Source: a virus (lineage: Duplodnaviria > Heunggongvirae > Uroviricota > Caudoviricetes). Taken from it: a DNA stretch of 56,969 bases. Below, piece by piece: positions 1 to 56,969 of the stretch. Location of the stretch: the IMG/VR virus record IMGVR_UViG_2740892231_000011, positions 1 to 56,969 of that record. One strand, given 5' to 3'. Positions within the stretch are counted from its first letter, which is position 1; the number at the start of each line of letters is the position of its first letter. The position numbers and the translations under genes are program-made. The notes beneath the pieces were generated by a model. The model had not been told where the DNA came from and searched no databases. It saw nothing but the letters and a program-made list of their open reading frames with translations.

Positions 1-39
1 ATGGCGCTCATAAATCTGGTATACTTACCTTTACACATT

Positions 40-402
40 GGGGCTGATTCTGGATTCGACGGGATTTGCGAAACCCAAGGTGCATGCCGAGGGGCGGTTG
101 GCCTCGTAAAAAGCCGCAAAAAATAGTCGCAAACGACGAAAACTACGCTTTAGCAGCTTAATAACCTGCTTAGAGCCCTCTCTCCCTAGCCTCCGCTCTT
201 AGGACGGGGATCAAGAGAGGTCAAACCCAAAAGAGATCGCGTGGAAGCCCTGCCTGGGGTTGAAGCGTTAAAACTTAATCAGGCTAGTTTGTTAGTGGCG
301 TGTCCGTCCGCAGCTGGCAAGCGAATGTAAAGACTGACTAAGCATGTAGTACCGAGGATGTAGGAATTTCGGACGCGGGTTCAACTCCCGCCAGCTCCAC
401 CA
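40..402 (+). ncRNA. ssrA: tmRNA (transfer-messenger RNA, SsrA)
   Basis: 363 nt starting GGGGCTGATTCTGGATTCGAC and ending GGTTCAACTCCCGCCAGCTCCACCA; internal tag frame GCAAACGACGAAAACTACGCTTTAGCAGCTTAA (ANDENYALAA*) at about 129..161. Matches E. coli ssrA from memory. Confidence 0.95.
372..402. repeat. att core at ssrA 3' end (left copy of 31-bp direct repeat)
   Basis: GACGCGGGTTCAACTCCCGCCAGCTCCACCA recurs identically at 41255..41285; typical 3'-end tRNA/tmRNA attachment duplication. Confidence 0.75.
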
Positions 403-532
403 ATCATGATTGGACGGTGTAAGGACAACACCAACAAAAACAGGATGTTAGCAGTCTCTGCAGGACACCGACCAGACGGTGAGGGGACAAAAAAGGATAC
501 GCAAAGGAGCCGCGGCTCTTTAGTTACATGAA

Positions 533-556
533 AGCCCGCTAATGCGGGCTTTTTTT
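533..556 (+). terminator. rho-independent terminator-like hairpin downstream of ssrA
   Basis: AGCCCGC-TAAT-GCGGGCT stem-loop followed by TTTTTTT. Confidence 0.5.
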
Positions 557-570
557 ATGGGATAAGACAT

Positions 571-1491
571 ATGAACCAACTGCAAGAAATCATTCAGATA
601 CTAAGTACTGGTGATGAAGGCACAACAAATGCTCTCATAAAAACGAAGATCCTTCTTTTCTCTATCGGGAAAAAGGAGCTTGCTGCATGGGTAAATCATG
701 AGATAAACGGTTATCCTGATTCAGTTTCCCTTCCAGATTATAGAATTGTTGGCACAAGAATTCTTGCAGATCTGAACAACGGCGTTCGCCTATATAGAGC
801 TTTTCCGTTACCGATTGGCTATCTAAGTGAAGATGACTATGAAGATGCTACAACCAGTAATGTGAGGCTTTCAATCAGTCAAATCGAAGAACTAGTAACC
901 AATGCTGGTGATAGCCATGCTCTTCAGCAGCCAATTCCTTTAGATTACGCGTTAGTTAAGTACTGCAAAGGTATCGATAAAGGCTATGAGTTAACACGCT
1001 GTTATAAAGAGATCGCACTACATAACTTTACTTCCATCTTAACTCAGGTCAGGTCACGGCTACTTGATTTTATACTTGAACTTTCTGATCAAGTTTCTGA
1101 AATACCAGATGAGAAAAACATGACAGAAAAACTCAAAAATATCGACACGTCTTCATTATTCCATAACTCAATTTTTGGAGACAATACTGTCATAAACTTC
1201 GGAAATGAAAACTCATTTTCTGTGAATAACCACGTCGTCAAAAACAACACTGAGTCATTAAAAGAGTTTCTCTCAGCTCAGGGGTTCCCTAAATCTGATG
1301 TTAACGATTTAGAAATTGCTATTGGTGAAGATGGCCCGATAGCTAACAAACGTGGTGAATATGGTCAATCTGTTAGTAAATGGTTGGCAAATATTGCGAG
1401 TAAAGCAGCCCATGGTACTTTGGGCATAGGAATAGCTGCTGCAACTCAAGCAGCTACAGCGGCTCTGAAAAAATACTACGGTCTATCATAA
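571..1491 (+). CDS. hypothetical protein (306 aa); candidate defence/abortive-infection cargo with C-terminal small-residue hydrophobic segment
   Basis: Intact ORF in an AT-rich block just inside the prophage end; C-terminus HGTLGIGIAAATQAATAAL resembles a glycine-zipper-type membrane segment; no motif I can assign to a known family. Confidence 0.55.
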   Translation: MNQLQEIIQILSTGDEGTTNALIKTKILLFSIGKKELAAWVNHEINGYPDSVSLPDYRIVGTRILADLNNGVRLYRAFPLPIGYLSEDDYEDATTSNVRLSISQIEELVTNAGDSHALQQPIPLDYALVKYCKGIDKGYELTRCYKEIALHNFTSILTQVRSRLLDFILELSDQVSEIPDEKNMTEKLKNIDTSSLFHNSIFGDNTVINFGNENSFSVNNHVVKNNTESLKEFLSAQGFPKSDVNDLEIAIGEDGPIANKRGEYGQSVSKWLANIASKAAHGTLGIGIAAATQAATAALKKYYGLS

Positions 1492-1540
1492 CCATCATGG
1501 GGTGTCGGGGGTCGGAGGTTCAAATCCTCTCGTGCGACCA
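1492..1540 (+). other. tRNA-Pro 3'-half remnant (non-functional, att-like)
   Basis: CCATCATGGGGTGTCGGGGGTCGGAGGTTCAAATCCTCTCGTGCGACCA matches the anticodon-stem to CCA portion of E. coli tRNA-Pro (proL-type, from memory) with one base missing in the acceptor arm; the 5' half is absent. Confidence 0.7.
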
Positions 1541-1555
1541 AAAATCCCTTAAGAA

Positions 1556-1580
1556 CCAGCCTATTATGGCTGGTTTTTTT
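1556..1580 (+). terminator. terminator-like hairpin
   Basis: CCAGCC-TATTAT-GGCTGG followed by a T-run. Confidence 0.45.
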
Positions 1581-2324
1581 ATGATTGTTTTTTATGCGGA
1601 GAAATACCGGGGAATAATTGGGGTAAAACACCTTTAGGCTATTCACTTAGCCTACCACCATCAAAATCTTTCCGAATGTATCCATCTCTTTTTTCTTATG
1701 CAGCTAAAACGAAGTCTTGATACTGTTTATTTACACAGATAAGAATAATACTGTCTACAAACGCAGTACAAAAGAAGTGTTATGCGTATTGAGATCTCCA
1801 TAACCAAAGACAAAATGACCAAATGCCAAATGGCGCTGTGGACGCGTTAAAGGAAGAGTTAACCCAACACATTGGCAAGCGTTATGACGATGTGGAGATG
1901 ATCGTAAAAGCCACCAGCAACGATAGTTTTTCAGTTAGACATACTGCAGATAAAGATTGAGCTAAAACTTTCGTTCAGGAAACTCTGAATGATACCTGAG
2001 AGTCTACTGAAGAGTTGTTTGTTCACTAGTTAGCACGTAGGAAATCATTCAATACTCGCACTATCGGAAGTTCACCAGCCAGTCGTAGCACGTCCTTGCA
2101 AACGACGTGCCTACAATTTCAATCACCTCTCACCATCAGTTCTATCAATAATAATTAAACAGCGCCTAGACAAAATAAATAACAACAAGTCAACAACCTC
2201 GACAGGATGCCGATGGGATGATGAAGAGATAAGAAAGAATAACCAGTAAAGCCCTAAAACGTCAGCGTTCAGACGCGTTTTTTACTTAACCGGTAACAAA
2301 TACGTTGTATCATAGCAGAATAAA

Positions 2325-4274
2325 ATGATTGTTCTAAATCAGATTAACTCCTCACTTTTGTACAATGTCGCTTACAGGTATACCATGAAATCCGAGACGC
2401 TAACTGTCCAACAACTTTTTCAAGACCGCCGACAATACTGTGTTCCATTCTATCAACGTGCCTATGTATGGACTCAGCAAGACCAATGGTCAGCTCTACT
2501 GGAGGATATCCTAGAGAAAGCACAATCCCGGCTCTCGGGTACAAAACCAACTCCCCATTTCCTTGGTGCGGTTGTACTGGAACCTCAATCAAAAAAAGGA
2601 TTATTAGGTGTAGATTCCATACATATTATTGATGGTCAGCAACGATTGACCACTCTTCAATATGTTCTGGCATCCATCCGATTAGCATTACGTGCTACGG
2701 ATCTTTCCAGCTTAGAGGCTCTCATTTCGCCTTGCCTGAAAAACTCAAACGAAGACACAATGCGAAATAAAGAAGTAGAACGCTTCAAACTGTGGCCAAC
2801 TTTTCGGGATCAAACTCATTTTATTCAAAGTTTTAATGTTGAAAATATTGACGATCTCCGGGACGTATTCTCTGATAGTTTCACGCAGCATGGTACGTTG
2901 CGTAAGCGTTTTAATCACCCGCCATCACTAGAAGCATTATGTTTTTTTACTAAAGCCTTTATAAAATGGATTAAAATAGAAAACCACTCACCACAAGAAA
3001 ATGCTGTAGCTCTAATTGAGGCTGTCTTAACAGATCTGAAACTGGTAAGCATATTTCTCGAAGCTGAAGATGATGCCCAAATAATTTTTGAAACATTAAA
3101 TGGGCGAGGGGCGGAACTTCATGCTACGGATCTTATTCGCAACTATATCTTTATGTGCGCAGAGCATGAAAATATAAATGCTATTGAATTATATGAAAAT
3201 GAGTGGAAGAGCTTTGAAGATAAATACTGGTCGGAAAAACAACGCCGTGGACGTATTAATAAACCACGCATGGAGTGGCTAGTACATGCGACATTGCAAT
3301 CAGAAAGGCAGCGTGAAATTGATCTGTCTCGCCTTTACAATGAGTATCGTGATTATGTAAGTAAGGACTTGTCTTCACAACGAGCAGATCTGCAAGTAAA
3401 GCGCCTCAAACAATATGCATTACAATATAAAGAATTGGTTGATGGTTTTGGCACAACCCCCATCTCACACTTTGGATATCGCATCGCAGACTATGATGTG
3501 ACGACACTTTATCCGCTTGCTTTGTTCATTTCGATAGCTAACATCGCTGATGATGAGAAAGCAGCCATGTATAATGATCTTGTCTCCTACGTAGTACGAA
3601 GAGCCGTATGTGGCCTGACGCCAAAGAATTACAACAATGTATTTATGAATGTATTGCGGCACTTGGCTAAAACGGAAATTTCCAGTGTTGAGTTACGTAA
3701 TATCCTCAATAACTTAAATGGCGAAGCCTCACGTTGGCCTGGTGACTCAGAATTTCTCAACGCTTGCATCAATGCTCCACTTTATCCTGGCAGGCTCGAC
3801 GCACCGAAAATGCGCTCAATGTTAACGGAACTTGAAAGAGAACTTTGTCGCCAAGTGAAGACCGAAAAGCCTGATGTTCCAAATCTTTCTAATCTCGATA
3901 TCGATCATCTTATGCCCCAAAGTTGGTATTCCTGTTGGCCTCTCGAAAATGGTCGTATGGTGACAAATTCAGATGCTACGGTATTGAACCAAATTGTTCT
4001 GTCTGGAACCGATCTTACCCCTGAACAGCTACTGGTAAGGAAACGGCAACAAGCGATAGCTACTTTGGGAAATCTAACTTTGCTTAACCTTAGCGTAAAC
4101 CGTTCTGTTCAGAATGCTGTATTTCTGAAAAAACGTGATGCTCTCATCGTCCACACCAATCTACGACTGAACATTCCACTTATAGTTAAGGATAAATGGG
4201 ATGAGGATGAAATCCTGGAGCGGGGTAAAAAGTTGGGGGAAATTGCATTGAAAGTATGGCCAAAACACGATTAA
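2325..4274 (+). CDS. GmrSD-like type IV (modification-dependent) restriction endonuclease, DUF262 + DUF1524 architecture
   Basis: N-terminal YQRAYVW and DGQQR motifs (DUF262/ParB-like NTPase); C-terminal DIDHLMPQSW His-Me finger motif (DUF1524). True start may be the internal Met at about 2385 (MKSETLTV). Confidence 0.8.
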   Translation: MIVLNQINSSLLYNVAYRYTMKSETLTVQQLFQDRRQYCVPFYQRAYVWTQQDQWSALLEDILEKAQSRLSGTKPTPHFLGAVVLEPQSKKGLLGVDSIHIIDGQQRLTTLQYVLASIRLALRATDLSSLEALISPCLKNSNEDTMRNKEVERFKLWPTFRDQTHFIQSFNVENIDDLRDVFSDSFTQHGTLRKRFNHPPSLEALCFFTKAFIKWIKIENHSPQENAVALIEAVLTDLKLVSIFLEAEDDAQIIFETLNGRGAELHATDLIRNYIFMCAEHENINAIELYENEWKSFEDKYWSEKQRRGRINKPRMEWLVHATLQSERQREIDLSRLYNEYRDYVSKDLSSQRADLQVKRLKQYALQYKELVDGFGTTPISHFGYRIADYDVTTLYPLALFISIANIADDEKAAMYNDLVSYVVRRAVCGLTPKNYNNVFMNVLRHLAKTEISSVELRNILNNLNGEASRWPGDSEFLNACINAPLYPGRLDAPKMRSMLTELERELCRQVKTEKPDVPNLSNLDIDHLMPQSWYSCWPLENGRMVTNSDATVLNQIVLSGTDLTPEQLLVRKRQQAIATLGNLTLLNLSVNRSVQNAVFLKKRDALIVHTNLRLNIPLIVKDKWDEDEILERGKKLGEIALKVWPKHD

Positions 4275-4295
4275 TGCAATTAATAAAATGATTAT

Positions 4296-4321
4296 AGCGG
4301 CCTTACCTTAGTAAGGCCGCT
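4296..4321. terminator. 11-bp stem hairpin after the GmrSD-like gene (putative terminator)
   Basis: AGCGGCCTTAC-CTTA-GTAAGGCCGCT perfect inverted repeat; no clean T-run on the + strand. Confidence 0.35.
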
Positions 4322-4524
4322 ACTCACTATTAAATACTTTAATTTGCATCAAGAACAGCAATGTCAGCCCTAGGTCTCGGACTTTGTACCGCTTATCTTG
4401 TTTTCAAAAATCAGCTCGCATCCTGCACAGTTCAGCGCATTACGTTGTAGATCTGTGTTCTGGTCATTTGTTGATACGCGTACATAGCCAATAAGCATGG
4501 TAGATCCCCCTGACAAAAGCAGGA

Positions 4525-4938
4525 ATGATGCCATTTGCTCGTTATTTCTGCATTTTCATAAACGTTGGTTTGGGAGAAGCGGCAAAACGGGATGTGGGGA
4601 CAGGGGAAAATCAGATACCGGACATGGCCTCTTTTGCCAGTGGTGATGGATGGATGAAATTACCCAACGGGAAAATCCTGCAATATGGTCGTGGTGCGGT
4701 TACGCCGACATTATCGACGCAAACAATGAGAATTACATTCAGCATCCCTTTCCCCAAAAAAGCGGACTGCGCCATGCTTACTCATTCTGGTGATGGCGGT
4801 GCGCCTTTAGGCGCTGGGCGAGGGTTCGTGATGACTGCAGAAGGCCCAACGTTAACCGGCTTTAATTCTGCTTACAGAACGTCATCAACCAGCGACACGG
4901 TATCGATGAATTACAGTTGGTGGGCTGTTGGTGAGTAA
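4525..4938 (+). CDS. orphan tail-fibre variable C-terminal segment (S'v-like)
   Basis: Tail-fibre tip-like sequence, convergent with the main fibre gene; only 7 in-frame codons upstream before a stop, so no constant part is attached. Confidence 0.45.
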   Translation: MMPFARYFCIFINVGLGEAAKRDVGTGENQIPDMASFASGDGWMKLPNGKILQYGRGAVTPTLSTQTMRITFSIPFPKKADCAMLTHSGDGGAPLGAGRGFVMTAEGPTLTGFNSAYRTSSTSDTVSMNYSWWAVGE

Positions 4939-4949
4939 TTTTATTCAGG

Positions 4950-5402
4950 GTGATTTATATGAACGAATATGTTTATAGCGCAAGGCATAATGCTTTTTTC
5001 CCTGTGGATATGATTGATAAATATAAATCAGAGGGATGGGATTTATCAGATGCTAAGGAAGTGAATCAAAATATTATCAGTGAGTTTATGGCTGAACCGC
5101 CACAAGGAAAGATCCGTATTGCCGGAAATGATGGGCTGCCTGCGTGGGCAGATATTCCTCCACCCACGCATGAAGAGCTTATTGAAATTACTGAATCAGA
5201 AAGACAGCTATTAATTAACCAGGCCAACGAATACATGAACAGTAAACAATGGCCCGGTAAAGCCGCTATTGGTCGTCTGAAAGGTGACGAACTGGCGCAA
5301 TATAATTTGTGGCTGGATTATCTGGACGCACTGGAGCTGGTCGATACTTCCGGTGCGCCAGATATTGAATGGCCTACGCCTCCGACAGTTCAGGCCAGAT
5401 GA
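4950..5402 (+). CDS. tail fibre assembly protein (Tfa, alternative copy)
   Basis: 150 aa with Tfa-like C-terminus (LWLDYLDALELVDTSGAPDIEWPTPP); paired with the orphan fibre segment. Confidence 0.7.
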   Translation: MIYMNEYVYSARHNAFFPVDMIDKYKSEGWDLSDAKEVNQNIISEFMAEPPQGKIRIAGNDGLPAWADIPPPTHEELIEITESERQLLINQANEYMNSKQWPGKAAIGRLKGDELAQYNLWLDYLDALELVDTSGAPDIEWPTPPTVQAR

Positions 5403-5976
5403 CATCCGGCGCGGTGCTGGTATCTGTTGCCGTCACCGCGTCAATGTAATCCAGCACAGCGTTAAGGCGGGTTGTTTCTGCCTGCGTCAGTTTACGTCCG
5501 GCCTGCAATTTCAGCTGAATCAGACTGATGGAGGCCATTGCAGTATCAATCAGCGACTGGCGCTGTGCTTCTGCTGCATCTACTGCTGCGCCGTGCTGTG
5601 CCTCGGTATCCGTCACCCATTTCTCACCATCCCATTTATCGTATGGCGTTAACGGGGCGATAGTGGTTGTATTATCAGGGTAATCACCCGGAGCTGTGAT
5701 TTCTTTTGATTCCCCTGTTTCGGTGCTAAAAACGATTTCACCGCGATGGTCTGGCATATATTCCCATGATTTTAAATCTGCTGAACGGCAGATAGTATAA
5801 CCAGCCTTATATGTACCAGGAGCATCTAAACAGGAATACGCCGGAATACCGACACCCACAACAAGATATTCGGTTGATGTGGAAAGATATTCCTTCGTCT
5901 CAGCATCAAAATTATAAACGGTAATGTTTCCTGCCTTTGTAGTAATGAGTTCGCTATTTAATACGGCTTTATTCAT
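5374..5976 (-). CDS. tail fibre assembly protein (Tfa)
   Basis: 200 aa; C-terminus LNAVLDYIDAVTATDTSTAPDVIWPE is Tfa-like; immediately downstream of the tail fibre gene. Confidence 0.7.
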   Translation of the reverse strand: MNKAVLNSELITTKAGNITVYNFDAETKEYLSTSTEYLVVGVGIPAYSCLDAPGTYKAGYTICRSADLKSWEYMPDHRGEIVFSTETGESKEITAPGDYPDNTTTIAPLTPYDKWDGEKWVTDTEAQHGAAVDAAEAQRQSLIDTAMASISLIQLKLQAGRKLTQAETTRLNAVLDYIDAVTATDTSTAPDVIWPELSEA

Positions 5977-6701
5977 CAGGCTGCCCTCACGATATAGTTA
6001 AATGCGACGTTGCGCGGCCGGGTTTCAGAACCACCAACCGATACCGTAGAAATTGAATTTGCCGTAATAAGTTCCCCGAAAGCATCAGCCGTAACTACGA
6101 ACCGACCTCCCGTTGGATCAAAACCTGTTAGCGCATAGTACTTGTCAAACCAGTGCCCATGAGAAGCAAATAAATGGTCTTGAGATGTCAACAAACCACG
6201 AGAGGAATCCACCCCGCGCCCATCATCCCATCCACGAATAAATTCACCGCGTAAATCAGGCAATTTATTTGTCGGGTAAGCCTTTGCCAGTTCCGGGTAT
6301 TCTTCAGCAGAAAAAGCCGCACCATTGCATTTCAACCAGCCTGTTGGCGGAGTGGCTGAAGGCCACGGAACAGGCACCCCAACAGGTAATGCTGAGCCTT
6401 CTCCCAAACCAAGGTTTTCGAGAGCCGTTTTCACCGTGCCATCCGATTTGATATCGCCAAACGGATTCTTGCGGCTTAACAGCAGCGCACGAAGCGCGGT
6501 AAGCAGCTGATCATGCCGCCCCTTCTCCAGGCTGGCACCGGATGCCTCCACAACACTGCAAAGTTCCTCCTGCAACATGTCAAAGTAGTCATCATCCAGA
6601 TCGGTGGCAGGTGTGCCGGTCTGGGGGTTACCACGGGTAAAACCGTTCTTACCCGCGCCGAACTTATCCTTCTGCGCGGTTTTCGTATCTATACGATGCA
6701 T
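5976..6701 (-). CDS. tail fibre protein (Mu S-like)
   Basis: 241 aa; C-terminus ...[17 protein letters not shown] typical of Mu/e14-type fibre tips; follows the baseplate genes. Confidence 0.75.
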
Positions 6702-6704
6702 GGA

Positions 6705-7289
6705 TTACTCCGGATATTTAAAAATTACGTAGGTATGCGACGGGCAGAGTTTGTTAAGCACACACTCGACAACGGTGTCGCCCCAGATACGCAGTGCGGA
6801 ATCACAGGGATCGCCACATGTCATCCAGGTGGTGTTGGTGTCGGCTGGCATGTTGACCTGCCAGTAATACCGCCATTCCGGCGCATTCACCGCGTCAGTA
6901 CAGGCCGATGAGCAGGTGAACGTGCTTTTGTCGTATCGCGTGATGGTGGCGTCTGGTCTGCCCAGGGCAGCAAGCTGTGCAAGGTAAAAATCCTCATTGA
7001 TGCCGCCCGCCAGGTTAACCTTCGCATCCAGTCGTTGCTGACGCTGGCGAAGGCTCTGTGTCCCTGCGGGAATACATTCATCCGGCAGGCCGCACAGACG
7101 CTCCCAGCGATTTATCAGTTCGGTGGTGGTGCGCGGATCCAGCTCCCGCATCAGGGCATCCGCACGCTGATGAACGCGGGTTAATGACTGTGCCGCACCG
7201 GCAATCGCCGGATCGCTGGCTGACCACGCCGGACCGGGCGGCAGCAGTGCCGACAACAGACGGATGTAATCATCGTTTGTCACGTCCAT
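6705..7289 (-). CDS. tail/baseplate protein, Mu gp48 (DUF2313)-like
   Basis: 194 aa; position between baseplate J-like gene and tail fibre as in Mu-like tails. Confidence 0.6.
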
Positions 7290-8338
7290 GAAATCGTCCC
7301 CAGAACCGCCAGTTCATTTTTTGCAATGGAGATATTGTCCGCCGGAGCAAGCAACTGATGGCTGTATTCCCCGTTCGCACCGGAAATCGCTTCACTGATA
7401 CGCGACACCTTCAGCTCTCCCTGCGGATAACCATCACGCAGCAGGAATGAACGCAACTCTGCGGTAATGGCAGCCCGTATTTCCGGTGTGTCCGGCGTCA
7501 CGCGGATATGAAAATCCACCGTATGCGCCACCGGCCTGAACACATACAAATCAGAGCCTGCCACCGGGGCCAGTGGCTCAATGTGTTGTCTTGCCGCCGT
7601 TTCCGTTGATTCTTCCGGAATGGGATTAATCAGGTCACTGCTGGCAATCATCACACCGACAGTTCCCGTTCCCATCCAGTGACGGTATGTCCATGCGCGG
7701 GTAATGCCGGGCACTTCTTTAGCCCAGACGACATAGTCCCCGTCAGCCCCGCCCTGCGGCGTCCAGTAATACCGCTCAATGACGCGGGCGCGCCACGTTT
7801 CCAGATCTTCAGTATCGAATCCGCCAGTCAGGGTATCTGCCACACCGGAAGACGGCAGACCATTCACCGGCGTGACCAGGATTAATGCCGTACCGTCGTC
7901 AGCGTTACCGACCGCACCTGCAGTTGAGCAGGCGATCGGCACGCGCAGGACACCACCGGAGCTGGTTGCATCAGAAGTTGCCGTGTACTGAACCAGGTCA
8001 TCGCGCTGAATAACACTCCCGGCGGTCACCTTCAGGCCATCGCTGACACCTTCCCAGCGCATATACCCGTTGGCAGACGTGGCCCCCTTGCGCGGACACC
8101 GTTTCATCGCAGCATGTCGCGCCAGCCAGGACTCATCGCACAGGTCAGGCAGCATGTTCATTGCCAGATAATCGATGTAACCGTAAACCGTATGCAGCGC
8201 CGCCGCATACACCTTTGCCCGCACGTCTTCATCCATGCGCCGGAGCGTGTCGCTGACGTCCAGCCTGGCGAATAAATCGTTACGGAGCATACTGATATTT
8301 TCTGCCAGCGTCGGGCGTTGAAATTCACTGTCCGCCAT
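7280..8338 (-). CDS. baseplate protein, Baseplate_J / Mu gp47-like
   Basis: 352 aa; gene order and sequence character consistent with baseplate J family. Confidence 0.75.
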
Positions 8339-8753
8339 GCGTTATCGCACTCCACAGATCATCAAAAGAAATCATTACCGGTCCGTCACGACGCCAGAGG
8401 GTGATACTGTTACCCAGCTCATTAATCCCGGTGCGGCGGATATCCAGATCAATACGGGACACCACGCCGTCATCAATCATCCATTGCAGGCATTCGCGGA
8501 TATACCCCCTTACCGTCTGCACCAGCTGATTGGTCAGTTTGCTGCGCTGAAGCAGCCACAGTCGGGAGCCGTAACGGTCATTCTGTACCGCAGGCCAGGT
8601 ATCCCCCCACCATCCCATCGGGACGTCGGCATTGTCATTAGGTTCAACCCGCCGCCAGGTGAACAGGGAAATCACCACGGCACGGGTCAGCGGATCCAGC
8701 GGTGCGCTGGCGCAGGTGCGTTTACCGTTCACCGTCAGCCACAGTTCCATCAT
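8325..8753 (-). CDS. baseplate protein, Mu gp46-like
   Basis: 142 aa, translationally coupled within the baseplate block. Confidence 0.6.
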   Translation of the reverse strand: MMELWLTVNGKRTCASAPLDPLTRAVVISLFTWRRVEPNDNADVPMGWWGDTWPAVQNDRYGSRLWLLQRSKLTNQLVQTVRGYIRECLQWMIDDGVVSRIDLDIRRTGINELGNSITLWRRDGPVMISFDDLWSAITHGGQ

Positions 8754-9298
8754 GCCTCCATCGCTTTATCAGGTTTGTCGGTGTTACTGCCCTGACCGTT
8801 CTCTCTGTGACGATGCCCGTTATAGGCAAGCCGCATCGCTGACATGGTGGTGCCGCCGGAGTCGCACAGGTCTTTCACCTGTCCGGTCACTTCCGGGTCC
8901 ATTTCAAAACGTGCTTCAGGTGCATTGCGAAACGTGATCGTTTTACCTGCACCGTCCACCACGATCCCCTCCCGGGTCAGCGTCACGGACTGCCCCTGAT
9001 CGTCATAGACAGCCACCTCCCCCGTATGCAGCCCTTTCAGGCGGTAGCGCCGGTCCGACACCGTAACAACCACCGCATGAGAACGGTCGCCATCCGGAAA
9101 CAACACCACCGCTTCCGCACCGCTGTTTGCCCTTGCGGTAAAACCGTAGGGTTCAAGATGTTCAACCCCGGCTTTGGGTTCACCGGCAATCAGGGACACA
9201 TCCACGGTCTGACATTTCGTGGCGGCACTGATGCTTTTCACCACTGCCCGCCCAATCAGGCCGAGAAGTTGTCGCTGCATGGCTTCAATCGTCCTCAT
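8750..9298 (-). CDS. baseplate assembly protein V-like (spike), Mu gp45-like
   Basis: 182 aa; position and sequence consistent with baseplate spike. Confidence 0.65.
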   Translation of the reverse strand: MRTIEAMQRQLLGLIGRAVVKSISAATKCQTVDVSLIAGEPKAGVEHLEPYGFTARANSGAEAVVLFPDGDRSHAVVVTVSDRRYRLKGLHTGEVAVYDDQGQSVTLTREGIVVDGAGKTITFRNAPEARFEMDPEVTGQVKDLCDSGGTTMSAMRLAYNGHRHRENGQGSNTDKPDKAMEA

Positions 9299-10377
9299 CA
9301 GAACGGGTCCTCCTGTACTCTGGCTTTTTTCTTTTTCCGCGCGCCGGGGTCTTCAGGTTCAGGCAGATAAGCATCAGGCGGGCCGACACGGATTTCCGTC
9401 AGGGTGCCGTTCTGGTCCTGAGTAAACGTGACTTCCGAAACAAGCAGTTCGGTATTGTCGAAACCACAGACCGGATCAAAGACAATCACCCGCTGGTTGG
9501 GCTGCCACAGCGTACCGTTACCCTGTCGCCAGCCCTGCACCACATAGGTGGTTTCATCCGTCCGCGCCGCCCGTTGTCGGGCTTCAAAGTCCGCACGGGC
9601 AATACAGCCTGCCCCCGTAGCCTGCCCTGTCTGCCTGATATACATCGGACGGTAACGGGCAATAAATGCGTCCTCTGTGCGGGCCCGCAGCGCGGTGGTG
9701 GTGGCCTCACCGAAATCATCGTCGTTTCCGGCACGCTGCCCCGCCACCTGGTAAACTGAAAACCGCTCCCGGATACTCTTCTCCGTATCACAGGAAAGGA
9801 TGTTTTCCCCAAGTACCAGCGCGGTATGTGCCCGCGTTGAGCCAATACCACCAATCACCAGCCTGCCGTGCGGGTCGTCATAAGCCAGCGCCTGCTGCTG
9901 ACCGAGTATTTTGTTGATCACCTCGATCACCGTTTCACCGTGATCAGGCTGGACATCCGGAATAACACCCGACGGCGCATCGCTGTTCACCACCTCAATG
10001 CCGAAAGGCGCAGCAAGCGCCTGCGCAATCTGTACCAGCGATCGTCCGTTAAACTGTGTCGGTTCGGCTGCACAGTCAATCAGGTCAGCAGTCAGACTAC
10101 GTCCGGCAATACCGGTGCTGACCGAACGGGCATCGTAACGAACGGGGGTCGCCTCCACCCAGCCGGTGATCACCAGCTCATCACCAATCAGCACTTCCAC
10201 TTTTGAACCATTTTTAATGCGCGGCTGAAGCGTGGTGATACCCTCATCTCCCGGCCACTGGCGGGTGATCTCCACGCTGAAATCCCGCGCCAGCCGTTCA
10301 ATACCGGCACCGATGCGCACCGATGTCCAGCCATTCCACTCCCGGCCATTTACCCGTAGCGTGACGTTATCGTTCAT
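9298..10377 (-). CDS. baseplate hub / late control D-like protein (Mu gp44/P-like)
   Basis: 359 aa; follows DNA circularisation protein as in Mu tail module. Confidence 0.7.
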   Translation of the reverse strand: MNDNVTLRVNGREWNGWTSVRIGAGIERLARDFSVEITRQWPGDEGITTLQPRIKNGSKVEVLIGDELVITGWVEATPVRYDARSVSTGIAGRSLTADLIDCAAEPTQFNGRSLVQIAQALAAPFGIEVVNSDAPSGVIPDVQPDHGETVIEVINKILGQQQALAYDDPHGRLVIGGIGSTRAHTALVLGENILSCDTEKSIRERFSVYQVAGQRAGNDDDFGEATTTALRARTEDAFIARYRPMYIRQTGQATGAGCIARADFEARQRAARTDETTYVVQGWRQGNGTLWQPNQRVIVFDPVCGFDNTELLVSEVTFTQDQNGTLTEIRVGPPDAYLPEPEDPGARKKKKARVQEDPF

Positions 10378-11744
10378 TGCACTGGCACCTTCAGAGGGAT
10401 CACCGGCACAAAGCCGGGATGCGTAATGGCATTACGCCGGATAATGTCCGCGTCACGCGCCGCGTTATCAAACCAGGTCGCCGCCAGCACCAGCGCGGGT
10501 AAGACCTCATCCGGCGTGCGCTGAATGATCCGTGCAGACTGTTCAAGGCGCGTGTTGATATCCGCATTCAGATCTGCTTTCACCCGGCGCAGTGCCAGAA
10601 ACAGCGCATCACTGGTTGTTCGGGACAACTCCTTATCAATTGCCGTATTCAGTGTGTCACGAATGTCAGTCAGTTCTTCCCACGTCGGCAGGTCAACCGT
10701 GCTTTTCACCGCTGGTGCATTGTTCAGTGCCGGATGCGTGACGGAAGGCCAGCCAGTGCTCTGCGCGGGTGTTGTTGCCTGCCCCACTGCGGCATTCTGC
10801 ATCACCGCGGAAGTTGTTGGCGCAGGCAATCGGGTGACGGCATACGCCGCTTCGCTGATTGCGGTCGTACGAAGGGTGCTGGCAACCACGTTACGCTGTT
10901 GCGTCGCCGTGGCGGTGGTTTTACTGTCCGTTTTCCAGACGCCGCGCGGTTGCAGATCGCTGCCGAGGCTGACACCGGAAAGCGTTTTGATCATGGTGAC
11001 CAGGTCGCTGGCGTTACCATAAAGGCGTTTCCCGGTACGCCACATTTTCTGCACCTGCTCAACGAAATTTTTGCCTGACGATGGCGGCGGCAGAAGTACC
11101 GAGATATCCCCCTGCAACAGCCTGGCGGCATCCGATACGGCAGAATCCACCACTTTCATTGCATCAGAAACATACCCAAGCATTGTGCTGGCATTACCGA
11201 CGACGTCGTTCTGCACAAAATCTGCCACGCCATCGATACTGAAACCACTGAAGCTGTCACTGATGCAGTCATCCAGTGCAGAACAGGATGACATCAGCGT
11301 CTGCGCCGTCGCCGCACCTGAAGTGGGGTAAGAGAGTTCTCCCGCTTCGACAAACTTCAGGTCAAAGCGGACAATACGCCCTTCACTCTTCGATGTGCTG
11401 ACCCGAACTTCCCCGTCAACACAGACTTTCAGCTCACCGTAAGTCGGATGGACAAGCGTGCCAGGACCGGGTTTATTCAGCGCGTCAATCAGGCGATCGC
11501 GCTGGTCAAAGCAGTCATCTCCCACCACATAAGCTGCGATGGACGGGCGGAAAGTGATTTTCCCCAGGTCTTCGGTATAGGGTTTGTCGCGGTTCGGGTA
11601 TTCGTGCGTTTCCACACGGCGACCGGTTCCCGCACTTTCTTCTTCAACCTTAAACGGCACACCGCGAAATGACGCGTCCTGAAGTCTGTCTTTCCACGTC
11701 ATATAAACTCCGTACATAAAAAATCCCACCGGAGTGGGACTCAT
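10374..11744 (-). CDS. DNA circularisation protein N-like (Mu gp43)
   Basis: Starts ...MTWKDRLQDASFRGVPFKVEE; likely true start at the internal Met near 11702, which has a GGAG RBS and follows a hairpin. Confidence 0.75.
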   Translation of the reverse strand: MSPTPVGFFMYGVYMTWKDRLQDASFRGVPFKVEEESAGTGRRVETHEYPNRDKPYTEDLGKITFRPSIAAYVVGDDCFDQRDRLIDALNKPGPGTLVHPTYGELKVCVDGEVRVSTSKSEGRIVRFDLKFVEAGELSYPTSGAATAQTLMSSCSALDDCISDSFSGFSIDGVADFVQNDVVGNASTMLGYVSDAMKVVDSAVSDAARLLQGDISVLLPPPSSGKNFVEQVQKMWRTGKRLYGNASDLVTMIKTLSGVSLGSDLQPRGVWKTDSKTTATATQQRNVVASTLRTTAISEAAYAVTRLPAPTTSAVMQNAAVGQATTPAQSTGWPSVTHPALNNAPAVKSTVDLPTWEELTDIRDTLNTAIDKELSRTTSDALFLALRRVKADLNADINTRLEQSARIIQRTPDEVLPALVLAATWFDNAARDADIIRRNAITHPGFVPVIPLKVPVQ

Positions 11745-11762
11745 TAACAGATTAATTTTTCA

Positions 11763-13598
11763 TTACCTGCCAAAGCGCGTATAGCCAACATCATGGCTGA
11801 CATCAAAACCGCTGGATCGCGTTTCCATAACCCGCATACCCGGAGGCGAATTCACAAAAGAGACCTTGATCTCACCATCAACTTTTGGCGCAGAAGCTTT
11901 GTTAATCATGAAGGGATTCGGGCCTGTGGCATCGGAGGCGTTGTTTGACTGAGCCGGATCTACCGCCGGATAAGGTGTGTATCCCCGTGCCGGTATTCCC
12001 GTCCCATAAGCATCATAAGCACCCGCGCCCCACTGCGCCGAGTTAATGGCATCAACCGTGTCACCGGAACTGTCGGTAAACCATTCAATAATCGGCTTCA
12101 GCTTATCCCACATATCCTGAAACCACTTAACAACCGGTCCCCAGTTATTGATTACCATCCCCAGCGGCGACCAGGCAAAAACCTTCTTCAGAAGTTCCCG
12201 GCCAGCCTCAAAATAAGGACCAATGGTTTCCCAGAGCTTCTTGAAATAAGGTCCGACAACATCCCAGTTAGTGATAATTAATCCCGCAGCCAAGGCTATC
12301 GCCGTCGCAATCATTCCTATCGGCGTCATCGACATGATCCTGCTGACAATACTGATGGCACCGCCAACGCCCATCAATCCCAGTTTCAGAATCGCAAGAC
12401 CGGCAGCAAGCCCGACGACGCCGCGAATAACCCGGGGATTTTCATCCGCAAACTTCGTGAATTTTTCCCCTAACTCCCCCAGCCATTGCGTGATATTTTT
12501 GGCGTCACCAGAAAATGCGCCGCCAATAGCCGCAAGGCCGTTAGTTGCGGTCCCCGTCATTGCCTCCCACAGGTTGGACAGCGTACCAAGCTGGGCCTGA
12601 ACACGTTTATTCAGGCTGGCCTGTTTATTCATCTTCTGCTGGATCTGATCGTAACCATCCTTTCCTTTATCGATCAGAGCATTGACCACCTGAAGGGTTT
12701 CAGCATCATCACCAAATATTGCCTTAAGTACACCGGTTCGCTTAACGTCGGTCAGTTTTCGCAGCTTTGCCAGTTGCCTGAACATGTTATCAAGACCGCC
12801 AAAACTCCCTTTGCCGTCAGTAAAATCGAGCTGCACTCCGAGTTTCTGGCGGGCCATGACTTTATTGACGTCCCTGATTTTCTTAACGCTTAATCCGGAC
12901 TGGATAACTTTTCGCAGGGCATTACCTGCCGACTCCCCGTTCATCCCCATCTGATCCATCATGACGCTGATAGGGGCAAGGCTCTGTGCAGCCTGAAGAC
13001 CGTCCTTATTCACCATCTTCAGAACAGAACTGGTTTTAGTGAAGAAGGACAACATGTTGGTATCGTCAACGCCCAGATAAAACGCCTTCTGGATAGTGTC
13101 GAACAGCCCCATCATGTCTTCTGACGCCGTTCCGGTAGCATCCTGCATCTTTGCAGCAAACTCAGCAGCCGCTTCTGGTGTTTTTTTCAGTTGTACCGCA
13201 AGATAAGCTGTCGCTTTACCCACACCACCCAGAATGTTTTCTGCCGGGATCCCCTGACGCACCAGCATCTGCATCATGTTCTGGAAATCAGCCGTTGTAC
13301 CGGGTAGCTGGTTACCCAGGCCAATAGCCAGTTTATTGATGTCCTGAAAGCGCTTTCCAACCTCGCCGTTCGCATCCATCATGGCGACTTTCAGCCCGGT
13401 GGCGGCGTTTTCCTGATCGGCATAAGATTTCAGGGAAAGCGTCAGACCCGCTGCCAGTCCGCCACCAAGCGCCAGCCCACCCTGTGACGCTTCTTCCGCC
13501 TGGCGTTTAAATCCCCGGATTTTCTTTTGCATTTTCGACAGCGCCGGAGAAAGCCTGTCGACACCGGTGATCAACGCCTTAAGCTCAAATTCAGCCAT
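11763..13598 (-). CDS. tail tape measure protein
   Basis: 611 aa, Gly/Ala-rich with hydrophobic segments, downstream of the chaperone pair. Confidence 0.8.
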   Translation of the reverse strand: MAEFELKALITGVDRLSPALSKMQKKIRGFKRQAEEASQGGLALGGGLAAGLTLSLKSYADQENAATGLKVAMMDANGEVGKRFQDINKLAIGLGNQLPGTTADFQNMMQMLVRQGIPAENILGGVGKATAYLAVQLKKTPEAAAEFAAKMQDATGTASEDMMGLFDTIQKAFYLGVDDTNMLSFFTKTSSVLKMVNKDGLQAAQSLAPISVMMDQMGMNGESAGNALRKVIQSGLSVKKIRDVNKVMARQKLGVQLDFTDGKGSFGGLDNMFRQLAKLRKLTDVKRTGVLKAIFGDDAETLQVVNALIDKGKDGYDQIQQKMNKQASLNKRVQAQLGTLSNLWEAMTGTATNGLAAIGGAFSGDAKNITQWLGELGEKFTKFADENPRVIRGVVGLAAGLAILKLGLMGVGGAISIVSRIMSMTPIGMIATAIALAAGLIITNWDVVGPYFKKLWETIGPYFEAGRELLKKVFAWSPLGMVINNWGPVVKWFQDMWDKLKPIIEWFTDSSGDTVDAINSAQWGAGAYDAYGTGIPARGYTPYPAVDPAQSNNASDATGPNPFMINKASAPKVDGEIKVSFVNSPPGMRVMETRSSGFDVSHDVGYTRFGR

Positions 13599-13773
13599 GT
13601 GTGCGTTTCTCCTGCTCTATCCTGTTTGCCTGACTGACCAGCAAGGGAATTTCACTGATCGGCATATTCAGCAATTCGAAGGGATTAATGCGCCAGTAAC
13701 TGGCGCAGTCAAAGAAGCGATCAGTGAGGTATTCAGCCGTCAGGCCTGGAGGAAAAAACCAGCCACAAGCCAC
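13591..13773 (-). CDS. tail assembly chaperone, -1 frameshift extension ORF
   Basis: Overlaps the upstream chaperone ORF by about 34 nt in the -1 frame; slippery heptamer T_TTT_TTC lies in the overlap. Confidence 0.5.
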   Translation of the reverse strand: MACGWFFPPGLTAEYLTDRFFDCASYWRINPFELLNMPISEIPLLVSQANRIEQEKRTHG

Positions 13774-14009
13774 GCCGCTGCATTCAGGTCTGCCGGAGAC
13801 ATCTGGTCGACAGAGCTTTGCGGCACTTTCGCCAGCCGCACAATGTATTTCGACACCACATGCGCCAGAAGTCTGACGGACTCATCCTGATTCATCTGGT
13901 AGGGATACCCCAGCTCGCGGACATCCTTCCCGGTGGGTTCATCAAACTCCAGTACGGAGAGTGTCTCGCCATGAGCGATAATCGGTTTCTTTAACTCAAG
14001 CTCTTTCAT
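13740..14009 (-). CDS. tail assembly chaperone (Mu gp41-like)
   Basis: 89 aa between tail tube and tape measure genes; ends at the slippery site. Confidence 0.6.
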   Translation of the reverse strand: MKELELKKPIIAHGETLSVLEFDEPTGKDVRELGYPYQMNQDESVRLLAHVVSKYIVRLAKVPQSSVDQMSPADLNAAAWLVAGFFLQA

Positions 14010-14365
14010 TACTGGTAATCCCCTTCTTCACCGTGGAACTCAAGATCAACCGTGCCTTCTTCGGCATTATGGTTCGCTTCGCCGTGCAGCCAGGCTGACG
14101 ACAATACATAGACCTGACCGTTCGCCAGCTCAGCAGTGATGGTCATCTCATCAGACGAGGTGATTTTACTCACAGGAAAATTCTTCGGCACCTTGAAGGT
14201 CCCTTTAACATAGGGCGCACGGTGAGTTTCCTTGCGGTCCACTGAACCGTCCAGGCCGATGATGTCATCATTGACCGTCCTGTTCATGGGCACCTCAATG
14301 CCGCCGGTCAGCGATAGCTGCTGACCGTCAATTTTGAAATAACAGGTTCCCCCGATACGGGCCAT
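14009..14365 (-). CDS. tail tube protein
   Basis: 118 aa immediately downstream of the sheath gene. Confidence 0.7.
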   Translation of the reverse strand: MARIGGTCYFKIDGQQLSLTGGIEVPMNRTVNDDIIGLDGSVDRKETHRAPYVKGTFKVPKNFPVSKITSSDEMTITAELANGQVYVLSSAWLHGEANHNAEEGTVDLEFHGEEGDYQ

Positions 14366-15861
14366 TATGCAGACTCCTCTGAATACTGAAGACGGAACTG
14401 GTTAACCACGGCAAAGACACGCAACTGGTTAACATAGTCAGGCGGGAACAGCGTGTTCAGGCGGTTCGGATCGCTGGCATCACGCTCCACAACCAGGTAC
14501 TGCTTGAACAGTTCGTAGTTTTCCACGATCCCCGCACGCTCGAGCTGACGGTAGGTTGCCAGCAGTTCCCCTTTGATCACTGCCGGGGTGACAATCGCCT
14601 GACCGGGACCAAAGCGGGTACCGTCACTGGCAAGCTTGTGACGCCCGTACTTACTGGTAATGACGGATTTCAGTTTGCGCAGTACATACGCGCTGGTATG
14701 CAACGTCTCGCTGTCGAGGTAGCTGTTATCCGCAACCCCGTAAGCGTTTTTCCTGTACGTGGTGACATCACGCTGAATGCGCAGTACCCCGCTTTCGACA
14801 TACGCCGTTGCCACGCCATGAGACAGCAGGGTCTGTTGTTCGGTCATCGTGAACCGTTTCCCCTTCGGCGCAGGCAGCATACCCACCAGCTCACCGGTCT
14901 GCGTGGGACGTGCCGGATCGTTGCGGATAAACACCGCTGCGCGGGCGGTACGGCTTGCCGCCAGCTCATCGGCAGGCGTCTGGGTGTCTTTTTCGTACCC
15001 CGCCAGGGTAATGTGCTGCTGGTTAAACTGGTCACCTGCGGTCACCAGTTCTGACAGCGTGCCGATCTTTGCCGTATACACATGGCCATACAGCTGACGC
15101 GCATAGCTCCAGCGACCGCTGGTATCGTTCATCTCGGTCACCAGCGTGTTAAGGGAGGCCGTGTCGTTGAACGGCAGACCGATATAATCAAACGGCTCAT
15201 CCGCCATTGCAGCCACCGCGCCGGTGAGAACCGGAGCGCCCGTTCCGGCGGTCCCCGCCGCCACGGCAATCTGTACGCCCGCTGGCAGCACTTCGCCCCC
15301 ACCGAAGCCGTAGTAATTGAGGCTGACAGGAATTTCATTCCCGCAAAGCCCCTTATGACGCGCGGTCAGTGTGACCACGCCAGCCGAAGATGAGGCCGTA
15401 AACGGCAGGGCCGGAACGGCATTGATGGCATCTTTGATACTGCTGGCAATCGTCGCGACGTTATCGCCGTTGGTCACCGGTGCCTGCACGCGGGTACGTC
15501 CCACATAAACATTCACCGTGCCGGTTTCGGTTGCCGCGCCGGTCACCGTCAGCGTAACTGTTGCCGCCGCGCCCGTGGATTCAGGAACGGCAATCACATA
15601 CAGTTCACCAAACGGGTCGGTCTGGCGATAAGCCTCGACCATACGCGCCAGCTGACTTCCCGCACCACAAATCTGGCGTGCATAGTCTGCCGATGGCATC
15701 AGCACCAGACTGTTGGCAACAATCTCTGCACCGTTATTGGCATGACCAATCAGCAGCGATGCTCCGCTGTCCTGTGCAGTATTCGCCGCCGAGTTATCCA
15801 TTTCCGCATAAAACAACGGAACCAGCGTATTCGACGGAATGGTGTTAAAGCTTATCGTCAT
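14365..15861 (-). CDS. contractile tail sheath protein
   Basis: 498 aa, sheath-like sequence; sheath-tube-chaperone-tape measure order. Confidence 0.85.
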   Translation of the reverse strand: MTISFNTIPSNTLVPLFYAEMDNSAANTAQDSGASLLIGHANNGAEIVANSLVLMPSADYARQICGAGSQLARMVEAYRQTDPFGELYVIAVPESTGAAATVTLTVTGAATETGTVNVYVGRTRVQAPVTNGDNVATIASSIKDAINAVPALPFTASSSAGVVTLTARHKGLCGNEIPVSLNYYGFGGGEVLPAGVQIAVAAGTAGTGAPVLTGAVAAMADEPFDYIGLPFNDTASLNTLVTEMNDTSGRWSYARQLYGHVYTAKIGTLSELVTAGDQFNQQHITLAGYEKDTQTPADELAASRTARAAVFIRNDPARPTQTGELVGMLPAPKGKRFTMTEQQTLLSHGVATAYVESGVLRIQRDVTTYRKNAYGVADNSYLDSETLHTSAYVLRKLKSVITSKYGRHKLASDGTRFGPGQAIVTPAVIKGELLATYRQLERAGIVENYELFKQYLVVERDASDPNRLNTLFPPDYVNQLRVFAVVNQFRLQYSEESA

Positions 15862-16015
15862 CGGTATTCACCTTTTTATTCACGCGCCGGATATCACCCG
15901 CGGCTTCACGGCGCAGCCAGTAGTTGTTCTCGTCAACATTTCGCCCTTCGGCGGGCAAAAGGTCGCCGCGGGCAGGGTCAGGAACTGACCGCCCTTTAAC
16001 AGGTTTGACAAACAT
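15845..16015 (-). CDS. small hypothetical protein (56 aa), not in ORF track
   Basis: ATG preceded by GAGGA at 5-nt spacing; stop overlaps the sheath start (MFVKPVKGRS...DDDKL). Hand-derived coordinates. Confidence 0.3.
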   Translation of the reverse strand: MFVKPVKGRSVPDPARGDLLPAEGRNVDENNYWLRREAAGDIRRVNKKVNTDDDKL

Positions 16016-16023
16016 GAGGATCC

Positions 16024-16584
16024 TCAGGAAGGAAGGGTTATTTCGGTGTGATGTTCGATATCGCCGTCAGGCCCGTTACCGGGCTCGAGATAATCAACAT
16101 CAATCGCCAGCGTTTGCAGTTCATCCAGACTGTTCAGATCATCCTGCTGGCGGGTATCGTCTTCAGTCAGCTCGCTGATGACCGAAAAATCGAACTGATA
16201 AATCAGCTCATGACGATTCAGATCCAGCAGCGTGCCGCCGTCATAGGTAATCGGGTTACCGCACGCCTCCGGGTTCCAGCCCAGCAGAGCCTTAAAGAGC
16301 ATCTGCCGGACATCGTCCACCACATCATACGAGGCAAACTGACCGCGCTCATCACGCCCGTTACTCAGTATGACAACCACGGAGAAGCCCTCTTTCAGCT
16401 CCTGCCAGTAGTCGGTCTGGCTTTTGTTTTCTCCCGGAGAATCATCACCCGGTACAACATATGCCGCCGGGAGTTTCAGCTTTCCGACCTCCGGCAGATT
16501 TTTGAACTGGGCCGCGCCTGCAACCCGGTTTTCAAAATACGGACAGCGGGCACGCAGTGCAGCAATAACAGGCGTCAGTTTCAT
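16024..16584 (-). CDS. phage structural protein, Mu gp37-like
   Basis: 186 aa, acidic; placed between neck genes and sheath. Confidence 0.5.
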   Translation of the reverse strand: MKLTPVIAALRARCPYFENRVAGAAQFKNLPEVGKLKLPAAYVVPGDDSPGENKSQTDYWQELKEGFSVVVILSNGRDERGQFASYDVVDDVRQMLFKALLGWNPEACGNPITYDGGTLLDLNRHELIYQFDFSVISELTEDDTRQQDDLNSLDELQTLAIDVDYLEPGNGPDGDIEHHTEITLPS

Positions 16585-17087
16585 CTGTGTCGTCGCTCCG
16601 GCTTCAGTGATTTACGCAATTCCCGCGCCAGAAAATAGCGTGTCCAGCTGCGGTTCTTTTCAAGCGTTTCCACCATAAAGTTATTACGTGGAGCCAGTCG
16701 CCAGCCGCTGCCACCGGATGCACCACGATGATGGCTGCGACGACGCTTTGCTCCTCCCCGGACACCAAAAAACAGAAACGCCGGATAGAAGTCACCAGAG
16801 ATCATCCGGTTCCCCTTCCCGTTGCGCTGGTTAGGGGCAATGCGTGTCATAAAACCGGCTCGCTTTTTACTGGCTCCCGGCACCATGTAACCAATCGAAC
16901 GAGCCAGGCGTCCGGTCTGATAACCGGGGTTTTCACCCGGTGCCGACCGCGCACGGCGCATCACCAGCCGACGGGCATCACGCATATGACGCTGCCCAAT
17001 CGTGACAAACGCCCGCCGGACACGGGCGCGGTTAAAGCGCATCTCGGCGGGCTGCTGAACATCAACGTGAAAAAAGGAAGTCGCCAT
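16581..17087 (-). CDS. virion morphogenesis / tail completion-like protein
   Basis: 168 aa, Arg-rich; coupled within the head-tail joining block. Confidence 0.5.
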   Translation of the reverse strand: MATSFFHVDVQQPAEMRFNRARVRRAFVTIGQRHMRDARRLVMRRARSAPGENPGYQTGRLARSIGYMVPGASKKRAGFMTRIAPNQRNGKGNRMISGDFYPAFLFFGVRGGAKRRRSHHRGASGGSGWRLAPRNNFMVETLEKNRSWTRYFLARELRKSLKPERRHR

Positions 17088-17472
17088 TGTTGCCTCCGTG
17101 ACTCTGCGTAAATTCGCCCAGCTCCGTACATTCCAGCAGCAGAAAGCGCCGCGCCCCGTTCAGATCGCGCTGACGTTTTACCCGGTACACACTATCACCG
17201 CAGACCACCTCATAATCAGCGGTGATCCCCCGGCGGTAACGAATGGTGATGTAATGGGTGATGGCGTCCCCGGTCTGCGCGGTTTCCTGCCTGGTGGTGG
17301 CACTGGTCTGGATAACCTTCGCCCATGTCCGGAACGTAACCGGGTATTGAGGCTCCACGCCAAAGTTATCCGCGGGCATATCCACCCGCAGGCGGATCAG
17401 GACGCGTTTATTCAGTTCACCGGGGTCCGGCAGAATGTAGGTTGCGCTGGTCTGCGCCTGACGAATTTTCAT
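17062..17472 (-). CDS. head closure / head-tail adaptor protein
   Basis: 136 aa downstream of the connector gene. Confidence 0.5.
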   Translation of the reverse strand: MKIRQAQTSATYILPDPGELNKRVLIRLRVDMPADNFGVEPQYPVTFRTWAKVIQTSATTRQETAQTGDAITHYITIRYRRGITADYEVVCGDSVYRVKRQRDLNGARRFLLLECTELGEFTQSHGGNNGDFLFSR

Positions 17473-17792
17473 TGCGGAAAGTACCTGTACGGGCCGACAA
17501 GCCAGCCAAAACTCTGCGGCATGTCGAGTTTCTCCACTTCCGTAACCGACGAGCGGTTTTCGTAAAAATGGCTGATAAGCATCAGCATCCCCAGACGAAT
17601 ATCATCCGGCAGGTGCAGCCCGTCCGGATCGCTGTCCGGAATGGTTTCATCCGGTGCATAGAGCTTCCGGTTCAGATACGTTTCCGTCCGCTTTTGTGCC
17701 GCACATGCCAACAGTTGCAGATGGCGGTCATCAGTATCGAAATCCTCATCCAGCCGGAGTTGGGCTTTAATCTCTTCCATTGTCAGAAGCAT
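17469..17792 (-). CDS. head-tail connector protein (gp6-like)
   Basis: 107 aa acidic protein immediately after capsid genes. Confidence 0.6.
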   Translation of the reverse strand: MLLTMEEIKAQLRLDEDFDTDDRHLQLLACAAQKRTETYLNRKLYAPDETIPDSDPDGLHLPDDIRLGMLMLISHFYENRSSVTEVEKLDMPQSFGWLVGPYRYFPQ

Positions 17793-17794
17793 AC

Positions 17795-17995
17795 TCAGCC
17801 CTCTTTACTGGTCGTGGCTTTTTTCTCTTTTGCCGCTTTACTGCTTTTTGCACTGATTCCGCGCTCTGCTAACCCGGCCTGAAGTGCAATCTCCTGCACC
17901 CGGGCAGGAAGCGCCCCGTCGTCATACTCACCGGCCCGAATGACCTCAACACGCATACCGTCCGGTGACCATTTCAGATCTTGTTTCAGGATCAT
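17795..17995 (-). CDS. small hypothetical head-module protein
   Basis: 66 aa ORF coupled between the major capsid and connector genes. Confidence 0.4.
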   Translation of the reverse strand: MILKQDLKWSPDGMRVEVIRAGEYDDGALPARVQEIALQAGLAERGISAKSSKAAKEKKATTSKEG

Positions 17996-18044
17996 GATTC
18001 TTCACCCGTCAGAACAGGGGGCGCGGTTCCGCGCCCCTGAGTGA

Positions 18045-19250
18045 TTACGCCGCTGCAATCTTCAGCAGTTTGATGGCCTGCGAATCGACCAGCATCCCGC
18101 CGGTGCGCTTGGTGGTATAAAAACCGACAAACGGTTTATTGGTGTACGGGTCACGCAGAATGCGGGTGCCGATACGGTCAACGATGGTGTAACCCCGTTT
18201 GAAGTTACCAAATGCAATGGCTTTCGCATCAGCGGCGATATCCGGCATCTGTTCGTTTTCAGCGATACCGTAACCCGCCAGAGAGGACGGCTGCCCCAGT
18301 TCCAGCCCCGGACGCCACAGATAGTTACCCTCGGTGTCTTTCAGCAGACGGATGGCAAACAGGCTGTTGTTGTTCATCATGAACTTCGCGCCAGTGCGGT
18401 GTGCCTTACGCAGCGTGTAAATCAGTTTGATAATGGCGTCTGCGGTCACCGCGGTCGCTTCGCCGGATACAATATGCTGAAGTTTGCCGAACGCCCGGAC
18501 CTTGTCGGTTTCATCAGTGGATTCATACGCCAGGAACCCTTTCGGCTTCTTGGTGCCATCGCCTGAGGTAAAGGCAATTTCTTCCTGTTCGGCAAATTCG
18601 GTTGCCAGCTCGCTGTTGATCCAGGCCTCCACGTTGAAGAAGGCATCGTCCAGCATTTTCTGGGTAGCCTGCGGGTTGCCGTAGATTTCCCCCATGAGAG
18701 GTTCAATCAGCTCCAGTCTGGAGGTGGCAGTCTGGGCTCGCGTATCCGTTTCCCCCACCCATCCGGAAGCCGTACCGCCCAGATTCACCAGTTTTTTGTA
18801 GTCGGAACCGCCAACGGTGATCACCGTGGCTTCCTGACGCATCACCACTTCATCTTTCAGCAGGTTAAGAATGTTGCGATCCAGTTCTTCCGGCACGGCG
18901 TAGCCACCGTCTTCATCGGTACCCACCTGCAATGCCTTACGCTCCAGATCGCGCAGACCGTCTTCACGGCCTTTACGCAGGAAGCCCACAAACGCCTCTT
19001 TATGCTCGGTGGCCAGTTTATTTTGCGCTCCACCTGCCGGACGTTTCAGCTCAAGCAGCTCTTTTTCAAGGTCGCTTTTGAGATTTTCCAGCTCGCTGAG
19101 TTTCCCGTTCAGGGTTTCCACCTGCCCGGCAAGCTTGCCTTTTTCCTGCTCAATCGCATCCACGCGCTTGTCGTTCTTTGCTTTGAAGTCGTCAAACTTC
19201 TGCTGCAGCTCCTGCGCGACCTGTTCCACATCTTTAATATCAACCGCCAT
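18045..19250 (-). CDS. major capsid protein, HK97 family
   Basis: 401 aa; N-terminal coiled-coil delta domain followed by HK97-fold capsid sequence. Confidence 0.9.
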   Translation of the reverse strand: MAVDIKDVEQVAQELQQKFDDFKAKNDKRVDAIEQEKGKLAGQVETLNGKLSELENLKSDLEKELLELKRPAGGAQNKLATEHKEAFVGFLRKGREDGLRDLERKALQVGTDEDGGYAVPEELDRNILNLLKDEVVMRQEATVITVGGSDYKKLVNLGGTASGWVGETDTRAQTATSRLELIEPLMGEIYGNPQATQKMLDDAFFNVEAWINSELATEFAEQEEIAFTSGDGTKKPKGFLAYESTDETDKVRAFGKLQHIVSGEATAVTADAIIKLIYTLRKAHRTGAKFMMNNNSLFAIRLLKDTEGNYLWRPGLELGQPSSLAGYGIAENEQMPDIAADAKAIAFGNFKRGYTIVDRIGTRILRDPYTNKPFVGFYTTKRTGGMLVDSQAIKLLKIAAA

Positions 19251-19264
19251 CGTATTTCTCCTGA

Positions 19265-19951
19265 TTAGAAGTTCAGATTTTTCAGTGCATTCAGTGCAGA
19301 GCCCACATCCTCAGCGTCGCGCAGGGACAGTGCGCCATAGCCCCCGGCCATGAATGCTTTGGCCTGGGTACGGGAGAGTCCGACATCACGCAGGACTCTT
19401 TCGATTTTTTTCTGTTCGGGGATTTCCCCGCGGGCCAGTGCGTTCTTGACGTCGCTGATCCGCGCCTCGTCGTTAGACGGGAACGTCACCAGGCTGACTT
19501 CCCAGAGGTCGATTTCTTTCAGCAGAAAGGCTTCTTTGCTCCGGTCGTATTCCCAGTCTTTCAGGACGTACCCAATAGAAAGGACGGTTAACGAACCGGC
19601 CTTCATGTGTGCATGTGCGCGTTTTGCGAGGGGATCATCATCAATAAGCAACCGTCCCCTGACGTAAAGCCCGACATCGTCTTCCTTCATTTCGGTGTAA
19701 ACACCGATGGGTTCATCCATGCGGTGCTGCCAGAGCAGCGCAGGTAACGCTTTTCTGTCACTCCACGCCCGCAGGGAAGCAGCAAATGCCCCGGACATCA
19801 CCACATCATCGTGGCTGTCCTTTACACCAAAGACGGAGCCATACCCTTCAAACTCACCGGAGTCACTGACAGATTTCAGACTCAGCGGTACATCAAGACG
19901 TTGTTTCGTCTGCATTGGCGTTATCCTTCTGCTTACCGGCTTTACTGCCAT
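19265..19951 (-). CDS. prohead protease, HK97 family
   Basis: 228 aa between portal and capsid; probable true start at internal Met (MQTKQRL, near 19915). Confidence 0.8.
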   Translation of the reverse strand: MAVKPVSRRITPMQTKQRLDVPLSLKSVSDSGEFEGYGSVFGVKDSHDDVVMSGAFAASLRAWSDRKALPALLWQHRMDEPIGVYTEMKEDDVGLYVRGRLLIDDDPLAKRAHAHMKAGSLTVLSIGYVLKDWEYDRSKEAFLLKEIDLWEVSLVTFPSNDEARISDVKNALARGEIPEQKKIERVLRDVGLSRTQAKAFMAGGYGALSLRDAEDVGSALNALKNLNF

Positions 19952-21134
19952 CGGAGGGTTTCGTGGTCATGTTCATCGGTGTGAGATAGACATCCCCACC
20001 GGGACGTGGATTCATATCTTCCAGGTCGCGGCAGTCATTGGGAGAGTAAATTCCCCAGTTGATCCCGGTGGCGTAGGCTTCAAAACGGGACTTCATATCC
20101 CCGCGCAGTAACGCCCCGGCGTTAAATTTGGCGTAATAAACGCCCTGCTTACTTTTTCGTACCAGTCCGGTGTTGATCCGCTGTTCGATGCGGGTCAGAT
20201 ACGGCACCAGTGAATAGTTGATAAATCCCAGCCCCAGCTCTTCGATATTGTTGAAGGTGGCGCGATCGGTGTTCTGCACCATGTGCAACGGCACCCGGAA
20301 CAGACGACAGATTTCTTCAAGCTGAAACTTGCGGGTTTCCAGGAACTGGCTGTCCTCGGCGTTCAGCGCCATCGACTTCCAGTCCAGCCCCATCTCAAGG
20401 ATCATCGGGCGGTGAGCATTGCCAAGCCCGGTGTGACGCTCCTCAAAATCTTTCTTCAGGCGCTCATAAGCCTGATCTGACAGCGTCTGCTCTGTACGCA
20501 ACACACCCGACGTCACCGCACCATTGCTGAACAGTCTGGCCCCGTGCTCTTCGGTCGCTGCCGCCAGAGATATTGCCTCGCGGGCATAGGCGATGGGATT
20601 CAGCCCCACCAGTCCGTCCAGCGTCAGCGTGCGCACATGCCAGATATCCTCCTGGCTCAGTACATCCGTGGAGCCATCCGGGAATGTGACCTGATAGACC
20701 GGCTCCCAGCTACTGTTAAGCTTCGGTACCACACAGCCGGGATCGACGGGCAGCAGTTCAGCCACTTCGCCAAATGCTTTCACTTTGTAGGCGTAAAAGT
20801 TTCCCCGCAGGCACAGACAGGTGACCACCAGCTCCCAGAACTCCTGCGGCGTCATATAGCCATTGGGATGCGTGGAGATCAGCTTATGCAGACGTTCGCC
20901 AGTGGCTCTCTGCTTCAGGCTGCCGTTCAGGTGATACAGGTTGCAGGGCAACATCCCGACCGACTCCGCCAGCACCCTGACACAGGAAAAAACCGCCGTC
21001 AGTCGCATGGCCCGCTGGCTGCTGATCTGCTTTCCGGTATAGGTGTCGTAGGACAACCCGATAGCATCCGCCAGCTCTGCTGGCGTGGTCACCGGTGCGT
21101 CACTTTTTCGTTGAAATAATCCCGAAAAGAACAC
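19893..21134 (-). CDS. portal protein, HK97 family
   Basis: 413 aa following the large terminase. Confidence 0.85.
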   Translation of the reverse strand: MFFSGLFQRKSDAPVTTPAELADAIGLSYDTYTGKQISSQRAMRLTAVFSCVRVLAESVGMLPCNLYHLNGSLKQRATGERLHKLISTHPNGYMTPQEFWELVVTCLCLRGNFYAYKVKAFGEVAELLPVDPGCVVPKLNSSWEPVYQVTFPDGSTDVLSQEDIWHVRTLTLDGLVGLNPIAYAREAISLAAATEEHGARLFSNGAVTSGVLRTEQTLSDQAYERLKKDFEERHTGLGNAHRPMILEMGLDWKSMALNAEDSQFLETRKFQLEEICRLFRVPLHMVQNTDRATFNNIEELGLGFINYSLVPYLTRIEQRINTGLVRKSKQGVYYAKFNAGALLRGDMKSRFEAYATGINWGIYSPNDCRDLEDMNPRPGGDVYLTPMNMTTKPSDGSKAGKQKDNANADETTS

Positions 21135-21316
21135 TATTTACCTCCGCCGACAGACGGCTGTGTACGGTCGAGATATCGCGCCACCAGCCACGACCAGAAC
21201 AGGCACAGCCCCCCGGCAACAACAAAACCCGCCGGGGGATAAATCAGCCAGGCTCCATACGCCAGCAAAAGCGCACCCAGCACGCCCACCAGTGGCGCGA
21301 GAATTATCAGAAACAT
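21134..21316 (-). CDS. small putative membrane protein
   Basis: 60 aa, two hydrophobic stretches, between large terminase and portal; may be spurious. Confidence 0.3.
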
Positions 21317-21327
21317 AATGACCTCGG

Positions 21328-23061
21328 TTAAAGCGAGCGGATCCCATAGGACTCAATGTGGTCAGACAGCGTGTCTTCTTTCTCGTACAGCATGGCTCTG
21401 CCAACCGCCATAATCAGCGCAACTGCACCATCGATTTTGTTTTCCGCCTGCTCTTTGACGGGCTTCACCACATCATCGTTACCCGGAATGGTTTTGCCGA
21501 CCACGTTGCCGATACACCAGGTCATGATGGGATTGCCATCATGATGAAAGCGCCCCGATTCAATTGCCGCTTCCAGCTCTTTCATCGGGTCGGACATGTT
21601 GGTGTAGTTCTGAATGATAGTGACGGGATTCAGGTCTTCATCAGCAAGGTCATGTGACAACCCGGTCGCCCCGAAGGGGTCGATGGGTGACTCACTGACC
21701 GGGCTGATTTTGTTCGCCGCTTTGGCCTCCTCGAGGATGTAGCGATAATCCACCTCCGCACCATCGGTAACGGTCAGAACGCCCATTTCCACCCATTTCT
21801 GAAAGCGTTCGGCTGTCCGTCGATCTTCATTTTTCTCGACGCTGTACACCGTGTCATACGGTACCCAGAAACGCGGGGCCACACTGTAGTAATGCGTTTT
21901 ACCGTCAATCTCGCGGGTATAAAGTCGCGCCATGCTGTTCATATCCAGCTTATGCGCCAGGTCAAAGGCCAGAATGCACGGCTGCCCCTCGAACTGCTCA
22001 AGGGTCAGTGATTTATCCTCGCAGCTCTGCCAGCTCACCAGGTTGAAATACGCCGAACGCGCCGACACCCAGATATTGAGGTGTTTTGTTTTAAAGACGT
22101 TTGCCAGACGGGCGTTATTTTTCGCACGCTGCTGCTGACTTAACAAAAATTCGCGATAAACCGACACGCCAATATTTGGATTGGCTTTTTCCAGCACCTG
22201 CGGGTCGGTCCAGTCGTCACCTTCATCAACGGTATAGATGATCCCGAACAGTTCATCATTAGGCACCGAGCCGTTGAGCATCTCGATGACTTCCCGCCGT
22301 TTGTCGTAGCACGGCCCCTCAATGTTGTACCCGGCGGTAGTGATAGCCCACATCAGTGGCTGACGTCGCGCCCCCATCCCGGTAAGCATCGTGGTGTAAA
22401 GCGCATCGGTGGCGTGCTCGTGATATTCATCCACCACCGCACAGTGGGGTGATGAACCATCACCGGGGTTACCGATCAGCGGTTCAAAACGCGCACCATC
22501 CTCCGGACGGTTCATGTTTGAGGCGTTAACCTCAATCCCGAACGCTTCCGTCAGCATGGGTGTGCGTTTACACATCAGTCTTGCCGGACGAAAGACTTCC
22601 CATGCCTGTTTCTCCGTCGTGGCACCGGAATACACTTCCGCGCCGAACTCGTTATCACAGGCAAAACAATACAGGGCGACACCGGCAGAGATTGCCGATT
22701 TGCCGTTCTTACGGGGGATTTCGGTATACACCTCCCGGAAGCGGCGCAGCCGGGAGCCTTTATTGACCCAGCCAAACGCGCAGCAGATCACAAAGAGCTG
22801 CCACGGCTCCAGCGTGATGGGCATCCTCTTAAATGCCCACTCACCCTTGGTGTGCGGCAACAGCTGAATAAATTTGGCGGCCCGTTCAGCCAGGTCCTTG
22901 TCGAAGCGGTAACGAAACGACTTACTTTTTTCCGCCATCAGGTCATCAAGATGGCGCTGGCAGGCCTGAATCACAAACTGGCAGGCCACAATCTTTCCGC
23001 GCACGACATCCCGGGCATACTGATTGGCAGCATTTACGTTGGGGTAAGATTTCCGGCTCAT
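21328..23061 (-). CDS. terminase large subunit
   Basis: 577 aa with ATPase and nuclease regions (EIPRKNGKS Walker A-like; VVDEYH). Confidence 0.9.
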
Positions 23062-23561
23062 GATTCGATAATTTTCAGAAACGGGTTAGTGGCTTTCTTC
23101 TGCCCCGCCAGGCCAATCAGACGCTGGCGGCTGCTGGGGTCGAGTCCGAGCATTGCCCCCGTACTGCTCATCTCGGACTCCTGTTCTTTTTTGGCGGTCA
23201 GCTCCGGATTTTTGACCATGCCGCCCATTGCACCGGTGATGGTGTTGCCCTGTCTGGCAATATTTTTCACGGCACGTCGCCAGAACTCATAGGCCACGCA
23301 CCACCGCTCAAGTACCGCCAGGTCAGTCACGCACAGCAGGCCCTGACCGCAGAGTTCTTTGGTTGTCAGTTGCCACATGATCGTAGCGAGAGGGAGATCT
23401 TCTTCAGCGAACCACTCCGGTGGCTCAACACCTTTGATGGGCGTAAAAACAGGTTCATCTTTATTCAGGGCTCGCTTGCCGGGGTTTCCGGCCAGCGCCT
23501 TGCGCGCCGTTGGCTTGGGGCGACGCCCGGAACGCCCCGCCGTTCCAGCCATATGCGGCAC
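23058..23561 (-). CDS. terminase small subunit (P27-like)
   Basis: 167 aa, basic N-terminus, coupled to the large terminase. Confidence 0.7.
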
Positions 23562-23677
23562 TCCTGGTTAAATTTCATTTTTCGCGGGTATAAAAAAACG
23601 ATGGGGCGGGCAGTCCGGAAGACGTCAGGCTGCAGGGATTTGACCCGCCCCTCCCCTCAGACAGTTGAGAATTATTA

Positions 23678-24028
23678 TCACTTTAACCGTTCACGGGCCG
23701 TCTTCGCCTTATGACACGGCCAGCACAGACTCTGCAGATTACTGTCAGCATCAGTGCCGCCATGCGCTTTAGGGATGATGTGGTCAACAGTTTTCGCCTC
23801 ACGCACCACACCAGCACGCAGACATAACTGACACAGGCCTTTGTCACGCTTCAGAACACGCACGCGGATAACATCCCACTTCGAACCATAACCGCGCTGA
23901 TGACGGGATTGTCCAGGTTTGTATTGCTTCCAGCCTTCGCTTTTGTGGCTTTCGCAGTAGCCTGACGGGTCCGTGGTTGTAGAGCGGCAGCCGCGAACAC
24001 GGCAGGCTTTTGGGATTCTAGGGGGCAT
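23678..24028 (-). CDS. HNH endonuclease
   Basis: Cys-rich with DHIIPKAHGGTD...N...LCWPCH HNH motif; classic position upstream of terminase. Confidence 0.8.
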   Translation of the reverse strand: MPPRIPKACRVRGCRSTTTDPSGYCESHKSEGWKQYKPGQSRHQRGYGSKWDVIRVRVLKRDKGLCQLCLRAGVVREAKTVDHIIPKAHGGTDADSNLQSLCWPCHKAKTARERLK

Positions 24029-24078
24029 ATAAAAAATTTATAATAAGTAAAATAATAAAGAAAAATGCTCAAAGGCAA

Positions 24079-24633
24079 TTATCTTGACTCAAATACAAAT
24101 CTAGAAGAGATGAGCTTATCAAGCATTTTCATAAGTAAATCCTTACTCTCACCACCATTTATATATTTATTAAAGTTAGACTCGAACTCATGCCAAACTT
24201 TTTCTAACTCAGTATTATCAAATAAGTGCTCTGTCGCAAACCATGAAGACTGGCAACAATCGAAAATACTCAAAAGTTCATCAAATCTTTTAACATTCTC
24301 TTCTCCCAACTCAATTTGCTGACTAATAAGATCTACATCTTTAAATAGCCATTTCGCAATAACTTGCTCTCGTTCATCATTGAGTTGCTCGGGGTCAATA
24401 TTGACAGGCATAAATAATAGAGCTGTCTTTAATTTCTTTAATGCATTCCTAAAATCTATTTTTACTTTTGTTTTCTCTTGTTCCCGCCACGTAAACAATG
24501 CCTTGAACGCCAAAAACAAAGTAACAATAGTAGCTCCAGCACTCACCCAAGATGCAATCATTGCCCAACAAGCCCACTCAGCAGCAGCACGGTTTGCTAC
24601 AAGTGTCTCATATGCAATATAATTTTCGTTCAT
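24079..24633 (-). CDS. hypothetical membrane-anchored protein (AT-rich moron)
   Basis: 184 aa; N-terminal hydrophobic segment WACWAMIASWVSAGATIVTLFLAF; strongly AT-rich insert between the lysis and packaging modules. Confidence 0.55.
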   Translation of the reverse strand: MNENYIAYETLVANRAAAEWACWAMIASWVSAGATIVTLFLAFKALFTWREQEKTKVKIDFRNALKKLKTALLFMPVNIDPEQLNDEREQVIAKWLFKDVDLISQQIELGEENVKRFDELLSIFDCCQSSWFATEHLFDNTELEKVWHEFESNFNKYINGGESKDLLMKMLDKLISSRFVFESR

Positions 24634-24710
24634 TTTTACCTCACTGTTAATAGTGAGAGTATTGTAACTAAAAGCATAATAACTAGAACAGTCAAATAAT
24701 AATATTTCAC

Positions 24711-24989
24711 CTAATGAATATTATTATTCAAATGCAGATTGAACTTTTGCTCTCCTAACCTACGAAGATCAGACTTATCACGGTTACATAGCCCCAGTGC
24801 TGATAGCAGACTTACATTCAAACTAAGACTATCCCCATAAGTCAGAGGATTGGGTATAACTGGCTGTGGAGTTTCAGCGAGCAGGTTCGTCGGTAACGGC
24901 ATCGTTGGAACCTGCACGTATACTGTCCGCGTACTTCCGCAACCGGTCAGCAGCGACATCAGGCACAGGGCGTGAAGCACAATCATCAT
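24711..24989 (-). CDS. o-spanin Rz1-like lipoprotein (overlapping Rz)
   Basis: Alternative-frame ORF beginning inside Rz with lipobox LLTGC followed by Pro-rich sequence. Start position is hand-derived. Confidence 0.5.
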   Translation of the reverse strand: MMIVLHALCLMSLLTGCGSTRTVYVQVPTMPLPTNLLAETPQPVIPNPLTYGDSLSLNVSLLSALGLCNRDKSDLRRLGEQKFNLHLNNNIH

Positions 24990-25266
24990 CCGCAACAGCC
25001 ACTTTGATATCTTCCTGGGCTCTCTGTGACTCCAGTGCGATCTGCTGTTTTGCATGCTGGTTAGCCTCCAGAACTGTATTGACGATTTGTAGTGATTGCA
25101 GGACGTTATTGGTAATGGCAGTTGCTGATTCAGCATTTCGTACAGCCTCATCAGCACGTTTCTTTTCGTACTGATATTTGCTGTAGTAGTGGTTGGCCGA
25201 CCAGATGAAAGAACCAATGACAGTAACGAAGAAACCAGCGATAACCAGCTTATAGCTCAGCTTCAT
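24874..25266 (-). CDS. i-spanin Rz-like
   Basis: 130 aa; N-terminal TM then coiled-coil; follows the endolysin. Confidence 0.7.
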   Translation of the reverse strand: MKLSYKLVIAGFFVTVIGSFIWSANHYYSKYQYEKKRADEAVRNAESATAITNNVLQSLQIVNTVLEANQHAKQQIALESQRAQEDIKVAVADDDCASRPVPDVAADRLRKYADSIRAGSNDAVTDEPAR

Positions 25267-25726
25267 TTACCACCCCACCAGCCTCTTTAAACCGGGCAAT
25301 CAAATCACCGATTTTATGTTCATACTGACCGTAACCTGCACCGGGTAACGACGCCCAGATATTGCTGCAACGGTCGATTGCCTGACGAATATCACCGCGA
25401 TCAATCATCGGTAAAGCGCCACGCTCTTTAATCTGTTGCAGTGCCACAGCATCCTGGCTTTTGGGGGAGAAGTCTTTCAGAGCAAGCTGCTTGCGGTAGG
25501 CATCCCACCAGCGTGAAAGAAGCTGATAACGTCCGGCGGCTGTTGATTTGAGTTTGGGGTTTAGCGTGACAAGTTTGCGAGGGTGATCAGAATAATCAGT
25601 AAACAGTTCTCCGCCAACAATAACATCATAACCGTGATTACGTGTCGGTTGTCGCCCGTTATCCGTTCCTTCTGACCATGCCACCATATCGAGGAAAGCT
25701 TTACGCTGGGAATTTAGTACCTGCAT
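25250..25726 (-). CDS. R: endolysin, lambda R-like lytic transglycosylase
   Basis: Near-identical to lambda R as I recall it (NQRKAFLDMVAWSEGTDNGRQ...HGYDVIVGGELFTDYSDHP). Confidence 0.9.
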   Translation of the reverse strand: MQVLNSQRKAFLDMVAWSEGTDNGRQPTRNHGYDVIVGGELFTDYSDHPRKLVTLNPKLKSTAAGRYQLLSRWWDAYRKQLALKDFSPKSQDAVALQQIKERGALPMIDRGDIRQAIDRCSNIWASLPGAGYGQYEHKIGDLIARFKEAGGVVNEAEL

Positions 25727-25729
25727 AAA

Positions 25730-26080
25730 TTACTCCTTAGAGCCACCAAACTTATTACCGATTACTCTCATTGCAGCCCCACGAATAGCATCGACACCGA
25801 TCAACCCAACGCCACCACCAATGGCAACAGAAAGCGATTTAGGCCATCCGACATACTCAAGAGCGGATGCAAAAGTCAGCGTCAGAGCGCCGCAGAGCAA
25901 AATCTCGAGCGTTTTTCGCTTCCAGCCACCACCACCGCCAAAATAGGCAATGCGCAAGCCAGCCATAACGATCGACATAATTACTGCGCCCAGCGGTGTG
26001 TCTCCACGCCACCAGCTCTGTAACAATTCAAGTAAGTCAGACCAGGAATGAGGATCGTTATGCATTTTCATAATTCCCAC
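25730..26080 (-). CDS. holin
   Basis: 116 aa with hydrophobic helices and dual-start-like MGIMKM; directly upstream of the endolysin. Confidence 0.7.
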   Translation of the reverse strand: MGIMKMHNDPHSWSDLLELLQSWWRGDTPLGAVIMSIVMAGLRIAYFGGGGGWKRKTLEILLCGALTLTFASALEYVGWPKSLSVAIGGGVGLIGVDAIRGAAMRVIGNKFGGSKE

Positions 26081-26202
26081 CTCCGGTTATCGGAAGTGCA
26101 ACGAGTGAAGGGAAAGAAGCTGGTTATAGCGCTGAGTCGCAAAAGTTGCGTAGTGCACAAAAAAGGCCGCCCACAGGCAGCCTCTTTTTATAATTCATTG
26201 AG

Positions 26203-26445
26203 TTAACAACATTTAAATGCTGGTGGTATAGAAGGTTTTTCACCAGAACGACAAGCCGGACACCATGACTGAACGATATGCCTTCCGTCTCCCATATCCC
26301 TATAACCAAAGTCTATTGTTTTATAAAAAACGTGCACTCCGGCATCAGCAGAACATTTTGGGCAAGATTTATATTCAACGCCATCTTGTTCAACTTCTCG
26401 TGAATAACTTAATGACTGCTCACAAACAGAACAACGCTCCACCAT
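26203..26445 (-). CDS. small Cys-rich (zinc-ribbon-like) protein at the Q-holin junction
   Basis: 80 aa with CxxC...CPKC...CPAC...CC; sits between a terminator downstream of Q and the holin. Confidence 0.4.
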   Translation of the reverse strand: MVERCSVCEQSLSYSREVEQDGVEYKSCPKCSADAGVHVFYKTIDFGYRDMGDGRHIVQSWCPACRSGEKPSIPPAFKCC

Positions 26446-26600
26446 ATATGCTCTCCTGTTTTTGATAGAGATTTATGGGTAGCAATTCCATTCAAAAGAA
26501 ACATTGAAGGGTGTCACTTTTTCAAAATGAGCGTAGCTGGCTGCCAGTTTTTTGTACAACACACTTTAAGGAAGGAGAGCCTTAAAAACACAATTGACAT

Positions 26601-26626
26601 CAATAAAAAACCGCTCGGTGGCGGTT
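26601..26626 (-). terminator. rho-independent terminator downstream of Q (tR'-like)
   Basis: On the minus strand AACCGCCACCGAGCGGTT hairpin followed by TTTTTT, about 110-130 nt downstream of the Q stop. Confidence 0.5.
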
Positions 26627-26733
26627 TCTTGAAGATTATCAACGGTAGACACACAAAGCCCATCGTTAGGAGAATCCTAACCAGATTTTTTGAAAAATGC
26701 AAGAATCATGTCGCTATCTTCGGCGAAAATTAC

Positions 26734-27486
26734 TTATCTCGTCACCTTTCTCAATTGTGCTTCAGCGTAAGATTCCTCCTGCCAGCACTTTGTAACCAGT
26801 TTATCAATGACATTTGCATATCCTTTGTACCACTGATAATCAGTCAGGTCCGGTACCAGCTTCTGGACATGATTCCGCGCCAGTGTGGTTGGTAAACGGC
26901 TAAATCGGTTTCCATTGCAACGCCCACAAATCTTATAAACAGGCGTGCCATGAAGCCGGGTTCTTTTTTCATCCAGGACAATACCTTTACCCTTACACCC
27001 TCTGCACGCTGTGCTGACTTCTCCCTTACCATGACAATGCTGACATAGTTCCTTCACCCACTCTTCCTTGATAACAGACTCCCCGCTTCTGGAGTGTTTC
27101 ACCACTTCGCGCAATACATTATGAAATCCAGTACCAGAACAACGCTCACAGCGAGCCTTACTTGCCGCAGACCTGGAATAATCAGCAAAGGCAAAATTCA
27201 CAAGGTAAGGAATGATCTGTAGCCGGGTTTCTTCACTCAATTTGTTCAATGTCGGGTTATCCAGTGCCATCGCGTAATTGAGCAGACCTTCAATCGCAAA
27301 CTGAGGATCCTGAACACCAACTTTTGCCAGGAATAAGGCAAACCCAAGCGGTGCTTTCGACTGCACCATCCCCTGCGCAGCCATCACATCTGTAATTGTT
27401 AAACCACCCGAGCCTGTCGCCGGTGCGTCATCACTCAATTTTGGAGATTTTGGGGAGTAATATTTTGGTAAAGCTTCAAGGTTCAT
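26734..27486 (-). CDS. late-gene antiterminator Q
   Basis: 250 aa with Cys-rich zinc-binding region (CERCSGTG...CQHCHGKG...CRGCKGKG...CGRCNGN); located just upstream of the lysis cassette. Confidence 0.7.
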   Translation of the reverse strand: MNLEALPKYYSPKSPKLSDDAPATGSGGLTITDVMAAQGMVQSKAPLGFALFLAKVGVQDPQFAIEGLLNYAMALDNPTLNKLSEETRLQIIPYLVNFAFADYSRSAASKARCERCSGTGFHNVLREVVKHSRSGESVIKEEWVKELCQHCHGKGEVSTACRGCKGKGIVLDEKRTRLHGTPVYKICGRCNGNRFSRLPTTLARNHVQKLVPDLTDYQWYKGYANVIDKLVTKCWQEESYAEAQLRKVTR

Positions 27487-27499
27487 GCTCGTTCTCCAC

Positions 27500-28495
27500 T
27501 TACGCCAGTACGCCTATTGCCAGCGCACGATCGATAAAACGAAATATCAGCTCCAGCTGGGAGCCATACTTCTCTTCAAATGCCACGGTATCCGCATGCA
27601 GCTCGTCGTGATGCTTTCTGCACAAAGGCAACACAAAGAGGTCATGCGCTTTTGTAGCCATTCCACCCTGACCGTGACCTATCAGGTGGTGGGGATCATC
27701 AGCAGGTTTTCCACAACATGCGCACGGCTGCGTCTTAACCCATCGCGTGTACTTTTCATTAACCCAGCGGCGACGTTTGGGGCGTAACATAAAAGACTCC
27801 GGTGACTCCGGATCCACTTTCAGCGCCAGCACCTTTTTCGCCTTATCCTGGATGATGCTGGTGGCAGGAACCGAAGGCACAAGGTCACTTTCCCGGGTAA
27901 CAGACGGCACAACAGGCTTCGGTAATCTCAGTGCCTTACGGGCTGCACTTTCCGGTAAGGCATCCGCCAGATCATTACGAATCAGCCACCAGCACAGTTC
28001 CGGCATTGTCACAACATGACTGTCATCAAAACCGAGATCCCGACGCACAACAGACAACACCCAGCGGGCACAGTTATCCGTTGCCATTGATTCCAGCCGT
28101 TCCGTGAACTGATCGCGCAGCTGGTTATCGCAGTGCCAGCACAAACGGATTGCGCCCGGAGCGTGTCGCATTGTGGTCATGTTCTCGCTGTGCCAGTCGG
28201 AATGAGGCCACTGGCCGCCTTTTTCACGAAGTAACCAGCTTTCAAGACATTCCACGCCACCAGCACGACGGATCACAGCCTCATTGCGGAACACGGCCCG
28301 AACGGCAGGATCATCCGCCAGCGGTTGTGATGCCGCCGGAACGGCACCACTGGCGAAAGATGAATAACGTTCCGGCTCAGGCTCCAGCAGGACACGCCCC
28401 TGCATAAACAGGGGCATCAGCTCTGAACCTGGTCTGAACAATACGATCCCCATACGCGGGGCAATTTCAGGGGTCAGTAGTGCTCTCACGGTCAC
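27500..28495 (-). CDS. lambdoid prophage DUF968-like protein
   Basis: 331 aa; C-terminal CACCGKPADDPHHLIGHGQGG...HHDELH HNH-like motif. Confidence 0.55.
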   Translation of the reverse strand: MTVRALLTPEIAPRMGIVLFRPGSELMPLFMQGRVLLEPEPERYSSFASGAVPAASQPLADDPAVRAVFRNEAVIRRAGGVECLESWLLREKGGQWPHSDWHSENMTTMRHAPGAIRLCWHCDNQLRDQFTERLESMATDNCARWVLSVVRRDLGFDDSHVVTMPELCWWLIRNDLADALPESAARKALRLPKPVVPSVTRESDLVPSVPATSIIQDKAKKVLALKVDPESPESFMLRPKRRRWVNEKYTRWVKTQPCACCGKPADDPHHLIGHGQGGMATKAHDLFVLPLCRKHHDELHADTVAFEEKYGSQLELIFRFIDRALAIGVLA

Positions 28496-28496
28496 C

Positions 28497-29294
28497 TCAA
28501 TGAACGGTATCGAGCAGCTTTAACAGCTCAGGGAATCGGGACTCGAAGAAATGCGGCTGCGTCTCGCGCGGATTTGCGGGACTGGTGATGTTCTTGCCGA
28601 ACATGCAGCCTTTCGCTGTCAGCGACCAGAATTTTTTGATGTTGTTAATCGCGGTACGGCTGTATCGTTCGCGCTGCTCGACGATCCCCAGCTTCACCAT
28701 CTGGTGATATGCCTGATTAGCCGTCAGGCGGATACCATACTGTTTCAGCAGTGCACTCAGTGACAGCGTAGGGCGACTTGAGCCATCGTGTGCATCAGCA
28801 GGAGCATCAATGGCATAGCGCGGTGCCAGATTCGGTAAGCCAACAGCCTCCTGAAGTTTCTGACAGGCTCCAAGCACTGAAGAGTTAGACAGATTTAACT
28901 CCCGGCGCATAAAGTCCAGCAGAATCACGCCAGCCTGCATCTTGTCAGCAGCCTGTCCGGATAATTTTTCAGGTGCGCTGGTTACCATGTCGAAAGTACG
29001 GATCACCTTCAGATGGAATGACGGGCTGATCCACATTGCATAGGCATACACCAGTTCTTTGCAGACATACGTCCCCTGGTTATTTCCACCACGAATAACG
29101 TTAACTGGCTCTATATTGACCGAGTTGCAAATCTGCAACTCGCTTATTAAACGTTCAGTTTGCTCATTGCGGAGCCAGAATGCAGGCTTATGCTTATCCA
29201 GAGAACCGGCAGCCCTGTGCAGATCGTTCAGGCTGTAACGCCCATAAGCATCACGACGAACTTCAATACCATCAATGACCATCAGATTATTCAT
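28497..29294 (-). CDS. KilA-N domain protein (antirepressor-like)
   Basis: N-terminal MVIDGIEVRRDAYGRYSLNDLHRAAG resembles the KilA-N domain. Confidence 0.6.
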   Translation of the reverse strand: MNNLMVIDGIEVRRDAYGRYSLNDLHRAAGSLDKHKPAFWLRNEQTERLISELQICNSVNIEPVNVIRGGNNQGTYVCKELVYAYAMWISPSFHLKVIRTFDMVTSAPEKLSGQAADKMQAGVILLDFMRRELNLSNSSVLGACQKLQEAVGLPNLAPRYAIDAPADAHDGSSRPTLSLSALLKQYGIRLTANQAYHQMVKLGIVEQRERYSRTAINNIKKFWSLTAKGCMFGKNITSPANPRETQPHFFESRFPELLKLLDTVH

Positions 29295-29313
29295 ACTTCG
29301 TTTCTCCTCTTAA

Positions 29314-29703
29314 TCAGGCGGCTGCACCCGCCGGTTTCTCGTACTTACTGATAGTGATCTCGACCTTCCCTTCCGGGATAACCGGTCCCCACTCCACCAG
29401 CATTCTTTTCACCTGACTGTCGTCTTCCCACACACCCGCGTGGGTCAGGGCGTCAAACAGCGCCTTGTTATAGTTGTCCAGATCGCGGATCCGGTTATCC
29501 GGAGGAAACAACACGATCTCCACTGAAGCAGGTGCCGACGTTGGTTTTGGCAGACGACGTAACTGCTCAACTATTGCTGCGCACGCCGCGCTCTGGAATT
29601 TTCGCCCCGCCGCGCTTATCAGGCTCTTACCAGCAAACGCCCCTTTGTTGGGGTGTCGCCAGTACGTGTTCACGCTGGGCGGAAAAGGCAGGATCAGCTT
29701 CAT
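29314..29703 (-). CDS. rusA: Holliday junction resolvase RusA-like
   Basis: 129 aa; LPFPPSVNTYWRH ... DLDNYNKALFDALTHAGVWEDDSQV matches RusA catalytic motifs. Confidence 0.8.
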   Translation of the reverse strand: MKLILPFPPSVNTYWRHPNKGAFAGKSLISAAGRKFQSAACAAIVEQLRRLPKPTSAPASVEIVLFPPDNRIRDLDNYNKALFDALTHAGVWEDDSQVKRMLVEWGPVIPEGKVEITISKYEKPAGAAA

Positions 29704-30026
29704 ACTTTCAGGCCCCTCTCATGTAACCAGTGGGTTGCACGCAGCCTTGCGTTTTCCTCACCGGCAAGCAGTGCGCGGATAATCCCGACCGCCTCGCTGT
29801 CGTCGTCCTTCACCGCGGTATGAAGCGTTATCCCCCGGGCCACGCCACGCTTTATCGTGATGACGCCTTTTTTCTCCAGTGCGCGAAGATGCTCTACCGC
29901 TGCATTCACTGAACGGTATCCCAGCATGGTTGCCACCTCCTGATTGGTTGGCGGAAAGCCACGCTCTTTCTGATAAGAAATCAGCATATCCAGCACCTGC
30001 TGCTGGCATTGAGTTAACGTCGTCAT
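29700..30026 (-). CDS. LexA N-terminal-like DNA-binding protein (no peptidase domain)
   Basis: LTQCQQQVLDMLISYQKERGFPPTNQEVATMLGYRSVNAAVEHLRALEKKGVI parallels the LexA winged-helix domain. Confidence 0.55.
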   Translation of the reverse strand: MTTLTQCQQQVLDMLISYQKERGFPPTNQEVATMLGYRSVNAAVEHLRALEKKGVITIKRGVARGITLHTAVKDDDSEAVGIIRALLAGEENARLRATHWLHERGLKV

Positions 30027-30709
30027 GCCGCCATCTCCCTGACCAGTTTTTCCGCCTGCTGGCGAACCTGCACCAGAAAGGCTTCACCACATGCCTCAAG
30101 TTCATCGCGCCCGATGTAGCTGATTGCCGGTCCCTTCCAGGTCTTGTCGAAAACAGCAATAGCACCAGCGAAGAAAGCTCCTGTCGGCACCTGCTTCTCA
30201 TCCTTCGGGATAAACCAGGCAGGCAGTTCAAAACCAATACGCCCGCGAATAAAAGCAATATGGTCCGCATCTTCCGGCCACCACACTTCGCTGGTGGCAG
30301 CTTTGATCAGGAAAACATAGCGCCCGCCCTTATCACGCATGGCACTGGCATGTTTCATGATGTAACGCATGCCGGTGATGTATTGCCCCTCATGCTGACT
30401 GGCGCGGCTGTATGGGGGATTACCAAAGGCAGCACCTTTAAGCTCCGCAAGACGTTCTGACCAGTCATGCGCCAGCGCGTTATCTTCCGCCGTGTAATAC
30501 GCGGCACATTTGGCGTTATCACCGTCAGTGAACAGATCCAGAACAAACGGGCCAAACAGGGTGTTAATTCCCCAGAAAATGTTGTCCGGCGTGCGCCACT
30601 GATCGCCCACTTCCTTCAGTTCATGGGCTGGTTTGTTCCGCAGTTCCACCAGCGCCTGGCAATATTTATTACTCATTAAGCCCCCACGTAATTCCCTGAC
30701 AGATACCAC
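30023..30709 (-). CDS. phage N6-adenine DNA methyltransferase (Dam-like)
   Basis: NPPY catalytic motif (AFGNPPYS); probable true start at MSNKYCQ (30676), overlapping the upstream stop as ATGA. Confidence 0.75.
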   Translation of the reverse strand: MVSVRELRGGLMSNKYCQALVELRNKPAHELKEVGDQWRTPDNIFWGINTLFGPFVLDLFTDGDNAKCAAYYTAEDNALAHDWSERLAELKGAAFGNPPYSRASQHEGQYITGMRYIMKHASAMRDKGGRYVFLIKAATSEVWWPEDADHIAFIRGRIGFELPAWFIPKDEKQVPTGAFFAGAIAVFDKTWKGPAISYIGRDELEACGEAFLVQVRQQAEKLVREMAA

Positions 30710-31170
30710 TCTTCACCCGATGCAGCGCGCTTGCTGCTTTTCCGTAAGCACCGCTCACGGCGCGCCAGAAAATTGTTTCGTTCTGACTGGGAGTGGCTTT
30801 CACGGAATGCCGCCATCCACACGGTTGCAGCACGACGGTATAAGCCCCTGGACTCCAGTTCTTCAGCCTGGCGGGTCAGGCACAAAATCACCCGGGGATC
30901 GTTAGTGCCGACATAGAAATTACGCACAGGTTTGGTTTCACGAACTGGTTGCGGTTCCGGCTCCTGCGCTCTCTCAGTCAGGCGCGGGAAATGTCTGCGT
31001 GTATCTCCTTCACAACGGTGAGCCACACGCCCACTCTGACGTAACTTGCTTGCAGACTGCAGAACGCGCTGCCGTGAGTAACCTGCAAAAGCATCCGCAA
31101 TGTCTCCGGAAGTACACCCCGGATGGGCTTCAATGAATTTCTGAACTTCATTCAAAAGACTCATAATCAC
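30676..31170 (-). CDS. PerC-like transcriptional regulator
   Basis: 164 aa; LESRGLYRRAATVWMAAF resembles the PerC signature and the second copy at 52008..52307. Confidence 0.5.
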   Translation of the reverse strand: MIMSLLNEVQKFIEAHPGCTSGDIADAFAGYSRQRVLQSASKLRQSGRVAHRCEGDTRRHFPRLTERAQEPEPQPVRETKPVRNFYVGTNDPRVILCLTRQAEELESRGLYRRAATVWMAAFRESHSQSERNNFLARRERCLRKSSKRAASGEEWYLSGNYVGA

Positions 31171-32108
31171 CCCCTGAATCCTGCCGGGATCTGGCTGTAG
31201 TCCACGTTGTCGTAACTGGATTTGAAGTACGGGTCTTCGCGTTTTTCGGTGTACGTGCTTACGGACGGCGATAAGCGCAGGGAAAGCTCATCCCATTTTT
31301 CCCGCAGCTTCGACGGGCTGAGCACGTTACGGCACCAGAACGGATCGCGGCTGACGCGGCTGTACATCTCGCAGATTTGTTTATGAGTACGCCCATCCTG
31401 TACACACATCAGGCGAATTTCGTTTGCCCAGGCTGTCCAGTTCGGTTCTTTAGGACGTACCACTTCGCCGTCACATTCGGCGGCCTGCTCGTACAGAGCG
31501 ATGATTTTTTTCCAGAGCCACTGTGCGCAGGTCAAATCATCCTGCGTTCCCCACTGGCGCTTTTTAGGGCTGAATACAACCGCATCAGGATGGCGAGTTA
31601 AAAACTCTTGTTCAGCCGTCTGCGTGTCCGGTTGCGAAGCGTCCGGACGAGAAGTTTTTTTATCTGACGGATCATGTTTTGATTTTACTGACGGATCCCC
31701 GCCAGATTCTGACGGGTGAAAACCCGCTTTTTTGCCAGATTTCGACGCATCAAATTTTGACTGGTCAGATTTTGATGCGTCAGATTTTGACGGGTCAGAA
31801 TCTGACAGTTGAGAAAATGCCGCTTCCTGAAGCTTCGCAACGTTAAGCTGATAAACATTCGACGCATTGCGGTTACCCTGGCGACGCGCCTTACGCGTTA
31901 ACCAGCCTTCTGCTTCCAGCCGTGCGATAGCCGTTCTGACGGTGCTCATCCCCGCGCCAATCTGGCGGGCAATGGTTTCAATTGATGGCCAGCACACACC
32001 TTCGTCATTACTGAAATCAGCCAGGCGGGCCATAATTGCCACGCTGGATAACTTCATGCCTGACGCAGCGCAACCATCCCATACATAGCCGGTTAATTTA
32101 GTGCTCAT
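31167..32108 (-). CDS. replication initiator (O-like) with internal origin iterons
   Basis: N-terminal wHTH; internal protein repeats (DPSKSDASKSDQSKFDASKS) encoded by DNA iterons; lambdoid replication-gene position. Confidence 0.65.
   Translation of the reverse strand: MSTKLTGYVWDGCAASGMKLSSVAIMARLADFSNDEGVCWPSIETIARQIGAGMSTVRTAIARLEAEGWLTRKARRQGNRNASNVYQLNVAKLQEAAFSQLSDSDPSKSDASKSDQSKFDASKSGKKAGFHPSESGGDPSVKSKHDPSDKKTSRPDASQPDTQTAEQEFLTRHPDAVVFSPKKRQWGTQDDLTCAQWLWKKIIALYEQAAECDGEVVRPKEPNWTAWANEIRLMCVQDGRTHKQICEMYSRVSRDPFWCRNVLSPSKLREKWDELSLRLSPSVSTYTEKREDPYFKSSYDNVDYSQIPAGFRG
31655..31815. repeat. iteron array (putative phage origin) inside the replication initiator gene
   Basis: About 7 direct repeats of TCAGATTTTGACGGG-like units at 18-19 bp period (tcagattttgacggg, tcaaattttgactgg, tcagattttgatgcg, ...). 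Confidence 0.6.
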
Positions 32109-32117
32109 GACCGACCT

Positions 32118-32456
32118 CTATTTCCCTGAATTTACGACGAAACTGTTCGAGCGGGCTGAAGCACTCATGCTCATAGCCTTCGCGGAGGTAGATAACCCGT
32201 TGTGTTTCCGGCTCCCAACGAATGACTCTGACGGGCACTCCGTAGTGATCTTTGAACCAGCGGTTAACTTGTCGCAAAGGACTGTCTCCTTCTGCCGGTT
32301 GAAATCACCCACAGCCCACTCTGCAAAGCTGTGGGTTACAATTTCCCTGTCACCTGGTACATTTACTGCATAGCAATACTCCACCTTCGCTTTTCCACCC
32401 GGTACAGGAAGCGCAATCAGTTGCGAGCGACGGTAGTGTGTTGTTAAACTGTTCAT
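32118..32456 (-). CDS. hypothetical protein
   Basis: 112 aa ORF whose start overlaps the upstream stop (coupling); no recognisable motif. Confidence 0.35.
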
Positions 32457-33016
32457 GCGTTAGTTTCTCCACAGTCACGACACGCCACGGCGCCCGGAGC
32501 TGCACACTCGCGGGCGTCACTACTTTCTGAAACGCAAAAGATTTTGTAGACCAGTGCTGCATGCTCCTGCAGCTTCGAAATTGAGAGGTACAGCTCATCG
32601 TTAATTGCTGTCTTCTCATGTGGTTCCACTACACCGTCTTCAATTGCTGAACGAATCTGTTTTGAATAACTGCCGATCTGTTCAATGACTTCCAGCAGGC
32701 GTTGGTTGATATCGGCGTTGTCCACATCCTCGACGTCAGGAAGAGACACAAAGACGCCATTTGCAGACTGCGCCACAGCGTCAACAATGAAGTGAGTGCC
32801 ACCAGCACGCTGTAAAACCATTGCCCATCCCAGCGGGAAAATCTGATCGCCATCTGCACGAAGGCGGTTGAATAAAGCGTTTTCTGTTACATCGAGCCAG
32901 TCAGCCGCTTCAGCGTAACCACCCGGCAACGCCGCGATAGTTTTTCTGACAGCTTTCACGTACCACTCAGGCTGTTTTTCTATTTTCCAGTGATGCTTAC
33001 CCACGATTAGCCTCAT
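32453..33016 (-). CDS. early regulatory protein (CII / YdaT-like position)
   Basis: 187 aa immediately downstream of the cro-like gene; family assignment uncertain. Confidence 0.45.
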
Positions 33017-33047
33017 CGTTCTGTGGTTAAAAATTGAAAGTGTTCTG

Positions 33048-33248
33048 CTAATCTTTCGGATAGATATCCGGTCTTAAGTCAGATTTCGTAATTGCACCTG
33101 ACGTGCATTGCTCAAGTTTTTTAGCCAGCACAAAACTGGCTTTTTTATAGCCATTGAAAACCAGCCGTAAGTAGCCAGGTGTTGAGCCAACTTTTCCGGC
33201 CAACTCGCCCTGCTGTTCTTTGGTTAAAGAGTCCCAATACGCTTTCAT
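33048..33248 (-). CDS. Cro-like HTH regulator
   Basis: 66 aa from internal Met (MKAYWDSLTKEQQGELAGKVGSTPGYLRL...), divergent from the repressor; the track ORF 33048..33551 is an upstream read-through. Confidence 0.6.
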   Translation of the reverse strand: MKAYWDSLTKEQQGELAGKVGSTPGYLRLVFNGYKKASFVLAKKLEQCTSGAITKSDLRPDIYPKD

Positions 33249-33251
33249 ACA

Positions 33252-33323
33252 ATATGTACCTCCAGTGTACATATTACATGATTGAAATGAACCTTCAAGA
33301 CACTTGTACCTTAACGGTACAAG
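33252..33323. promoter_or_regulatory. immunity-region operators between divergent cI-like and cro-like genes
   Basis: Two dyads: ATATGTAC-ctccagt-GTACATAT (about 33252..33274) and CTTGTACC-ttaac-GGTACAAG (about 33303..33323), sharing a GTAC core. Confidence 0.55.
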
Positions 33324-33338
33324 GGTTTTAATTTCGTT

Positions 33339-34013
33339 ATGAAAACAATCCATGACATCCGGCGGTCTAACGCCAGAAAACTGAGAGATGGTGTTGGCGG
33401 GAATTCTTCCTTTGCCACTATGATTGATCGCGAGCCAACCCAGACCAGCAGGTTTATGGGAGATGGTGCTACTAAAAATATCGGTGACAGCATGGCACGA
33501 CACATCGAAAAATGTTTCGACCTGCCTGTTGGATGGCTCGATCAAGAACACCAGACAACGAACATCACAAAAAAACCTGATGTTTCAATCACTAATAAAC
33601 AAATCACATTAGTCCCTGTCATATCATGGGTACAGGCCGGAGCATGGAAAGAAGTTGGATATTCTGAGGTTGATTTGAGCACAGCAGAAACGTATCCCTG
33701 CCCTGTACCCTGTGGGGAAATGACTTATATCTTGCGGGTGATAGGTGATTCAATGATTGATGAGTACCGCCCAGGAGACATGATTTTTGTCGATCCTGAA
33801 GTACCTGCCTGCCACGGTGACGACGTTATTGCATTGATGCACGATACAGGTGAAACCACCTTCAAAAGGTTGATAGAAGATGGGACACAGCGTTATCTCA
33901 AAGCGTTAAACCCAAACTGGCCTGAGCCTTACATTAAGATCAACGGTAATTGCTCTATAATTGGTACTGTGATTTTCTCAGGAAAACCAAGAAGATACAA
34001 AATCAAAGCCTAA
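33339..34013 (+). CDS. CI-like repressor with S24 (LexA-type) autopeptidase domain
   Basis: N-terminal HTH, C-terminal LRVIGDSM...GDMIFVDPE...FKRL consistent with a Ser-Lys peptidase fold. Confidence 0.8.
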   Translation: MKTIHDIRRSNARKLRDGVGGNSSFATMIDREPTQTSRFMGDGATKNIGDSMARHIEKCFDLPVGWLDQEHQTTNITKKPDVSITNKQITLVPVISWVQAGAWKEVGYSEVDLSTAETYPCPVPCGEMTYILRVIGDSMIDEYRPGDMIFVDPEVPACHGDDVIALMHDTGETTFKRLIEDGTQRYLKALNPNWPEPYIKINGNCSIIGTVIFSGKPRRYKIKA

Positions 34014-34164
34014 TCAATGTTTATGAACCTGCTTCGGCAGGTTTTTTTATACTTGACAATGTACCTTTGAGATACATAATGTACCCAAAAGAAACAACAA
34101 ACAGGCAGGACGCCCACGAAGTAGCCGCCTGGGGCATATGAAGTCCAGGATGATTCGTTGAGTC

Positions 34165-34482
34165 ATGTTGTGCCACTATGCACTCATGTTAAAGCAGGTG
34201 TATGAAATGAAAGTCCAGATTTTAAACAATAACTGTGAAGTCGTTTGGTCATACGACATAGCCGCCCCTGTAGATCAGAGCGGCGATAGCTGGACCAATG
34301 GGAAACATCAGATTATGGCTGGAGTTGTGTTCTCTTTACGCCGTGCTTTGGAACAGGCTGAAGTATTTCCATCAGACCCTGAATGGAAATGGCCTTTTTC
34401 TATTTGTCCAAATTCGGAGAGCACATTTCAGAAAATTGGTCAGAAAGTCGCACTCGAAGAGCATCAGCCAACTGTTTCCTGA
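34165..34482 (+). CDS. hypothetical protein
   Basis: 105 aa ORF downstream of the repressor; overlaps a convergent ORF, so only one may be real. Confidence 0.3.
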   Translation: MLCHYALMLKQVYEMKVQILNNNCEVVWSYDIAAPVDQSGDSWTNGKHQIMAGVVFSLRRALEQAEVFPSDPEWKWPFSICPNSESTFQKIGQKVALEEHQPTVS

Positions 34483-34645
34483 TTATTTCAGGTAACTCGT
34501 CGGCATCGCAGAAACAACAACGCTCGATCATGTTGAAAGCCGATTCGTAGAACTGTTTCTGCTGAGTGTCGCTGAGACAGGAAAAGAACGACGTTACGAT
34601 GATTTTATTAATTGCATTATCAAGTTCTTTTTCATCAAAAGTCAT
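34400..34645 (-). CDS. hypothetical protein
   Basis: 81 aa AT-rich ORF, convergent with 34165..34482. Confidence 0.3.
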   Translation of the reverse strand: MTFDEKELDNAINKIIVTSFFSCLSDTQQKQFYESAFNMIERCCFCDADELPEIIRKQLADALRVRLSDQFSEMCSPNLDK

Positions 34646-35082
34646 TTGATTTTCCTTTTATGTATACGGGCTTAAAAGGATACCACCGAGCCTGAAGTGG
34701 TGAAAAGACAGGCACATAACAGCTAAGTATTTTCAACCAAAGAGAATCCTTGGCGTTGTGGTGAATGCGGCTCAGCGCACGCGGGTTAAGGTTGAGGCTG
34801 ACAGTCGACCTTCTGTGGATACCCACCCGTCTGGTGTGCAACCTTCGCCAGGCACCGGGAGGCACCCGGCACCACAACTTTATGCTGTGTGTAGTCCTGG
34901 CGGTACCAGTTTGTACCCTTGCTTCCGGCTGGTACCGTCCTTTTTACAAAACCGAGAAGAGCATCACCGGACGACGGGCTCATAACCCAATCCATCCGGG
35001 CGGCTGCCACCGCAGGTGTTCTTCTCTGTTTTGTGGAGAAACCAACTGGCCTTGCAGGGTCGATATGATGAGGAGCAGCAAA

Positions 35083-35445
35083 ATGGCTAGCGAACGCAGT
35101 ACTGATGTGCAGGCATTTATCGGGGAGCTGGACGGCGGCGTATTTGAAACCAAAATCGGCGCAGTTCTCAGTGAAGTCGCTTCCGGTGTGATGAACACGA
35201 AAACCAAAGGTAAGGTCTCACTCAACCTGGAAATCGAACCATTTGATGAGAACCGTGTGAAAATCAAACACAAACTCTCATATGTTCGCCCGACTAACCG
35301 CGGGAAAATTTCCGAAGAAGACACCACCGAAACGCCGATGTATGTCAATCGCGGTGGTCGCCTGACTATTCTGCAGGAAGACCAGGGACAATTACTGACT
35401 CTTGCCGGTGAACCTGACGGAAAACTCCGCGCAGCAGGTCATTAA
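35083..35445 (+). CDS. YfdP-like early protein (120 aa)
   Basis: AGGAG RBS 7 nt upstream of ATG at 35083; the longer track ORF from 34765 is an unlikely extension; gene order matches the CPS-53/SfV-like yfdPQRS block. Confidence 0.5.
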   Translation: MASERSTDVQAFIGELDGGVFETKIGAVLSEVASGVMNTKTKGKVSLNLEIEPFDENRVKIKHKLSYVRPTNRGKISEEDTTETPMYVNRGGRLTILQEDQGQLLTLAGEPDGKLRAAGH

Positions 35446-35510
35446 TATCGTTCTTAATTAACTGATTATTTATCTCATCACTGAATATCTTTATATAGTG
35501 AGGACTTATT

Positions 35511-36335
35511 ATGTCTCAGAACTTAGACGCAACCGCAATTAATCAAATCCATGCCCTTATTTCTGCTCAGGGTGTTAATGAAATTATCAGTAAGATTGGT
35601 GCCGATGTTGTGGCATTGCCTGAGAATTTCCGCATTCATGATCTGGAAAAATTTAATTTAAATCGCTTCCGTTTCCGTGGTGCGCTTTCCACTGCCAGCA
35701 TCGATGACTTTACCCATTATTCCAAAGATCTTGCAGATGAAGGCACCCGCTGCTTTATCGATGCTGATAATATGCGTGCTGTCAGTGTGCTTAATCTGGG
35801 TACTATTGATGAACCAGGTCACGCAGATAACACCGCCACTCTCAAACTGAAAAAGACAGCACCGTTCTCTGCACTGTTGTCTGTTAACGGCGAGCGTAAC
35901 TCCCAGAAGCCACTGGCAGAATGGATTGAAGACTGGGCCGACTACCTTGTGGGCTTTGATGCTAATGGTGACACCATTCAGGCAACCAAAGCGGCTGCGG
36001 CGATCCGTAAAATCACGATTGAAGCAAACCAGACCGCTGATTTTGAAGATAATGACTTCAGCGGCAAACGCTCCCTGATGGAGTCTGTCGAAGCGAAGAC
36101 CAAAGACATTATGCCAGTGGCATTTGAATTTAAATGCGTTCCGTTTGAAGGCCTGAAAGAACGTCCGTTTAAATTACGCCTCAGCATTATCACTGGCGAT
36201 CGTCCGGTACTGGTTCTGCGCATTATTCAGCTGGAAGCGGTGCAGGAGGAAATGGCTAACGAATTTCGTGATCTGCTTGTTGAGAAATTCAAAGACAGCA
36301 AAGTAGAAACCTTTATTGGTACTTTCACCGCCTGA
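35511..36335 (+). CDS. YfdQ-like (DUF2303) protein
   Basis: 274 aa, same length and position as yfdQ in SfV-like early-left operons (from memory). Confidence 0.55.
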
Positions 36336-36462
36336 TTTCATTACTGCAAATGCCCCTGCGGGGGCATTTATGGAAACATAATTTACTCAATAATCGCCGG
36401 ATGGTGAGGGCTTCCTTTTACCCGAATTCAGCGCGGTGCAGCGCATATACGTGGAGAACAAA

Positions 36463-36999
36463 ATGTCATTTATTAAAACTTTTTCCGGGAAGCATTTTTA
36501 TTATGACAAGATAAATAAAGACGACATCGTGATTAACGATATCGCGGTTTCCCTTTCAAATATCTGTCGCTTTGCAGGACATCTATCACACTTCTACAGT
36601 GTCGCCCAGCATGCAGTGCTTTGCAGCCAACTGGTGCCGCAGGAATTTGCTTTTGAAGCGTTAATGCATGATGCAACAGAAGCGTATTGCCAGGACATCC
36701 CCGCACCACTGAAACGACTTCTTCCTGACTATAAACGGATGGAAGAAAAAATAGACGCCGTAATCCGTGAGAAATACGGGTTACCTCCTGTTATGAGCAC
36801 GCCAGTGAAATATGCCGATCTCATTATGCTGGCAACCGAACGCCGCGATCTCGGACTTGATGATGGCTCTTTCTGGCCTGTATTGGAAGGTATCCCGGCA
36901 ACAGAGATGTTCAAAGTTATTCCACTGTCGCCAGGTCATGCCTACGGGATGTTTATGGAACGTTTTAACGAGTTATCGGAGTTACGCAAATGCGCATGA
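36463..36999 (+). CDS. HD-domain phosphohydrolase (YfdR-like)
   Basis: HD motifs (HLSHFYSVAQHAV ... LMHDATEAY); start at MSFIKTF with GGAGA RBS; 178 aa. Confidence 0.65.
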   Translation: MSFIKTFSGKHFYYDKINKDDIVINDIAVSLSNICRFAGHLSHFYSVAQHAVLCSQLVPQEFAFEALMHDATEAYCQDIPAPLKRLLPDYKRMEEKIDAVIREKYGLPPVMSTPVKYADLIMLATERRDLGLDDGSFWPVLEGIPATEMFKVIPLSPGHAYGMFMERFNELSELRKCA

Positions 37000-37352
37000 A
37001 TGTTTTCGAAATGGAAGGGTTTCTTCGTGGGAGATGTGTACCGCGAGATCTGAAAGTGAATGAAACAGATGCTGAATACCTGGTACGTAAATTCGATGCG
37101 CTTGAAGCTAAATGTGCAGCACTGGAAAACAAAGTAATACCAGTGTCAGCTGAACTGCCGCCAGCAAATGAAAGTGTTCTGTTATTTGATGCTAATGGAG
37201 AAGGCTGGCTGATTGGCTGGCGTTCTCTCTGGTACACATGGGGGCAAAAAGAAACCGGAGAATGGCAGTGGACATTTCAGGTCGGGGACCTTGAAAACGT
37301 CAATATCACTCACTGGGCAGTAATGCCGAAAGCACCGGAGACTAAGAAATGA
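36990..37352 (+). CDS. YfdS-like (DUF551) protein
   Basis: 120 aa, coupled to the preceding gene. Confidence 0.5.
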   Translation: MRMNVFEMEGFLRGRCVPRDLKVNETDAEYLVRKFDALEAKCAALENKVIPVSAELPPANESVLLFDANGEGWLIGWRSLWYTWGQKETGEWQWTFQVGDLENVNITHWAVMPKAPETKK

Positions 37353-37564
37353 GCGTGATAAAAACTCATACAGGAATTGTTATCACCCGAGACGGTGAAA
37401 AGCGGATGAAATTACATTCTACTGAAACGTCCTGGGTTGCCGGACGTTGTGAATCCTACGACAAAAAGACTGGTTACCGTTGGGGCGCGACAAACATGCG
37501 CCGCCGTCTGCTCCTGGACAGCATCAGGCCAATAAAACACGTAGCAACCAGAGAACAAAATTAA
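37349..37564 (+). CDS. hypothetical protein
   Basis: 71 aa ORF coupled within the early-left operon. Confidence 0.4.
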   Translation: MSVIKTHTGIVITRDGEKRMKLHSTETSWVAGRCESYDKKTGYRWGATNMRRRLLLDSIRPIKHVATREQN

Positions 37565-37611
37565 TTATCAGGACTGGAATTTGATATTACTGCCCGTGTG
37601 CAGCGGGCTAA

Positions 37612-37830
37612 GTGGAGAAACATATGCTGAACCTCGATTGTGTTCCTATCTCAACTTATTGCAAAGAAACTGGCGAAACTCCTGAAGCAATAAACAAACG
37701 TGTACAGCGCGGTGTTTGGCGTGAAGGTGTTCAGGTTTTAAAGGTTGAAGGCGTTAAGGAGAGGTGGATTGATCTTAGTGAGGTTGCAAAATGGGCCAGA
37801 CAAAACTGCTCAAACTACCGCGCGGCGTAA
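37612..37830 (+). CDS. excisionase-like protein
   Basis: Small basic protein directly upstream of and overlapping the integrase start. Confidence 0.45.
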   Translation: MEKHMLNLDCVPISTYCKETGETPEAINKRVQRGVWREGVQVLKVEGVKERWIDLSEVAKWARQNCSNYRAA

Positions 37831-38987
37831 CAATCAGGAAACACCGCCAGGGCGAAACGATCAATATAACTTTCACCTACAAAGGAGTTAAATGTCGTGA
37901 GCCTCTTTCCAATCTGGAAGTAACACCAAAGAACATTAAATACGCCGAGCGCACACTCGGCGAAATTCATAATAAGATCGAAAGGGGAACATTCATTTAT
38001 GCGGAATATTTTCCCCGTTCTGCTCGTTTGAAAATTTTTGGTAATGCTGCTGCAGGCAAAACGGTAAAAATGTACCTGGACGAATATCTTGAAATCTGCG
38101 AAACGAGAAAACTCTCACCCTCAACGATTGGTGGTTATAAAAAATGCCGTAGTGCGTTAGCCTCACTCCACATTTGCCCTGCAAGTGAATTAACACCAGC
38201 AATCCTGAAAGCGTGGATTCAAAGTCAGAAAACGACCTTAAAAACAATTCGCAACCAGTTATCTTTCCTGCGGTCAGCACTTGATGAAGCCGTAACCGAT
38301 GGGGTACTTCAAATTAACCCCGTATCGTTGGTAACTGCTTCGCGCTACCAAAGTGATAAGTCAGAAGCAGAAAGTTGCTACGTGGTTGATCCGCTATCAC
38401 CAACAGAAGTTGATGCATTACTAGCAGCAGCCGGAAACAAACAATGGGAGAATCTGTTCCGGTTCGCTATACATACAGGCCTGCGTAGTTCTGAATTATG
38501 TGCCCTTAGATGGCGTGATATCGACTTTGTTGGAAAAACTGCCCATGTCCAGAACGCAAGTGTTGTCGGTGTTATCAAAGGAACAAAGACAAAAGCCGGT
38601 ACTCGTAAAGTTGAACTGACAGAAGAGGCAATGTTGGCGCTGATAAACCAGAAGCCATTTACATTCATGAAGGATGCTACTGTCTTTGAAGATCCAAAGA
38701 CAAACAAACCGTGGGCCAGCGCCGATGCGATAAGGAAAAAAGCGTGGATACCAACCTTGCGTAAAGCTGGTATCCGGTACCGTAACCCATATCAGACCAG
38801 GCATACATTCGCCACCAGCCATATCAGCCGTGGTGCGAACCTGTTCTGGCTTGCAGCTCAAATGGGGCATAAAGGGCCGGAAATGCTTTTCAGGCATTAT
38901 GGTTCGTATCTCGTAGACTATGATGGCAAGACAGCTTGTAAGGACCAAGTATCAAAAAATCCGGAGAACATGAAAATTGAGAAGTAA
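37791..38987 (+). CDS. int: tyrosine integrase (lambda-type with arm-binding N-terminus)
   Basis: 398 aa; C-terminal catalytic region with R...HTFATSHI...LGH...Y-type motifs; positioned near the att repeat at 41255. Confidence 0.85.
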   Translation: MGQTKLLKLPRGVTIRKHRQGETINITFTYKGVKCREPLSNLEVTPKNIKYAERTLGEIHNKIERGTFIYAEYFPRSARLKIFGNAAAGKTVKMYLDEYLEICETRKLSPSTIGGYKKCRSALASLHICPASELTPAILKAWIQSQKTTLKTIRNQLSFLRSALDEAVTDGVLQINPVSLVTASRYQSDKSEAESCYVVDPLSPTEVDALLAAAGNKQWENLFRFAIHTGLRSSELCALRWRDIDFVGKTAHVQNASVVGVIKGTKTKAGTRKVELTEEAMLALINQKPFTFMKDATVFEDPKTNKPWASADAIRKKAWIPTLRKAGIRYRNPYQTRHTFATSHISRGANLFWLAAQMGHKGPEMLFRHYGSYLVDYDGKTACKDQVSKNPENMKIEK

Positions 38988-39177
38988 AACGCCCGATAGC
39001 ACTAGCCCCCCTTCGAAAAACAGTAAAGCTTACAAGAATGTTAGCAGGATGATGAGGATAGTGTACAATGGTTTTAGTGTGCATTAAATGCAAAGATTTG
39101 ACGTTTTTTGTCAAATTTGTGCTATAAAATCACTTTTAGTGGTTTTTAAGCTATGGGAAGTTAAAAGGGTATAAATT

Positions 39178-40443
39178 ATGTTGATTGAGTTTACAGTACA
39201 AAACTATAAATCTATTTCAGAGAAACAAACACTGAGTTTAGTTGCATCAAAACTTAACGATTTGCCTAATAATCTGTTCAGTATTGATGAACCTAAATCT
39301 CTTGAATTGCTTAAAAGTGCTGTGATTTATGGCCCTAATGCTGCCGGAAAATCAAACATTATTAACGCTATTACAACTATGGCTGAACTTATTGTCCGGT
39401 CTGCTACAGGTTATAAAAGTGGTGATAAACTTGATATCACGCCTTTTAGACTAGACTCAAAGAAGATTAATCAACCATCTGAATTTGAAATTAACTTTAT
39501 TTCCGAAGGCATCAGATACCAGTATGGTTTTTCTGCAACAGAAGATTTTATTCACGACGAATGGTTATTTGCATTCCCCAAAGGCAGACCACAAAAATGG
39601 TTTTTACGTCTATGGGATGAAGAAAAACAAACCCATGAATGGGAGTTGGGGCCATCGTTGACAGGAGAAAAACAAACATGGTTGAAATCAACTAGGCCTA
39701 ATGCGCTCTTTCTTTCTACAGCGGTACAATTAAACAGTGTACAACTAAAACCTGTATACGATTGGTTTTATTACAAAGTTAAATTTACTGAATTAACAGG
39801 TTGGGATAGTGATTACAGTGCAAAGCAATGCTTAAATGATAAGAAAGATGAGATTCTCAATTTTTTAAAAGCTGCCGATGTAGGTATTGATGACATTCAT
39901 GTAACAAAGGAAAAATTCAATCCCAATGCTCTTCCTGATGATATGCCTGCAGCCATCAAGGAACTAGTGATTAAGAATATGCAAGGCAAGGAAGAATATG
40001 TCATTAAAACACTTCATAATAATGAGGCTGGAGAGCCAATTCCATTCGATTTAAAAGATGAATCGCATGGAACTAGAAAAATCTTTAGTTTCGCGGAACC
40101 CTTATCACATTCACTCGAGACAGGAAACATCCTGTTTATTGATGAATTAAATGATAACTTACACCCCAAATTAGTTGAGTTTATTGTAGGTTTGTTTCAC
40201 GATAAAAATATCAATAAGAATGGTGCCCAGTTAATCTTTACAACTCATGAGACGTCTATTTTAAATCAAGATGTTTTCAGACGAGATCAGATTTGGTTTG
40301 TAGAAAAAGACAATTCAAAGCAAACAAATCTTTTCCCACTTACGGATTTTAGTCCAAGAAAAGGAAGGGAGAATTTAGAAGCTTCTTATCTTGACGGTAG
40401 ATATGGGGCTTTACCACTCATTGGGAAATGGGAGAGATATTAA
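39178..40443 (+). CDS. AAA/ABC-type ATPase, AbiLi / RloA-like
   Basis: Walker A GPNAAGKSN near the N-terminus; Walker B-like ILFIDELNDNLHP; AT-rich; start of the next gene overlaps its stop. Confidence 0.7.
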   Translation: MLIEFTVQNYKSISEKQTLSLVASKLNDLPNNLFSIDEPKSLELLKSAVIYGPNAAGKSNIINAITTMAELIVRSATGYKSGDKLDITPFRLDSKKINQPSEFEINFISEGIRYQYGFSATEDFIHDEWLFAFPKGRPQKWFLRLWDEEKQTHEWELGPSLTGEKQTWLKSTRPNALFLSTAVQLNSVQLKPVYDWFYYKVKFTELTGWDSDYSAKQCLNDKKDEILNFLKAADVGIDDIHVTKEKFNPNALPDDMPAAIKELVIKNMQGKEEYVIKTLHNNEAGEPIPFDLKDESHGTRKIFSFAEPLSHSLETGNILFIDELNDNLHPKLVEFIVGLFHDKNINKNGAQLIFTTHETSILNQDVFRRDQIWFVEKDNSKQTNLFPLTDFSPRKGRENLEASYLDGRYGALPLIGKWERY

Positions 40444-41129
40444 TGGGAAGCGAAGATCTGTTCAAAAAAAGAAAGGCTCGGCGTAATAATGAATTCAAAC
40501 GAGTTAGTAAAGCACGAGCTCAAATGAAGAAAATTCTCATCGTCTGTGAGGGAGAGAAGACTGAGCCCGCATATTTTACAGATTTTATAAAACATTGCCG
40601 TATAAGCACGGCAAGCATAGTTGAGATTTCTGGAGAGTGCGGCTCAAGCCCTATGAATGTGGTATCTTGGGCAAAAGAAAAATATAATACGGAAAAGAAA
40701 AGGAGCGACCCTTATGATAAGGTTTATTGTGTCTTTGATAGAGACGCTCACCCTAACTATGATGAAGCTCTTAGCAGGATTAATTCCTTAAATCCAAAAG
40801 GGATTTTTGTTGCTATAACTTCCATACCATGTTTCGAGTACTGGCTGATACTACATTTTGGATACACCCGAAAATCATTTTCACCTCAGAAAGGCAAAAG
40901 TGAAGGCGCACAAATGCTAGCTGAGTTAAAAAAATACATGCCAGATTATGAGAAAAAGGCATCAGGTGTATTTAATAAATTGCAAGATCGGCTCGATACG
41001 GCATTAATCAATGCTAAAAGAGTCGAAGATGCCGCCAAAAAAGACGGGTCGATAAATCCTTCAACTAAAGTTGGCGCTTTGATTACAGATCTAATTAACA
41101 TTCGTGATGACTTTGAAAATGAGAAGTAA
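40428..41129 (+). CDS. RloB-like protein (AbiLii-like partner)
   Basis: KILIVCEGEKTEPAYF motif characteristic of RloB-like proteins as I recall them; operonic with the ATPase. Confidence 0.6.
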   Translation: MGEILMGSEDLFKKRKARRNNEFKRVSKARAQMKKILIVCEGEKTEPAYFTDFIKHCRISTASIVEISGECGSSPMNVVSWAKEKYNTEKKRSDPYDKVYCVFDRDAHPNYDEALSRINSLNPKGIFVAITSIPCFEYWLILHFGYTRKSFSPQKGKSEGAQMLAELKKYMPDYEKKASGVFNKLQDRLDTALINAKRVEDAAKKDGSINPSTKVGALITDLINIRDDFENEK

Positions 41130-41254
41130 AAATAACATGTCATGATGTAGCGACGGCAGCATGTTTAAGTTCAAATGGCAAAGTGTACGCGAAGTATACG
41201 CGAATCAAAAACAATAGAAAAAACGTATATTTTACAAAAGATTATATAAATTTT

Positions 41255-41285
41255 GACGCGGGTTCAACTCCCGCCAGCTCCACCA
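41255..41285. repeat. att core (right copy): attR of prophage 1 / attL of the IntA-type element
   Basis: 31-bp exact copy of the ssrA 3' end GACGCGGGTTCAACTCCCGCCAGCTCCACCA. Confidence 0.8.
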
Positions 41286-41408
41286 CTTTTTAGTTGTTTG
41301 AAGTTCAATGAAGTCTACTAAGCCCACACAGCACAAGCTCTGCGGGCTTTTTTACGTCTATTGTCGTCCAGTGAGAATTGCTGAGAACTACGAGTTATGG
41401 CACCCTGA

Positions 41409-42680
41409 ATGGGACCCACTAAGAAGGGTCCAAAAACCGAGGGTCCCAAAATGGCAAAAATCGCTAAGAAGCTCACTGACACTGAAATCAAAAGCACCAA
41501 GCCAGCCGATAAAGAAATCAACTTGTTTGACGGTGATGGTCTGATTCTACGAATCGCTCCTTTGGCGAAAGGAGGCAAGAAAAATTGGTATTTCAGGTAT
41601 GCAGTACCAGTGAGCAAGAAAAGAACCAAAATGAGCCTTGGGACATATCCTCACCTTACCCTTGCAAGAGCCAGAGCCTTACGTGATGAATATCTCTCCT
41701 TTCTGGCAAATGGTGTTGATCCCCAAATCCATAACAACGATAAGGCGAAGGCATTAAAGAGTGCTACTGAGCACACTCTCCAAGCCGTAGCGCGGAAATG
41801 GTTAGATGAGAAGGTAAAGACATCAGGTATCTCACAAGACCATGCAGCAGACATCTGGCGCAGCTTAGAGAGAAATGTCTTTCCCGGTCTGGGTAATGTC
41901 CCTATCAATGAGATCCGACCTAAGCTCTTAAAACAACACCTTGATCCTATTGAGCAACGAGGCGTATTGGAAACTCTACGCCGTATCATTTCACGTCTGA
42001 ATGAAATCTTCCGGTGGGCAGCTACTGAAGAACTTATTGAGTTCAACCCGGCTGACAACCTTGGTCAAAGATTCAGTAAACCAAAAAAGCAAAATATGCC
42101 TGCCCTTCCCCCAAGCGAATTGCCAAGGTTTATGGAATCTTTGACGAATGCGTCAATCCGGTTGGAAACACGTATGCTAATTGAATGGCAATTGTTGACA
42201 TGGGTTCGTCCGGGTGAAGCCGTTCGCGCAAGGTGGTCTGATATTGATACAACCAACAGCATTTGGAACATTCCTGCTGATTTCATGAAAATGAAAAAGC
42301 TTCACAAAGTTCCTTTGAGTAAAGAAGCTTTGCGCATCCTTGAATTAATGAAATCAATAAGTGGGCATAGAGAATGGGTTTTCCCCAGCATAAAAGCGCC
42401 TCTTAATCATATGCATGAACAAACAGCCAACGCAGCTATCATCCGAATGGGGTTCGGAGGCGAGCTTGTAGCTCACGGTATGCGTTCTATTGCACGAACA
42501 GCGGCAGAGGAGTCTGGTAAATTCAGAGCTGAAGTTCTTGAGGCAGCGCTTGCCCACTCGAAAAAAGATGAAATTATCGCAGCATACAATCGTGCAGAAT
42601 ATCTGATAGAGCGACAGAGTTTGATGCAATGGTGGAGTGATTACGTTCAAGCTCAAAGATCAAATGCTCTGGTAGCCTAA
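41409..42680 (+). CDS. tyrosine integrase, IntA/P4 type (ssrA-specific family)
   Basis: N-terminus KLTDTEIKSTKP...LFDGDGLILRI resembles CP4-57 IntA; C-terminal catalytic domain; likely start at MAKIAKK near 41451; adjacent to the att repeat. Confidence 0.85.
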   Translation: MGPTKKGPKTEGPKMAKIAKKLTDTEIKSTKPADKEINLFDGDGLILRIAPLAKGGKKNWYFRYAVPVSKKRTKMSLGTYPHLTLARARALRDEYLSFLANGVDPQIHNNDKAKALKSATEHTLQAVARKWLDEKVKTSGISQDHAADIWRSLERNVFPGLGNVPINEIRPKLLKQHLDPIEQRGVLETLRRIISRLNEIFRWAATEELIEFNPADNLGQRFSKPKKQNMPALPPSELPRFMESLTNASIRLETRMLIEWQLLTWVRPGEAVRARWSDIDTTNSIWNIPADFMKMKKLHKVPLSKEALRILELMKSISGHREWVFPSIKAPLNHMHEQTANAAIIRMGFGGELVAHGMRSIARTAAEESGKFRAEVLEAALAHSKKDEIIAAYNRAEYLIERQSLMQWWSDYVQAQRSNALVA

Positions 42681-42718
42681 GTATCAGAATAGCTAATATA
42701 ATCCTGAAGGTAAAGAAA

Positions 42719-43135
42719 ATGGAAACCCTATTCAAAGTTTTTGAAAAATTTAGTTCCAGACCACTTTTTTTTATTTTTTTCGGACTCTCACTTTGTGAAT
42801 TTTTTCAGAAACAATCTGTTCTGATGAATCCATCAGCAGATAACATCGCGAAATTATTCGCAGCCATGATATTAGTTGTTTTTTTTACTTGGGGATTTGA
42901 ATGGCTAATCTTCAAGTTCAATGTAAACCTTGAACCTCATGATCAAGGCGATATTGGACCAACAATTGGAACGGCTACTTTAGCTGTATACTTAGTTTAT
43001 GCCTTTCACTTTCTCAGTGAAAATCCTGAAGCATTAAATTTAAAGTTATTAACTAACTCTGGCTTTATATACAGCACAACTCTATTATTATTCTCATTAG
43101 AATGCATGAAGCTTAGAAGACTTAAACAAAAATAA
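42719..43135 (+). CDS. hypothetical polytopic membrane protein
   Basis: 138 aa with about 4 hydrophobic helices; AT-rich. Confidence 0.5.
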   Translation: METLFKVFEKFSSRPLFFIFFGLSLCEFFQKQSVLMNPSADNIAKLFAAMILVVFFTWGFEWLIFKFNVNLEPHDQGDIGPTIGTATLAVYLVYAFHFLSENPEALNLKLLTNSGFIYSTTLLLFSLECMKLRRLKQK

Positions 43136-43355
43136 ACAACATCATTGTGATGATAAATATAAAATAGGCATGGCGAAAAAAAATCACCACGCCTAAAATA
43201 TAATAATTATGGTAGCATCATTGATACATAATCCACACCAATCCTTGAGCTATACTGAGACGCTATAGCCTGATATCTTTCTGCATAACCAGTTCTCAGT
43301 TGAGATTTAAGTTTGAGTCGGACAGGAACATTTTGCACGTTGCCATCCATATTAC

Positions 43356-44972
43356 TTAAAAACACGGCAGAAATAATATTTTTTCTTCGCCATCAACTGT
43401 TGTTCCATGATTCAACACCACCATATAATCAACAACAGGAAGCGTTTTATCCCCTTCGAAAATAGAGAGATATTTTCTTTGATTTTTATGCATTACATAT
43501 ATATATTTCGAATGTTCAGCAAATGGCAATGCTTTACTCTGACTGGCGTTAAAAAGCTCCAGAACTTTAATGAGCCTGTGCGGACTTAATCTTACATGGT
43601 GAGGGTCGTTACCCTGAGTAGGAACCAAATCACATGCCGCAGATACACATAAATACCATTTGTTCGACTCTGTATCAAAGAAAATAGTGCCAGTAGAAAT
43701 ATGACCATCTTCAAAATTCTTTGAAGACAAATTCATATTTAAAGCATGATACATTTCGTGATAAGTATCATTATTTGATGGCAGATCCATTTTTGAAGAG
43801 CAATATTGGAGCAATGCAGCAACTCCGCTGTTAGCGTATTCATTTGAATAGCTATCAAAAACACTTTTGATAAATTCATCCAGCGTATTATTATTTTTAA
43901 GTCTTTGATAAAGCTCTTCTGATAAATTACCAAATACAAAGTCAATATTTCTACATCTAATATCAGGCGAGTCTGATTTTAATATCTCATTTAACCACGC
44001 AGCTTGACCGTAATGATCGTTAGCCAAATGATTTACAAAAGATAAAGCCTCAGCTTCGATTGCATTCTGAATTTCAGATTTTATTAACTGATAATAAGAT
44101 GGTTTCCATTCAATGAGAGAATCATTGAGAGTTTGCCAAATCCTATCTCCATCGTTTTCATGATCATCTTGAACCTTATGAAATAGGGAGACAAAGATAT
44201 TACCACATTGAATCCATTTTACTCCGCTTTCATCACCCCGAATGACATTGCCAGATGTGTTGCTAGAAATAATTGCATTTCTAGACACAGCATATTCTGC
44301 AATCATTTTTGCAATGAAGTTTTTATCCTTTTGATCCTCCAACACAGCATCATCATGTATTAATCTTTTAATTCTTCTACAAGGCTTACTGTCTTTAATA
44401 TAGGCTATTGTTTCATCTCTTGTGAGAGCTTTATTACCATTATCATTTAAGTTCGGTAATACAACGTCTTCCCAATAACTTTGGACATCTTCATTATCGT
44501 AGTCAATGATCAAGCTGTTGATATCCAGAGCACCTTTGAGAGTCGATGATATCTGCATCCAAACCGTTTCTAAATTCTCTCTAGTATATATTACAATCAT
44601 ATTTAAATGATCGGAGTCTTTCAAATCTTGTAATAGTTTAAGTGTTTTATCAGGTGCATTATTATCAAGATGATAATCTACAATAATAAGATCTGATTTC
44701 CTAATCCGATCCACATCGAAATTAACAGAACCATTGTCAACATCACAAATCATATTTTTAGATTGAAAAAAGCTCTCAAGAGTAGCGGCTCGTTTAGATG
44801 AGTCAATTTTGTTGTAGTCTAAATCAACTTCGTTATTCAACGCCCTGATTGATTCAGAATACGTCAGAAAATCGTCATCAATCATGACAACGGAACGAAT
44901 TGCATTTTCGCAGAAAGTTTTCTGGACAAGAGAATTATAATTTGCCACTGTCATATTAGAACTCCACTCCAT
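43356..44972 (-). CDS. receiver (REC)-like domain protein fused to an unrecognised C-terminal domain (candidate effector)
   Basis: N-terminal VVMIDDDF ... DLIIVDYHLD ... MIVIYT resembles CheY-like receiver motifs (acidic pocket, phospho-Asp, conserved Thr); about 380 aa beyond with no known motif; coupled to the upstream kinase ORF. Confidence 0.6.
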   Translation of the reverse strand: MEWSSNMTVANYNSLVQKTFCENAIRSVVMIDDDFLTYSESIRALNNEVDLDYNKIDSSKRAATLESFFQSKNMICDVDNGSVNFDVDRIRKSDLIIVDYHLDNNAPDKTLKLLQDLKDSDHLNMIVIYTRENLETVWMQISSTLKGALDINSLIIDYDNEDVQSYWEDVVLPNLNDNGNKALTRDETIAYIKDSKPCRRIKRLIHDDAVLEDQKDKNFIAKMIAEYAVSRNAIISSNTSGNVIRGDESGVKWIQCGNIFVSLFHKVQDDHENDGDRIWQTLNDSLIEWKPSYYQLIKSEIQNAIEAEALSFVNHLANDHYGQAAWLNEILKSDSPDIRCRNIDFVFGNLSEELYQRLKNNNTLDEFIKSVFDSYSNEYANSGVAALLQYCSSKMDLPSNNDTYHEMYHALNMNLSSKNFEDGHISTGTIFFDTESNKWYLCVSAACDLVPTQGNDPHHVRLSPHRLIKVLELFNASQSKALPFAEHSKYIYVMHKNQRKYLSIFEGDKTLPVVDYMVVLNHGTTVDGEEKILFLPCF

Positions 44973-46674
44973 TGAACTGGATCACAAAATTAGCGCCATC
45001 TTTTATTAAATAGTTATCGCCTTCATCAGGTTCTGAATACCATATTTTATGATGTGCAACAGCAAGGTTTTCTCGACATAGATACAGACCTACCCCATGT
45101 CCATTTGCTCTTTTGCTATAAAATAGTTCAAATAGTCGCGGGATATCATCGGTATCAATTGCCGGACCAGAATTTGCTATGATAACCAAAGAATTCACAA
45201 AACCAATCTTTATGAGCCTATTATTTGACAGACTGACCCAATACATTGCATTGTTGATAATATTAGTAAAAACAGGATAGATCCTTGATGGTATATCTGT
45301 TATTGCGATTTGCTTAAACTCTTCACTAAATTCAATAGTTATTCGTTGCCGTTCGAAACGCTCCCCAAAGAACTTCAGGACATAATCCATGATATTTTTT
45401 CCAGTTATTCTCTGCCTGGATTGATAACCTGATATTTTCAAAGGTGATAAGAAACGTATTTGTTGAGTAAGCGATCTGTGAGCATTTAACGCCAATGAAA
45501 AACCAGGGTGTTCTTTTACAGAAGTAGGAAGAGAGTTTAGTCCTCTGGTTACCATAGAATCCATTTCTTCAAGTTCATGAGATATTATCTCAACACTAAT
45601 ACCTAACTGTGCAAGCGCGTTTAAACTTTTAGCTTTTTCTTCAAAATATGAGCGTTCTTCTTCAGATAATGAGAATGCTGAATCTAAGTTTATACCTTCA
45701 AATAATCTATCGAGACCTTTTATTATTGATTGATATTTGAAAGTTAGGGTATCAACTGACTCAACATATAAACTATCGAGCAAATTAAACACATTTTCAA
45801 TTTGTGAATCATTATCTATTGAATCAACAACTGATATAGTTTTAGCATAATAATCACTTCGATCAACCTTTATTTCATCGGCCCATTTTTTTAAAAGAGA
45901 ATGTATCTTCTCCTCTATCGTGTTATTAAACTTAGTTAGTTTAGAATTAATAATACCTTGATTTTTTTCAAGGTGATTTTTCGCTGCCAATGAAGGCTCA
46001 AGTTTATTTAATTCAGAATCAAGTTTATTAATTGCTAACTTCATTTGTAGAATATACGCAGAGAACTCATTAAATTTATCTCTGTAGTCTCTATATTTCT
46101 CTTCATACATTCCAAGTTTTGGAGGTTTGATAGGCGTTTTAATTTCACTGCGCAACGCATCTAAGTTTGTAAGATCACTGTCTATAATTTTAAGATAGTT
46201 TAAATCTAACGAACCATCAGTTTTATCAAGCTTAGTTTTCAGCCTTTTAACAGCCTCCAAGGAAGCATCAAGAACTGGTGTCTGATTCTTCAAAGCTTCT
46301 GAAAAACTTTTTTGTGTTGATTTTCGAGCTTGTTGTTGAGCAGATTTTCTTAACTCTTTTTCACGCTTAACTTGTTCTAAAAGCTCTTTACGGTCATCAG
46401 AACGTGAACCAAAAAATCTATCAGCAAGTTCAGTTAACAAATTAGATATAATAGTTTTCAGTTCTCTTGCAGCCTGGTTTCTTATGAATCCCTCTCTCCC
46501 CGACTTATCTTTCAGCTCTTTATTACTGGATTGAGTAATTCCAATATAACCAAAAATCCTTCTATTAGACCAATAATATCGCCCTGCATTCCATGAACGT
46601 CTTTCTTCTATCTGGAAGAAATCATTATCTACTCGACCATAAGGTAATACTCTCAAGCTATCCCTAAAAATCAT
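44956..46674 (-). CDS. histidine kinase (5'-truncated by IS insertion)
   Basis: C-terminal H-box-like ISHELEEM, N-box FTNIINNAMYW and G-box GHGVGLYL; the frame stays open upstream to about 46800 where it meets the IS end, so the N-terminal sensor region is missing. Confidence 0.65.
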   Translation of the reverse strand: MIFRDSLRVLPYGRVDNDFFQIEERRSWNAGRYYWSNRRIFGYIGITQSSNKELKDKSGREGFIRNQAARELKTIISNLLTELADRFFGSRSDDRKELLEQVKREKELRKSAQQQARKSTQKSFSEALKNQTPVLDASLEAVKRLKTKLDKTDGSLDLNYLKIIDSDLTNLDALRSEIKTPIKPPKLGMYEEKYRDYRDKFNEFSAYILQMKLAINKLDSELNKLEPSLAAKNHLEKNQGIINSKLTKFNNTIEEKIHSLLKKWADEIKVDRSDYYAKTISVVDSIDNDSQIENVFNLLDSLYVESVDTLTFKYQSIIKGLDRLFEGINLDSAFSLSEEERSYFEEKAKSLNALAQLGISVEIISHELEEMDSMVTRGLNSLPTSVKEHPGFSLALNAHRSLTQQIRFLSPLKISGYQSRQRITGKNIMDYVLKFFGERFERQRITIEFSEEFKQIAITDIPSRIYPVFTNIINNAMYWVSLSNNRLIKIGFVNSLVIIANSGPAIDTDDIPRLFELFYSKRANGHGVGLYLCRENLAVAHHKIWYSEPDEGDNYLIKDGANFVIQFNGVEF

Positions 46675-46795
46675 TAGTCCTGCATACTTTTTGGCCTTAA
46701 GATCAAAGTGGGAATGTTCACGTTCAGTATGTGATGTATTTTGTGAAAGGAATTCAAACGTTCCTATCTGAAGCTCAAATGGGCCGACCCCTGCG

Positions 46796-46863
46796 TGATC
46801 CTACCCACGTAATATGGACACAGGCCTAAGCGAGGTTCTTGTTTTCAAATTGTTCCGGACTGA
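46796..46863 (+). mobile_element. IS3-family insertion sequence, left terminal end (rest hidden in gap)
   Basis: TGATCCTACCCACGTAATATGGACACAGGCCTAAGCGAG resembles IS3-group termini; the same end recurs at the window end. Confidence 0.6.
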
Positions 46864-46873
46864 NNNNNNNNNN
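46864..46873. other. assembly gap (10 N)
   Basis: Run of N immediately after the IS end; probably a collapsed repeat, so adjacency of the flanks is not proven. Confidence 0.95.
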
Positions 46874-47131
46874 TGAAAAGGATTGCCGTCCTTTCGCAGC
46901 CTCTGACCACCAACGATAGCAAGAGTATCGAGGCAGCTATGAGAAATCATATCACACACCCGCAAGGGCGGGACTCGCACAACCTGAATAAATTCACCTG
47001 GCGCTTTATGCAGTGCCTGACAGACAGCATTGCAATATTCACCGTTACCGCTGCCACTGAGCACGAAGCACGCGCCCAGCTGCCGCACGCACATCTTATT
47101 TTTGTCGCCCGTATCCGTCAGGAGGTGACTC

Positions 47132-47317
47132 ATGCTTAAAACCTTCCGCGTCTTTTCCCGTGCTGTTAACAAGCGTGGCTATACCGTTGGCATCACGCAG
47201 AACGTGAAGGCCGAAAACGTCCAGGCTGCAATCAGCACAGTAATTAACAAATCAGCTAAAGCCGGTTTATCCGGCGTAATTATCCACGCCGTTCATGAAA
47301 TTAAGGGGGTGCAGTAA
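47132..47317 (+). CDS. hypothetical small protein
   Basis: 61 aa ORF with GGAGG RBS, first of a co-directional small-gene set. Confidence 0.35.
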   Translation: MLKTFRVFSRAVNKRGYTVGITQNVKAENVQAAISTVINKSAKAGLSGVIIHAVHEIKGVQ

Positions 47318-47520
47318 TGCAGGAAATGACACTGGCAGAAGCCTCACTGAAAGCGCAACAGATCGAAGTAATCAGCCGCATGATTGAACGCATGATTGAA
47401 CGCAACCACGAAGAAATAGACGACCATGACCTTTCTGTTATTGCGGGACTTATCAAACAACTTTCCAGCAATGTGGCGGTGTGGTTAATGACGGAGGAAG
47501 AAAAACGCGGCGAACAATAA
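47317..47520 (+). CDS. hypothetical small protein
   Basis: 67 aa, start overlapping the upstream stop. Confidence 0.4.
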   Translation: MQEMTLAEASLKAQQIEVISRMIERMIERNHEEIDDHDLSVIAGLIKQLSSNVAVWLMTEEEKRGEQ

Positions 47521-47577
47521 CGGCTAAAAATAAACGGGAAATAAATATCAAGACGACTCCTTCAGGAGGCTAATTAC

Positions 47578-47838
47578 ATGAAATCGAAAATATCTGGCTT
47601 AACTGCCAGTAGCAAAACTCACCCCGAATTTATGTGCGGGGATATTTATCGCGATAAGTACGGCGGCATCGTGACGATTATCAGCACGAGAGAACGACGC
47701 ATCACCTACCGCCGTGAAGGGTATGACTATGACTGCGTGATGCCCCTGTATCAGTTCAGTCGTGATTTTTCCCTGATGCAGGCCGTGCCACGTGGTAAGC
47801 CAGCAATACAAAAGCAGAGGCGAACATCCGAAAGATGA
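47578..47838 (+). CDS. hypothetical small protein
   Basis: 86 aa with GGAGG RBS. Confidence 0.4.
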   Translation: MKSKISGLTASSKTHPEFMCGDIYRDKYGGIVTIISTRERRITYRREGYDYDCVMPLYQFSRDFSLMQAVPRGKPAIQKQRRTSER

Positions 47839-47869
47839 AAAACATGATTAACGTATTCAGGAGCAAAAA

Positions 47870-56969: not shown

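Follow-up and report, generated by a model that had tools for sequence, protein, structure and literature searches.

The ssrA gene and its displaced 3' end

The window, i.e. the whole stretch of 56,969 nucleotides analysed here, opens on an intact ssrA gene whose last 31 bp recur some 41 kb further on. The features that define this repeat are:

40..402, + strand: ssrA (tmRNA gene), intact (ARAGORN; Rfam RF00023, 295.8 bits)
372..402, + strand: identity block of the attL of prophage A, 31 bp, made of the T-arm, the 3' acceptor strand and the CCA of the tmRNA (exact repeat)
41255..41285, + strand: displaced ssrA 3' fragment, which is both the attR of prophage A and the ssrA-derived part of the attL of island B (exact repeat; comparison with strain S56)

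The first 403 nucleotides of the window are 100% identical to K-12 sequence and the tag peptide encoded is ANDENYALAA; tmRNA was the sole family found by the Rfam scan of the window. The 31-mer GACGCGGGTTCAACTCCCGCCAGCTCCACCA has two exact copies in the window, both on the + strand and 40,883 bp apart: the one at 372..402 is the end of ssrA itself, the other lies at 41255..41285. The exact duplication of the ssrA 3' end proposed by the initial annotation is thus confirmed, with these two copies only. No further copy was found in the window with up to 3 mismatches. None of the 11- or 12-mers of the repeat is present elsewhere in the window, the only 10-mer matches being at 14958 and 21068, both within the prophage, and no credible copy of a CP4-57-style variant with a 1-nt deletion was detected there.

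A repeat of this kind could in principle have nothing to do with site-specific integration and be part of a segmental duplication, or a coincidence; a longer unrelated duplication was indeed what the initial annotation had named as fatal to its proposal. When mismatches are allowed the similarity spans 38 nt (365-402 versus 41248-41285, 92%) and ends there, the flanks of the two copies being unrelated on either side. Moreover, 100 shuffles gave no match, and the interval between the copies is exactly one phage genome with int and xis at one end. We found no support for the duplication or chance reading, to which we leave practically no probability, and rejected it. The native ssrA lies upstream of attL, and a degenerate phage tmRNA pseudogene upstream of attR. 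Judging from these alignments, the crossover of prophage A must fall within the 31-bp identity block.

An apparently complete prophage between the two copies

The interval bounded by the repeats holds prophage A, described by the following features:

403..41254: prophage A, temperate myovirus of the LLS/SfV type, 40,852 bp between the repeats (in-silico excision; structural module; gene set of a relative)
403..556, + strand: phage-borne attL arm, with a hairpin and U-run (~527-556) replacing the ssrA terminator (LLS likeness; folding)
571..1491, + strand: AbiTii-domain protein, cargo (Pfam PF18864, 3e-33; PADLOC AbiTii, 4e-33)
2325..4274, + strand: GmrSD-type (DUF262/DUF1524) type IV restriction enzyme, cargo (Pfam GmrSD_N, GmrSD_C; PADLOC mREase_IV, 1410 bits)
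33339..34013, + strand: LexA-family (CI-like) prophage repressor (PGAP annotation of the homologues in CEC12044, M10 and UTAK-14, ymfK / LexA family)
37612..37830, + strand: putative excisionase of prophage A (88% to LLS gene 33, a putative excisionase; same position, overlapping the int start)
37791..38987, + strand: integrase of prophage A, heterobivalent tyrosine recombinase (Pfam Arm-DNA-bind_2 and Phage_integrase; 86% to LLS Int)
39178-40443, + strand: AbiLi (AAA_21 ATPase), cargo (Pfam; PADLOC AbiLi, 4e-101)
40428-41129, + strand: AbiLii (RloB), cargo (Pfam; PADLOC AbiLii, 3e-29)

The initial annotation suggested a comparison with strains whose ssrA site is empty. Excision in silico, joining 402 to 41286 (403-41285 deleted), gave 5,980 nt that align end to end, at 99.916% identity, with the smpB-ssrA-IntB-...-IS3 locus of S56. 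The site devoid of prophage A therefore exists and equals the window with the prophage removed. Two further marks of a tDNA-integrated prophage were also found: an intact ssrA at one end and a displaced 3' fragment in the same orientation at the other, and a tyrosine integrase of its own with an Xis homologue inside the interval. A Pfam search of the putative excisionase (37612..37830) returned no match.

At 97.5% identity, the structural module (6214-24028) matches those of phages vB_EcoM-689R6, SfII and SfI; across SfV, SfII, SfI, SfIV and vB_EcoM-689R6 the head, tail-sheath and baseplate module is ~97% identical to that of prophage A. These Shigella phages differ, we assume, by another integrase, a thrW tRNA site and O-antigen gtr genes where prophage A has defence genes. 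A close relative in UTAK-14 has a full gene set and, judged from the annotation of such relatives, prophage A looks intact.

Around the attachment site the resemblance is to Escherichia phage LLS (PQ299149), compared with prophage A around attP only, whereas the virion module of prophage A is SfV/SfII-like (97.5%). Int and Xis are 86% and 88% identical, respectively. Both share the order xis-int-cargo-attP-cargo-DinI-invertase-tail fibre, with an attP in a tmRNA pseudogene (39 nt in LLS), as well as the arm sequence that follows the ssrA mimic. An element like A is thus also known by itself, LLS being a free phage with this xis-int-cargo-attP-cargo-invertase layout. It carries other cargo on both sides of attP, AbiL, AbiTii and GmrSD being those of prophage A. 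The attP of LLS was located in its tmRNA pseudogene by its authors, who deduced integration into ssrA (PMC12315714; Genome Res 2025).

The attL arm (403-555) is 88–90% identical to the sequence after the tmRNA pseudogene of LLS. Its hairpin (~527-556) was missed by a simple terminator scan, but folding reveals it clearly (-18.2 kcal/mol, z -4.4). We considered that 403-555 might be native chromosome, as K-12 has this sequence distal to CP4-57; this was rejected because LLS carries it beside its tmRNA pseudogene and S56 is devoid of it. The K-12 copy may be a scar left by a phage, or else flanking sequence of ancestral origin. No convincing arm-type integrase sites were found: a motif (G/T)(A/G)TACGC(G/A)AA has three copies in the reconstructed attP, but the corresponding arms of LLS and M10 do not conserve it.

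The cargo occupies two slots. AbiTii (region of 39–46% GC) and GmrSD lie on the attL side, and the AbiL cassette, two genes over 2.3 kb with a GC content of 35–37%, lies between int and attR. This second slot holds different cargo in M10 and is empty in one further comparator. The prophage integrase had been placed just left of the repeat; the side is right but the distance is not, since int ends 2.27 kb away with AbiLi and AbiLii in between. With AbiTii and GmrSD to one side of attP and AbiL to the other, defence genes fill both flanking slots, which provides an example of exchangeable cargo positions.

A truncated island at ssrA and a contig from another locus

To the right of the second repeat copy the window comprises two distinct segments:

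41286..46795: what is left of island B, 5.5 kb (99.9% identity with its counterparts in S56 and M10)
41409..42680, + strand: integrase of island B, P4/IntA type (Pfam Arm-DNA-bind_3, Phage_int_M and Phage_integrase; 48% to K-12 IntA of CP4-57)
43356-44972, - strand: Response_reg_2 protein, island B cargo (shortened by a 1-nt deletion near 43379)
44956-46674, - strand: HEF_HK/HATPase_c protein, island B cargo (Pfam PF19191, PF02518 and PF19192 for the pair)
46796..46863, + strand: opening 68 nt of an IS3 copy, where the contig stops (no difference from the IS3 end found at this junction in M10)
46864..46873: 10 consecutive N, marking an assembly or scaffold gap (seen in the sequence)
46874..56166, + strand: distal part of a P4-like satellite-type island, glyU locus (100% to JNEC-KY174, 99.8% to 2015C-3121)
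56167..56184, + strand: glyU island attR, an exact copy of the last 18 nt of tRNA-Gly (sequence match)
56376..56952, + strand: 5' part of a GH15 glycoside hydrolase gene, chromosomal neighbour on the glyU side (comparator annotation; the alignment runs to 56953)
56953..56969, + strand: same IS3 end, 17 nt, which cuts into the GH15 gene where the window stops (sequence)

Island B begins at 41286, and the IntA-type integrase announced just right of the repeat is there, with P4-type domains and 48% identity to K-12 IntA; the start equivalent to the PGAP one is at 41451. It shares 25% identity over 128 aa with the integrase of prophage A. Tandem occupancy of ssrA, the central proposal of the initial annotation, is thereby upheld: two elements, each with an integrase and unrelated to each other, are arranged head to tail and the middle att copy is common to both. 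Terminator hairpins are present on both arms, in 403-556 and in island B, where an ssrA terminator-like hairpin lies at 41320-41350 (-15 kcal/mol, z -4.5).

Only four ORFs are found within 41286-46795, none of them AlpA-type or P4-like primase/replication. PADLOC returned no match for the cargo pair (43356..46674). The Response_reg_2 gene is frameshifted relative to S56, and the same allele is present in at least 24 draft contigs. Of six independent draft contigs with this allele, five stop 20–122 nt into IS3 and the other one stops 2 nt short of it.

In S56 and M10 the remnant is followed by IS3, a 5'-truncated ygaQ and glaH. The IS3 flanks there (...CTGCG and AGATAAC...) show no target-site duplication, and the right one maps 1.1 kb inside K-12 ygaQ. 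Because IS3 joins the remnant to a 5'-truncated ygaQ without target-site duplication, the distal end of island B appears to have been deleted. No third ssrA fragment was found in 41286-46863 or in the whole window, and the search of flanking sequence that had been proposed found none further downstream in M10. The reported absence of a third copy thus holds, but the right boundary, left open at the time, does not need to be: island B is traced to the IS3 end at 46796. We infer that the third att copy was deleted rather than lying beyond the window, the sequence after IS3 in the source genome being deduced from other strains. With an integrase but no attR, island B can presumably no longer carry out its own excision.

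The second element does not continue to the window end. It is traceable to 46796 only, and then come the 10-N gap and sequence of the glyU locus. From 46874 to 56184 the window matches the JNEC-KY174 glyU island at 100% identity, with genes for a DUF927 primase (47870-50008), SSB, ProQ/FinO, PerC and a Q-like protein. In JNEC-KY174 and 2015C-3121 this island lies between tRNA-Gly and the GH15 gene, near type III secretion genes. The signature of a glyU island is found here too: a displaced tRNA-Gly 3' fragment at 56167-56184, followed by the GH15 flank as in these comparators. By sequence comparison, the window is thus shown to be a pair of contigs that meet, across 10 N, where an IS3 lies at the edge; the right part belongs to the glyU locus and not to the ssrA array. 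The adjacency of the sequences across the 10 N is not established; the join may stem from paired-read scaffolding, from ordering along a reference or from mere concatenation.

Could the join nevertheless be real? IS3-IS3 recombination might have inverted the ~245-kb interval between ssrA and glyU, fusing the island B remnant to the distal glyU island. The left contig runs out in IS3, and so does the right one, from 56953 on and with the same IS3 end, so that IS3 is present at both loci, and the right contig begins abruptly in unique island sequence, as it would with a repeat to its left. On the K-12 map the two loci presumably face each other in inverted orientation, which would suit such an event. 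But no complete E. coli genome out of 5,426 has 41000-56969 as one contiguous stretch, and every complete genome with the remnant reads IS3, truncated ygaQ, glaH. The left end of the right contig bears no IS3 nucleotides, a third IS3 would be needed exactly at 46874, and a 10-N spacer is no evidence of linkage. We consider this inversion very improbable. Were it true, it would have produced a hybrid island, its attL of the ssrA type and its attR of the tRNA-Gly type, excisable by no integrase.

Order of arrival and relation to other ssrA arrays

The same prophage/remnant junction is found in complete E. coli genomes, e.g. UTAK-14 and CEC12044. Island B alone abuts ssrA in S56 and other strains; in S56 the block equivalent to 41255..41285 is the 3' end of the intact gene. 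An identical remnant is seen both without prophage A (S56 and one further locus) and beside variants of A with different cargo. From these patterns of presence and absence, island B probably came first and prophage A second, although an S56-like state would equally result from loss of A by excision. Taken together, we are confident that ssrA of this E. coli strain carries an older, truncated island B and a later, apparently complete prophage A, and that the right contig comes from the glyU locus.

The opposite order, with prophage A first and island B inserted later into the displaced 31-bp fragment at the attR of A, appears unlikely. That fragment does include the complete T-arm and 3' acceptor strand; since only ~14–22 nt are repeated at CP4-57 in K-12, the fragment could hold a full attB for a P4-type integrase, and K-12 has its IntA element proximal to ssrA and an LLS-type arm distal to it. 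Yet strains without A carry this decayed remnant, IS3 junction included, directly on intact ssrA, and it also lies beside A variants with different cargo, for which an old island B and repeated later arrivals of A are the simplest explanation.

With island B as the first comer, events would have run as follows. An island with a P4/IntA-type integrase would have inserted in the ssrA 3' end and later decayed, losing its distal part and attR, together with the 5' half of ygaQ, in a deletion associated with IS3. The remaining 5.5 kb hold the integrase, a small ORF and the HK-like/receiver-like gene pair. A temperate phage of the LLS/SfV type, whose attP carries a 31–38-nt copy of the ssrA 3' end, would then have entered the regenerated ssrA, its tyrosine integrase recombining attP and attB within the 31-bp identity block, as established for LLS-type phages. 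The phage copy of the 3' end and the phage-borne terminator hairpin now complete ssrA, the former 3' end having been shifted 40.9 kb downstream, next to island B as before. Because both copies are identical, excision of A by Int and Xis would restore an intact ssrA.

The closest parallel to island B is CP4-57 of K-12 (intA, alpA, psaA): both have a P4-type integrase immediately 3' of ssrA (island B abuts the gene in S56) and both supply the ssrA 3' end and terminator. The two integrases are only 48% identical, however, and the remnant lacks alpA, replication genes and attR. The displaced copy also differs, since it is exact here while K-12 psaA (CP4-57) lacks one U, so that excision of CP4-57 inactivates tmRNA (PMC10107115). 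Loss of prophage A should, by contrast, leave tmRNA active.

ssrA is a classic hotspot for integrative elements, and tandem islands at tRNA and tmRNA genes were reportedly described by Williams in 2003. Tandem islands at ssrA are already well documented and the present case is an ordinary one. Islander records 125 arrays with at least two members, ssrA being the most enriched target; as in the window, the gene is targeted by several integrase families, and tDNA fragments are shared between islands stacked head to tail (PMC4383910). The Islander rule requires an integrase and a displaced tDNA fragment for each member: the two elements have their own, unrelated integrases, but island B, having lost its fragment, would fail this rule. 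The gain is mainly one of curation: the prophage boundaries are exact, the second element is a dead remnant without a right-hand att, and ~10 kb credited to it belong to another locus, joined across an assembly gap.

The ssrA repeat and the bounds of prophage A

Positions 1–403 are 100% identical to E. coli K-12, and every segment of the window has a near-identical counterpart in complete E. coli genomes; judged by its sequence, the source is E. coli. GC is 51–59% in the core, with low-GC blocks (35–44%) at 1–5 kb, 39–41 kb and 43–47 kb.

40–402, + strand: tmRNA gene (ssrA); ARAGORN and Rfam agree, and it is the sole tmRNA gene found

The 31-bp 3' end of ssrA, GACGCGGGTTCAACTCCCGCCAGCTCCACCA, lies at 372–402 (attL) and again at 41255–41285 (attR of the LLS/SfV-type prophage A, 403–41254). 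As the initial annotation had claimed, the second copy is exact; it is in the same orientation, and the window holds no third copy at ≤3 mismatches. No match to the repeat appeared in 100 shuffles. That annotation had itself considered that the repeat could be the tip of a longer duplication. This was rejected, since with mismatches allowed the similarity ends after 38 nt (365–402 vs 41248–41285, 92%) and the sequences flanking the two copies are unrelated to each other.

The decisive test for the bounds of A was in-silico excision, with the locus of strain S56 as reference. Joining 1–402 to 41286–46863 gives 5,980 nt that match the smpB-ssrA-integrase locus of S56 end to end (99.916%). A is therefore an insertion with precise bounds, its repeats spaced 40,883 bp apart, in a site found unoccupied in other strains. 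The left att copy is preceded by native ssrA and the right one by a degenerate tmRNA pseudogene of the phage; with this difference, the crossover must have fallen within the 31-bp block. In M10 the fourth base of the attR copy is mismatched, which narrows the crossover there to the right-hand 27 nt.

By analogy with the established behaviour of heterobivalent tyrosine integrases, the prophage integrase (Int A) would have carried out recombination between attP and the 3' end of ssrA, a reaction that Int together with Xis would reverse. Excision of A is expected to preserve an intact tmRNA, since the displaced copy matches exactly. By contrast, the displaced copy in K-12, where CP4-57 occupies ssrA, lacks one U (psaA), and excision of CP4-57 inactivates trans-translation (PMC10107115, Table 1). 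Both A and island B, the integrase island remnant right of attR, bring a GC-rich hairpin and a U-run just past the ssrA 3' end; thus ssrA retains a terminator whichever element abuts it.

Prophage A and its defence cargo

571–4274: cargo of the slot across attP from int, AbiTii protein plus GmrSD-type type IV restriction enzyme, low GC
37791–38987: integrase of A, Arm-DNA-bind_2 and catalytic tyrosine-recombinase domain
39178–41129: int-proximal cargo, AbiLi (AAA_21 ATPase) and AbiLii (RloB), low GC

The virion modules of vB_EcoM-689R6, SfII, SfI, SfIV and SfV match positions 6214–24028 at ~97.5% identity. In UTAK-14 the annotation of a close relative covers terminase, portal, lysis, Q-region, replication, Cro/CI-type and int genes, and the gene set is judged complete on this basis. 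Int A shares 86% identity with the integrase of the free phage LLS, and the small ORF overlapping the start of int shares 88% with the putative LLS excisionase. The LLS gene order is xis-int-cargo-[39-nt tmRNA pseudogene with attP]-cargo-DinI-like-invertase-tail fibre, of which A is a circular permutation, and the 150 nt after ssrA (403–555) are 88–90% identical to the sequence after the LLS tmRNA pseudogene. The LLS authors deduced integration into the ssrA 3' end with function kept, and remarked on the convergence with CP4-57 (PMC12315714).

K-12 has a 90%-identical counterpart of this LLS-type arm (K-12 22573–22737 vs window 388–554) in the 150 nt between the CP4-57 attR (psaA) and ypjA. 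Either the two element types once lay there in the opposite order, for which the nearby invertase remnant pinH speaks, or the stretch is ancestral ssrA flank captured in an LLS-type attP.

Int A had been placed just left of the repeat; in fact a 2.27-kb AbiLi/AbiLii segment separates them. Both slots beside the prophage attP carry defence genes. Elsewhere the int-proximal slot holds an ATPase and a Dam methylase (M10) or is empty (one draft contig). The 3' ends of int (38955–38989) and AbiLii/RloB (41097–41131) have GAAAAT(T)GAGAAGTAAAA in common, which may be the scar of a defence-cassette insertion or exchange directly 3' of int.

The remnant of island B and its right end

Island B begins at 41286.

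41409–42680: integrase of B (IntB), P4-type architecture (Arm-DNA-bind_3, Phage_int_M, Phage_integrase)
43356–46674, - strand: Response_reg_2 / HEF_HK-HATPase_c gene pair, the sole cargo left
46796–46863: IS3 end, 68 nt, bordering the remnant on the right

IntB is essentially unrelated to the prophage integrase; with its P4-type domains and 48% identity to K-12 IntA, the earlier label "IntA-type" is fair. The gene pair is the two-component-like, paraMORC-related pair of Bellieny-Rabelo et al. (PMC8011034), and PADLOC gave no match for either protein. A 1-nt deletion near 43379 shortens the receiver-like product (538 aa vs 582), an allele common to at least 24 draft contigs.

In the complete genomes of S56 (without A) and M10 (with a variant of A) an identical remnant is followed by IS3, a 5'-truncated alpha-amylase-like ygaQ and glaH. 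At its two borders the M10 IS3 meets ...CTGCG and AGATAAC..., and no target-site duplication is seen around it. Its right flank maps 1.1 kb inside K-12 ygaQ, and no further ssrA fragment occurs downstream in M10. This pattern marks an IS-associated deletion, which would have taken out the island's distal part with its attR, and also the beginning of ygaQ. All six independent draft assemblies with the window's receiver-like allele break at the junction IS3 (five keep 20–122 nt of it, one stops 2 nt before). The S56/M10 junction, lacking a target-site duplication and breaking the drafts, argues that the third att copy was deleted in the lineage and does not just lie outside the window; the boundary that the initial annotation left unresolved is thereby resolved.

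Erosion of the remnant is ongoing, since CEC12044 (23040–23200) and UTAK-14 have lost the junction IS3 plus 2 nt of one flank and ~19 nt of the other, and carry a different IS3-family insertion within the receiver-like gene. B was probably there first and had decayed before A integrated, because the same remnant and IS3 junction is found without A and next to A variants with other cargo.

Seven complete genomes share the exact AbiL-attR-IntB junction; in many others B stands by itself or next to a different variant of A. Two elements at ssrA are an already known phenomenon: several integrase families target this gene in enterobacteria, and tandem arrays, reportedly described in Williams 2003, are routine. 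ssrA is the most over-represented integration target, and Islander counts 125 arrays of two or more members (PMC4383910). Its strict rule asks of every member an integrase and a tDNA fragment of its own, and B does not qualify; "prophage plus adjacent island remnant" describes the arrangement accurately. The repeat initially observed is confirmed, and its interpretation as tandem occupancy of ssrA is partly supported. The gain lies in the corrected anatomy and in having recognised the assembly gap.

The contig beyond the N gap

46874–56184: distal half of a P4-like satellite-type island of the glyU (tRNA-Gly) locus, with DUF927 primase-helicase, SSB, ProQ/FinO, PerC and Q-like antiterminator
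56167–56184: attR of the glyU island, the exact last 18 nt of tRNA-Gly; then chromosomal flank and a GH15 gene

Ten N (46864–46873) directly follow the 68 nt of IS3, and the same IS3 terminus ends both contigs (46796–46863 and 56953–56969), its second occurrence interrupting the GH15 gene over the window's final 17 nt. Two contigs joined by 10 N make up the window, and features called across 46.86 kb are unsafe. Positions 46874–56969 are 100% identical to an island of JNEC-KY174 and 99.8% to one of 2015C-3121, both inserted at tRNA-Gly, with actS on one side and, on the other, a GH15 gene adjoining a degenerate type III secretion cluster. The stretch 41000–56969 occurs in one piece in none of 5,426 complete E. 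coli genomes. A real IS3-mediated inversion joining the ssrA and glyU loci is highly improbable: it is without support and would require a third IS3 copy placed precisely at 46874. The sequence comparisons instead identify the right block as another contig, which derives from the glyU locus, was put here by scaffolding or concatenation and lies outside the ssrA array. In JNEC-KY174 two tandem islands occupy the same tRNA-Gly site.

Follow-up and report, generated by a model that had tools for sequence, protein, structure and literature searches.

AbiTii is a classical name in abortive infection, and the mechanism behind it is still unknown. In lactococci, AbiT comprises AbiTi and AbiTii; according to a 2026 review its mode of action has yet to be explained, and escape mutants have been traced to the major capsid protein and to early phage genes (PMC13064643). 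The domain that carries the name was defined by Anantharaman et al. in 2013 as an N-terminal alpha+beta domain of ~180 amino acids with a "highly conserved glutamate" (PMC3710099). Besides lactococcal AbiTii, the same authors found it in front of HEPN RNase domains, in the c2405 and Ymh families, and proposed that such N-terminal domains contact phage components and that the C-terminal domains kill (PMC3710099). Another described system, Bab/Agp, comes from prophage hotspots of Escherichia coli and combines a Gly/Asn-containing amyloid motif with a helical death domain of ~80 amino acids (bioRxiv 10.1101/2024.11.07.622273).

Here, we analyzed a stretch of 56,969 nucleotides (the window; IMG/VR record IMGVR_UViG_2740892231_000011, Caudoviricetes), in which a prophage gene at positions 571 to 1491 encodes an AbiTii domain followed by a second conserved module. 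In the literature mentioning AbiTii, we found nothing on this two-module architecture.

Results

The open reading frame at 571 to 1491 (+ strand) is intact from ATG to TAA and encodes a protein of 306 amino acids, listed in RefSeq as WP_001072750.1 under the name "AbiTii domain-containing protein." Its N terminus aligns with those of more than 100 homologues, indicating that the start codon is right. It is a real gene under purifying selection, with dN/dS values of 0.11 and 0.14 against two orthologues and with both halves of the protein constrained. With a GC content of 38.9%, the gene lies below both the window (48.6%) and the body of the prophage (50.9%). The earlier note, made from the sequence alone, had described an intact, AT-rich ORF at the very edge of the prophage, and this description was confirmed: ssrA ends at position 402, which makes the ORF the first gene inside the junction. 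The same note had considered the protein an orphan whose N-terminal 250 residues match nothing recognizable, and here it has to be corrected. A total of 305 homologues were found, nearly all of the 120 listed being ~304 to 306 amino acids long. Moreover, residues 4 to 192 (580 to 1146, + strand) match the Pfam family AbiTii (PF18864; E = 3e-33) with 116.1 bits against a cutoff of 27.6, covering model positions 3 to 184 of 189, and the PADLOC AbiTii model matches the protein as well (E = 4.4e-33). No NCBIfam model matched the protein, and a sequence search against solved structures returned no relative below an E value of 0.26.

The N-terminal domain shows both traits by which AbiTii was defined (PMC3710099): it is predicted to form an alpha+beta globule at the N terminus, and a glutamate, E44, is invariant in 112/112 sequences. 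The other invariant residues of this domain in the 112 sequences are K26, W40, G47, Y48, P55, R58, R163, L164, L165, and F167. In the AlphaFold model, residues 1 to 176 form a mixture of helices and strands, with block pLDDT values mostly between 85 and 93 from residue ~40 to 170 and lower values (73 to 77) in parts of residues 1 to 40 and beyond residue ~170. A search of the PDB for structural neighbors of this domain found none.

The AbiTii domain is followed by residues ~193 to 306, which we consider a conserved second module because homologues keep the whole length across distant groups. Indeed, the two-domain architecture at 303 to 306 amino acids is found in Enterobacterales, Vibrio, Psychrobacter, Kangiella, Burkholderiaceae, Nitrospira, Desulfobacterota, and others, and it spans Gamma-, Beta-, and Alphaproteobacteria. 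The module starts with a linker and a conserved motif rich in glycine and asparagine (residues ~193 to 225; 1147 to 1245, + strand), which reads D..LF..sIFGDNTvInfGneNsfsVnN and has the consensus LFNNAIFGDNTTIxxGxxNxQxVxN across homologues. F197 and G211 never vary within this G/N-rich motif, and G203 and N205 hardly do. Despite this conservation, AlphaFold assigns residues 204 to 224 pLDDT values below 50. Weak, sub-threshold matches to the beta-roll family PF21300 were obtained in 6/34 members. Four consecutive helices then lead to the terminal YYG (residues 227 to 236, 241 to 254, 266 to 281, and 288 to 303; 1246 to 1488, + strand), and from the model we read them as a compact four-helix bundle. 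When the module was predicted alone, the helix blocks reached pLDDT values of 81 to 95, most of them above 90. The invariant residues of the module are F197, G211, L234, L247, D254, and W271; neither a histidine nor an arginine is among them, and invariant polar residues are almost lacking. Searches of the module against Pfam, against the PDB, and by fold returned no match. A HEPN identity was considered and rejected, since no His or Arg is invariant; in 34 members, the only HEPN match in Pfam had an E value of 0.28.

To see how widely the module occurs, a profile of it was searched against 1.84 billion cluster representatives, which gave 1,862 proteins. Among the best 150 of these 1,862, most are ~300 amino acids long and carry the module at about residues 188 to 303, as does the query family, and all four proteins of this layout that were checked by Pfam (4/4) carry AbiTii. 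In P0149, P0212, P0240, and P0247, the module stands behind N-terminal regions without an AbiTii match, and for P0149 two independent contigs carry the ORF intact. The N-terminal regions other than AbiTii that precede the module are of at least three unrelated kinds. Since it is found behind several unrelated N-terminal regions, the module behaves like an exchangeable unit, and it stands where other AbiTii proteins have their HEPN effectors. Neither Pfam nor PADLOC gave a family for the non-AbiTii N-terminal regions, and a profile built from the N terminus of P0212 and P0240 matched just these two proteins. Two short matches were checked as candidate stand-alone module genes and turned out to be truncations, one at a contig end and one after an ISL3 insertion. 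Finally, residues 184 to 306 match phrog_16090 of PHROG (function unknown) with an E value of 6e-76, meaning that the module is already on record as an unnamed family of phage proteins; the phrog_16090 profile has only 123 positions and probably stems from split or truncated gene calls.

The surroundings of the gene are those of a prophage integrated in ssrA. The tmRNA gene lies at 40 to 402 (+ strand; ARAGORN; Rfam RF00023, 295.8 bits), and its 3' end forms the attL core. Its last 38 nt (365 to 402) are repeated at 41248 to 41285 (attR, + strand), and this repeat delimits a prophage of ~40.9 kb at 403 to 41285. A second island with its own integrase (41409 to 42680) follows the prophage. Downstream of the AbiTii gene lies a DinI-like pseudogene (1782 to 1999, + strand), frameshifted and with an internal stop, as judged from the RefSeq annotation of an identical strain and a PHROG DinI match. 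A GmrSD-family type IV restriction enzyme gene (2325 to 4274, + strand; Pfam GmrSD_N and GmrSD_C; PADLOC mREase_IV, 1410 bits) begins 0.8 kb downstream of the AbiTii gene. At the opposite end of the prophage, the tyrosine integrase gene (37791 to 38987, + strand; PHROG integrase, E = 1.5e-60) is followed by an AbiL-type pair (39178 to 41129, + strand) located between the integrase and attR. This pair consists of AbiLi, an AAA_21 ATPase (39178 to 40443, + strand; PADLOC AbiLi, E = 4e-101; Pfam AAA_21), and AbiLii, a RloB protein (40428 to 41129, + strand; PADLOC AbiLii, E = 3e-29; Pfam RloB). In its circular form, the phage runs from the integrase through AbiL, attP, the AbiTii gene, the tRNA-Pro fragment, the DinI-like pseudogene, and GmrSD to the tail fibers. 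On our reading, the integrase, the AbiL pair, the AbiTii gene, and GmrSD form a single defense hotspot that straddles attP. The AbiTii gene itself has the features of a moron, as it lies within the att repeats and outside the structural and lysogeny modules, deviates in GC content, and has its own terminator. The moron or defense position suggested in the earlier note is therefore supported by GmrSD on one side, the AbiL pair across attP on the other, and homologues located beside defense genes.

Between ssrA and the ATG lies the prophage arm of attL (403 to 570, + strand), which is also the upstream region of the gene and contains conserved GGAC-type repeats, the block AAAAAGGATACGCAAAGGAGCCGCGGCTC, and a strong terminator hairpin. 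This hairpin, at about 531 to 557 (-18.8 kcal/mol; z = -4.65), ends 14 nt before the ATG. The spacer from the end of ssrA to the ATG measures 168 nt here and 166 to 171 nt in Yersinia, Citrobacter, and Pseudescherichia; the region 403 to 570 is conserved at 88.8% in Citrobacter and to some extent in Yersinia, and both genera show the same layout with the terminator in front of the ATG. A search for a sigma-70-like promoter in 403 to 570 on the + strand found none. Since no consensus promoter lies between the ssrA terminator and the ATG, we infer that the gene is probably expressed in the lysogen at a low constitutive level via read-through from ssrA. The locus suggests that in this way the very strong promoter of ssrA may come to drive a cargo gene.

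Directly at the stop codon (1489 to 1491) starts the 3' half of a proL-like tRNA-Pro(GGG) gene (1492 to 1540), followed by an intrinsic terminator hairpin (1551 to 1578 plus a T-run), the whole element extending from 1492 to 1585 (+ strand). Over positions 1495 to 1548, the identity with the 3' part of K-12 proL is 98% (BLAST, 98% over 55 nt); the match runs from the anticodon arm to 8 nt beyond CCA, with 1 nt deleted in the acceptor strand. As the source, proM was also considered, and the alignment favors proL. Variable cargo begins after the terminator at 1551 to 1578. The fragment and the terminator are also found beside the orthologues at loci L012, L016, and L017 (BLAST, 91 to 92% over 87 to 89 nt). 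The global identity of the 94-nt downstream flank is 84 to 88%, whereas the coding sequences of L012 and L017 reach just 66 to 71%. This flank identity next to orthologues indicates that the fragment is an old, co-inherited part of the enterobacterial module. Gene and fragment were inherited together in four enterobacterial genera, including Citrobacter, Enterobacter, and Pseudescherichia; the fragment is degenerate in one E. coli lineage, and in Yersinia the gene occupies the same ssrA position without it. The earlier claim that the stop codon abuts a tRNA-Pro fragment is thus correct, while its reading as a sign of acquisition from a different island was not substantiated, given the co-inheritance in four genera and the lack of the fragment in Yersinia. 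We also considered, and dismissed, an islet that had entered at the fragment, since the second copy that would delimit it is absent from the window. The element probably serves as the terminator of the gene and as a recombination boundary for variable cargo.

Turning to the distribution of the gene, 7 complete genome records of E. coli contain the identical segment, and CFT073 has a version at 96%. Overall, the gene is rare and patchy: it is present in 40/5,426 complete E. coli genomes, never on the plasmids of these genomes, and it was not found among 50,697 sequenced phage genomes. An AbiTii gene is located at ssrA in prophages of Yersinia (49% identity), Citrobacter (77%), and Pseudescherichia (60%). 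What comes after it differs. Prophages with Mu-like baseplate genes follow in Yersinia and Citrobacter, with an invertase gene directly after the AbiTii gene in Citrobacter; ynaM, ydfK, and an invertase gene follow in CFT073; and another E. coli has an STM2766/2767 helicase pair downstream and SMEK and AAA+S8 peptidase genes upstream. In these comparisons, the AbiTii gene is the conserved element of this prophage edge, with variable genes behind it.

More distant homologues were found in a range of contexts. In Pantoea, where the homologue lies at the edge of a P2-like prophage, its neighbors are SocA/Panacea and DUF4145. The Vibrio cholerae homologue is one of a series of short cassettes on the same strand, which include ParDE and Phd/ParE pairs as well as DUF645 genes; we read this integron-like array as the superintegron. 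In Kangiella, the homologue is part of a tRNA-Ser-linked islet. A 306-aa paralogue with 28% identity is carried by an IncFII conjugative plasmid, beside a pair formed by an AAA ATPase and a helicase, and it also matched other Klebsiella and Enterobacter plasmids by tblastn. Across 39 loci, the 144 immediate neighbors included matches to R-M, Mrr, DUF4145, Shango, Olokun, BrxH, and PD-Lambda-3, these being raw counts, and many of the 144 were housekeeping genes. A search for a partner gene, by all-against-all BLAST of the ORFs within 6 kb at the 39 loci, found no neighbor family common to more than 5/39. Nor was an AbiTi-like partner seen: of the 25 PADLOC families that were listed for the 144 neighbors, only AbiTii itself belongs to an AbiT system. 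For 27/39 loci, the fetched stretch (flanks of up to 8 to 10 kb, several shorter) contained no tRNA or tmRNA gene, and only 4/39 had one within 400 nt of the gene. The varied contexts and the lack of a recurrent neighbor family make the gene a stand-alone unit, patchily distributed and mobile. As far as genome comparison goes, this distribution and the neighbors are consistent with a defense gene.

Discussion

As it stands, the gene is an annotated member of a domain family in a typical place. Our best explanation, which we put forward tentatively, is that it represents a single-gene, prophage-borne candidate for AbiTii-type abortive infection, in which the AbiTii domain would be the sensor and the C-terminal module a non-enzymatic output. 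The AbiTii domain at the N terminus makes a role in abortive infection our best guess; the defense function, the split into sensor and effector, and the non-enzymatic action are what we infer from it and from the module. The AbiTii domain would recognize a phage cue and the conserved C-terminal module would provide the output, most likely without catalysis, since it has no enzyme-like conserved residues. A phage trigger could lead to self-association via the G/N-rich motif, and the self-associated small helical bundle could then damage or block an essential cell function, so that the infected cell would cease to support phage growth. Alternatively, the G/N-rich motif might be a ligand-binding site or a packing surface for the N-terminal domain.

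Several other readings have to be weighed against this one. The roles of the two modules could be reversed, the AbiTii domain being the active part, possibly as an enzyme or by binding nucleic acids, and the C-terminal module serving in regulation, oligomerization, or sensing. The invariant polar residues K26, E44, Y48, R58, and R163, among them the "highly conserved glutamate" (PMC3710099), all belong to the AbiTii domain, and the C-terminal module is almost devoid of such residues. However, AbiTii elsewhere precedes HEPN RNases that act as effectors (PMC3710099), and a module joined to several unrelated N-terminal regions is what one would expect of a shared output domain. A reversal is thus possible, if rather unlikely. 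The gene could also serve the mobile element rather than fend off incoming phages, as an addiction or toxin-like module, in superinfection exclusion, or as a factor for integration or excision at ssrA. Its fixed distance of 166 to 171 nt from ssrA in four enterobacterial genera, the non-coding flanks that are more conserved than the coding DNA, and the presence of relatives on a conjugative plasmid and, in V. cholerae, amid toxin-antitoxin cassettes would all suit such a role. Yet the family also occurs away from prophage, tRNA, and ssrA sites, as seen at the 27/39 loci without tRNA or tmRNA, no antitoxin-like partner is adjacent to the gene, and the AbiTii domain is otherwise known just from Abi-type proteins (PMC3710099). 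We therefore regard a service to the element as unlikely.

The remaining two alternatives concern the C-terminal module. Membrane-active helices can lie concealed within a small helical bundle, an example being Bab (bioRxiv 10.1101/2024.11.07.622273), and the last helix could be a glycine-zipper membrane helix that inserts into the inner membrane, permeabilizes it, and kills the infected cell. The earlier note had pointed to a glycine-zipper-like C terminus, and the small-residue stretch is indeed there: residues 281 to 299 of the E. coli protein read HGTLGIGIAAATQAATAAL, rich in G, A, and T, and a stripe of small residues is kept in the family at positions 289, 291 to 293, 296, and 298. Such a stripe is also as expected for tight helix packing. 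The zipper itself is a trait of the E. coli allele and not of the family, since a strict GxxxG occurs in 6/112 homologues and a triple small-xxx-small pattern in 32/112. Position 287 is a glutamate in 62% of the 112 homologues, and in distant members the last helix reads WKVGTDVAAKVLTEA, with Lys, Asp, and Glu. A transmembrane helix is conventionally taken at a hydropathy of ~1.6; the best 19-residue Kyte-Doolittle window reaches 1.01, with a family mean of 0.98 and a range of 0.49 to 1.53. Furthermore, AlphaFold places the "zipper" helix as the last of four consecutive helices, with pLDDT above 90. The low hydropathy, the rarity of GxxxG, the charges in distant members, and the confident placement as a fourth helix argue against a classical membrane helix, and killing by membrane insertion appears quite improbable. 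A more specific form of the self-association idea would make IFGDNTxIxxGxxNxQxVxN a self-templating, amyloid-like beta-arch: phage sensing would expose the segment, the segment would polymerize, and the clustered bundles would be toxic, following the logic of Bab/Agp or HET-S within one protein and with the cassette reused behind unrelated sensors. This switch is a very unlikely scenario, and our preference stays with the sensor-output reading in its general form.

This subfamily of ~1,800 cluster representatives from many phyla combines AbiTii and an exchangeable module in one polypeptide without a partner gene. Such a format would offer a simpler handle than the two-gene lactococcal system on what AbiTii senses and on how growth arrest follows, and the module, if toxic, would represent a new type of non-enzymatic effector. 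The locus also illustrates how one prophage may concentrate three defense functions around its attachment site.

Among the known systems, lactococcal AbiT (AbiTi plus AbiTii; PMC13064643) is linked to this protein by its N-terminal 190 residues, which fall into the Pfam family named after AbiTii. Both are located on mobile DNA, and an abortive-infection role is expected for both. Lactococcal AbiTii reportedly has 213 amino acids. Unlike lactococcal AbiT, which needs two genes, the gene described here has neither an AbiTi-like nor any other conserved partner, its flanks being the ssrA junction and a DinI-like pseudogene. The AbiTii-HEPN fusions (c2405 and Ymh; PMC3710099) are similar in that they also join an N-terminal AbiTii domain to a helical C-terminal domain of ~110 to 130 residues in one polypeptide, and both kinds of protein occur in E. 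coli, including CFT073. However, the module described here has neither the conserved His of c2405 nor the Rx4-6H motif of Ymh, and it adds the G/N-rich motif.

Bab/Agp resembles this protein in its location in a prophage defense hotspot and in the combination of a helical domain of ~80 amino acids with a Gly/Asn segment of ~25 residues (here ~201 to 225). The segment of Bab has been shown to form amyloid. However, Bab/Agp consists of two proteins sharing the motif, with motif and helical domain in the reverse order, while here a single protein carries the motif once; and Bab has five helices, the first of them hydrophobic, compared to four here, none of which is hydrophobic. The pairs formed by Bell/Babybell and BASS likewise carry the same amyloid motif on two adjacent products, whereas the present gene stands alone. 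The likeness to Bab/Agp is thus one of format, but it makes an oligomerization switch in this single-gene AbiTii protein a testable idea.

Organization of the two prophage ends

An AbiL-type two-gene system lies on the plus strand at positions 39178-41129 of the window, at the opposite end of the prophage from the AbiTii gene (571-1491). PADLOC assigned its first product to AbiLi, an AAA_21 ATPase (E=4e-101), and its second to AbiLii, a RloB protein (E=3e-29). The pair is flanked by the prophage integrase (37791-38987) and by attR (41248-41285); also encoded near this end are a protein of the DUF2303 family (35511-36335) and, at 36436-36999, a product weakly matching a YfbR-like 5'-deoxynucleotidase. 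In the circular phage, the AbiL pair and the AbiTii gene are adjacent across attP, and the two prophage ends therefore represent a single defence hotspot.

Directly after attR, we found a second integrase, P4/CP4-57-like according to PHROG (41409-42680). Thus, ssrA holds two elements stacked in tandem.

Further inside the left end, a GmrSD type IV restriction gene adjoins a truncated Pin/Hin-type invertase on the minus strand (4370-4534), the region including both spanning 2325-4534. In CFT073, the corresponding position is occupied by an intact invertase together with ynaM and ydfK, so that GmrSD appears to have been inserted as a replacement, cutting the tail-fibre invertase.

Flanks and expression of the AbiTii gene

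The stop codon of the AbiTii gene is followed by a tRNA-Pro 3' half resembling that of proL and by a terminator (1492-1585). This fragment and terminator are also found beside the orthologues of three enterobacterial loci (L012, 8926-9014; L016, 10926-11013; L017, 10925-11011), with 91-92% identity over 87-89 nt by BLAST. Over the entire 94-nt 3' flank, identity to the same three loci was 84-88%, but it reached only 66-71% for the coding DNA of the orthologues in L012 and L017. The left attL arm is likewise better conserved than the AbiTii gene, and the variable cargo starts immediately after the tRNA-Pro fragment.

In the region upstream of the gene (403-570), the hairpin terminating ssrA, at about 531-557, is separated from the ATG by 14 nt, an interval in which no consensus promoter was found. 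Furthermore, the distance between ssrA and the gene, 166-171 nt, is maintained in Yersinia, Citrobacter and Pseudescherichia. Taken together, this sequence arrangement suggests that the AbiTii gene may be expressed via ssrA read-through.

In several E. coli genomes (H48-H52, e.g., TW11681), the match to the AbiTii gene begins only at nt 53, and the annotation lists two hypothetical proteins in its place. These lineages apparently carry a disrupted or split copy.

Homologues in other genomic contexts

A homologue with 38% identity is located on a V. cholerae contig (L005, 8001-8915), within an array of short same-strand genes that includes ParDE, Phd/ParE and DUF645 cassettes. Judged from this gene array, the locus looks like the chromosomal superintegron. 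Our literature search found no report of phage-defence testing of this cassette.

A 306-aa AbiTii paralogue is encoded on the conjugative IncFII plasmid NZ_CP019904.1 (L062, 5905-6825) and shares 28% identity with the AbiTii gene product, both domains being covered. Similar matches were obtained by tblastn in other Klebsiella and Enterobacter plasmids. The NZ_CP019904.1 paralogue immediately follows an AAA-family ATPase and an ATP-dependent helicase, a pair which, by annotation, is in a Gabija-like arrangement.

Follow-up and report, generated by a model that had tools for sequence, protein, structure and literature searches.

The 49 bases at positions 1492-1540 of the window, the 56,969-nucleotide stretch of DNA analysed here, are a non-functional 3' half of the proL gene and not a tRNA gene. 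We consider it very probable that they are a relic proL attachment core, left behind when the integration module of a prophage lineage changed from one directed at proL to one directed at ssrA. The fragment appears to be the phage side (attP) of a vestigial att site that once served an integrase system directed at tRNA-Pro. It stands at the end of a gene for a protein with an AbiTii domain, of which a general account has been given (PMC3710099).

The fragment reads CCATCATGGGGTGTCGGGGGTCGGAGGTTCAAATCCTCTCGTGCGACCA. Its source is the tRNA-Pro(GGG) gene located downstream of yejM in E. coli K-12 MG1655, which is proL; this gene reads ...CCGTCATGGGGTGTCGGGGGTCGGAGGTTCAAATCCTCTCGTGCCGACCA and its anticodon is reported by ARAGORN as ggg. 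When aligned with proL positions 27-76 the fragment is identical at 48 of 50 positions, and the tRNA part alone gives E = 5e-14 by megablast against 28 Gb of E. coli genomes. There is a single substitution, G to A at window position 1494 in the 5' strand of the anticodon stem, and a single deletion, of one C in the acceptor 3' strand (CGTGCCG has become CGTGCG). The initial annotation had noticed about 49 nucleotides of the 3' part of a tRNA-Pro gene directly after the stop of a 306-aa gene, with one base missing; the match is real, and the missing C was seen correctly, but the description overlooked the change at 1494. Alignment to proL, proK and proM identifies the first of these as the source to the exclusion of the other two; a sequence first taken for proK proved to be the tRNA-Pro(GGG) gene beside yejM, that is, proL. 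The TAA stop codon of the 306-aa ORF (571-1491) abuts the fragment without a gap, and its final base, A1491, also agrees with proL. A 20-mer from the core occurs once in the window against an expectation of zero from shuffled sequences, and no second copy was found in the window when up to three mismatches were allowed, so that there is no attL/attR pair. The block of identity begins where those of the free phages Eeyore and Flotzy and of the attR in APEC O78 begin, with the addition of a CCGT-like half-site. An 'attL-like' origin, with the extra CCATC as bacterial proL sequence, was considered at first, but an unconstrained pattern scan returned many phage cores with CCGT, CCAT or CTGA half-sites, so that these bases do not tell a bacterial from a phage origin.

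The initial annotation left it to tRNA finders to establish whether the fragment is functional, and they agree that no complete tRNA is present. ARAGORN reported only the tmRNA in the window, with no tRNA at 1492-1540; Rfam at the gathering score likewise reported only the tmRNA, and the Rfam tRNA model RF00005 had no match in 1380-1680 even at E <= 10. Rfam matches obtained at a permissive threshold were at chance level and driven by the neighbouring terminator. The fragment holds proL positions 27-76 only, the 5' half being absent and the acceptor strand carrying the deletion. It is virtually inconceivable that the resemblance is due to chance, given the number of identical positions and the E value, or that a functional tRNA-Pro gene has been overlooked, given the missing 5' half and the two negative searches.

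Table 1. Features of the window that bear on the proL fragment and its carrier.
Feature	Position	Strand	Basis
ssrA (tmRNA)	40..402	+	ARAGORN; Rfam RF00023, 295.8 bits
Active att identity block (attL side), last 31 nt of ssrA	372-402	+	Direct repeat
Phage arm of ssrA-type attP	403..555	+	89% identical to phage LLS (153 nt) directly after its annotated tmRNA pseudogene/attP
AbiTii-domain protein, 306 aa	571..1491	+	Pfam PF18864, E=3e-33; PADLOC AbiTii, E=4e-33
Orphaned proL core (very probable relic), positions 27-76	1492..1540	+	48/50 match
Intrinsic terminator, probably from old proL-type attP, now 3' of AbiTii gene	1551..1585	+	Terminator scan, RNA fold
Probable remnant P' arm of proL-type attP	1586..1640	+	98% identical to arm beside intact proL
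Excisionase-like small ORF (xis), start of exchanged block	37612..37830	+	ORF list; homology break at 37622
Tyrosine integrase, putatively of ssrA-specific type	37791..38987	+	Pfam Arm-DNA-bind_2 and Phage_integrase
AbiL-like defence pair (AAA_21 ATPase and RloB-like protein)	39178..41129	+	Pfam; PADLOC AbiLi E=4e-101, AbiLii E=3e-29
Displaced ssrA 3' copy, prophage attR	41255..41285	+	Repeat of 371-402 at 41254-41285, 1 mismatch

The fragment lies within an element integrated at ssrA, as the initial annotation had proposed (Table 1). An intact tmRNA gene is found at one end, a repeat of its 3' portion at the other, and an integrase gene beside that repeat. The ORFs between the two ssrA cores include genes for a tail fibre, a tail-fibre assembly protein and a LexA/CI-like (S24) repressor, and a DinI-like pseudogene is annotated in a genome identical to the window; because of these genes the element, 403-41285, is taken to be a prophage. 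Its integrase has 86% amino acid identity to that of phage LLS, window positions 37578-38932 have 76% nucleotide identity to the LLS xis-int region, and the LLS record annotates a tmRNA (ssrA) attP. The specificity of the window integrase for ssrA is thus predicted from its position and from the LLS annotation. The ssrA-type arm, which ends in a hairpin and T-run (about 530-556), forms the left border of a variable cargo slot, and homology with the loci Z0117EC0054, L016 and L024 ends at 555-559. The AbiTii gene, whose product RefSeq names 'AbiTii domain-containing protein', is cargo between the ssrA core and the proL core. The AbiL pair is located between the integrase gene and the attR core of ssrA, which places defence cargo on both sides of the active att core.

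To the right of the fragment, the terminator scan detected an 11-bp stem and a T-run at 1551-1578, and the RNA fold of 1485-1585 gave z = -3.9; this terminator is conserved in Eeyore, in Flotzy and in the proL-integrated prophages. The P' arm has two GGGGWANAA repeats (1609-1617 and 1620-1628), 11 nt apart, and relatives carry three. These repeats are putative arm-type integrase sites. The motif occurs six times in the whole window against 3.45 expected, which is not significant, and it is the adjacency of the two copies together with their conservation in relatives that is suggestive.

The ssrA locus is a tandem array because a second integrase, of the P4 type (41409-42680), follows the repeat. 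The second island extends from 41409 to 50008 and includes, on the minus strand, genes for a HEF_HK/HATPase protein and a Response_reg_2 protein (43356-46674), followed by a gene for a DUF927 protein (47870-50008); in appearance it is a P4-like satellite with a conflict system. A boundary between tandem islands at ssrA was considered as the origin of the fragment and discarded: the fragment is derived from proL and not from ssrA, and the real internal ssrA repeat is at 41255-41285. A longer tandem array is found in E. coli HCP5S3_I4 (L002 5975-6000), where the AbiTii gene follows an internal ssrA 3' fragment preceded by genes for a SMEK-domain protein, an AAA ATPase and an S8 peptidase, and where the AbiTii prophage does not adjoin the intact ssrA gene. 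Downstream of the proL core in the window there is a gene for a GmrSD-type type IV restriction enzyme (DUF262/DUF1524; 2325-4274, plus strand; PADLOC mREase_IV, 1410 bits), for which the RefSeq start corresponds to 2385. The DinI-like pseudogene (about 1782-1999) precedes it, and an invertase remnant (about 4376-4498) comes after it.

The DNA that follows the fragment is that of a phage found elsewhere at proL. Compared with the DNA downstream of intact proL in APEC O78, window positions 1491-2222 are 98.6% identical and positions 2218-4627 are 98.3% identical; the DinI-like pseudogene, the GmrSD-type gene, the invertase remnant and the tail-fibre genes all recur there. The arm from 1541 on, comprising the terminator and the repeats, shares 98% identity with its counterpart at intact proL, and its identity to the attP arms of Eeyore and Flotzy is 81-82%. 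In these free phages the same core, terminator and GGGGAA-repeat arm lie about 140 nt downstream of a gene for a 395-aa integrase, and because of that position the core is taken to be their attP. The Eeyore and Flotzy integrases are 76-77% identical to the integrase in APEC O78 and unrelated to that of the window, which gave no hit at E<1e-3 with the proL-type enzymes of Eeyore, Flotzy and APEC O78. When three proL-type integrases were used as tblastn queries none was found in the window, the only matches being to two unrelated recombinases at E >= 8e-4. The P arm is absent too, with the AbiTii gene ending at the base immediately before the core. The fragment therefore has the identity block and a homologous flanking arm of a proL att site, and is without a cognate integrase and a P arm. 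At least 80% of window 1480-1640 is present in 252 of 5,426 complete E. coli genomes; among the best 60 of these 252 matches, 44 lie on an annotated tRNA-Pro, 15 have the AbiTii/ssrA arrangement and one has no annotated feature. Because the right flank is a phage P' arm and not bacterial DNA, it is the backbone of the prophage now at ssrA that has the proL ancestry. The suggestion in the initial annotation that the fragment is a fossil att site therefore stands as regards a vestigial proL site that has lost its integrase, but not as regards the footprint of a separate island.

Phage-supplied sequence resembling a 5' tRNA half was seen at related sites. RefSeq annotates a 78-nt 'tRNA-Pro' at the attR in APEC O78 (L009 17521-17598), which ARAGORN rejects, and the situation is similar in O25b:H4 (L140, about 46420-46500). 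The 5' half of the APEC O78 feature is supplied by the phage, and its first 7 nt are still able to pair with the acceptor 3' strand. Many phage P arms, including that of the Z0117EC0054 type at ssrA, have such a degenerate pseudo-5' half (GGCACATAGCAGCCC...) ahead of the core.

Homology between the backbone of the window prophage and the proL-integrated prophages of APEC O78 (L009) and O25b:H4 (L140) takes in the early region, ends at 37622, the start of xis, and resumes at 1491; therefore one block has been exchanged. We propose that the prophage is one of a group of temperate phages of E. coli with a yfdP/yfdQ/yfdR early region, akin to the proL prophages and to Eeyore, Flotzy and LLS, and that within this group the xis-int-attP block would be exchangeable. 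In the lineage of the window a proL-specific block would have been replaced by an ssrA-specific one, which in the order of the circular phage map would consist of xis, int, the AbiL pair, the ssrA core, the 153-nt arm and the AbiTii gene. The displaced block would have held xis, int, cargo and the P arm, and the core, terminator and P' arm would have stayed in place. The joints of such a swap would lie at 37622/37623 and at 1491/1492, the latter coinciding exactly with the 5' boundary of the old proL core. That core would extend from the anticodon stem-loop to the CCA end and would still be followed by its terminator and by the first part of its P' arm. With the loss of the P arm and the integrase the old core would no longer be able to direct integration. 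We infer that the direction was from proL to ssrA, and not the reverse, from a core that stands without P arm and integrase rather than from a dated phylogeny.

The arrangement in the window is a recurrent one. Our scan of viral contigs yielded 122 dereplicated phage-borne proL cores, a sample biased to intact cores because the collection scans needed exact core matches. In at least 21 dereplicated phage contexts a proL core lies less than 3 kb from the 3' end of a different tRNA or tmRNA gene; this is an E. coli-type ssrA in 13 of them, the others having one ssrA-like variant and ends that we take, by their likeness to E. coli sequences, to be tRNA-Leu-like and tRNA-Ser-like. The stretch between the end of the ssrA arm (555) and the start of the core (1492) behaves as a cargo slot, in which AbiTii, membrane proteins and other genes were seen; there are three genes in Z0117EC0054, one of them for a GIY-YIG protein, and a further occupant is a candidate TIR-like protein, judged by the look of its sequence. 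The distance to the nearest upstream ORF on the same strand was 61-170 nt for 35 of 106 non-native cores, 0-12 nt for 34 and 13-60 nt for five. The class at 61-170 nt fits the proL-type integrases, which we observed about 130-160 nt upstream of their cores. In the flush class the cargo comes from ten unrelated families whose ORFs stop 0-11 nt short of the core (IMG/VR loci L010-L139), and such endings are far tidier than random illegitimate joints would give. As the 4-nt half-site preceding CATGGGG, most of the flush cases have C[CT][GA][TA], and the sites beside integrases have mostly G[TCG]G[TA]. Three tandem proL-like cores, oriented on the plus strand, were seen in one metagenomic locus (L039, about 1500-6200; IMG/VR 3300029641_000059): one is decayed, one carries a lesion (CGTACCGACAA) and one is perfect, and each follows a cargo ORF (252 aa, 622 aa). 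Two copies of a SRAP-like gene lie between these cores, an arrangement that resembles accretion at the core.

Orphan cores appear to be under relaxed constraint, and the old core seems to be decaying. Different sublineages have different lesions: the type in the window is without one C, the CFT073 type has CCA changed to CAA and the Z0117EC0054 type has a T to G change. In the Ec3985 type, found in 25 genomes, the AbiTii gene is 94% identical and the core only 63%, mostly through G to A changes. Within the IMG/VR sample, none of 38 integrase-adjacent cores had a lesion in the last 12 nt, against nine of 73 cores without a detected upstream proL-type integrase (p about 0.02, a Fisher estimate); in the latter group six cores with a different tail were not counted as lesioned, since they are probably species variants of proL. 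In E. coli 3985 (L003 7089-7200) and the 24 other genomes of this type the junction of AbiTii with the core is followed by a decayed core and terminator (63% and 56% identity, respectively; 10 G to A changes), the divergence leaping from 6% to 37% exactly at the AbiTii stop codon. Helicase genes of the STM2766/STM2767 type come next, replacing the DinI and GmrSD genes.

A neutral fossil on its own does not fit every observation, the difficulty being the perfect cores that stand behind diverged AbiTii genes. AbiTii lineages L065 and L110 have only 62-63% DNA identity but share the same junction (stop codon, 4-5 nt, CATGGGG) and a core identical to proL, and the arms around these junctions are 43-85% identical. 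Such diverged lineages with a perfect core suggest recurrent recombination at the core. We found an AbiTii gene in 40 of 5,426 complete E. coli genomes, and each of the 30 places listed begins with the ssrA-type arm, from the base immediately behind the ssrA core. The initial annotation proposed to look for islands at tRNA-Pro that carry homologues of the 306-aa gene; there were none among these 30 places. Its reading, that AbiTii and the fragment are the end of a separate island once located at a tRNA-Pro gene and later carried into the ssrA element, has in its favour that AbiTii and the core have long been linked, as homologues of AbiTii down to 45% amino acid identity also end 0-7 nt before the core, and that one homologue (L031) is found near a tRNA-Leu-like end rather than ssrA. 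We nevertheless judge a separate island to be very unlikely, because the fragment is followed on its right by a phage P' arm and phage genes with no bacterial flank, because the AbiTii places listed all follow the ssrA-type arm, and because the same core and right flank occur behind quite different cargo, such as the three-gene set of Z0117EC0054. The preferred reading remains a swap of the integration module from proL to ssrA, after which the core would probably have come to supply the AbiTii gene with its 3' untranslated region and its terminator. It is probably also a short block common to proL-type phages at which recombination re-assorts left-hand integration and defence modules with right-hand backbones. 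The core would be shared with the abundant and selectively maintained attP sites of proL-type phages, so that recombination could keep re-joining left modules to fresh right backbones, either by homologous exchange over 50-90 bp or by integrase-mediated exchange at the anticodon loop.

The same observations bear on whether the core has been kept for a purpose of its own. It could be a working site at which the proL-type integrase of an incoming or co-resident phage recombines its attP with the orphan core, by docking or by cassette-like accretion, the left module of active att site and defence gene being joined to a new backbone exactly at the crossover point. Generalised, orphan proL cores would be retained docking sites where proL-type integrases, or short-homology recombination, repeatedly join an active att site plus one defence gene to new backbones. 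The beginning of the identity at position 31 (CATGGGG), beside the anticodon loop, the expected crossover point of such integrases, is consistent with this possibility, as are the drift of the 4-5 nt to the left of CATGGGG with the cargo lineage (CCAT, CCGT, CTAT, CTGA), the perfect cores behind strongly diverged AbiTii genes, the bimodal spacing of upstream ORFs (integrases at 61-170 nt, cargo at 12 nt or less) and the three tandem cores of L039, each with its cargo ORF. However, homologous recombination in the 50-90 bp of core and terminator predicts nearly the same pattern, no proL-type phage nested within an ssrA prophage was found here, the Ec3985 lineage shows a core that is free to decay, and the requirement of the scans for exact core matches favours intact cores. 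We therefore regard a docking function as unlikely, in its general form and in its details alike; if true, it would establish a cassette-like slot between two att cores, and it could explain the ten flush cargo families and the intact cores behind AbiTii genes of 62% identity. A role for the fragment as RNA, in which a tRNA-like 3' end stabilises or processes the AbiTii mRNA or a tRNA-half decoy is linked to defence, is extremely unlikely. The fragment is presumably co-transcribed with AbiTii, lying as it does between the stop codon and the terminator, and the region folds well, but the fold comes mostly from the terminator and the T-arm hairpin. Moreover, what is conserved is exact identity to proL and not covariation, the same core stands behind ten unrelated cargo families and is also used as attP beside integrases, AbiTii persists with a decayed core and terminator in 25 genomes, and there is no match to an Rfam family.

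In annotation the fragment is best labelled a vestigial attP(proL) core, and not a tRNA, a pseudogene of uncertain origin or an island boundary. Read as a relic of the swap, it dates and locates the exchange of an integration module in a prophage of CFT073-like and other E. coli strains, and it provides a concrete, testable case of temperate phages switching their integration site and keeping the rest of the genome. The paired cores, an active ssrA, tRNA-Leu-like or tRNA-Ser-like core and an orphan proL core, bracket a one-gene slot of likely anti-phage genes, among them AbiTii and the candidate TIR-like protein, and offer a simple sequence marker by which defence cargo may be located in this phage group.

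Fragments of tRNA genes that derive from integrative elements have been reviewed and are sometimes mis-annotated as tRNA genes (PMC9897764); those at the ends of integrated phages and islands, the attR or attL duplicates, are credited there to Reiter 1989 and Williams 2002. The fragment in the window resembles them in being a 3' segment that starts at the anticodon stem-loop and in its origin at the att site of a tyrosine integrase, and the likeness extends to misannotation in the case of the 78-nt 'tRNA-Pro' at the APEC O78 attR. It differs from them in that its core is not a duplicate of the element's own target, ssrA, but is present in a single copy with phage DNA on both sides and would be an attP of an earlier specificity. 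With the active attP sites of Eeyore, Flotzy and the yejM-proL prophages (APEC O78, O25b:H4) it shares the core, the terminator, the arm with GGGGAAnAA repeats and the DinI/tail-fibre neighbourhood; it differs from them in that no integrase gene lies 130-160 nt upstream, the P arm is missing and one nucleotide has been deleted from the part that would rebuild proL. In the literature searched we found general accounts only (PMC9897764, PMC3710099) and no description of an orphan proL core or of the layout in which a cargo ORF is flush against it.

Modular (mosaic) exchange of integration modules is established among lambdoid and other temperate phages. The window and its relatives conform to it in that backbones with 95-98% identity carry unrelated integrases with different targets and break sharply at the module borders. 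The window is different in that one border coincides to the base with an old att core, and in that the old core has been kept beside the new one with a one-gene slot between them. Analogies may also be drawn with the accretion of att-flanked elements, such as cis-mobilisable elements and tandem arrays at tRNA sites, and with integron cassettes, in which an ORF is followed by a recombination site. The features in common are a cargo ORF flush against the core of a recombination site and arrays of repeated cores (L039), but here the array has no dedicated integrase at its side and is made up of tRNA-derived attP halves. The likeness is one of analogy, and membership is not claimed. Set against these systems, the proL fragment is a well-known kind of feature, an ordinary relic, in a layout that is unusually tidy and recurrent.

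Follow-up and report, generated by a model that had tools for sequence, protein, structure and literature searches.

Among the GmrSD restriction enzymes, Eco94GmrSD (629 aa) has been purified and mutated (He et al., 2015; PMC4437046). The purified enzyme cuts DNA carrying glc-5hmC or 5hmC in a reaction that is stimulated by ATP or GTP and depends on Mg2+ or Mn2+, with the cut placed between two modified cytosines that are separated by about 17-23 bp, and each of the substitutions D507A, H508A and N522A abolishes this activity (PMC4437046). Eco94GmrSD restricts T4 Δip1 more than 10^6-fold, and relatives are toxic when overexpressed (PMC4437046). In Eco94, the gene is found immediately past the tail fibres of an SfII-like prophage (He et al., 2015; PMC4437046). 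The corresponding protein of UTI89 is UTI89_C2960, also named EcoUTI89GmrSD or the “UT enzyme” (He et al., 2015; PMC4437046). A second-hand account has the UT enzyme restricting T2, T6 and RB69 but not T4, with the T4 protein IPI* being without effect, and has IPI* blocking the CT enzyme but not the UT type (PMC4437046). Furthermore, the T4 internal proteins Ip1, Ip2 and Ip3 differ in the GmrSD subtype that they block, and this interplay is under active study (Nat Commun 2025; PMC12373910). With regard to architecture, the DUF262 domain has a ParB/Srx-like fold in which the DGQQR motif handles the gamma-phosphate of the NTP (PMC4619093), and DUF1524 is a His-Me finger nuclease (PMC4437046; PMC4619093). 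For the related BrxU, ATP binding turns an intertwined dimer into monomers, and defence requires that the subunits repeatedly separate and re-associate (PMC8565348).

The stretch of DNA analysed here (the window, 56,969 nucleotides) carries a gene of this family close to its left end. On sequence grounds, we read it, with a probability of about 0.93, as a UT-type allele of the prototype E. coli GmrSD, i.e., a stand-alone, single-chain Type IV enzyme borne as a moron of an ssrA-integrated, SfII/SfV/e14-like lambdoid prophage with a contractile Mu-type tail. The identification of GmrSD at this position is correct and already known, as the enzyme, its mechanism and its position by SfII-like tail fibres are all published. 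With the enzyme family, a near-identical enzyme and the prophage location having been described between 2007 and 2015, the locus has little weight as a discovery; it is useful as a clean, annotated example. The label available in RefSeq is a mere “DUF262 domain-containing protein”, though the entry describes a validated Type IV restriction enzyme.

The initial annotation had placed a single large ORF at 2325-4274, and this frame is indeed open without interruption on the + strand (649 aa). What does not stand is 2325 as the start of the gene, since translation almost certainly begins at the ATG at 2385 to give a product of 629 aa. The choice of this start follows from three observations: RefSeq places the start of the gene at ATG 2385 (629 aa); positions 1-629 of the 629-position PADLOC mREase_IV model pair with ORF residues 21-649 (1410 bits); and the allele of strain APEC O2-211 carries, between the upstream ATG and ATG 2385, a 10-nt insertion with a TAA that breaks the frame. 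Coding sequence is thus not conserved over the 20 additional codons. Moreover, no Shine-Dalgarno sequence precedes 2325, and an AGG lies upstream of 2385. The in-frame extension at 2325-2384 (+ strand) is thus probably an untranslated 5' leader, followed by the gmrSD coding sequence proper at 2385-4274 (+ strand; 629 aa plus stop).

The domain architecture proposed for the ORF was recovered in full by profile search. Pfam GmrSD_N (PF03235, formerly DUF262) covers ORF residues 28-276 of 649 with profile positions 1-199 of 199 (E 3.9e-34), and GmrSD_C (PF07510, formerly DUF1524) covers ORF residues 471-639 with profile positions 1-137 of 138 (E 4.6e-20), both scores far exceeding the gathering scores. 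All three motifs named beforehand are in place, namely YQRAYVW (nt 2451-2471), DGQQR (2631-2645) and DIDHLMPQSW (3897-3926). The invariant DGQQR (+ strand, residues 83-87, within IIDGQQRLTTL at residues 81-91 of the 629-aa protein) is the NTP-binding and hydrolysis signature of the ParB/Srx-like DUF262 domain (PMC4619093; PMC8565348). The core of the His-Me finger (3897-3950, + strand) runs from DIDHLMPQ, with D507 and H508, through N522, the three residues being those mutated in Eco94GmrSD (PMC4437046). It conforms to the family pattern (I/L/V)(E/D)H(I/L/V)xPQ plus a downstream Asn, and the residues of the GmrSD_C motif are kept (IDHLMPQ 506-512, N522 and LGNLTLLN 561-568).

The likeness to BrxU and SspE suggested in the initial annotation holds at the level of domains only, as BREX and Ssp genes are absent nearby and the protein belongs to the stand-alone, prototype GmrSD clade. 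BrxU, the BREX-associated GmrSD that provided the first crystal structure of the family, shares with the window protein DUF262 and DUF1524, the DGQQR motif and a DH...N nuclease motif (PMC8565348), but its sequence is too distant for retrieval from the PDB by phmmer; the sole PDB match of that search was a distant DUF262 protein (9jfl_B, E 3.5e-8) aligned over the N-terminal domain only. The DUF262 domain in common, together with weaker PADLOC matches to SspE and Orf5/HEC-06 models, might suggest the nuclease component of a multi-gene system such as BrxU in BREX or SspE in Ssp phosphorothioate sensing. Such a role is extremely improbable, as the stand-alone mREase_IV model is the best match by far (1410 bits vs 259 or less) and close homologues restrict phage when cloned alone (PMC4437046). 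Furthermore, the SspE models cover just ORF residues 22-142 of 649 at the N-terminus (E about 1e-16 or weaker), and no brx, ssp or dnd genes lie nearby, the neighbours being an AbiTii gene, a DinI-like pseudogene, an invertase remnant and tail-fibre genes. A search of NCBIfam matched no model to either gmrSD or AbiTii.

The assignment to the stand-alone GmrSD enzymes is also supported by identity to the described proteins. The 629-aa product equals WP_000834401.1 (strains WP2-S18-ESBL-07 and SFE8) exactly, and it is identical to the UTI89 protein, likewise of 629 aa, at 624 of 629 residues (99.2%). The five substitutions from the window to UTI89 are A46V, R175H, K190E, L346S and A559S, three of which fall in the variable N-terminal domain. 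UTI89 has only one gmrSD homologue, and its locus is organised alike (ssrA, DinI-like pseudogene, gmrSD, invertase remnant, tail fibres). Identity to Eco94GmrSD/EcoCT596 GmrSD is lower, at about 93%, with a recombinant N-terminal segment, but length, architecture, D507/H508/N522 and the position downstream of SfII-like tail fibres are the same (PMC4437046).

The allele of APEC O2-211, which belongs to the Eco94/CT596 group, differs from the window protein at 44 amino acids (~93% identity). The differences are concentrated within codons 1-190 (2385-2954), which contain 30 of the 44 (binomial p = 2e-7). Positive or diversifying selection on these N-terminal differences was considered and rejected, as dN/dS in codons 1-190 is only 0.13 and dS is tenfold higher there than elsewhere. 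Because dS reaches 0.70 in this segment and about 0.07 in the rest of the gene, the segment is best regarded as recombinant. As judged from these rates, the gmrSD alleles are mosaics whose N-terminal 190 codons have been swapped by recombination.

The gene was found in 306 of 5426 complete E. coli genomes (about 5.6%), of which 300 have a full-length copy, and was chromosomal every time. Among 50,697 deposited phage genomes, tblastn returned distant relatives only (24% identity or less over the full length) and no close homologue, and carriage is therefore documented in prophages only.

A gene carried in a prophage could also be a decayed or silent remnant, inactive in the lysogen. Pseudogenes occur on both sides of it, a DinI-like one and that of the invertase; the toxicity of overexpressed relatives (PMC4437046) might select for silencing; and the evidence for a promoter is weak. 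The promoter-like site TTAACC-16-TATCAT (2286-2313, + strand) matches the consensus at 9 of 12 positions, and the promoter and terminator scans yielded no more than the shuffled background. The site lies where the smallest conserved gmrSD module has its left edge, with the homology common to all alleles beginning at 2279, so that a role in transcription may be suggested from its position. On the 3' side of the gene, a 13-bp, GC-rich, terminator-like hairpin (4294-4323; scored on the - strand) separates gmrSD from the convergent invertase remnant. Against decay, the frame is full-length with model positions 1-629 aligned, and the catalytic and NTPase motifs are all intact. No frameshift, truncation or motif loss was seen in gmrSD, the sequence being that of WP_000834401.1, and the inactivating lesions relative to homologues that had been named at the outset as grounds for abandoning the enzyme reading are thus absent. 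In addition, the overall dN/dS against other alleles is 0.15-0.23 and therefore indicates purifying selection on gmrSD, and the exact protein sequence occurs on 395 contigs of the protein collection. An intact and presumably functional restriction gene is by far the better reading, and a silent remnant is very unlikely.

The AT-rich character of the segment between ssrA and the tail-fibre genes, pointed out in the initial annotation, was borne out: GC content is 41.4% in gmrSD and 40.6% over 403-4376, vs 55.7% in the tail and head genes (6400-24000), with ssrA at 40-402 and the fibre genes beginning at about 4525. Base composition is thus clearly atypical. The description of the gene as cargo at the end of a prophage also holds. 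The last 26-38 nt of the tmRNA gene ssrA (365-402, + strand; attL) recur at 41248-41285 (+ strand; attR), 40,883 bp away, where no such repeat is expected by chance. The two copies of the ssrA 3' end, 40.9 kb apart, thus place gmrSD within an att-bounded lambdoid prophage. Between the repeats are found a tyrosine integrase (37791-38987, + strand; Pfam Arm-DNA-bind_2 and Phage_integrase), a CI-like S24 repressor, a CII-like regulator, a Q antiterminator and a lysis gene. Intact ORFs are present where the 98.6%-identical prophage of WP2-S18-ESBL-07 (WP2) has annotated terminase, portal, protease, capsid, sheath, tape-measure and baseplate genes. In the tail region, identity to the Shigella phages SfII, SfV and SfI amounts to 97.5%, a kinship that was also described for the prophage of Eco94 (He et al., 2015; PMC4437046).

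The same distinct composition (40.6% vs 55.7% GC) could mark gmrSD as part of a separate, older ssrA genomic island that merely adjoins the prophage. The half-site left over from a tRNA-Pro (1491-1548) and the exchangeable AbiTii cassette further indicate a composite history, and the neighbouring invertase gene is truncated. The ssrA repeats, however, enclose gmrSD together with the entire prophage. Moreover, an identical junction (gmrSD, 41-codon invertase remnant, invertible tail-fibre segment, baseplate genes) occurs at four unrelated chromosomal sites, namely ssrA (UTI89 and JCM 20135), next to ykgR (Res13), icd, which is the e14 site (APEC O2-211), and tRNA-Pro downstream of yejM (GZM7). 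The junction between gmrSD and the invertase remnant is kept in 286 of 300 genomes with the full-length gene, a pattern to be expected only of a gene that travels with its phage, and the minimal segment common to all alleles is 2279-4579. An island origin is therefore largely refuted already and has a very low probability, whereas a moron inherited with its prophage across integration sites accounts for the junctions.

Comparison with e14, the cryptic prophage of K-12, helps to define the slot occupied by the gmrSD moron. Its gene order is tail-fibre segment, pinE, mcrA, attR, and McrA is likewise a Type IV, modification-dependent nuclease (HNH-type) that shares the slot between tail-fibre invertase and att. 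McrA is nevertheless an unrelated protein without the DUF262 NTPase domain, and in e14 the gene upstream of mcrA is an intact pinE that points the same way, whereas in the window gmrSD is convergent with a 41-codon pin stump. The stump, a Pin/Gin-type invertase remnant consisting of the first 41 codons only (4376-4498, - strand), matches the Pfam Resolvase N-terminal domain and is annotated in RefSeq as “recombinase family protein, missing C-terminus”. The pinE DNA of e14 is 96% identical to this remnant, and the homology ends at 4377; the gmrSD module therefore fills the place taken in e14 by the 3' part of pin and by mcrA. The slot past the tail-fibre invertase hosts alternative Type IV nucleases in this phage family, mcrA in e14 and gmrSD in the window, which bears on forecasts of how susceptible clinical E. 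coli will be to T-even therapeutic phages. In the Sf phages, the slot is taken by the gtr serotype-conversion genes.

Adjacent to the remnant lies the invertible tail-fibre segment, of 1.86 kb (4560-6417), bounded by 20-nt inverted repeats at 4560-4579 and 6398-6417. It is flipped in WP2-S18-ESBL-07 relative to the window, with flanks that are 98.6-99.9% identical. As inversion has occurred despite a cis invertase of 41 codons, the invertase would have been supplied in trans.

The activity of the window enzyme may be described by analogy with these relatives. It is only from 99%- and 93%-identical homologues that NTP-stimulated cutting of DNA with glc-hmC or hmC, dependent on the modification, and the restriction of T-even phages are known, and the following scheme is drawn from them. 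The N-terminal DUF262 domain (ParB/Srx-like, DGQQR) would bind and hydrolyse NTP, and the C-terminal DUF1524 His-Me finger (D507/H508/N522) would cut glucosyl-hmC or hmC DNA, as in close homologues. Arabinosyl-hmC DNA may also be cut, as is suggested by the restriction of RB69. As in Eco94GmrSD, cleavage is predicted between a pair of modified cytosines spaced by about 17-23 bp, and a cycle from dimer to monomers, driven by NTP and needed for defence, may operate as in the related BrxU. A lysogen would presumably express gmrSD from its own promoter and thereby exclude phages of the T-even type. The enzyme is expected to behave like the UT enzyme, with T2, T6 and RB69 restricted, T4 not restricted and IPI* having no effect. 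Both the host range and the inhibitor profile are extrapolated from the tested UT enzyme, which is five residues apart, three of them in the variable N-terminal domain.

Apart from gmrSD, the accessory DNA at both prophage ends is, by its gene content, a defence cluster wrapped around the former attP, with AbiTii, the DinI-like pseudogene and gmrSD on the tail-fibre side and AbiLi/AbiLii on the integrase side. The AbiTii-domain gene (571-1491, + strand; 306 aa; Pfam AbiTii 3e-33 and PADLOC AbiTii) is putative defence cargo next to attL. It is a swappable cassette (556-1491) set between conserved flanks (1-555 and 1492 onward), and its place in UTI89 and JCM 20135 is taken by a PD-(D/E)XK nuclease-domain gene, a small hypothetical gene and a LEM-3-like GIY-YIG gene; the stretch from ssrA to the tRNA-Pro relic is thus where the window and UTI89 differ in cassette. 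Directly after the AbiTii stop codon lies the relic 3' half of a tRNA-Pro with its terminator (1491-1578, + strand), the old attL of a tRNA-Pro-integrating relative. The tRNA-Pro part itself (1491-1548) comprises ~57 nt with a 1-nt deletion. The fragment was identified by blastn instead of Rfam; in an Rfam E-value scan of 1-5000, tmRNA alone was above threshold, and neither the 2000-2280 spacer nor the tRNA-like fragment gave a match. Positions 1491-1548 are 98.6% identical to the junction of GZM7, in which the same arm (DinI-like gene, gmrSD, tail fibres) abuts an intact tRNA-Pro downstream of yejM. From the relic and this junction it follows that the ssrA phage took its arm from a tRNA-Pro-integrating relative, the integration modules having been swapped.

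On the integrase side, the AbiLi/AbiLii pair (39178-41129, + strand; AAA_21 ATPase and RloB) is situated between integrase and attR and consists of an AbiLi-like AAA_21 ATPase of 421 aa and an AbiLii/RloB-like protein of 233 aa. In WP2, two unrelated hypothetical genes are found in its place. The ends of the integrase and AbiLii ORFs share GAAAAT(T)GAGAAGTAAAA (38955-38989 and 41097-41131), a possible cassette boundary.

A broader proposal, which we consider doubtful, is that the five substitutions and the mosaic N-terminus give the window enzyme a phage range or an inhibitor escape different from those of both the UT and the CT596/Eco94 enzymes, and that gmrSD, with AbiTii and AbiL, forms an exchangeable defence cluster round the attP of the SfII/e14-like family, moved among at least four integration sites by int-att swaps of the kind recorded in the tRNA-Pro relic.

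The DinI-like pseudogene between the tRNA-Pro relic and gmrSD is frameshifted (1782-1999, + strand; RefSeq annotation of identical DNA). Ahead of it, on the strand of gmrSD, is a LexA-box-like site, CTGTTTATTTACACAG, at 1723-1738. The strict LexA consensus gave no match, and the relaxed pattern CTGT-N8-ACAG gave one, upstream of this pseudogene. The icd-site and ykgR-site alleles lack the stretch holding both (1723-1999).

Beyond attR, another integrative element is arranged in tandem with the prophage (41286-56969). It encodes a P4-type integrase (41409-42680), a Response_reg_2 protein with no PADLOC match (43356-44972), a HEF_HK/HATPase protein (44956-46674), a DUF927 protein (47870-50008) and an SSB (51111-51560), and contains three spaced 21-nt repeats at 50096-50168 and 12-nt repeats at 53117-53281. 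Within the prophage itself, the Q antiterminator and holin genes of WP2-S18-ESBL-07 are separated by a KwaB-like (Kiwa) domain gene and a hypothetical gene (L005, 21919-23330). The window has different DNA at about 26032-27504, in an otherwise collinear prophage, which marks another variable moron slot.

Follow-up and report, generated by a model that had tools for sequence, protein, structure and literature searches.

Between the integrase and the right attachment site of an ssrA-integrated Escherichia coli prophage lies a pair of overlapping genes that is very probably an AbiL-family defence module. The pair lies within a 56,969-nt stretch of DNA, hereafter the window. It appears to be a fairly ordinary member of a known family rather than something new in kind; PADLOC and DefenseFinder both detect AbiL, a system known since 1999. 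We also think it likely, at slightly lower confidence, that this prophage cargo combines a Rad50/SMC-type ABC ATPase with an RloB protein built around a Toprim-like, metal-dependent nuclease domain. The ATPase motifs are all conserved, as is an acidic Glu...DxD...Glu set in RloB, and the two genes form a tight operon in a hypervariable cargo slot of the prophage. Table 1 lists the features discussed below.

Table 1. Features of the AbiL-type gene pair and of the prophage around it, in window coordinates.
Feature	Positions	Strand	Evidence or remarks
attL core, at the 3' end of the tmRNA gene (40-402)	372..402	+	ARAGORN; 31-bp repeat
Tyrosine integrase, 398 aa, ssrA-specific type	37791..38987	+	Pfam Arm-DNA-bind_2 and Phage_integrase
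Variable cargo segment: integrase C-terminal tail after 'YDG', intergenic region and AbiL operon, up to the att core	38926..41254	+	
Weak sigma-70-like site TTAGCA-17-TACAAT, 5' of the ATPase gene	39041..39069	+	9/12 consensus match only
Gene 1, AbiLi-type ABC ATPase, 421 aa	39178..40443	+	PADLOC, Pfam, AF2 model
Walker A/P-loop GPNAAGKSN, aa 52-60	39331..39357	+	G52, N54, A55, G57 and K58 invariant (30 homologues)
ABC signature-like ESHGTRK, aa 295-301	40060..40080	+	E295, S296, G298 and T299 invariant
Walker B and D-loop ILFIDELNDNLHP, aa 318-330	40129..40167	+	D322, E323, L328, H329 and P330 invariant
H-loop FTTHET, aa 354-359	40237..40254	+	F354, T356, H357 and T359 invariant
TAATG stop/start overlap of genes 1 and 2	40441..40445	+	Read from the sequence; couples the genes
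Gene 2, RloB/AbiLii-type, 228 aa	40443..41129	+	Longest ORF 40428-41129 (233 aa); PADLOC, Pfam, AF2 model
Toprim-like motif 1, strand 1 then CEGEKTE (ILIVCEGEKTEPAYF), aa 31-45	40533..40577	+	C35, E36, G37, K39, T40 and E41 invariant
Toprim-like motif 2, strand 3 then DRD (DxD) and His, aa 94-103	40722..40751	+	D99, D101 and H103 invariant
Conserved SIPCFEYWLILHF after strand 4, aa 127-139	40821..40859	+	S127, P129, F131, E132, W134, L137 and H138 invariant
attR core, duplicated 3' end of ssrA	41255..41285	+	Exact 31-bp copy of 372-402

The two genes form a tight operon

Both open reading frames were found on the plus strand where the original prediction had placed them, and the two peptides it had quoted, GPNAAGKSN and ILIVCEGEKTEPAYF, are present. 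Neither ORF is a product of chance, because their profile E-values range from 1e-29 to 1e-101. The overlap of the genes was also as predicted, and its length depends on the start of gene 2. Gene 2 probably begins at the ATG at 40443, whose first base is also the last of the ATPase stop codon (TAATG), so that the genes share 1 nt; counted from the longest ORF they share 16 nt. A Shine-Dalgarno-like sequence, GGGAG, lies 8 nt 5' of this ATG, and the resulting Met1-Gly2 is invariant across 46 homologues. Near-identical loci (L001 and L002) have the same ATG start and 1-nt overlap in their RefSeq annotation, where the genes are labelled 'AAA family ATPase' and 'RloB family protein'.

The arrangement is kept in more distant relatives. 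The genes remain adjacent in Enterobacter, an Enterobacteriaceae isolate, Klebsiella and Idiomarina, and in eight of eight homologous loci (L011-L018) the ATPase gene comes first and RloB follows. Loci L011-L014 share the 1-nt overlap of the prophage pair; in L015-L018 the genes lie 1-11 nt apart. The pair is AT-rich relative to the phage backbone, as had been noticed beforehand, with a GC content of 0.363 (36%) compared with 0.451 in the integrase and 0.519 (52%) in the prophage backbone.

A scan for promoters and terminators gave no convincing candidate, and expression in the lysogen is therefore an assumption. The region contains fewer sigma-70-like sites than its shuffles do (4 vs 8.4), so the weak site upstream of the ATPase gene (Table 1) does not count as promoter evidence. 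An Rfam scan of positions 37500-42000 returned two things only, the fragment derived from ssrA and, downstream of attR, an IsrM-like match below threshold. We asked whether a 12-nt repeat shared by the stop codons of int and RloB is an insertion footprint and rejected the idea: the repeat is not conserved in the Enterobacter and H4N4 loci and is compatible with chance.

Profile searches assign the pair to AbiL and not to PARIS

In the original prediction the pair was described as an AbiL/RloAB-like two-gene defence module, and profile searches bear this out. PADLOC assigned the ATPase to AbiLi (4.4e-101, 336 bits; next best model 121 bits) and gene 2 to AbiLii (3.2e-29; runner-up 20 bits). Pfam assigned the ATPase to AAA_21 (8.3e-37, 128 bits vs a cut-off of 27) and AAA_15 (5.8e-8, 33.2 bits vs a cut-off of 32.1), and gene 2 to RloB over profile positions 1-195 of 195 (1.1e-39, 137 bits vs a cut-off of 31.5). 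The AAA_21/AAA_15, RloB and PADLOC profiles that had been proposed as a check thus place the pair in a defence family, and the DUF4435 profile proposed alongside them has no match in gene 2. Both proteins also have secondary PADLOC matches to PDC-M12 (PDC-M12A 2.8e-21, PDC-M12B 1e-4). These scores are far below those of AbiLi and AbiLii, and they indicate that PDC-M12 is a sister candidate system made of an ATPase and an RloB-like protein.

The prophage pair shares its layout with AbiL of the Lactococcus lactis plasmid pND861: in both, a two-gene operon on a mobile element encodes an AAA_21/Rad50-like ABC ATPase and then an RloB/Toprim-like protein. It differs in being Gram-negative and in its carrier, a plasmid in L. 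lactis and the int-att slot of a prophage here, and the relationship is seen at the profile level only.

PARIS, which had been named as a second possible affiliation, fared differently. There, AriB is held by a hexamer of AriA, which senses anti-restriction proteins, Ocr among them, and frees a tRNA-Lys-cleaving Toprim nuclease. The overall architecture is the same, an ABC ATPase of the AAA_15/21 group with a separately encoded small nuclease of the Toprim type, and PARIS is often phage- or satellite-encoded and shares an ATPase tree with AbiL (PMC11464382). Two PADLOC 'AriA' models do match our ATPase (2.5e-35 and 7.8e-9). However, in coordinates and length these matches coincide with two generic models, AAA_21 (304 positions) and AAA_15 (373), and they reach 121 and 34 bits where AbiLi reaches 336; we rejected an AriA-specific ATPase. 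A Foldseek search with the ATPase model has no AriA structure among its top 50. The effectors differ, RloB in the prophage pair and DUF4435/AriB in PARIS: searches with Pfam and PADLOC gave no AriB or DUF4435 match in gene 2 or its 46 homologues, even at E<=5, which rules out PARIS membership. AbiLii and AriB have no sequence similarity, and their predicted structures superimpose poorly (2026 FEMS review, PMC13064643). That the pair nonetheless operates as a PARIS system is extremely improbable.

A single-polypeptide OLD protein of class 1 or 2 was rejected as well, because the pair consists of two ORFs with a stop codon between them and the PADLOC Old match, at only 7.7e-8, covers the P-loop region. 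In P2 Old, class 1/2 OLD and Gabija GajA the ATPase and Toprim domains are fused, whereas here they are split over two genes.

Gene 1 encodes an ATPase with a Rad50-like head

The AF2 model of the ATPase (pLDDT 84.8) is a Rad50/SMC-type ABC head, and its closest structures are the heads of Rad50 (E 1.6e-11), Septu/retron PtuA and Ts OLD (3.3e-8). The ATPase has an insertion at residues 160-295. A sequence search of PDB chains with this protein returned only FtsE (E 0.006). Motif conservation was scored over 30 homologues, down to 55% identity (Table 1). In ABC ATPases the signature motif is expected just before Walker B, and the prophage ATPase has it there.

As Rad50 heads are its best structural matches, the ATPase could instead be SbcC-like and serve, with its nuclease, the recombination or repair of the phage's own DNA. 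We consider such a role in DNA metabolism, or the further option that the pair is an inert remnant, very unlikely. An Mre11/SbcD partner and a long coiled coil are both missing; the pair has foreign GC and sits in an attachment-site moron slot, away from the replication and recombination modules; and almost all related phages do without it (SfV, SfII, SfI, SfIV, vB_EcoM-689R6, phiNP and LLS). As for a remnant, both ORFs are intact, the catalytic residues are invariant and the AbiL region is 99.4-99.6% identical across 15 E. coli genomes, so decay is unlikely.

Gene 2 encodes an RloB protein with a Toprim-like arrangement

In its AF2 model (pLDDT 85.4, pTM 0.80), RloB is a compact alpha/beta domain with four parallel strands (residues 31-36, 60-66, 93-99 and 122-128) and helices between them. 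E36 is modelled at the C-terminal end of strand 31-36 and D99 at the end of strand 93-99; a Glu after strand 1 and a DxD after strand 3 is, in this predicted structure, the Toprim arrangement. Conservation was scored over 46 homologues (Table 1), and E132 is a candidate for a further metal ligand.

The likeness of RloB to solved Toprim nucleases in fold and profile comparisons is no more than suggestive. We aligned RloB profiles, first a shallow one and then one of 145 cluster representatives, to an alignment of 92 P2-Old-type Toprim regions with hhalign. The CEGEKTE set fell on the VLLVEG-KTE motif of P2 Old in the correct register, at a probability of only 10.6-18.6%. An hmmscan of the 46 RloB homologues against Pfam (E<=5) gave no match to Toprim_OLD or DUF4435; the same scan gave a single DUF4276 match, at 0.11. 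The cargo ATPases of phiNP and 2014C-3655 are OLD-like and were candidate Toprim references, but Pfam found no Toprim in them. A PDB-chain sequence search with RloB returned only a spurious apolipophorin match. In the literature, RloB/AbiLii is placed in the Toprim/OLD group (PMC10440598, PMC13064643, PMC11464382).

The Pfam RloB family takes its name from Campylobacter ORFs linked to restriction-modification (R-M) (PMC10440598). The prophage pair resembles RloA/RloB of Campylobacter jejuni in that gene 2 matches the same Pfam RloB family over its full length and is paired with an ATPase; the Campylobacter ORFs lie in type I R-M (hsd) loci. A pair of this type might be an accessory that aids or backs up R-M, and one Enterobacter locus (L013) has an AAA_21 ATPase gene and a Methylase_S gene a few genes downstream. 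The prophage pair, in contrast, is a stand-alone operon with no hsd genes adjoining it in the window, and it is alone inside the prophage in the window, in the 15 E. coli genomes and in the H4N4, Enterobacter and Klebsiella loci. We give an R-M accessory hardly any weight.

How the AbiL pair may act

For the AbiL pair, we somewhat favour a logic of sensor ATPase and restrained nuclease, by analogy with AriA/AriB of PARIS and with P2 Old. The ATPase and RloB would form a complex in which the ATPase senses infection and keeps RloB in check. Once a trigger of phage origin is present and ATP is bound or hydrolysed, RloB would be released or activated and would then cut an essential nucleic acid, with tRNA or another RNA as the foremost candidate and DNA as the alternative. 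Such cleavage would halt translation or replication and abort the infection, and the lysogen population and the resident prophage would be protected from competing phages. An RNA or tRNA target rather than DNA is a tentative choice, held at a little under even confidence; AriB and P2 Old are both tRNases (PMC11464382, PMC12409363, bioRxiv 10.64898/2026.07.10.737580).

In L. lactis, AbiL requires both genes and aborts phage infection, according to Deng et al. (1999) as cited in PMC13064643. PARIS is the best-understood model for how the prophage pair may work; whether AbiL works like PARIS is left open in the 2026 FEMS review (PMC13064643), and our literature search found no experiment on the enterobacterial AbiL clade. 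The AbiL operon described here, compact and intact and carried by a prophage of E. coli, the best host for phage genetics, is a handy system for asking this question. It could, though we put this below even odds, become the tractable model which shows that AbiL/RloB nucleases, like AriB and P2 Old, are tRNases released by a trigger.

The pair occupies a hypervariable slot of an ssrA-specific prophage

The pair was predicted to lie between the integrase and an att repeat of an SfV-like prophage. Its position agrees with this (Table 1): the repeat is an exact copy of the 3' end of ssrA, and a 31-bp match of this kind occurred in 0 of 100 shuffles. A third ssrA core, which would mark the end of a downstream island, is absent from the window. 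The SfV-like label holds for the morphogenesis genes. This module of about 17 kb is 96.9-97.5% identical to those of SfII, SfI, SfIV and SfV, and the prophage has the Mu-like/SfV-type tail and HK97-type head module by which SfV-like phages are recognised. The label does not extend to integration, where the prophage is ssrA-targeting rather than SfV/CPS-53-type. Among the tblastn matches listed, the integrase is closest to those of Citrobacter phage phiNP (91%), Klebsiella phage Kp4866-6 and Escherichia phage LLS, and no SfV-group record is among them. An SfV-like serotype-converting integration module was rejected on the ssrA target of the integrase and the lack of gtr genes in the prophage.

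The expectation that this slot usually carries gtr genes also had to be corrected in its topology. SfV has the order xis-int-attP-gtrA-gtrB-gtrV, with a tRNA-Thr core that abuts int, so that attP separates gtr from int; and no gtr genes were found in the int-att slot of sampled relatives with this ssrA-type integrase. The equivalent of the SfV gtr sub-slot is at the other end of the prophage (window 403-4500), where an AbiTii-domain gene and a GmrSD restriction enzyme are found. The gtr cassettes of SfV, SfII and SfX resemble the AbiL pair in being attP-adjacent cargo of phages with the same morphogenesis module. They differ from it in function, in their side of attP relative to int, and in integrase and attachment site. 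The prophage illustrates how temperate phages equip the two ends of their genome with defence cargo, in this case AbiL at attR and, at attL, GmrSD together with an AbiTii-domain protein.

The int-att slot of the ssrA-type integrase family is hypervariable. Homology with prophages that carry other cargo stops at 38902-38938 and restarts at 41234-41257, the integrase tail differs with each cargo variant, and the GC content of 38988-41254 is 0.359. AbiL occupies the slot in 15 of about 396 E. coli genomes, or about 4% of the prophages with an ssrA-type integrase. Sister prophages have in its place an OLD/PtuA-like ATPase with a PD-Lambda-5_B-type (Dam-type) methylase, or cassettes without any PADLOC match: a three-gene set in E. 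coli S88, a two-gene set in E15, and singletons of 259-271 aa in Ecol_AZ146 and phage LLS. In the S88 cassette, Pfam gives a weak resemblance to HATPase_c_2 that falls below its cut-off, and one product is a STAS-like DUF4325 protein. These unmatched cassettes may be new anti-phage systems. It is conceivable, though we lean against it, that the int-ssrA att interval is an unrecognised defence hotspot whose cassettes are swapped by homologous recombination between the conserved int body and the att core. In practical terms, the analysis corrects the annotation of the prophage and flags the int-att(ssrA) slot as a place for uncharacterised cassettes.

This distribution bears on another reading of the pair, as chiefly a toxin-antitoxin module that stabilises the prophage through addiction, with RloB as toxin, the ATPase as antitoxin and little or no exclusion of other phages. 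AAA proteins neutralise Toprim_OLD/RloB-type toxins in the toxicity-neutralisation assays of the NetFlax study (PMC10440598), and a single operon couples the two genes closely. Between E. coli and Enterobacter, pair and integrase alike have diverged to about 75% nucleotide identity, and such co-divergence fits a long-term linkage to the element. On the other hand, the pair is not needed for prophage maintenance, because only about 4% of prophages with this integrase type carry it, and sister prophages fill the slot with other defence-type genes. Prototype AbiL confers phage resistance (PMC13064643), and addiction is not exclusive of abortive defence, since PARIS does both. We therefore regard a mainly addictive role as unlikely and retain AbiL-type defence as the preferred reading.

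Deposited phage genomes contain no DNA match to the pair, and RloB homologues occur in only four distinct records among them. A plasmid search for close relatives or for the lactococcal prototype returned only distant ones (<=43% identity), mostly on small enterobacterial plasmids. Relatives lie in the P2 old/tin hotspot and beside a Gabija-like pair, a setting that speaks for defence.

Identification of the gene pair as AbiL

The two open reading frames lie on the plus strand between the integrase gene and the att repeat, where the original prediction had placed them, and both of the peptides it quoted are present. They are also AT-rich as predicted, with a GC content of 0.363 compared to 0.451 for the integrase gene and 0.519 for the prophage backbone. 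The second gene (gene 2) almost certainly starts not at the first codon of its longest frame but at position 40443, with an ATG that overlaps the stop codon of the ATPase gene (gene 1) as TAATG, because RefSeq annotates this same start in near-identical loci, Met1-Gly2 is invariant among 46 homologues (214-249 aa), and a GGGAG lies 8 nt upstream. The two genes are translationally coupled. Since the 3′ end of ssrA is repeated over 31 bp, as attL and attR, the prophage spans ~403-41254 and the pair is its final cargo ahead of attR.

Features of the window and of comparison loci (the latter numbered in their own records)
Feature	Position	Strand	Remarks
tmRNA gene	40-402		its end (372-402, attL) duplicated at 41255-41285
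AbiTii-domain protein	571-1491	+	306 aa; Pfam 3e-33, PADLOC 4e-33
GmrSD type IV restriction enzyme	2325-4274	+	649 aa; PADLOC mREase_IV, 1410 bits
Tyrosine integrase	37791-38987		Arm-DNA-bind_2 and Phage_integrase matches
Gene 1 ORF	39178-40443	+	421 aa
GPNAAGKSN	aa 52-60 of gene 1	+	quoted peptide
Gene 2, longest ORF	40428-41129	+	233 aa
ILIVCEGEKTEPAYF	nt 40533-40577 (gene 2)	+	quoted peptide
attR core	41255-41285		exact 31-bp copy of ssrA 3′ end; repeats 372-402
P4-type integrase	41409-42680		second element
Membrane-like protein	42719-43135		second element; 138 aa
Response_reg_2 protein	43356-44972	-	second element; overlaps HEF_HK/HATPase_c gene
HEF_HK/HATPase_c protein	44956-46674	-	second element
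DUF927 primase-like protein	47870-50008		second element
SSB	51111-51560		second element
ABC ATPase and Dam-type methylase	L005 (E. coli 2014C-3655) 5917-8629		OLD/PtuA-like, 577-595 aa; methylase gene follows, PD-Lambda-5_B 5.8e-124
ABC ATPase alone	L003 (phage phiNP) 5171-6958		OLD/PtuA-like, 577-595 aa class
Three genes	L007 (E. coli S88) 5856-7726	-	STAS-like DUF4325 protein; weak HATPase_c_2-like match
Two genes	L008 (E15) 5878-7066	-
Single 259-aa protein	L006 (Ecol_AZ146) 5906-6685
Single 271-aa protein	L004 (phage LLS) 5218-6033
Cargo at both prophage ends	L020 (vB_EcoM-689R6) 34337-37278 and 684-1517		layout as in window

The gene 1 protein matches AAA_21 (8.3e-37) and AAA_15 (5.8e-8) in Pfam and AbiLi in PADLOC (4.4e-101, 336 bits). 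The gene 2 protein matches RloB over the whole model (1.1e-39, 137 bits; cut-off 31.5) and AbiLii in PADLOC (3.2e-29), its other PADLOC matches being weak and only to candidate PDC-M12B. NCBIfam holds no specific model for either protein. Because an AbiLi-type ATPase and an AbiLii/RloB protein, adjacent and co-oriented, are what current defence-annotation tools define as AbiL, the pair is an AbiL system by those criteria, which bears out the main interpretation of the original prediction. AbiL is already known, and this pair is of the sort that standard pipelines annotate. A PARIS-type system had also been proposed. The next PADLOC matches of gene 1 are labelled AriA, but they reach only 121 and 34 bits and in length and alignment coordinates reproduce two generic models, AAA_21 and AAA_15. 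Since neither the gene 2 protein nor any of its 46 homologues matches DUF4435/AriB, even at E ≤ 5, we reject PARIS membership.

Predicted structures of the two proteins

Among 30 ATPase homologues, down to 55% identity, the Walker A residues G52, N54, A55, G57 and K58, E295, S296, G298 and T299 of a signature-like ESxGT, Walker B D322 and E323, the D-loop residues and H-loop H357 are all invariant; the site for ATP binding and hydrolysis is intact and conserved. The AlphaFold model (pLDDT 84.8) is a Rad50/SMC-type ABC head whose best PDB match is P. furiosus Rad50 (E 1.6e-11), followed by retron-IA and Septu PtuA, cohesin/SMC heads and Thermus OLD (3.3e-8). An insertion of ~135 residues (~aa 160-295) separates the N-lobe from the signature motif, at the position of the Rad50 coiled coil; it is the evident candidate for a surface that would bind the partner or the trigger.

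Sequence search found no solved structure that matches RloB. From 46 sequences AlphaFold gave a confident model (pLDDT 85.4, pTM 0.80), in which four parallel strands (31-36, 60-66, 93-99, 122-128) alternate with helices before a helical C-terminal region. Three motifs are invariant: C35-E36-G37-x-K39-T40-E41 directly after strand 1, D99-x-D101-x-H103 directly after strand 3, and S127-x-P-x-F-E132-x-W after strand 4. The canonical Toprim layout has a Glu after strand 1 and DxD after strand 3 (Aravind, Leipe and Koonin 1998, as cited in PMC11464382). In the model, the invariant residues are placed as expected for Toprim, and the conserved acidic ones cluster on a predicted four-strand, Toprim-like scaffold. 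A near-identical motif, VLLVEGKTE, opens the Toprim domain of P2 Old. Statistically the relationship is only suggestive: Foldseek returned no matches to the RloB model at E ≤ 1e-3, and hhalign of the RloB profile against 92 P2-Old-type Toprim regions put the motifs in register with a probability of 10.6%, which a profile of greater diversity, taken from the exhaustive search, raised to 18.6%.

Possible mode of action

Our literature search found no experimental study of enterobacterial AbiL, and a 2026 review leaves undecided whether AbiL and RloAB act in the manner of PARIS, noting that AbiLii and AriB models superimpose poorly (PMC13064643). This pair offers a convenient E. coli example of AbiL. 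Given the precedents of PARIS with its AriB tRNase (PMC11464382, PMC12409363), P2 Old, an abortive tRNase (2026 preprint, 10.64898/2026.07.10.737580), Toprim_OLD toxins neutralised by AAA partners in toxin-antitoxin (TA)-type systems (PMC10440598), and lactococcal AbiL, a two-gene system acting after phage transcription (PMC13064643), we infer a restrained nuclease. The ATPase would form a complex with RloB, detect infection and hold the nuclease inactive; together with the binding or hydrolysis of ATP, a phage trigger would free or activate RloB, which may then abort the infection by cutting DNA or RNA, the RNA being tRNA if AriB and P2 Old are a guide. It is possible that the pair is instead a purely addictive TA module, but a TA role would not exclude defence. 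A role as a restriction-modification accessory is unlikely, as hsd genes are absent.

A variable slot between int and att

The ~17 kb morphogenesis region is 96.9-97.5% identical to SfII, SfI, SfIV and SfV, and vB_EcoM-689R6 is the best match overall, so the description of the prophage as SfV-like holds for this module. It does not extend to the integration module: the nearest integrases are encoded by Citrobacter phage phiNP (91%), Klebsiella phage Kp4866-6 (87%) and Escherichia phage LLS (86%), the last annotated with a tmRNA-derived attP. Nor is this slot, between int and the ssrA-derived core, the usual site of gtr genes, which were found in none of the sampled relatives. SfV has the order xis, int, a 262-bp gap, gtrA, gtrB, gtrV and then tail fibres. 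The tRNA-Thr core is the int-abutting part of that gap, and the gtr cassette therefore lies across attP from int, at the opposite prophage end, whereas the AbiL pair sits on the int side of the core, in a different sub-slot.

The gtr-equivalent sub-slot of the window (403-4500, GC 0.407), between attL and the tail-fibre genes, also holds defence-type cargo, an AbiTii-domain gene and GmrSD. The genomic context of the AbiL pair is of a defence type. The nearest of the deposited phage records, vB_EcoM-689R6, is in fact a prophage that sits in icd and is flanked by host sequence. Its layout parallels that of the window: int is followed by a DUF262 (GmrSD_N-like) protein, a hypothetical protein and then attR, and the opposite end carries a McrA-like restriction enzyme.

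Of 5,426 complete E. coli genomes, 412 have the integrase region (396 of these at ≥80% coverage) and only 15 have the AbiL pair. In these carriers, identity to the window is 99.4-99.6% over the AbiL region (39000-41300), compared to 96.7% and 97.3% for the xis-integrase stretch (37600-39000) in two of them. This suggests that the cassette has spread recently between related prophages, or else that it is more strongly constrained. Homology to sister prophages ends at 38902-38938, inside the integrase gene just past the conserved YDG codons, and resumes at the att core (41234-41257). Each cargo variant has its own integrase tail after YDG (38902-38987 in the window), integrase length varying with the cassette (388-398 aa), so the recombination boundary falls inside the int coding sequence. 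The slot is hypervariable, and the conservation of its flanks suggests that homologous recombination swaps the cassettes.

The slot ATPases of 2014C-3655 and phiNP have PtuA/GajA/AriA-like matches, and Pfam detected no Toprim or other effector domain in their C-terminal half. PADLOC had no model match for the S88, E15, Ecol_AZ146 and LLS cassettes, which are candidate uncharacterised defence or lysogenic-conversion genes; the HATPase_c_2-like match in S88 (22.9 bits) is under the Pfam cut-off of 27.4. The slot looks like a cassette-exchange hotspot containing several unannotated candidates. It could be argued that the AbiL pair serves phage DNA metabolism, but this is unlikely given its foreign GC, its position in a moron slot and its absence from nearly all related phages.

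The integrase and RloB genes end in an identical 12 nt, TGAGAAGTAAAA (last codons and stop; 38976-38989 and 41118-41131, 2,142 nt apart). This is probably chance, because the repeat is not kept in the diverged Enterobacter locus or in H4N4, another locus with the pair, and some 12-mer repeat arises in a third of shuffles; it could also be a recombination footprint.

Distribution of the family

A search of 1.84 billion representatives with the RloB profile gave 10,759 clusters (50% identity) at E ≤ 1e-3, and ATPase relatives number in the thousands. In partners from the same contig, conservation is consistently higher for the ATPase than for RloB (86/77, 84/75, 64/51, 60/50 and 56/48% identity). 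Three types of mobile cargo site carry the operon. The first is again the int-att slot, in Enterobacter and in an Enterobacteriaceae isolate, where collinearity with the window at ~75% nucleotide identity from xis through RloB indicates that the int-AbiL linkage is old. The second is the old/tin hotspot of Klebsiella P2-like prophages, from gene A/DinI to the portal gene (61% identity), and the third an Idiomarina island flanked by an integrase and IS66, adjoining a Gabija-like OLD-Toprim and UvrD pair. Only four distinct records among 50,697 deposited phage genomes encode an RloB homologue, and the relatives on plasmids are all distant (≤43% identity), some annotated abiLI.

A second element downstream of attR

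Just 3′ of attR, Rfam gives an IsrM-like match (41276-41353) that falls below threshold, at 53 bits where the gathering score is 376. A terminator-like hairpin at 41335-41349, the only one that follows the AbiL operon on the plus strand, is probably the displaced native ssrA terminator. Directly after attR, a second integrative element follows in tandem (41286-~52000). No third ssrA core occurs in the 56,969-nt window, and the best PADLOC match to the element's two-component-like module is marginal (C3a59, 0.0024). The element looks like a satellite or island with a two-component-like conflict module.

What the first reader, a model, noticed from the sequence alone, without database searches (positions are those of the whole stretch)
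43356..46863. Candidate defensive two-component system: histidine kinase plus receiver-fused protein with an unrecognised effector domain
Two coupled minus-strand genes in a visibly AT-rich block sit next to the IntA-type integrase, a classic defence-cargo slot of ssrA islands and P4-like satellites. The upstream gene has clear kinase catalytic boxes (ISHELEEM, FTNIINNAMYW, GHGVGLYL). The downstream gene starts with a receiver-like segment (VVMIDDDF, DLIIVDYHLD, MIVIYT) and continues about 380 aa with no DNA-binding or other motif I recognise. Kinase plus receiver-fused effector is the logic of Detocs-type antiphage systems, but here there are only two genes, no stand-alone receiver buffer, and an unassigned output domain. 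That makes it a possible new variant or new effector family.
Basis: partly seen in the sequence, partly recalled or inferred. Interest (0 to 1): 0.85.

Follow-up and report, generated by a model that had tools for sequence, protein, structure and literature searches.

The report
Decayed kinase–receiver pair, methylase lost
The two genes are a real histidine-kinase/receiver pair, but in this E. coli window they are the broken stump (kinase cut by an IS3 element, receiver gene frameshifted, partner DNA methylase deleted) of a three-gene mobile-element module that was described by computer analysis in 2021 and whose function, possibly a methylation-gated toxin or defence switch, is still untested.

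Summary

The interpretation needs correction. This pair belongs to a published family (PF19191/PF19192, Bellieny-Rabelo 2021). In about 40 of 40 related loci with enough flank the unit has three genes: a C5 DNA methylase, a roughly 990-aa kinase with an N-terminal MORC-like GHKL ATPase, and the receiver-effector.

The window copy is a remnant:
- Kinase homology starts at residue 380, directly at an IS3 end.
- The methylase is absent.
- The receiver gene has a 1-nt deletion (A7 to A6) that removes the last 57 residues.
- RefSeq calls that allele a pseudogene.
- GenBank AJ304858 calls the block a "remnant integrative element".

My best reading of the intact family, which is inferred, is that the kinase senses DNA methylation state and phosphorylates a toxin-fold effector. 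No PADLOC model matches, and I found no experimental paper.

The parts
43207..44954 (-). Receiver-effector gene (Response_reg_2 plus helical region plus beta-rich C-terminal domain). In this window it is a pseudogene: a 1-nt deletion in the A tract at 43379-43384 ends the frame at 43356. The last 57 residues are readable only in another frame (43207-43379).
   Evidence: The RefSeq homologue WP_000214990.1 is 582 aa. The A6 allele is annotated 'frameshifted' in NZ_CP030331.1.
44169..44954 (-). Receiver (REC) domain, residues 1 to about 262, with a helical insertion between beta4 and beta5. The acidic pair D26/D27, phospho-acceptor D93, T124 and K260 are all invariant across 59 homologues.
43380..43793 (-). 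In-frame part of the C-terminal effector domain (residues 388-525 of 582), carrying the conserved HALN, TGT and CVSAACDxVP motifs. The rest of the domain, with invariant Q552, R554, Y557, R571, G573 and D575, is lost to the frameshift.
44956..46794 (-). Kinase remnant, equivalent to residues 380-991 of the intact protein. It comprises a coiled-coil region, the DHp (HEF_HK) domain at 45433-45609 and the catalytic HATPase_c domain at 45016-45291. The listed ORF starts at an internal Met at 46674.
   Evidence: tblastn of the intact 991-aa kinase from L008 matches residues 380-991 only. Pfam. Intact 988-aa proteins that are 99% identical over this part exist in Salmonella, Serratia and Klebsiella.
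46796..46863 (.). Terminal stub of an IS3 element at the truncation breakpoint, followed by a 10-N scaffold gap at 46864-46873.
   Evidence: Homology to the intact island L010 ends at 46796. RefSeq genomes annotate a full IS3-family transposase here.
41409..42680 (+). Integrase of the island that carried the module. The 31-nt ssrA 3' end (372-402) is repeated at 41255-41285 as the island's att site.
   Evidence: Pfam. Repeat. tmRNA at 40-402. The same integrase-module arrangement occurs at ssrA in L008 and L010.
42719..43135 (+). 138-aa hydrophobic ORF between the integrase and the receiver gene. It travels with the enterobacterial islands but is not part of the conserved module.
   Evidence: Present in L010, L011, L014, L015, L019, L059 and L060. 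Absent from L008 and from non-enterobacterial loci. No Pfam or NCBIfam family assigned (only a sub-threshold Na_H_Exchanger match, E 0.028, in Pfam; none in NCBIfam).

Best explanation
Shown. The two ORFs belong to the HEF_HK / Response_reg_2 two-component-like family. In this window they are the decayed end of an ssrA-integrated mobilisable island. An IS3-associated deletion removed the C5 DNA methylase gene and the first 379 codons of the kinase, which encode the MORC-like GHKL ATPase. A 1-nt deletion then cut the last 57 residues off the receiver-effector. The intact unit elsewhere is a tightly packed three-gene module: methylase, GHKL-kinase and receiver-effector. In the enterobacterial islands the methylase stop overlaps the kinase start, and the kinase stop lies 1 nt before the receiver start.

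Inferred mechanism of the intact unit:
1. The methylase marks the host's own DNA.
2. The N-terminal GHKL ATPase of the kinase acts as a DNA-engaging sensor that responds to unmethylated DNA, either invading DNA or the host's own DNA after loss of the element.
3. This switches on autophosphorylation at the SHELE histidine.
4. The phosphate passes to D93 of the receiver.
5. Receiver dimerisation brings together the C-terminal MazF/CcdB-fold domains, which then act as a toxin, causing growth arrest or abortive infection.

The window copy can do none of this. It lacks the sensor and the methylase, and its effector domain is broken.
For: Anatomy and decay:
- Pfam domains.
- Kinase homology starts at residue 380, directly against the IS3 end.
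- There is no methylase homologue in the window.
- None of 5,426 complete E. coli genomes holds the methylase or N-terminal kinase part of this allele. The 12 listed hits all start at the same base.
- The frameshift is shown. The A6 allele occurs in 77 of 560 carrier genomes and is flagged a pseudogene by RefSeq.
- GenBank AJ304858.2 labels the block a 'remnant integrative element'.

Three-gene unit:
- Gene calls around relatives.
- In 46 genome loci from Gamma-, Alpha- and Betaproteobacteria, Planctomycetota, Opitutaceae and Myxococcales, every locus with enough flank has methylase, a roughly 1000-aa kinase and the receiver-effector side by side.
- The only other recurrent neighbours are integrases, Vsr and Tn7 genes.
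- An intact island that is 99% identical in DNA sits at the same ssrA site (L010).

Signalling competence:
- The receiver's D26/D27, D93, T124 and K260 are invariant.
- The kinase's GHKL motifs, H-box and N-box are conserved.

Effector fold:

DNA-sensor idea:
- The kinase N-terminus matches the NCBIfam BbrUII/HgiDII restriction-enzyme family over residues 13-138 (E 1.5e-13, far below the family cut-off).
- paraMORC GHKL proteins are linked to R-M systems (PMC2292703).
- The 2021 paper found R-M domains enriched around this pair (PMC8011034).
- The only methylase-less copy I saw has also lost the sensor domain. That fits a unit that is harmful without its methylase.
Against: - No experiment exists for any member. 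Ten literature searches found none.
- No PADLOC v2.0.0 model matches either protein beyond E about 0.002-0.03.
- The invariant residues (two Cys, D442, Q552, R554, Y557, R571, D575) do not correspond to any MazF catalytic pattern that I could verify.
- Nothing tested here shows that the GHKL domain reads methylation.
- 483 of 560 E. coli carriers keep an intact receiver-effector ORF next to the truncated kinase. Against the intact relative L010 this ORF has 10 synonymous and 1 non-synonymous differences. The remnant may therefore not be entirely inert in those strains.
Confidence: 0.55

Rival explanations
1. One reading: the window holds a working two-gene, Detocs-like antiphage system in which a kinase phosphorylates a receiver-fused effector.
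For: Kinase and receiver domains are real and adjacent. The neighbourhood holds defence genes: AbiL, AbiTii and GmrSD. The truncated kinase keeps its DHp and catalytic domains.
Against: The kinase lacks its first 379 residues and any verified start. The effector gene is frameshifted, losing six invariant residues and the last strands of the domain. The obligatory methylase partner is missing. There is no PADLOC hit, no buffer receiver and no PNP effector.
Confidence: 0.04
2. The intact family is a true restriction-modification system. The receiver-effector, or the kinase's middle region, would be a DNA endonuclease of unrecognised fold that cuts unmethylated DNA, with the phosphorelay acting only as a licence.
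For: The link with a C5 methylase is strict, and Vsr is frequent (10 loci). The GHKL N-terminus resembles that of BbrUII/HgiDII restriction enzymes. paraMORCs work in R-M contexts. No other nuclease gene is conserved nearby.
Against: No nuclease motif or family was detected in either protein. The effector domain's only structural neighbours are RNase or gyrase-poison toxins, not nucleases of the PD-(D/E)xK, HNH or PLD kinds. The kinase's middle region was not modelled.
Confidence: 0.2
3. The intact family is a regulatory two-component system that tunes expression or activity of the neighbouring methylase or R-M genes, as the 2021 paper suggested. The C-terminal domain would bind DNA or a protein rather than kill.
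Against: No HTH or other DNA-binding family was found. The module travels as cargo of Tn7-like elements and integrative islands together with its own methylase, which is typical of defence or addiction genes rather than housekeeping regulators. The top structural neighbours are toxins.
Confidence: 0.12
4. The parts and signalling are the same as in the best explanation, but the selected role is addiction (post-segregational killing) that stabilises the mobile element, not phage defence.
For: The module is always on integrative or transposable elements. The methylase-plus-toxin logic resembles selfish R-M behaviour discussed in PMC8011034. The E. coli remnant lost methylase and sensor together.
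Against: Nothing separates this from defence with the data at hand. Many defence systems do both.
Confidence: 0.15

Closest known systems
HEF_HK / Response_reg_2 two-component-like pair (Pfam PF19191 / PF19192; Bellieny-Rabelo, Pretorius & Moleleki 2021, PMC8011034)
   Same: The window proteins hit both Pfam models above their cut-offs. The genes are adjacent. Relatives carry an N-terminal HATPase_c_3 and sit next to C5 methylases, as that paper reported.
   Different: The window copy lacks the HATPase_c_3 part and the methylase, and has a frameshifted receiver gene. The paper did not assign the receiver protein's C-terminal domain and treated the methylase as an enriched neighbour rather than an obligate third gene.
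Detocs (DtcA kinase, DtcB buffer receiver, DtcC receiver-PNP effector). Described from my own knowledge of Rousset et al. 2023; the paper is not in the held library.
   Same: The logic of a cytoplasmic histidine kinase that phosphorylates a receiver domain fused to a toxic effector.
   Different: There is no stand-alone buffer receiver and no nucleoside-phosphorylase effector. The sensor is a GHKL ATPase. A DNA methylase is an obligate partner. No PADLOC model matched.
paraMORC GHKL ATPases of restriction-modification systems, including GHKL-Shedu (paraMORC3 / VcSduA) and BbrUII/HgiDII-type restriction enzymes
   Same: An N-terminal GHKL ATPase with intact ExxxNxxDA, DxGxG and GxxGxG motifs, linked to C5 methylases and Vsr. 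In VcSduA the GHKL domain is thought to control a fused effector (PMC12137116).
   Different: Here the output of the GHKL module is a histidine-kinase core and a separate receiver-effector protein, not a fused nuclease.
MazF/Kid/CcdB and ToxN-type toxins
   Different: There is no sequence similarity and no antitoxin gene. The domain is about twice the size of MazF and is fused to a receiver. A catalytic function is not shown.
BREX type 2 / Pgl (PglW kinase, PglX methylase, PglZ phosphatase). From my own knowledge.
   Same: It combines DNA methylation for self-marking with protein phosphorylation in one defence operon.
   Different: It uses a Ser/Thr kinase and an adenine methylase, has many more genes, and has no His-Asp phosphotransfer.

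Membership tests
HEF_HK / Response_reg_2 family (PF19191 / PF19192) | DHp-like HEF_HK domain with the conserved His-acidic pair, followed by HATPase_c | tested here: met
   HEF_HK scores 26.2 bits (cut-off 24.1) and HATPase_c has E 1.8e-11. SHELE is invariant in 65 full-length homologues.
HEF_HK / Response_reg_2 family (PF19191 / PF19192) | Response_reg_2 receiver domain with the acidic pair, phospho-acceptor Asp, Thr and Lys | tested here: met
HEF_HK / Response_reg_2 family (PF19191 / PF19192) | Kinase and receiver genes adjacent | tested here: met
   The kinase stop lies at 44956 and the receiver start at 44954.
HEF_HK / Response_reg_2 family (PF19191 / PF19192) | N-terminal HATPase_c_3 (paraMORC GHKL) on the kinase, reported for 83% of members | tested here: not met
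   The window kinase starts at residue 380 of the intact protein, next to IS3. The feature is present in intact relatives.
HEF_HK / Response_reg_2 family (PF19191 / PF19192) | Neighbouring C5 DNA methylase | tested here: not met
   tblastn finds no methylase homologue in the window. The methylase is present in every related locus with enough flank.
Detocs | Stand-alone buffer receiver protein (DtcB) | tested here: not met
   No such gene lies between or beside the pair in the window. None appears among the recurrent neighbours of 46 related loci.
Detocs | Receiver fused to a nucleoside-phosphorylase (PNP) effector | tested here: not met
   The C-terminal 318 aa have no Pfam hit at E<=10. The structural neighbours are MazF/CcdB, not PNP.
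Detocs | Match to curated defence-system profiles | tested here: not met
   PADLOC-DB v2.0.0 gives only chance-level hits, E 0.002-0.03, to unrelated models. I did not verify that this release contains Detocs models.
MazF/Kid/CcdB toxin superfamily | Characteristic fold | tested here: inconclusive
MazF/Kid/CcdB toxin superfamily | Sequence-profile relationship (PemK/CcdB families) | tested here: not met
   No Pfam hit. No PDB sequence hit. hhalign probability is 0.07% against a MazF alignment built from sequences recalled from memory.
MazF/Kid/CcdB toxin superfamily | Adjacent antitoxin gene | tested here: not met
   No small conserved partner gene appears among the neighbours.
Classical restriction-modification system | Recognisable restriction endonuclease paired with the methylase | tested here: not met
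   No nuclease family was found in the kinase, the receiver-effector or any conserved neighbour. Vsr is the only recurrent nuclease.
MORC / paraMORC GHKL ATPases | GHKL domain followed by an S5-fold domain | not tested
   GHKL motifs are conserved in intact relatives. The whole part is absent from the window.

The most novel reading that the evidence does not exclude
The intact relatives of this remnant, for example the 99%-identical operon in Serratia, Salmonella and Klebsiella islands, may form an unvalidated class of immune or addiction system. In it a MORC-like GHKL ATPase fused to a histidine kinase would read the DNA methylation state set by a partner C5 methylase. The kinase would then signal by His-Asp phosphotransfer to a receiver that unleashes a MazF/CcdB-fold toxin domain. 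That would make self/non-self discrimination work as in R-M, but with a two-component relay and an abortive effector in place of a restriction nuclease.
Probability: 0.4. Interest if true: 0.8.

Novelty: already known. Interest (0 to 1): 0.42.

Why it matters
The window locus itself matters little. It is a common decayed remnant, found in about 10% of complete E. coli genomes, and databases already annotate it as a pseudogene or remnant element.

The family it points to is more interesting. It is a widespread three-gene cargo of Tn7-like and integrative elements, spanning Proteobacteria to Planctomycetota. It joins a DNA methylase, a MORC-like ATPase-kinase and a receiver-effector whose fold looks like a toxin. 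It is absent from the PADLOC-DB v2.0.0 catalogue scanned here.

If the proposed mechanism holds, it would show that methylation-based self-recognition can be wired to a phosphorelay, and it would give prokaryotic MORC-type ATPases a concrete signalling role. Intact near-identical operons are available for direct cloning.

One practical point follows. The truncated 572-aa and 532-aa E. coli forms have seeded PHROG families and, apparently, 572-aa gene calls on intact kinase genes in other species. This hides the GHKL domain from annotation.

Tried and rejected
- Sequence routes to the effector's identity all failed: Pfam at E<=10, NCBIfam, PADLOC, PDB profile searches and hhalign against MazF. 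PHROGs returned only families of unknown function built from this same E. coli protein.
- I looked for the C-terminal domain in other architectures. It is essentially confined to this receiver-fused context, so there was no guilt-by-association lead.
- I suspected independent truncations because many species have 572-aa 'ATP-binding protein' entries. I rejected this: in Salmonella L059 the reading frame is an intact 994 aa, so the short call is an annotation artefact.
- dN/dS between the window and the intact relative L010 rests on too few substitutions to say whether the remnant is under selection.
- A conserved fourth gene (nuclease, antitoxin or buffer receiver) was sought among neighbours and not found.
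- Ten literature searches for an experimental study under other names (paraMORC, Detocs, GHKL plus receiver plus methyltransferase, protein accessions) found none.
- MADS was considered from memory. No mad model matched the two proteins.
Full report
What is in the sequence

The window is E. coli DNA. The region 43300-46900 is 99.9-100% identical to more than 500 complete E. coli chromosomes.

ssrA (tmRNA) lies at 40-402. Its last 31 nt are repeated at 41255-41285. Two islands are therefore stacked at ssrA:
- The first island runs from 403 to 41254. It holds AbiTii, GmrSD, a prophage with TerL and tail genes, an integrase, and an AbiLi/AbiLii pair.
- The second island starts with the integrase at 41409-42680. 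The finding lies in this second island, in a block of 33-37% GC.

- The upstream ORF (44956-46674, minus strand) has Pfam HEF_HK and HATPase_c.
- The downstream ORF (43356-44972) has Response_reg_2 at E 3.1e-31.

The window copy is a stump

Three independent defects are visible.

1. The kinase is truncated.
   - A tblastn search with an intact 991-aa homologue matches the window only from residue 380 (window 46794). That is two bases from the end of an IS3 element at 46796-46863.
   - The 572-aa ORF simply begins at the first internal Met.
   - The missing part carries the HATPase_c_3 (MORC-like GHKL) domain.

2. The methylase is gone.
   - The C5 DNA methylase gene that precedes the kinase in relatives has no homologue anywhere in the window.
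   - None of 5,426 complete E. coli genomes holds the methylase or N-terminal kinase DNA of this allele.
   - 555 genomes match only the last 74 bases of the probe, and the 12 listed hits all start at the same base.
   - This looks like one old deletion that has since spread.

3. The receiver gene is frameshifted.
   - An A6 tract at 43379-43384 is A7 in most copies.
   - The frameshift removes 57 residues.
   - The lost residues include six invariant positions and, in the model, the last two strands and the terminal helix of the effector domain.
   - The A6 allele is real. It occurs in 77 of 560 carrier genomes, and RefSeq marks it 'frameshifted'.

An older GenBank record (AJ304858.2, prophage CP-1639 and its integration site) already labels the same block a 'remnant integrative element'.

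Positions 46864-46873 are Ns inside the IS3. The link to the DUF927-primase region to the right therefore rests on scaffolding only.

What the intact unit looks like

An island that is 99% identical in DNA over window 41249-46796 sits at the same ssrA site in other Enterobacterales (L010 and L011). Its gene order is integrase, the 138-aa ORF, the receiver-effector (582 aa), the kinase (988 aa) and a C5 methylase (402 aa). Mobilisation genes, including a relaxase, follow.

Other relatives show the same trio:
- Enterobacter chromosomal islands.
- Acinetobacter Tn7-like transposons.
- An 85%-identical ssrA island.

A scan of one genome per species returned 46 loci from Gamma-, Alpha- and Betaproteobacteria, Planctomycetota, Opitutaceae and Myxococcales.
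- I searched their ORFs with HMMs of the three proteins.
- Every locus with enough flank (about 40) has a methylase, a roughly 1000-aa kinase and the receiver-effector next to each other.
- The exceptions are loci at contig ends and one copy of the E. coli remnant.
- The only other recurrent neighbours are integrases (10 loci), Vsr (10 loci) and Tn7 genes (6 loci).
- No conserved nuclease, antitoxin or extra receiver was found.

The 572-aa 'ATP-binding protein' entries in Salmonella and other species are gene-calling artefacts. In L059 the frame is an intact 994 aa.

State of knowledge

The pair is the family described by Bellieny-Rabelo et al. 2021 (PMC8011034). That paper created Pfam PF19191 and PF19192. 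It reported 91.6% linkage of the two genes, HATPase_c_3 on 83% of the kinases, and enrichment of C5 methylases and R-M domains nearby. It proposed a cytoplasmic two-component system related to paraMORCs.

I found no experimental work on this family in the searchable library. PADLOC-DB v2.0.0 has no model for it.

A 2026 preprint notes that PF19191 lacks the T/N residue four positions after the His. That residue is tied to phosphatase activity, so the kinase may be unable to reset its receiver.

The proteins

Receiver-effector:
- The full-length receiver-effector (P0001) was modelled with 59 homologues and gave pLDDT 86.6.
- The acidic pair D26/D27, D93, T124 and K260 are invariant.
- The model places a helical insertion between beta4 and beta5, then a helical region (about 268-410), then a beta-rich domain.
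- That last domain holds most of the remaining invariant residues: L405, N406, G422, C436, C441, P445, Q552, R554, Y557, R571, G573 and D575.

Effector domain modelled alone:
- Residues 388-582 give pLDDT 84.1.
- ToxN-like CptN ranks 12th.
- Sequence methods see nothing. This is a fold-level lead, not family membership.

Distribution of the effector domain:
- It occurs in 643 cluster representatives, nearly always as the C-terminus of 550-680 aa proteins.
- The six long representatives I tested carry Response_reg_2; four shorter ones, probably fragments, gave no Pfam hit.

Kinase:
- The kinase family is highly conserved.
- It has intact N-terminal GHKL motifs (ExxxNxxDA, DNGCG, GEKGIGRLS), a long coiled-coil region, the SHELE H-box and an N-box.
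- Its G1 box carries an invariant Asn where Asp is usual.
- Its N-terminus weakly matches the BbrUII/HgiDII restriction-enzyme family (E 1.5e-13, far below that family's cut-off).

How it most likely works

The following points are shown:
- The three-gene composition.
- The tight gene packing.
- The conserved phospho-sites.
- The mobile-element carriage.
- The toxin-like predicted fold.

The following steps are inferred:
1. The methylase marks resident DNA.
2. The GHKL module, which in MutL, MORC and GHKL restriction enzymes engages DNA in an ATP-dependent way, acts as the sensor and responds to unmethylated DNA.
3. This turns on the kinase core.
4. Phosphotransfer to D93 dimerises the receiver, as in many response regulators.
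5. Dimerisation brings two MazF/CcdB-like domains together. These toxins work as dimers. The result would be growth arrest or abortive infection.

The E. coli remnant is at least compatible with a unit that is dangerous without its methylase. The only methylase-less copy I found has also lost the sensor domain.

I put about 0.95 on the anatomy and the remnant reading, and about 0.4-0.45 on this mechanism.

The rival readings are:
- A true R-M system with an unrecognised phospho-licensed nuclease (0.2).
- Addiction rather than defence, using the same parts (0.15).
- A purely regulatory two-component system, as first proposed (0.12).
- A working two-gene Detocs-like system in this window, which the anatomy essentially excludes (0.04).

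One observation does not fit a simple 'dead remnant' story. 483 of 560 carrier genomes keep an intact receiver-effector ORF. Compared with the intact relative L010, that ORF has 10 synonymous and only 1 non-synonymous difference. The counts are too small to conclude anything.

Comparison and verdict

The locus is a member of the HEF_HK/Response_reg_2 family by its domains and adjacency. It fails the two contextual features of that family (GHKL N-terminus and methylase) because of deletion.

It works like Detocs only in the broad sense of a kinase plus a receiver-fused effector. It fails Detocs's buffer-receiver and PNP-effector features.

It resembles paraMORC-containing R-M systems and GHKL-Shedu in using a GHKL ATPase beside a C5 methylase. 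Its output, however, is a phosphorelay.

The window feature is already known and is degenerate. The open and interesting question belongs to its intact relatives, and it is directly testable by cloning a near-identical operon.

Noticed in passing
window 571-4274: Directly after ssrA lie an AbiTii-domain gene (571-1491) and a GmrSD-type type IV restriction gene (2325-4274). Together they form a small defence cluster at the left edge of the first island.
   Followed up: partly
window 39178-41129: An AbiLi/AbiLii (RloA/RloB-like; AAA_21 plus RloB) pair sits at the right edge of the first island, just before the repeated att site. PADLOC gives E 4e-101 and 3e-29.
   Followed up: partly
window 372-402 and 41255-41285: A 31-nt exact repeat of the ssrA 3' end brackets a roughly 41-kb island. 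The island contains a prophage (TerL at 21328-23061, tail tape-measure-like gene at 11763-13598, integrase at 37791-38987). Two elements are therefore stacked in tandem at ssrA.
   Followed up: partly
window 46864-46873: A run of 10 N lies inside the IS3 copy. It looks like a scaffold gap in a draft assembly. In the complete genome NZ_CP030331.1 the IS3 is followed by a pseudogene and glaH-lhgO-gabD, not by the DUF927 region seen here. The join to 46874 onward is therefore unverified.
   Followed up: partly
window 47870-50008: A 712-aa DUF927 protein (P4-type primase/helicase-like) and small upstream ORFs suggest a P4-like satellite or CP4-57-like element to the right of the gap.
   Followed up: no
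L059 3993-6980 (Salmonella); also P0193-P0202: Intact 994-aa kinase genes are annotated as 572-aa 'ATP-binding protein', starting at the same internal Met as the truncated E. coli form. The GHKL-encoding 1.25 kb is left unannotated. This looks like propagation of the truncated E. coli model.
   Followed up: yes
PHROG families phrog_7659 (532 positions) and phrog_8137 (572 positions): Both PHROG profiles have exactly the lengths of the frameshifted receiver and the truncated kinase. They were evidently built from this E. coli remnant, picked up next to prophages.
   Followed up: no
L027, L036, L038, L040, L041, L045, L048, L049, L050, L056: A Vsr-type very-short-patch repair endonuclease gene (about 149 aa) accompanies the methylase-kinase-receiver trio in 10 of the related loci. 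This is expected for a C5 methylase and argues that the methylase is active in vivo.
   Followed up: partly
kinase family, P0119 residues 915-923 (window about 45100-45130): The G1 box of the kinase's catalytic domain reads A-N-S-G-P with an invariant Asn where GHKL proteins usually have the adenine-contacting Asp. The H-box has Glu, not Thr or Asn, four residues after the His.
   Followed up: no
L013 (DAIPZW010000118.1, labelled Bacteroidales MAG): A 5.6-kb contig in a Bacteroidales metagenome bin carries the E. coli remnant (truncated kinase plus receiver) at 99% identity. This is probably a mis-binned E. coli contig.
   Followed up: no
L001 (NZ_CP118014.1, E. coli B-766): This genome has a tandem duplication of the whole bamE-ssrA-integrase-receiver-kinase block. 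One receiver copy is intact and the other is frameshifted at a second site.
   Followed up: no
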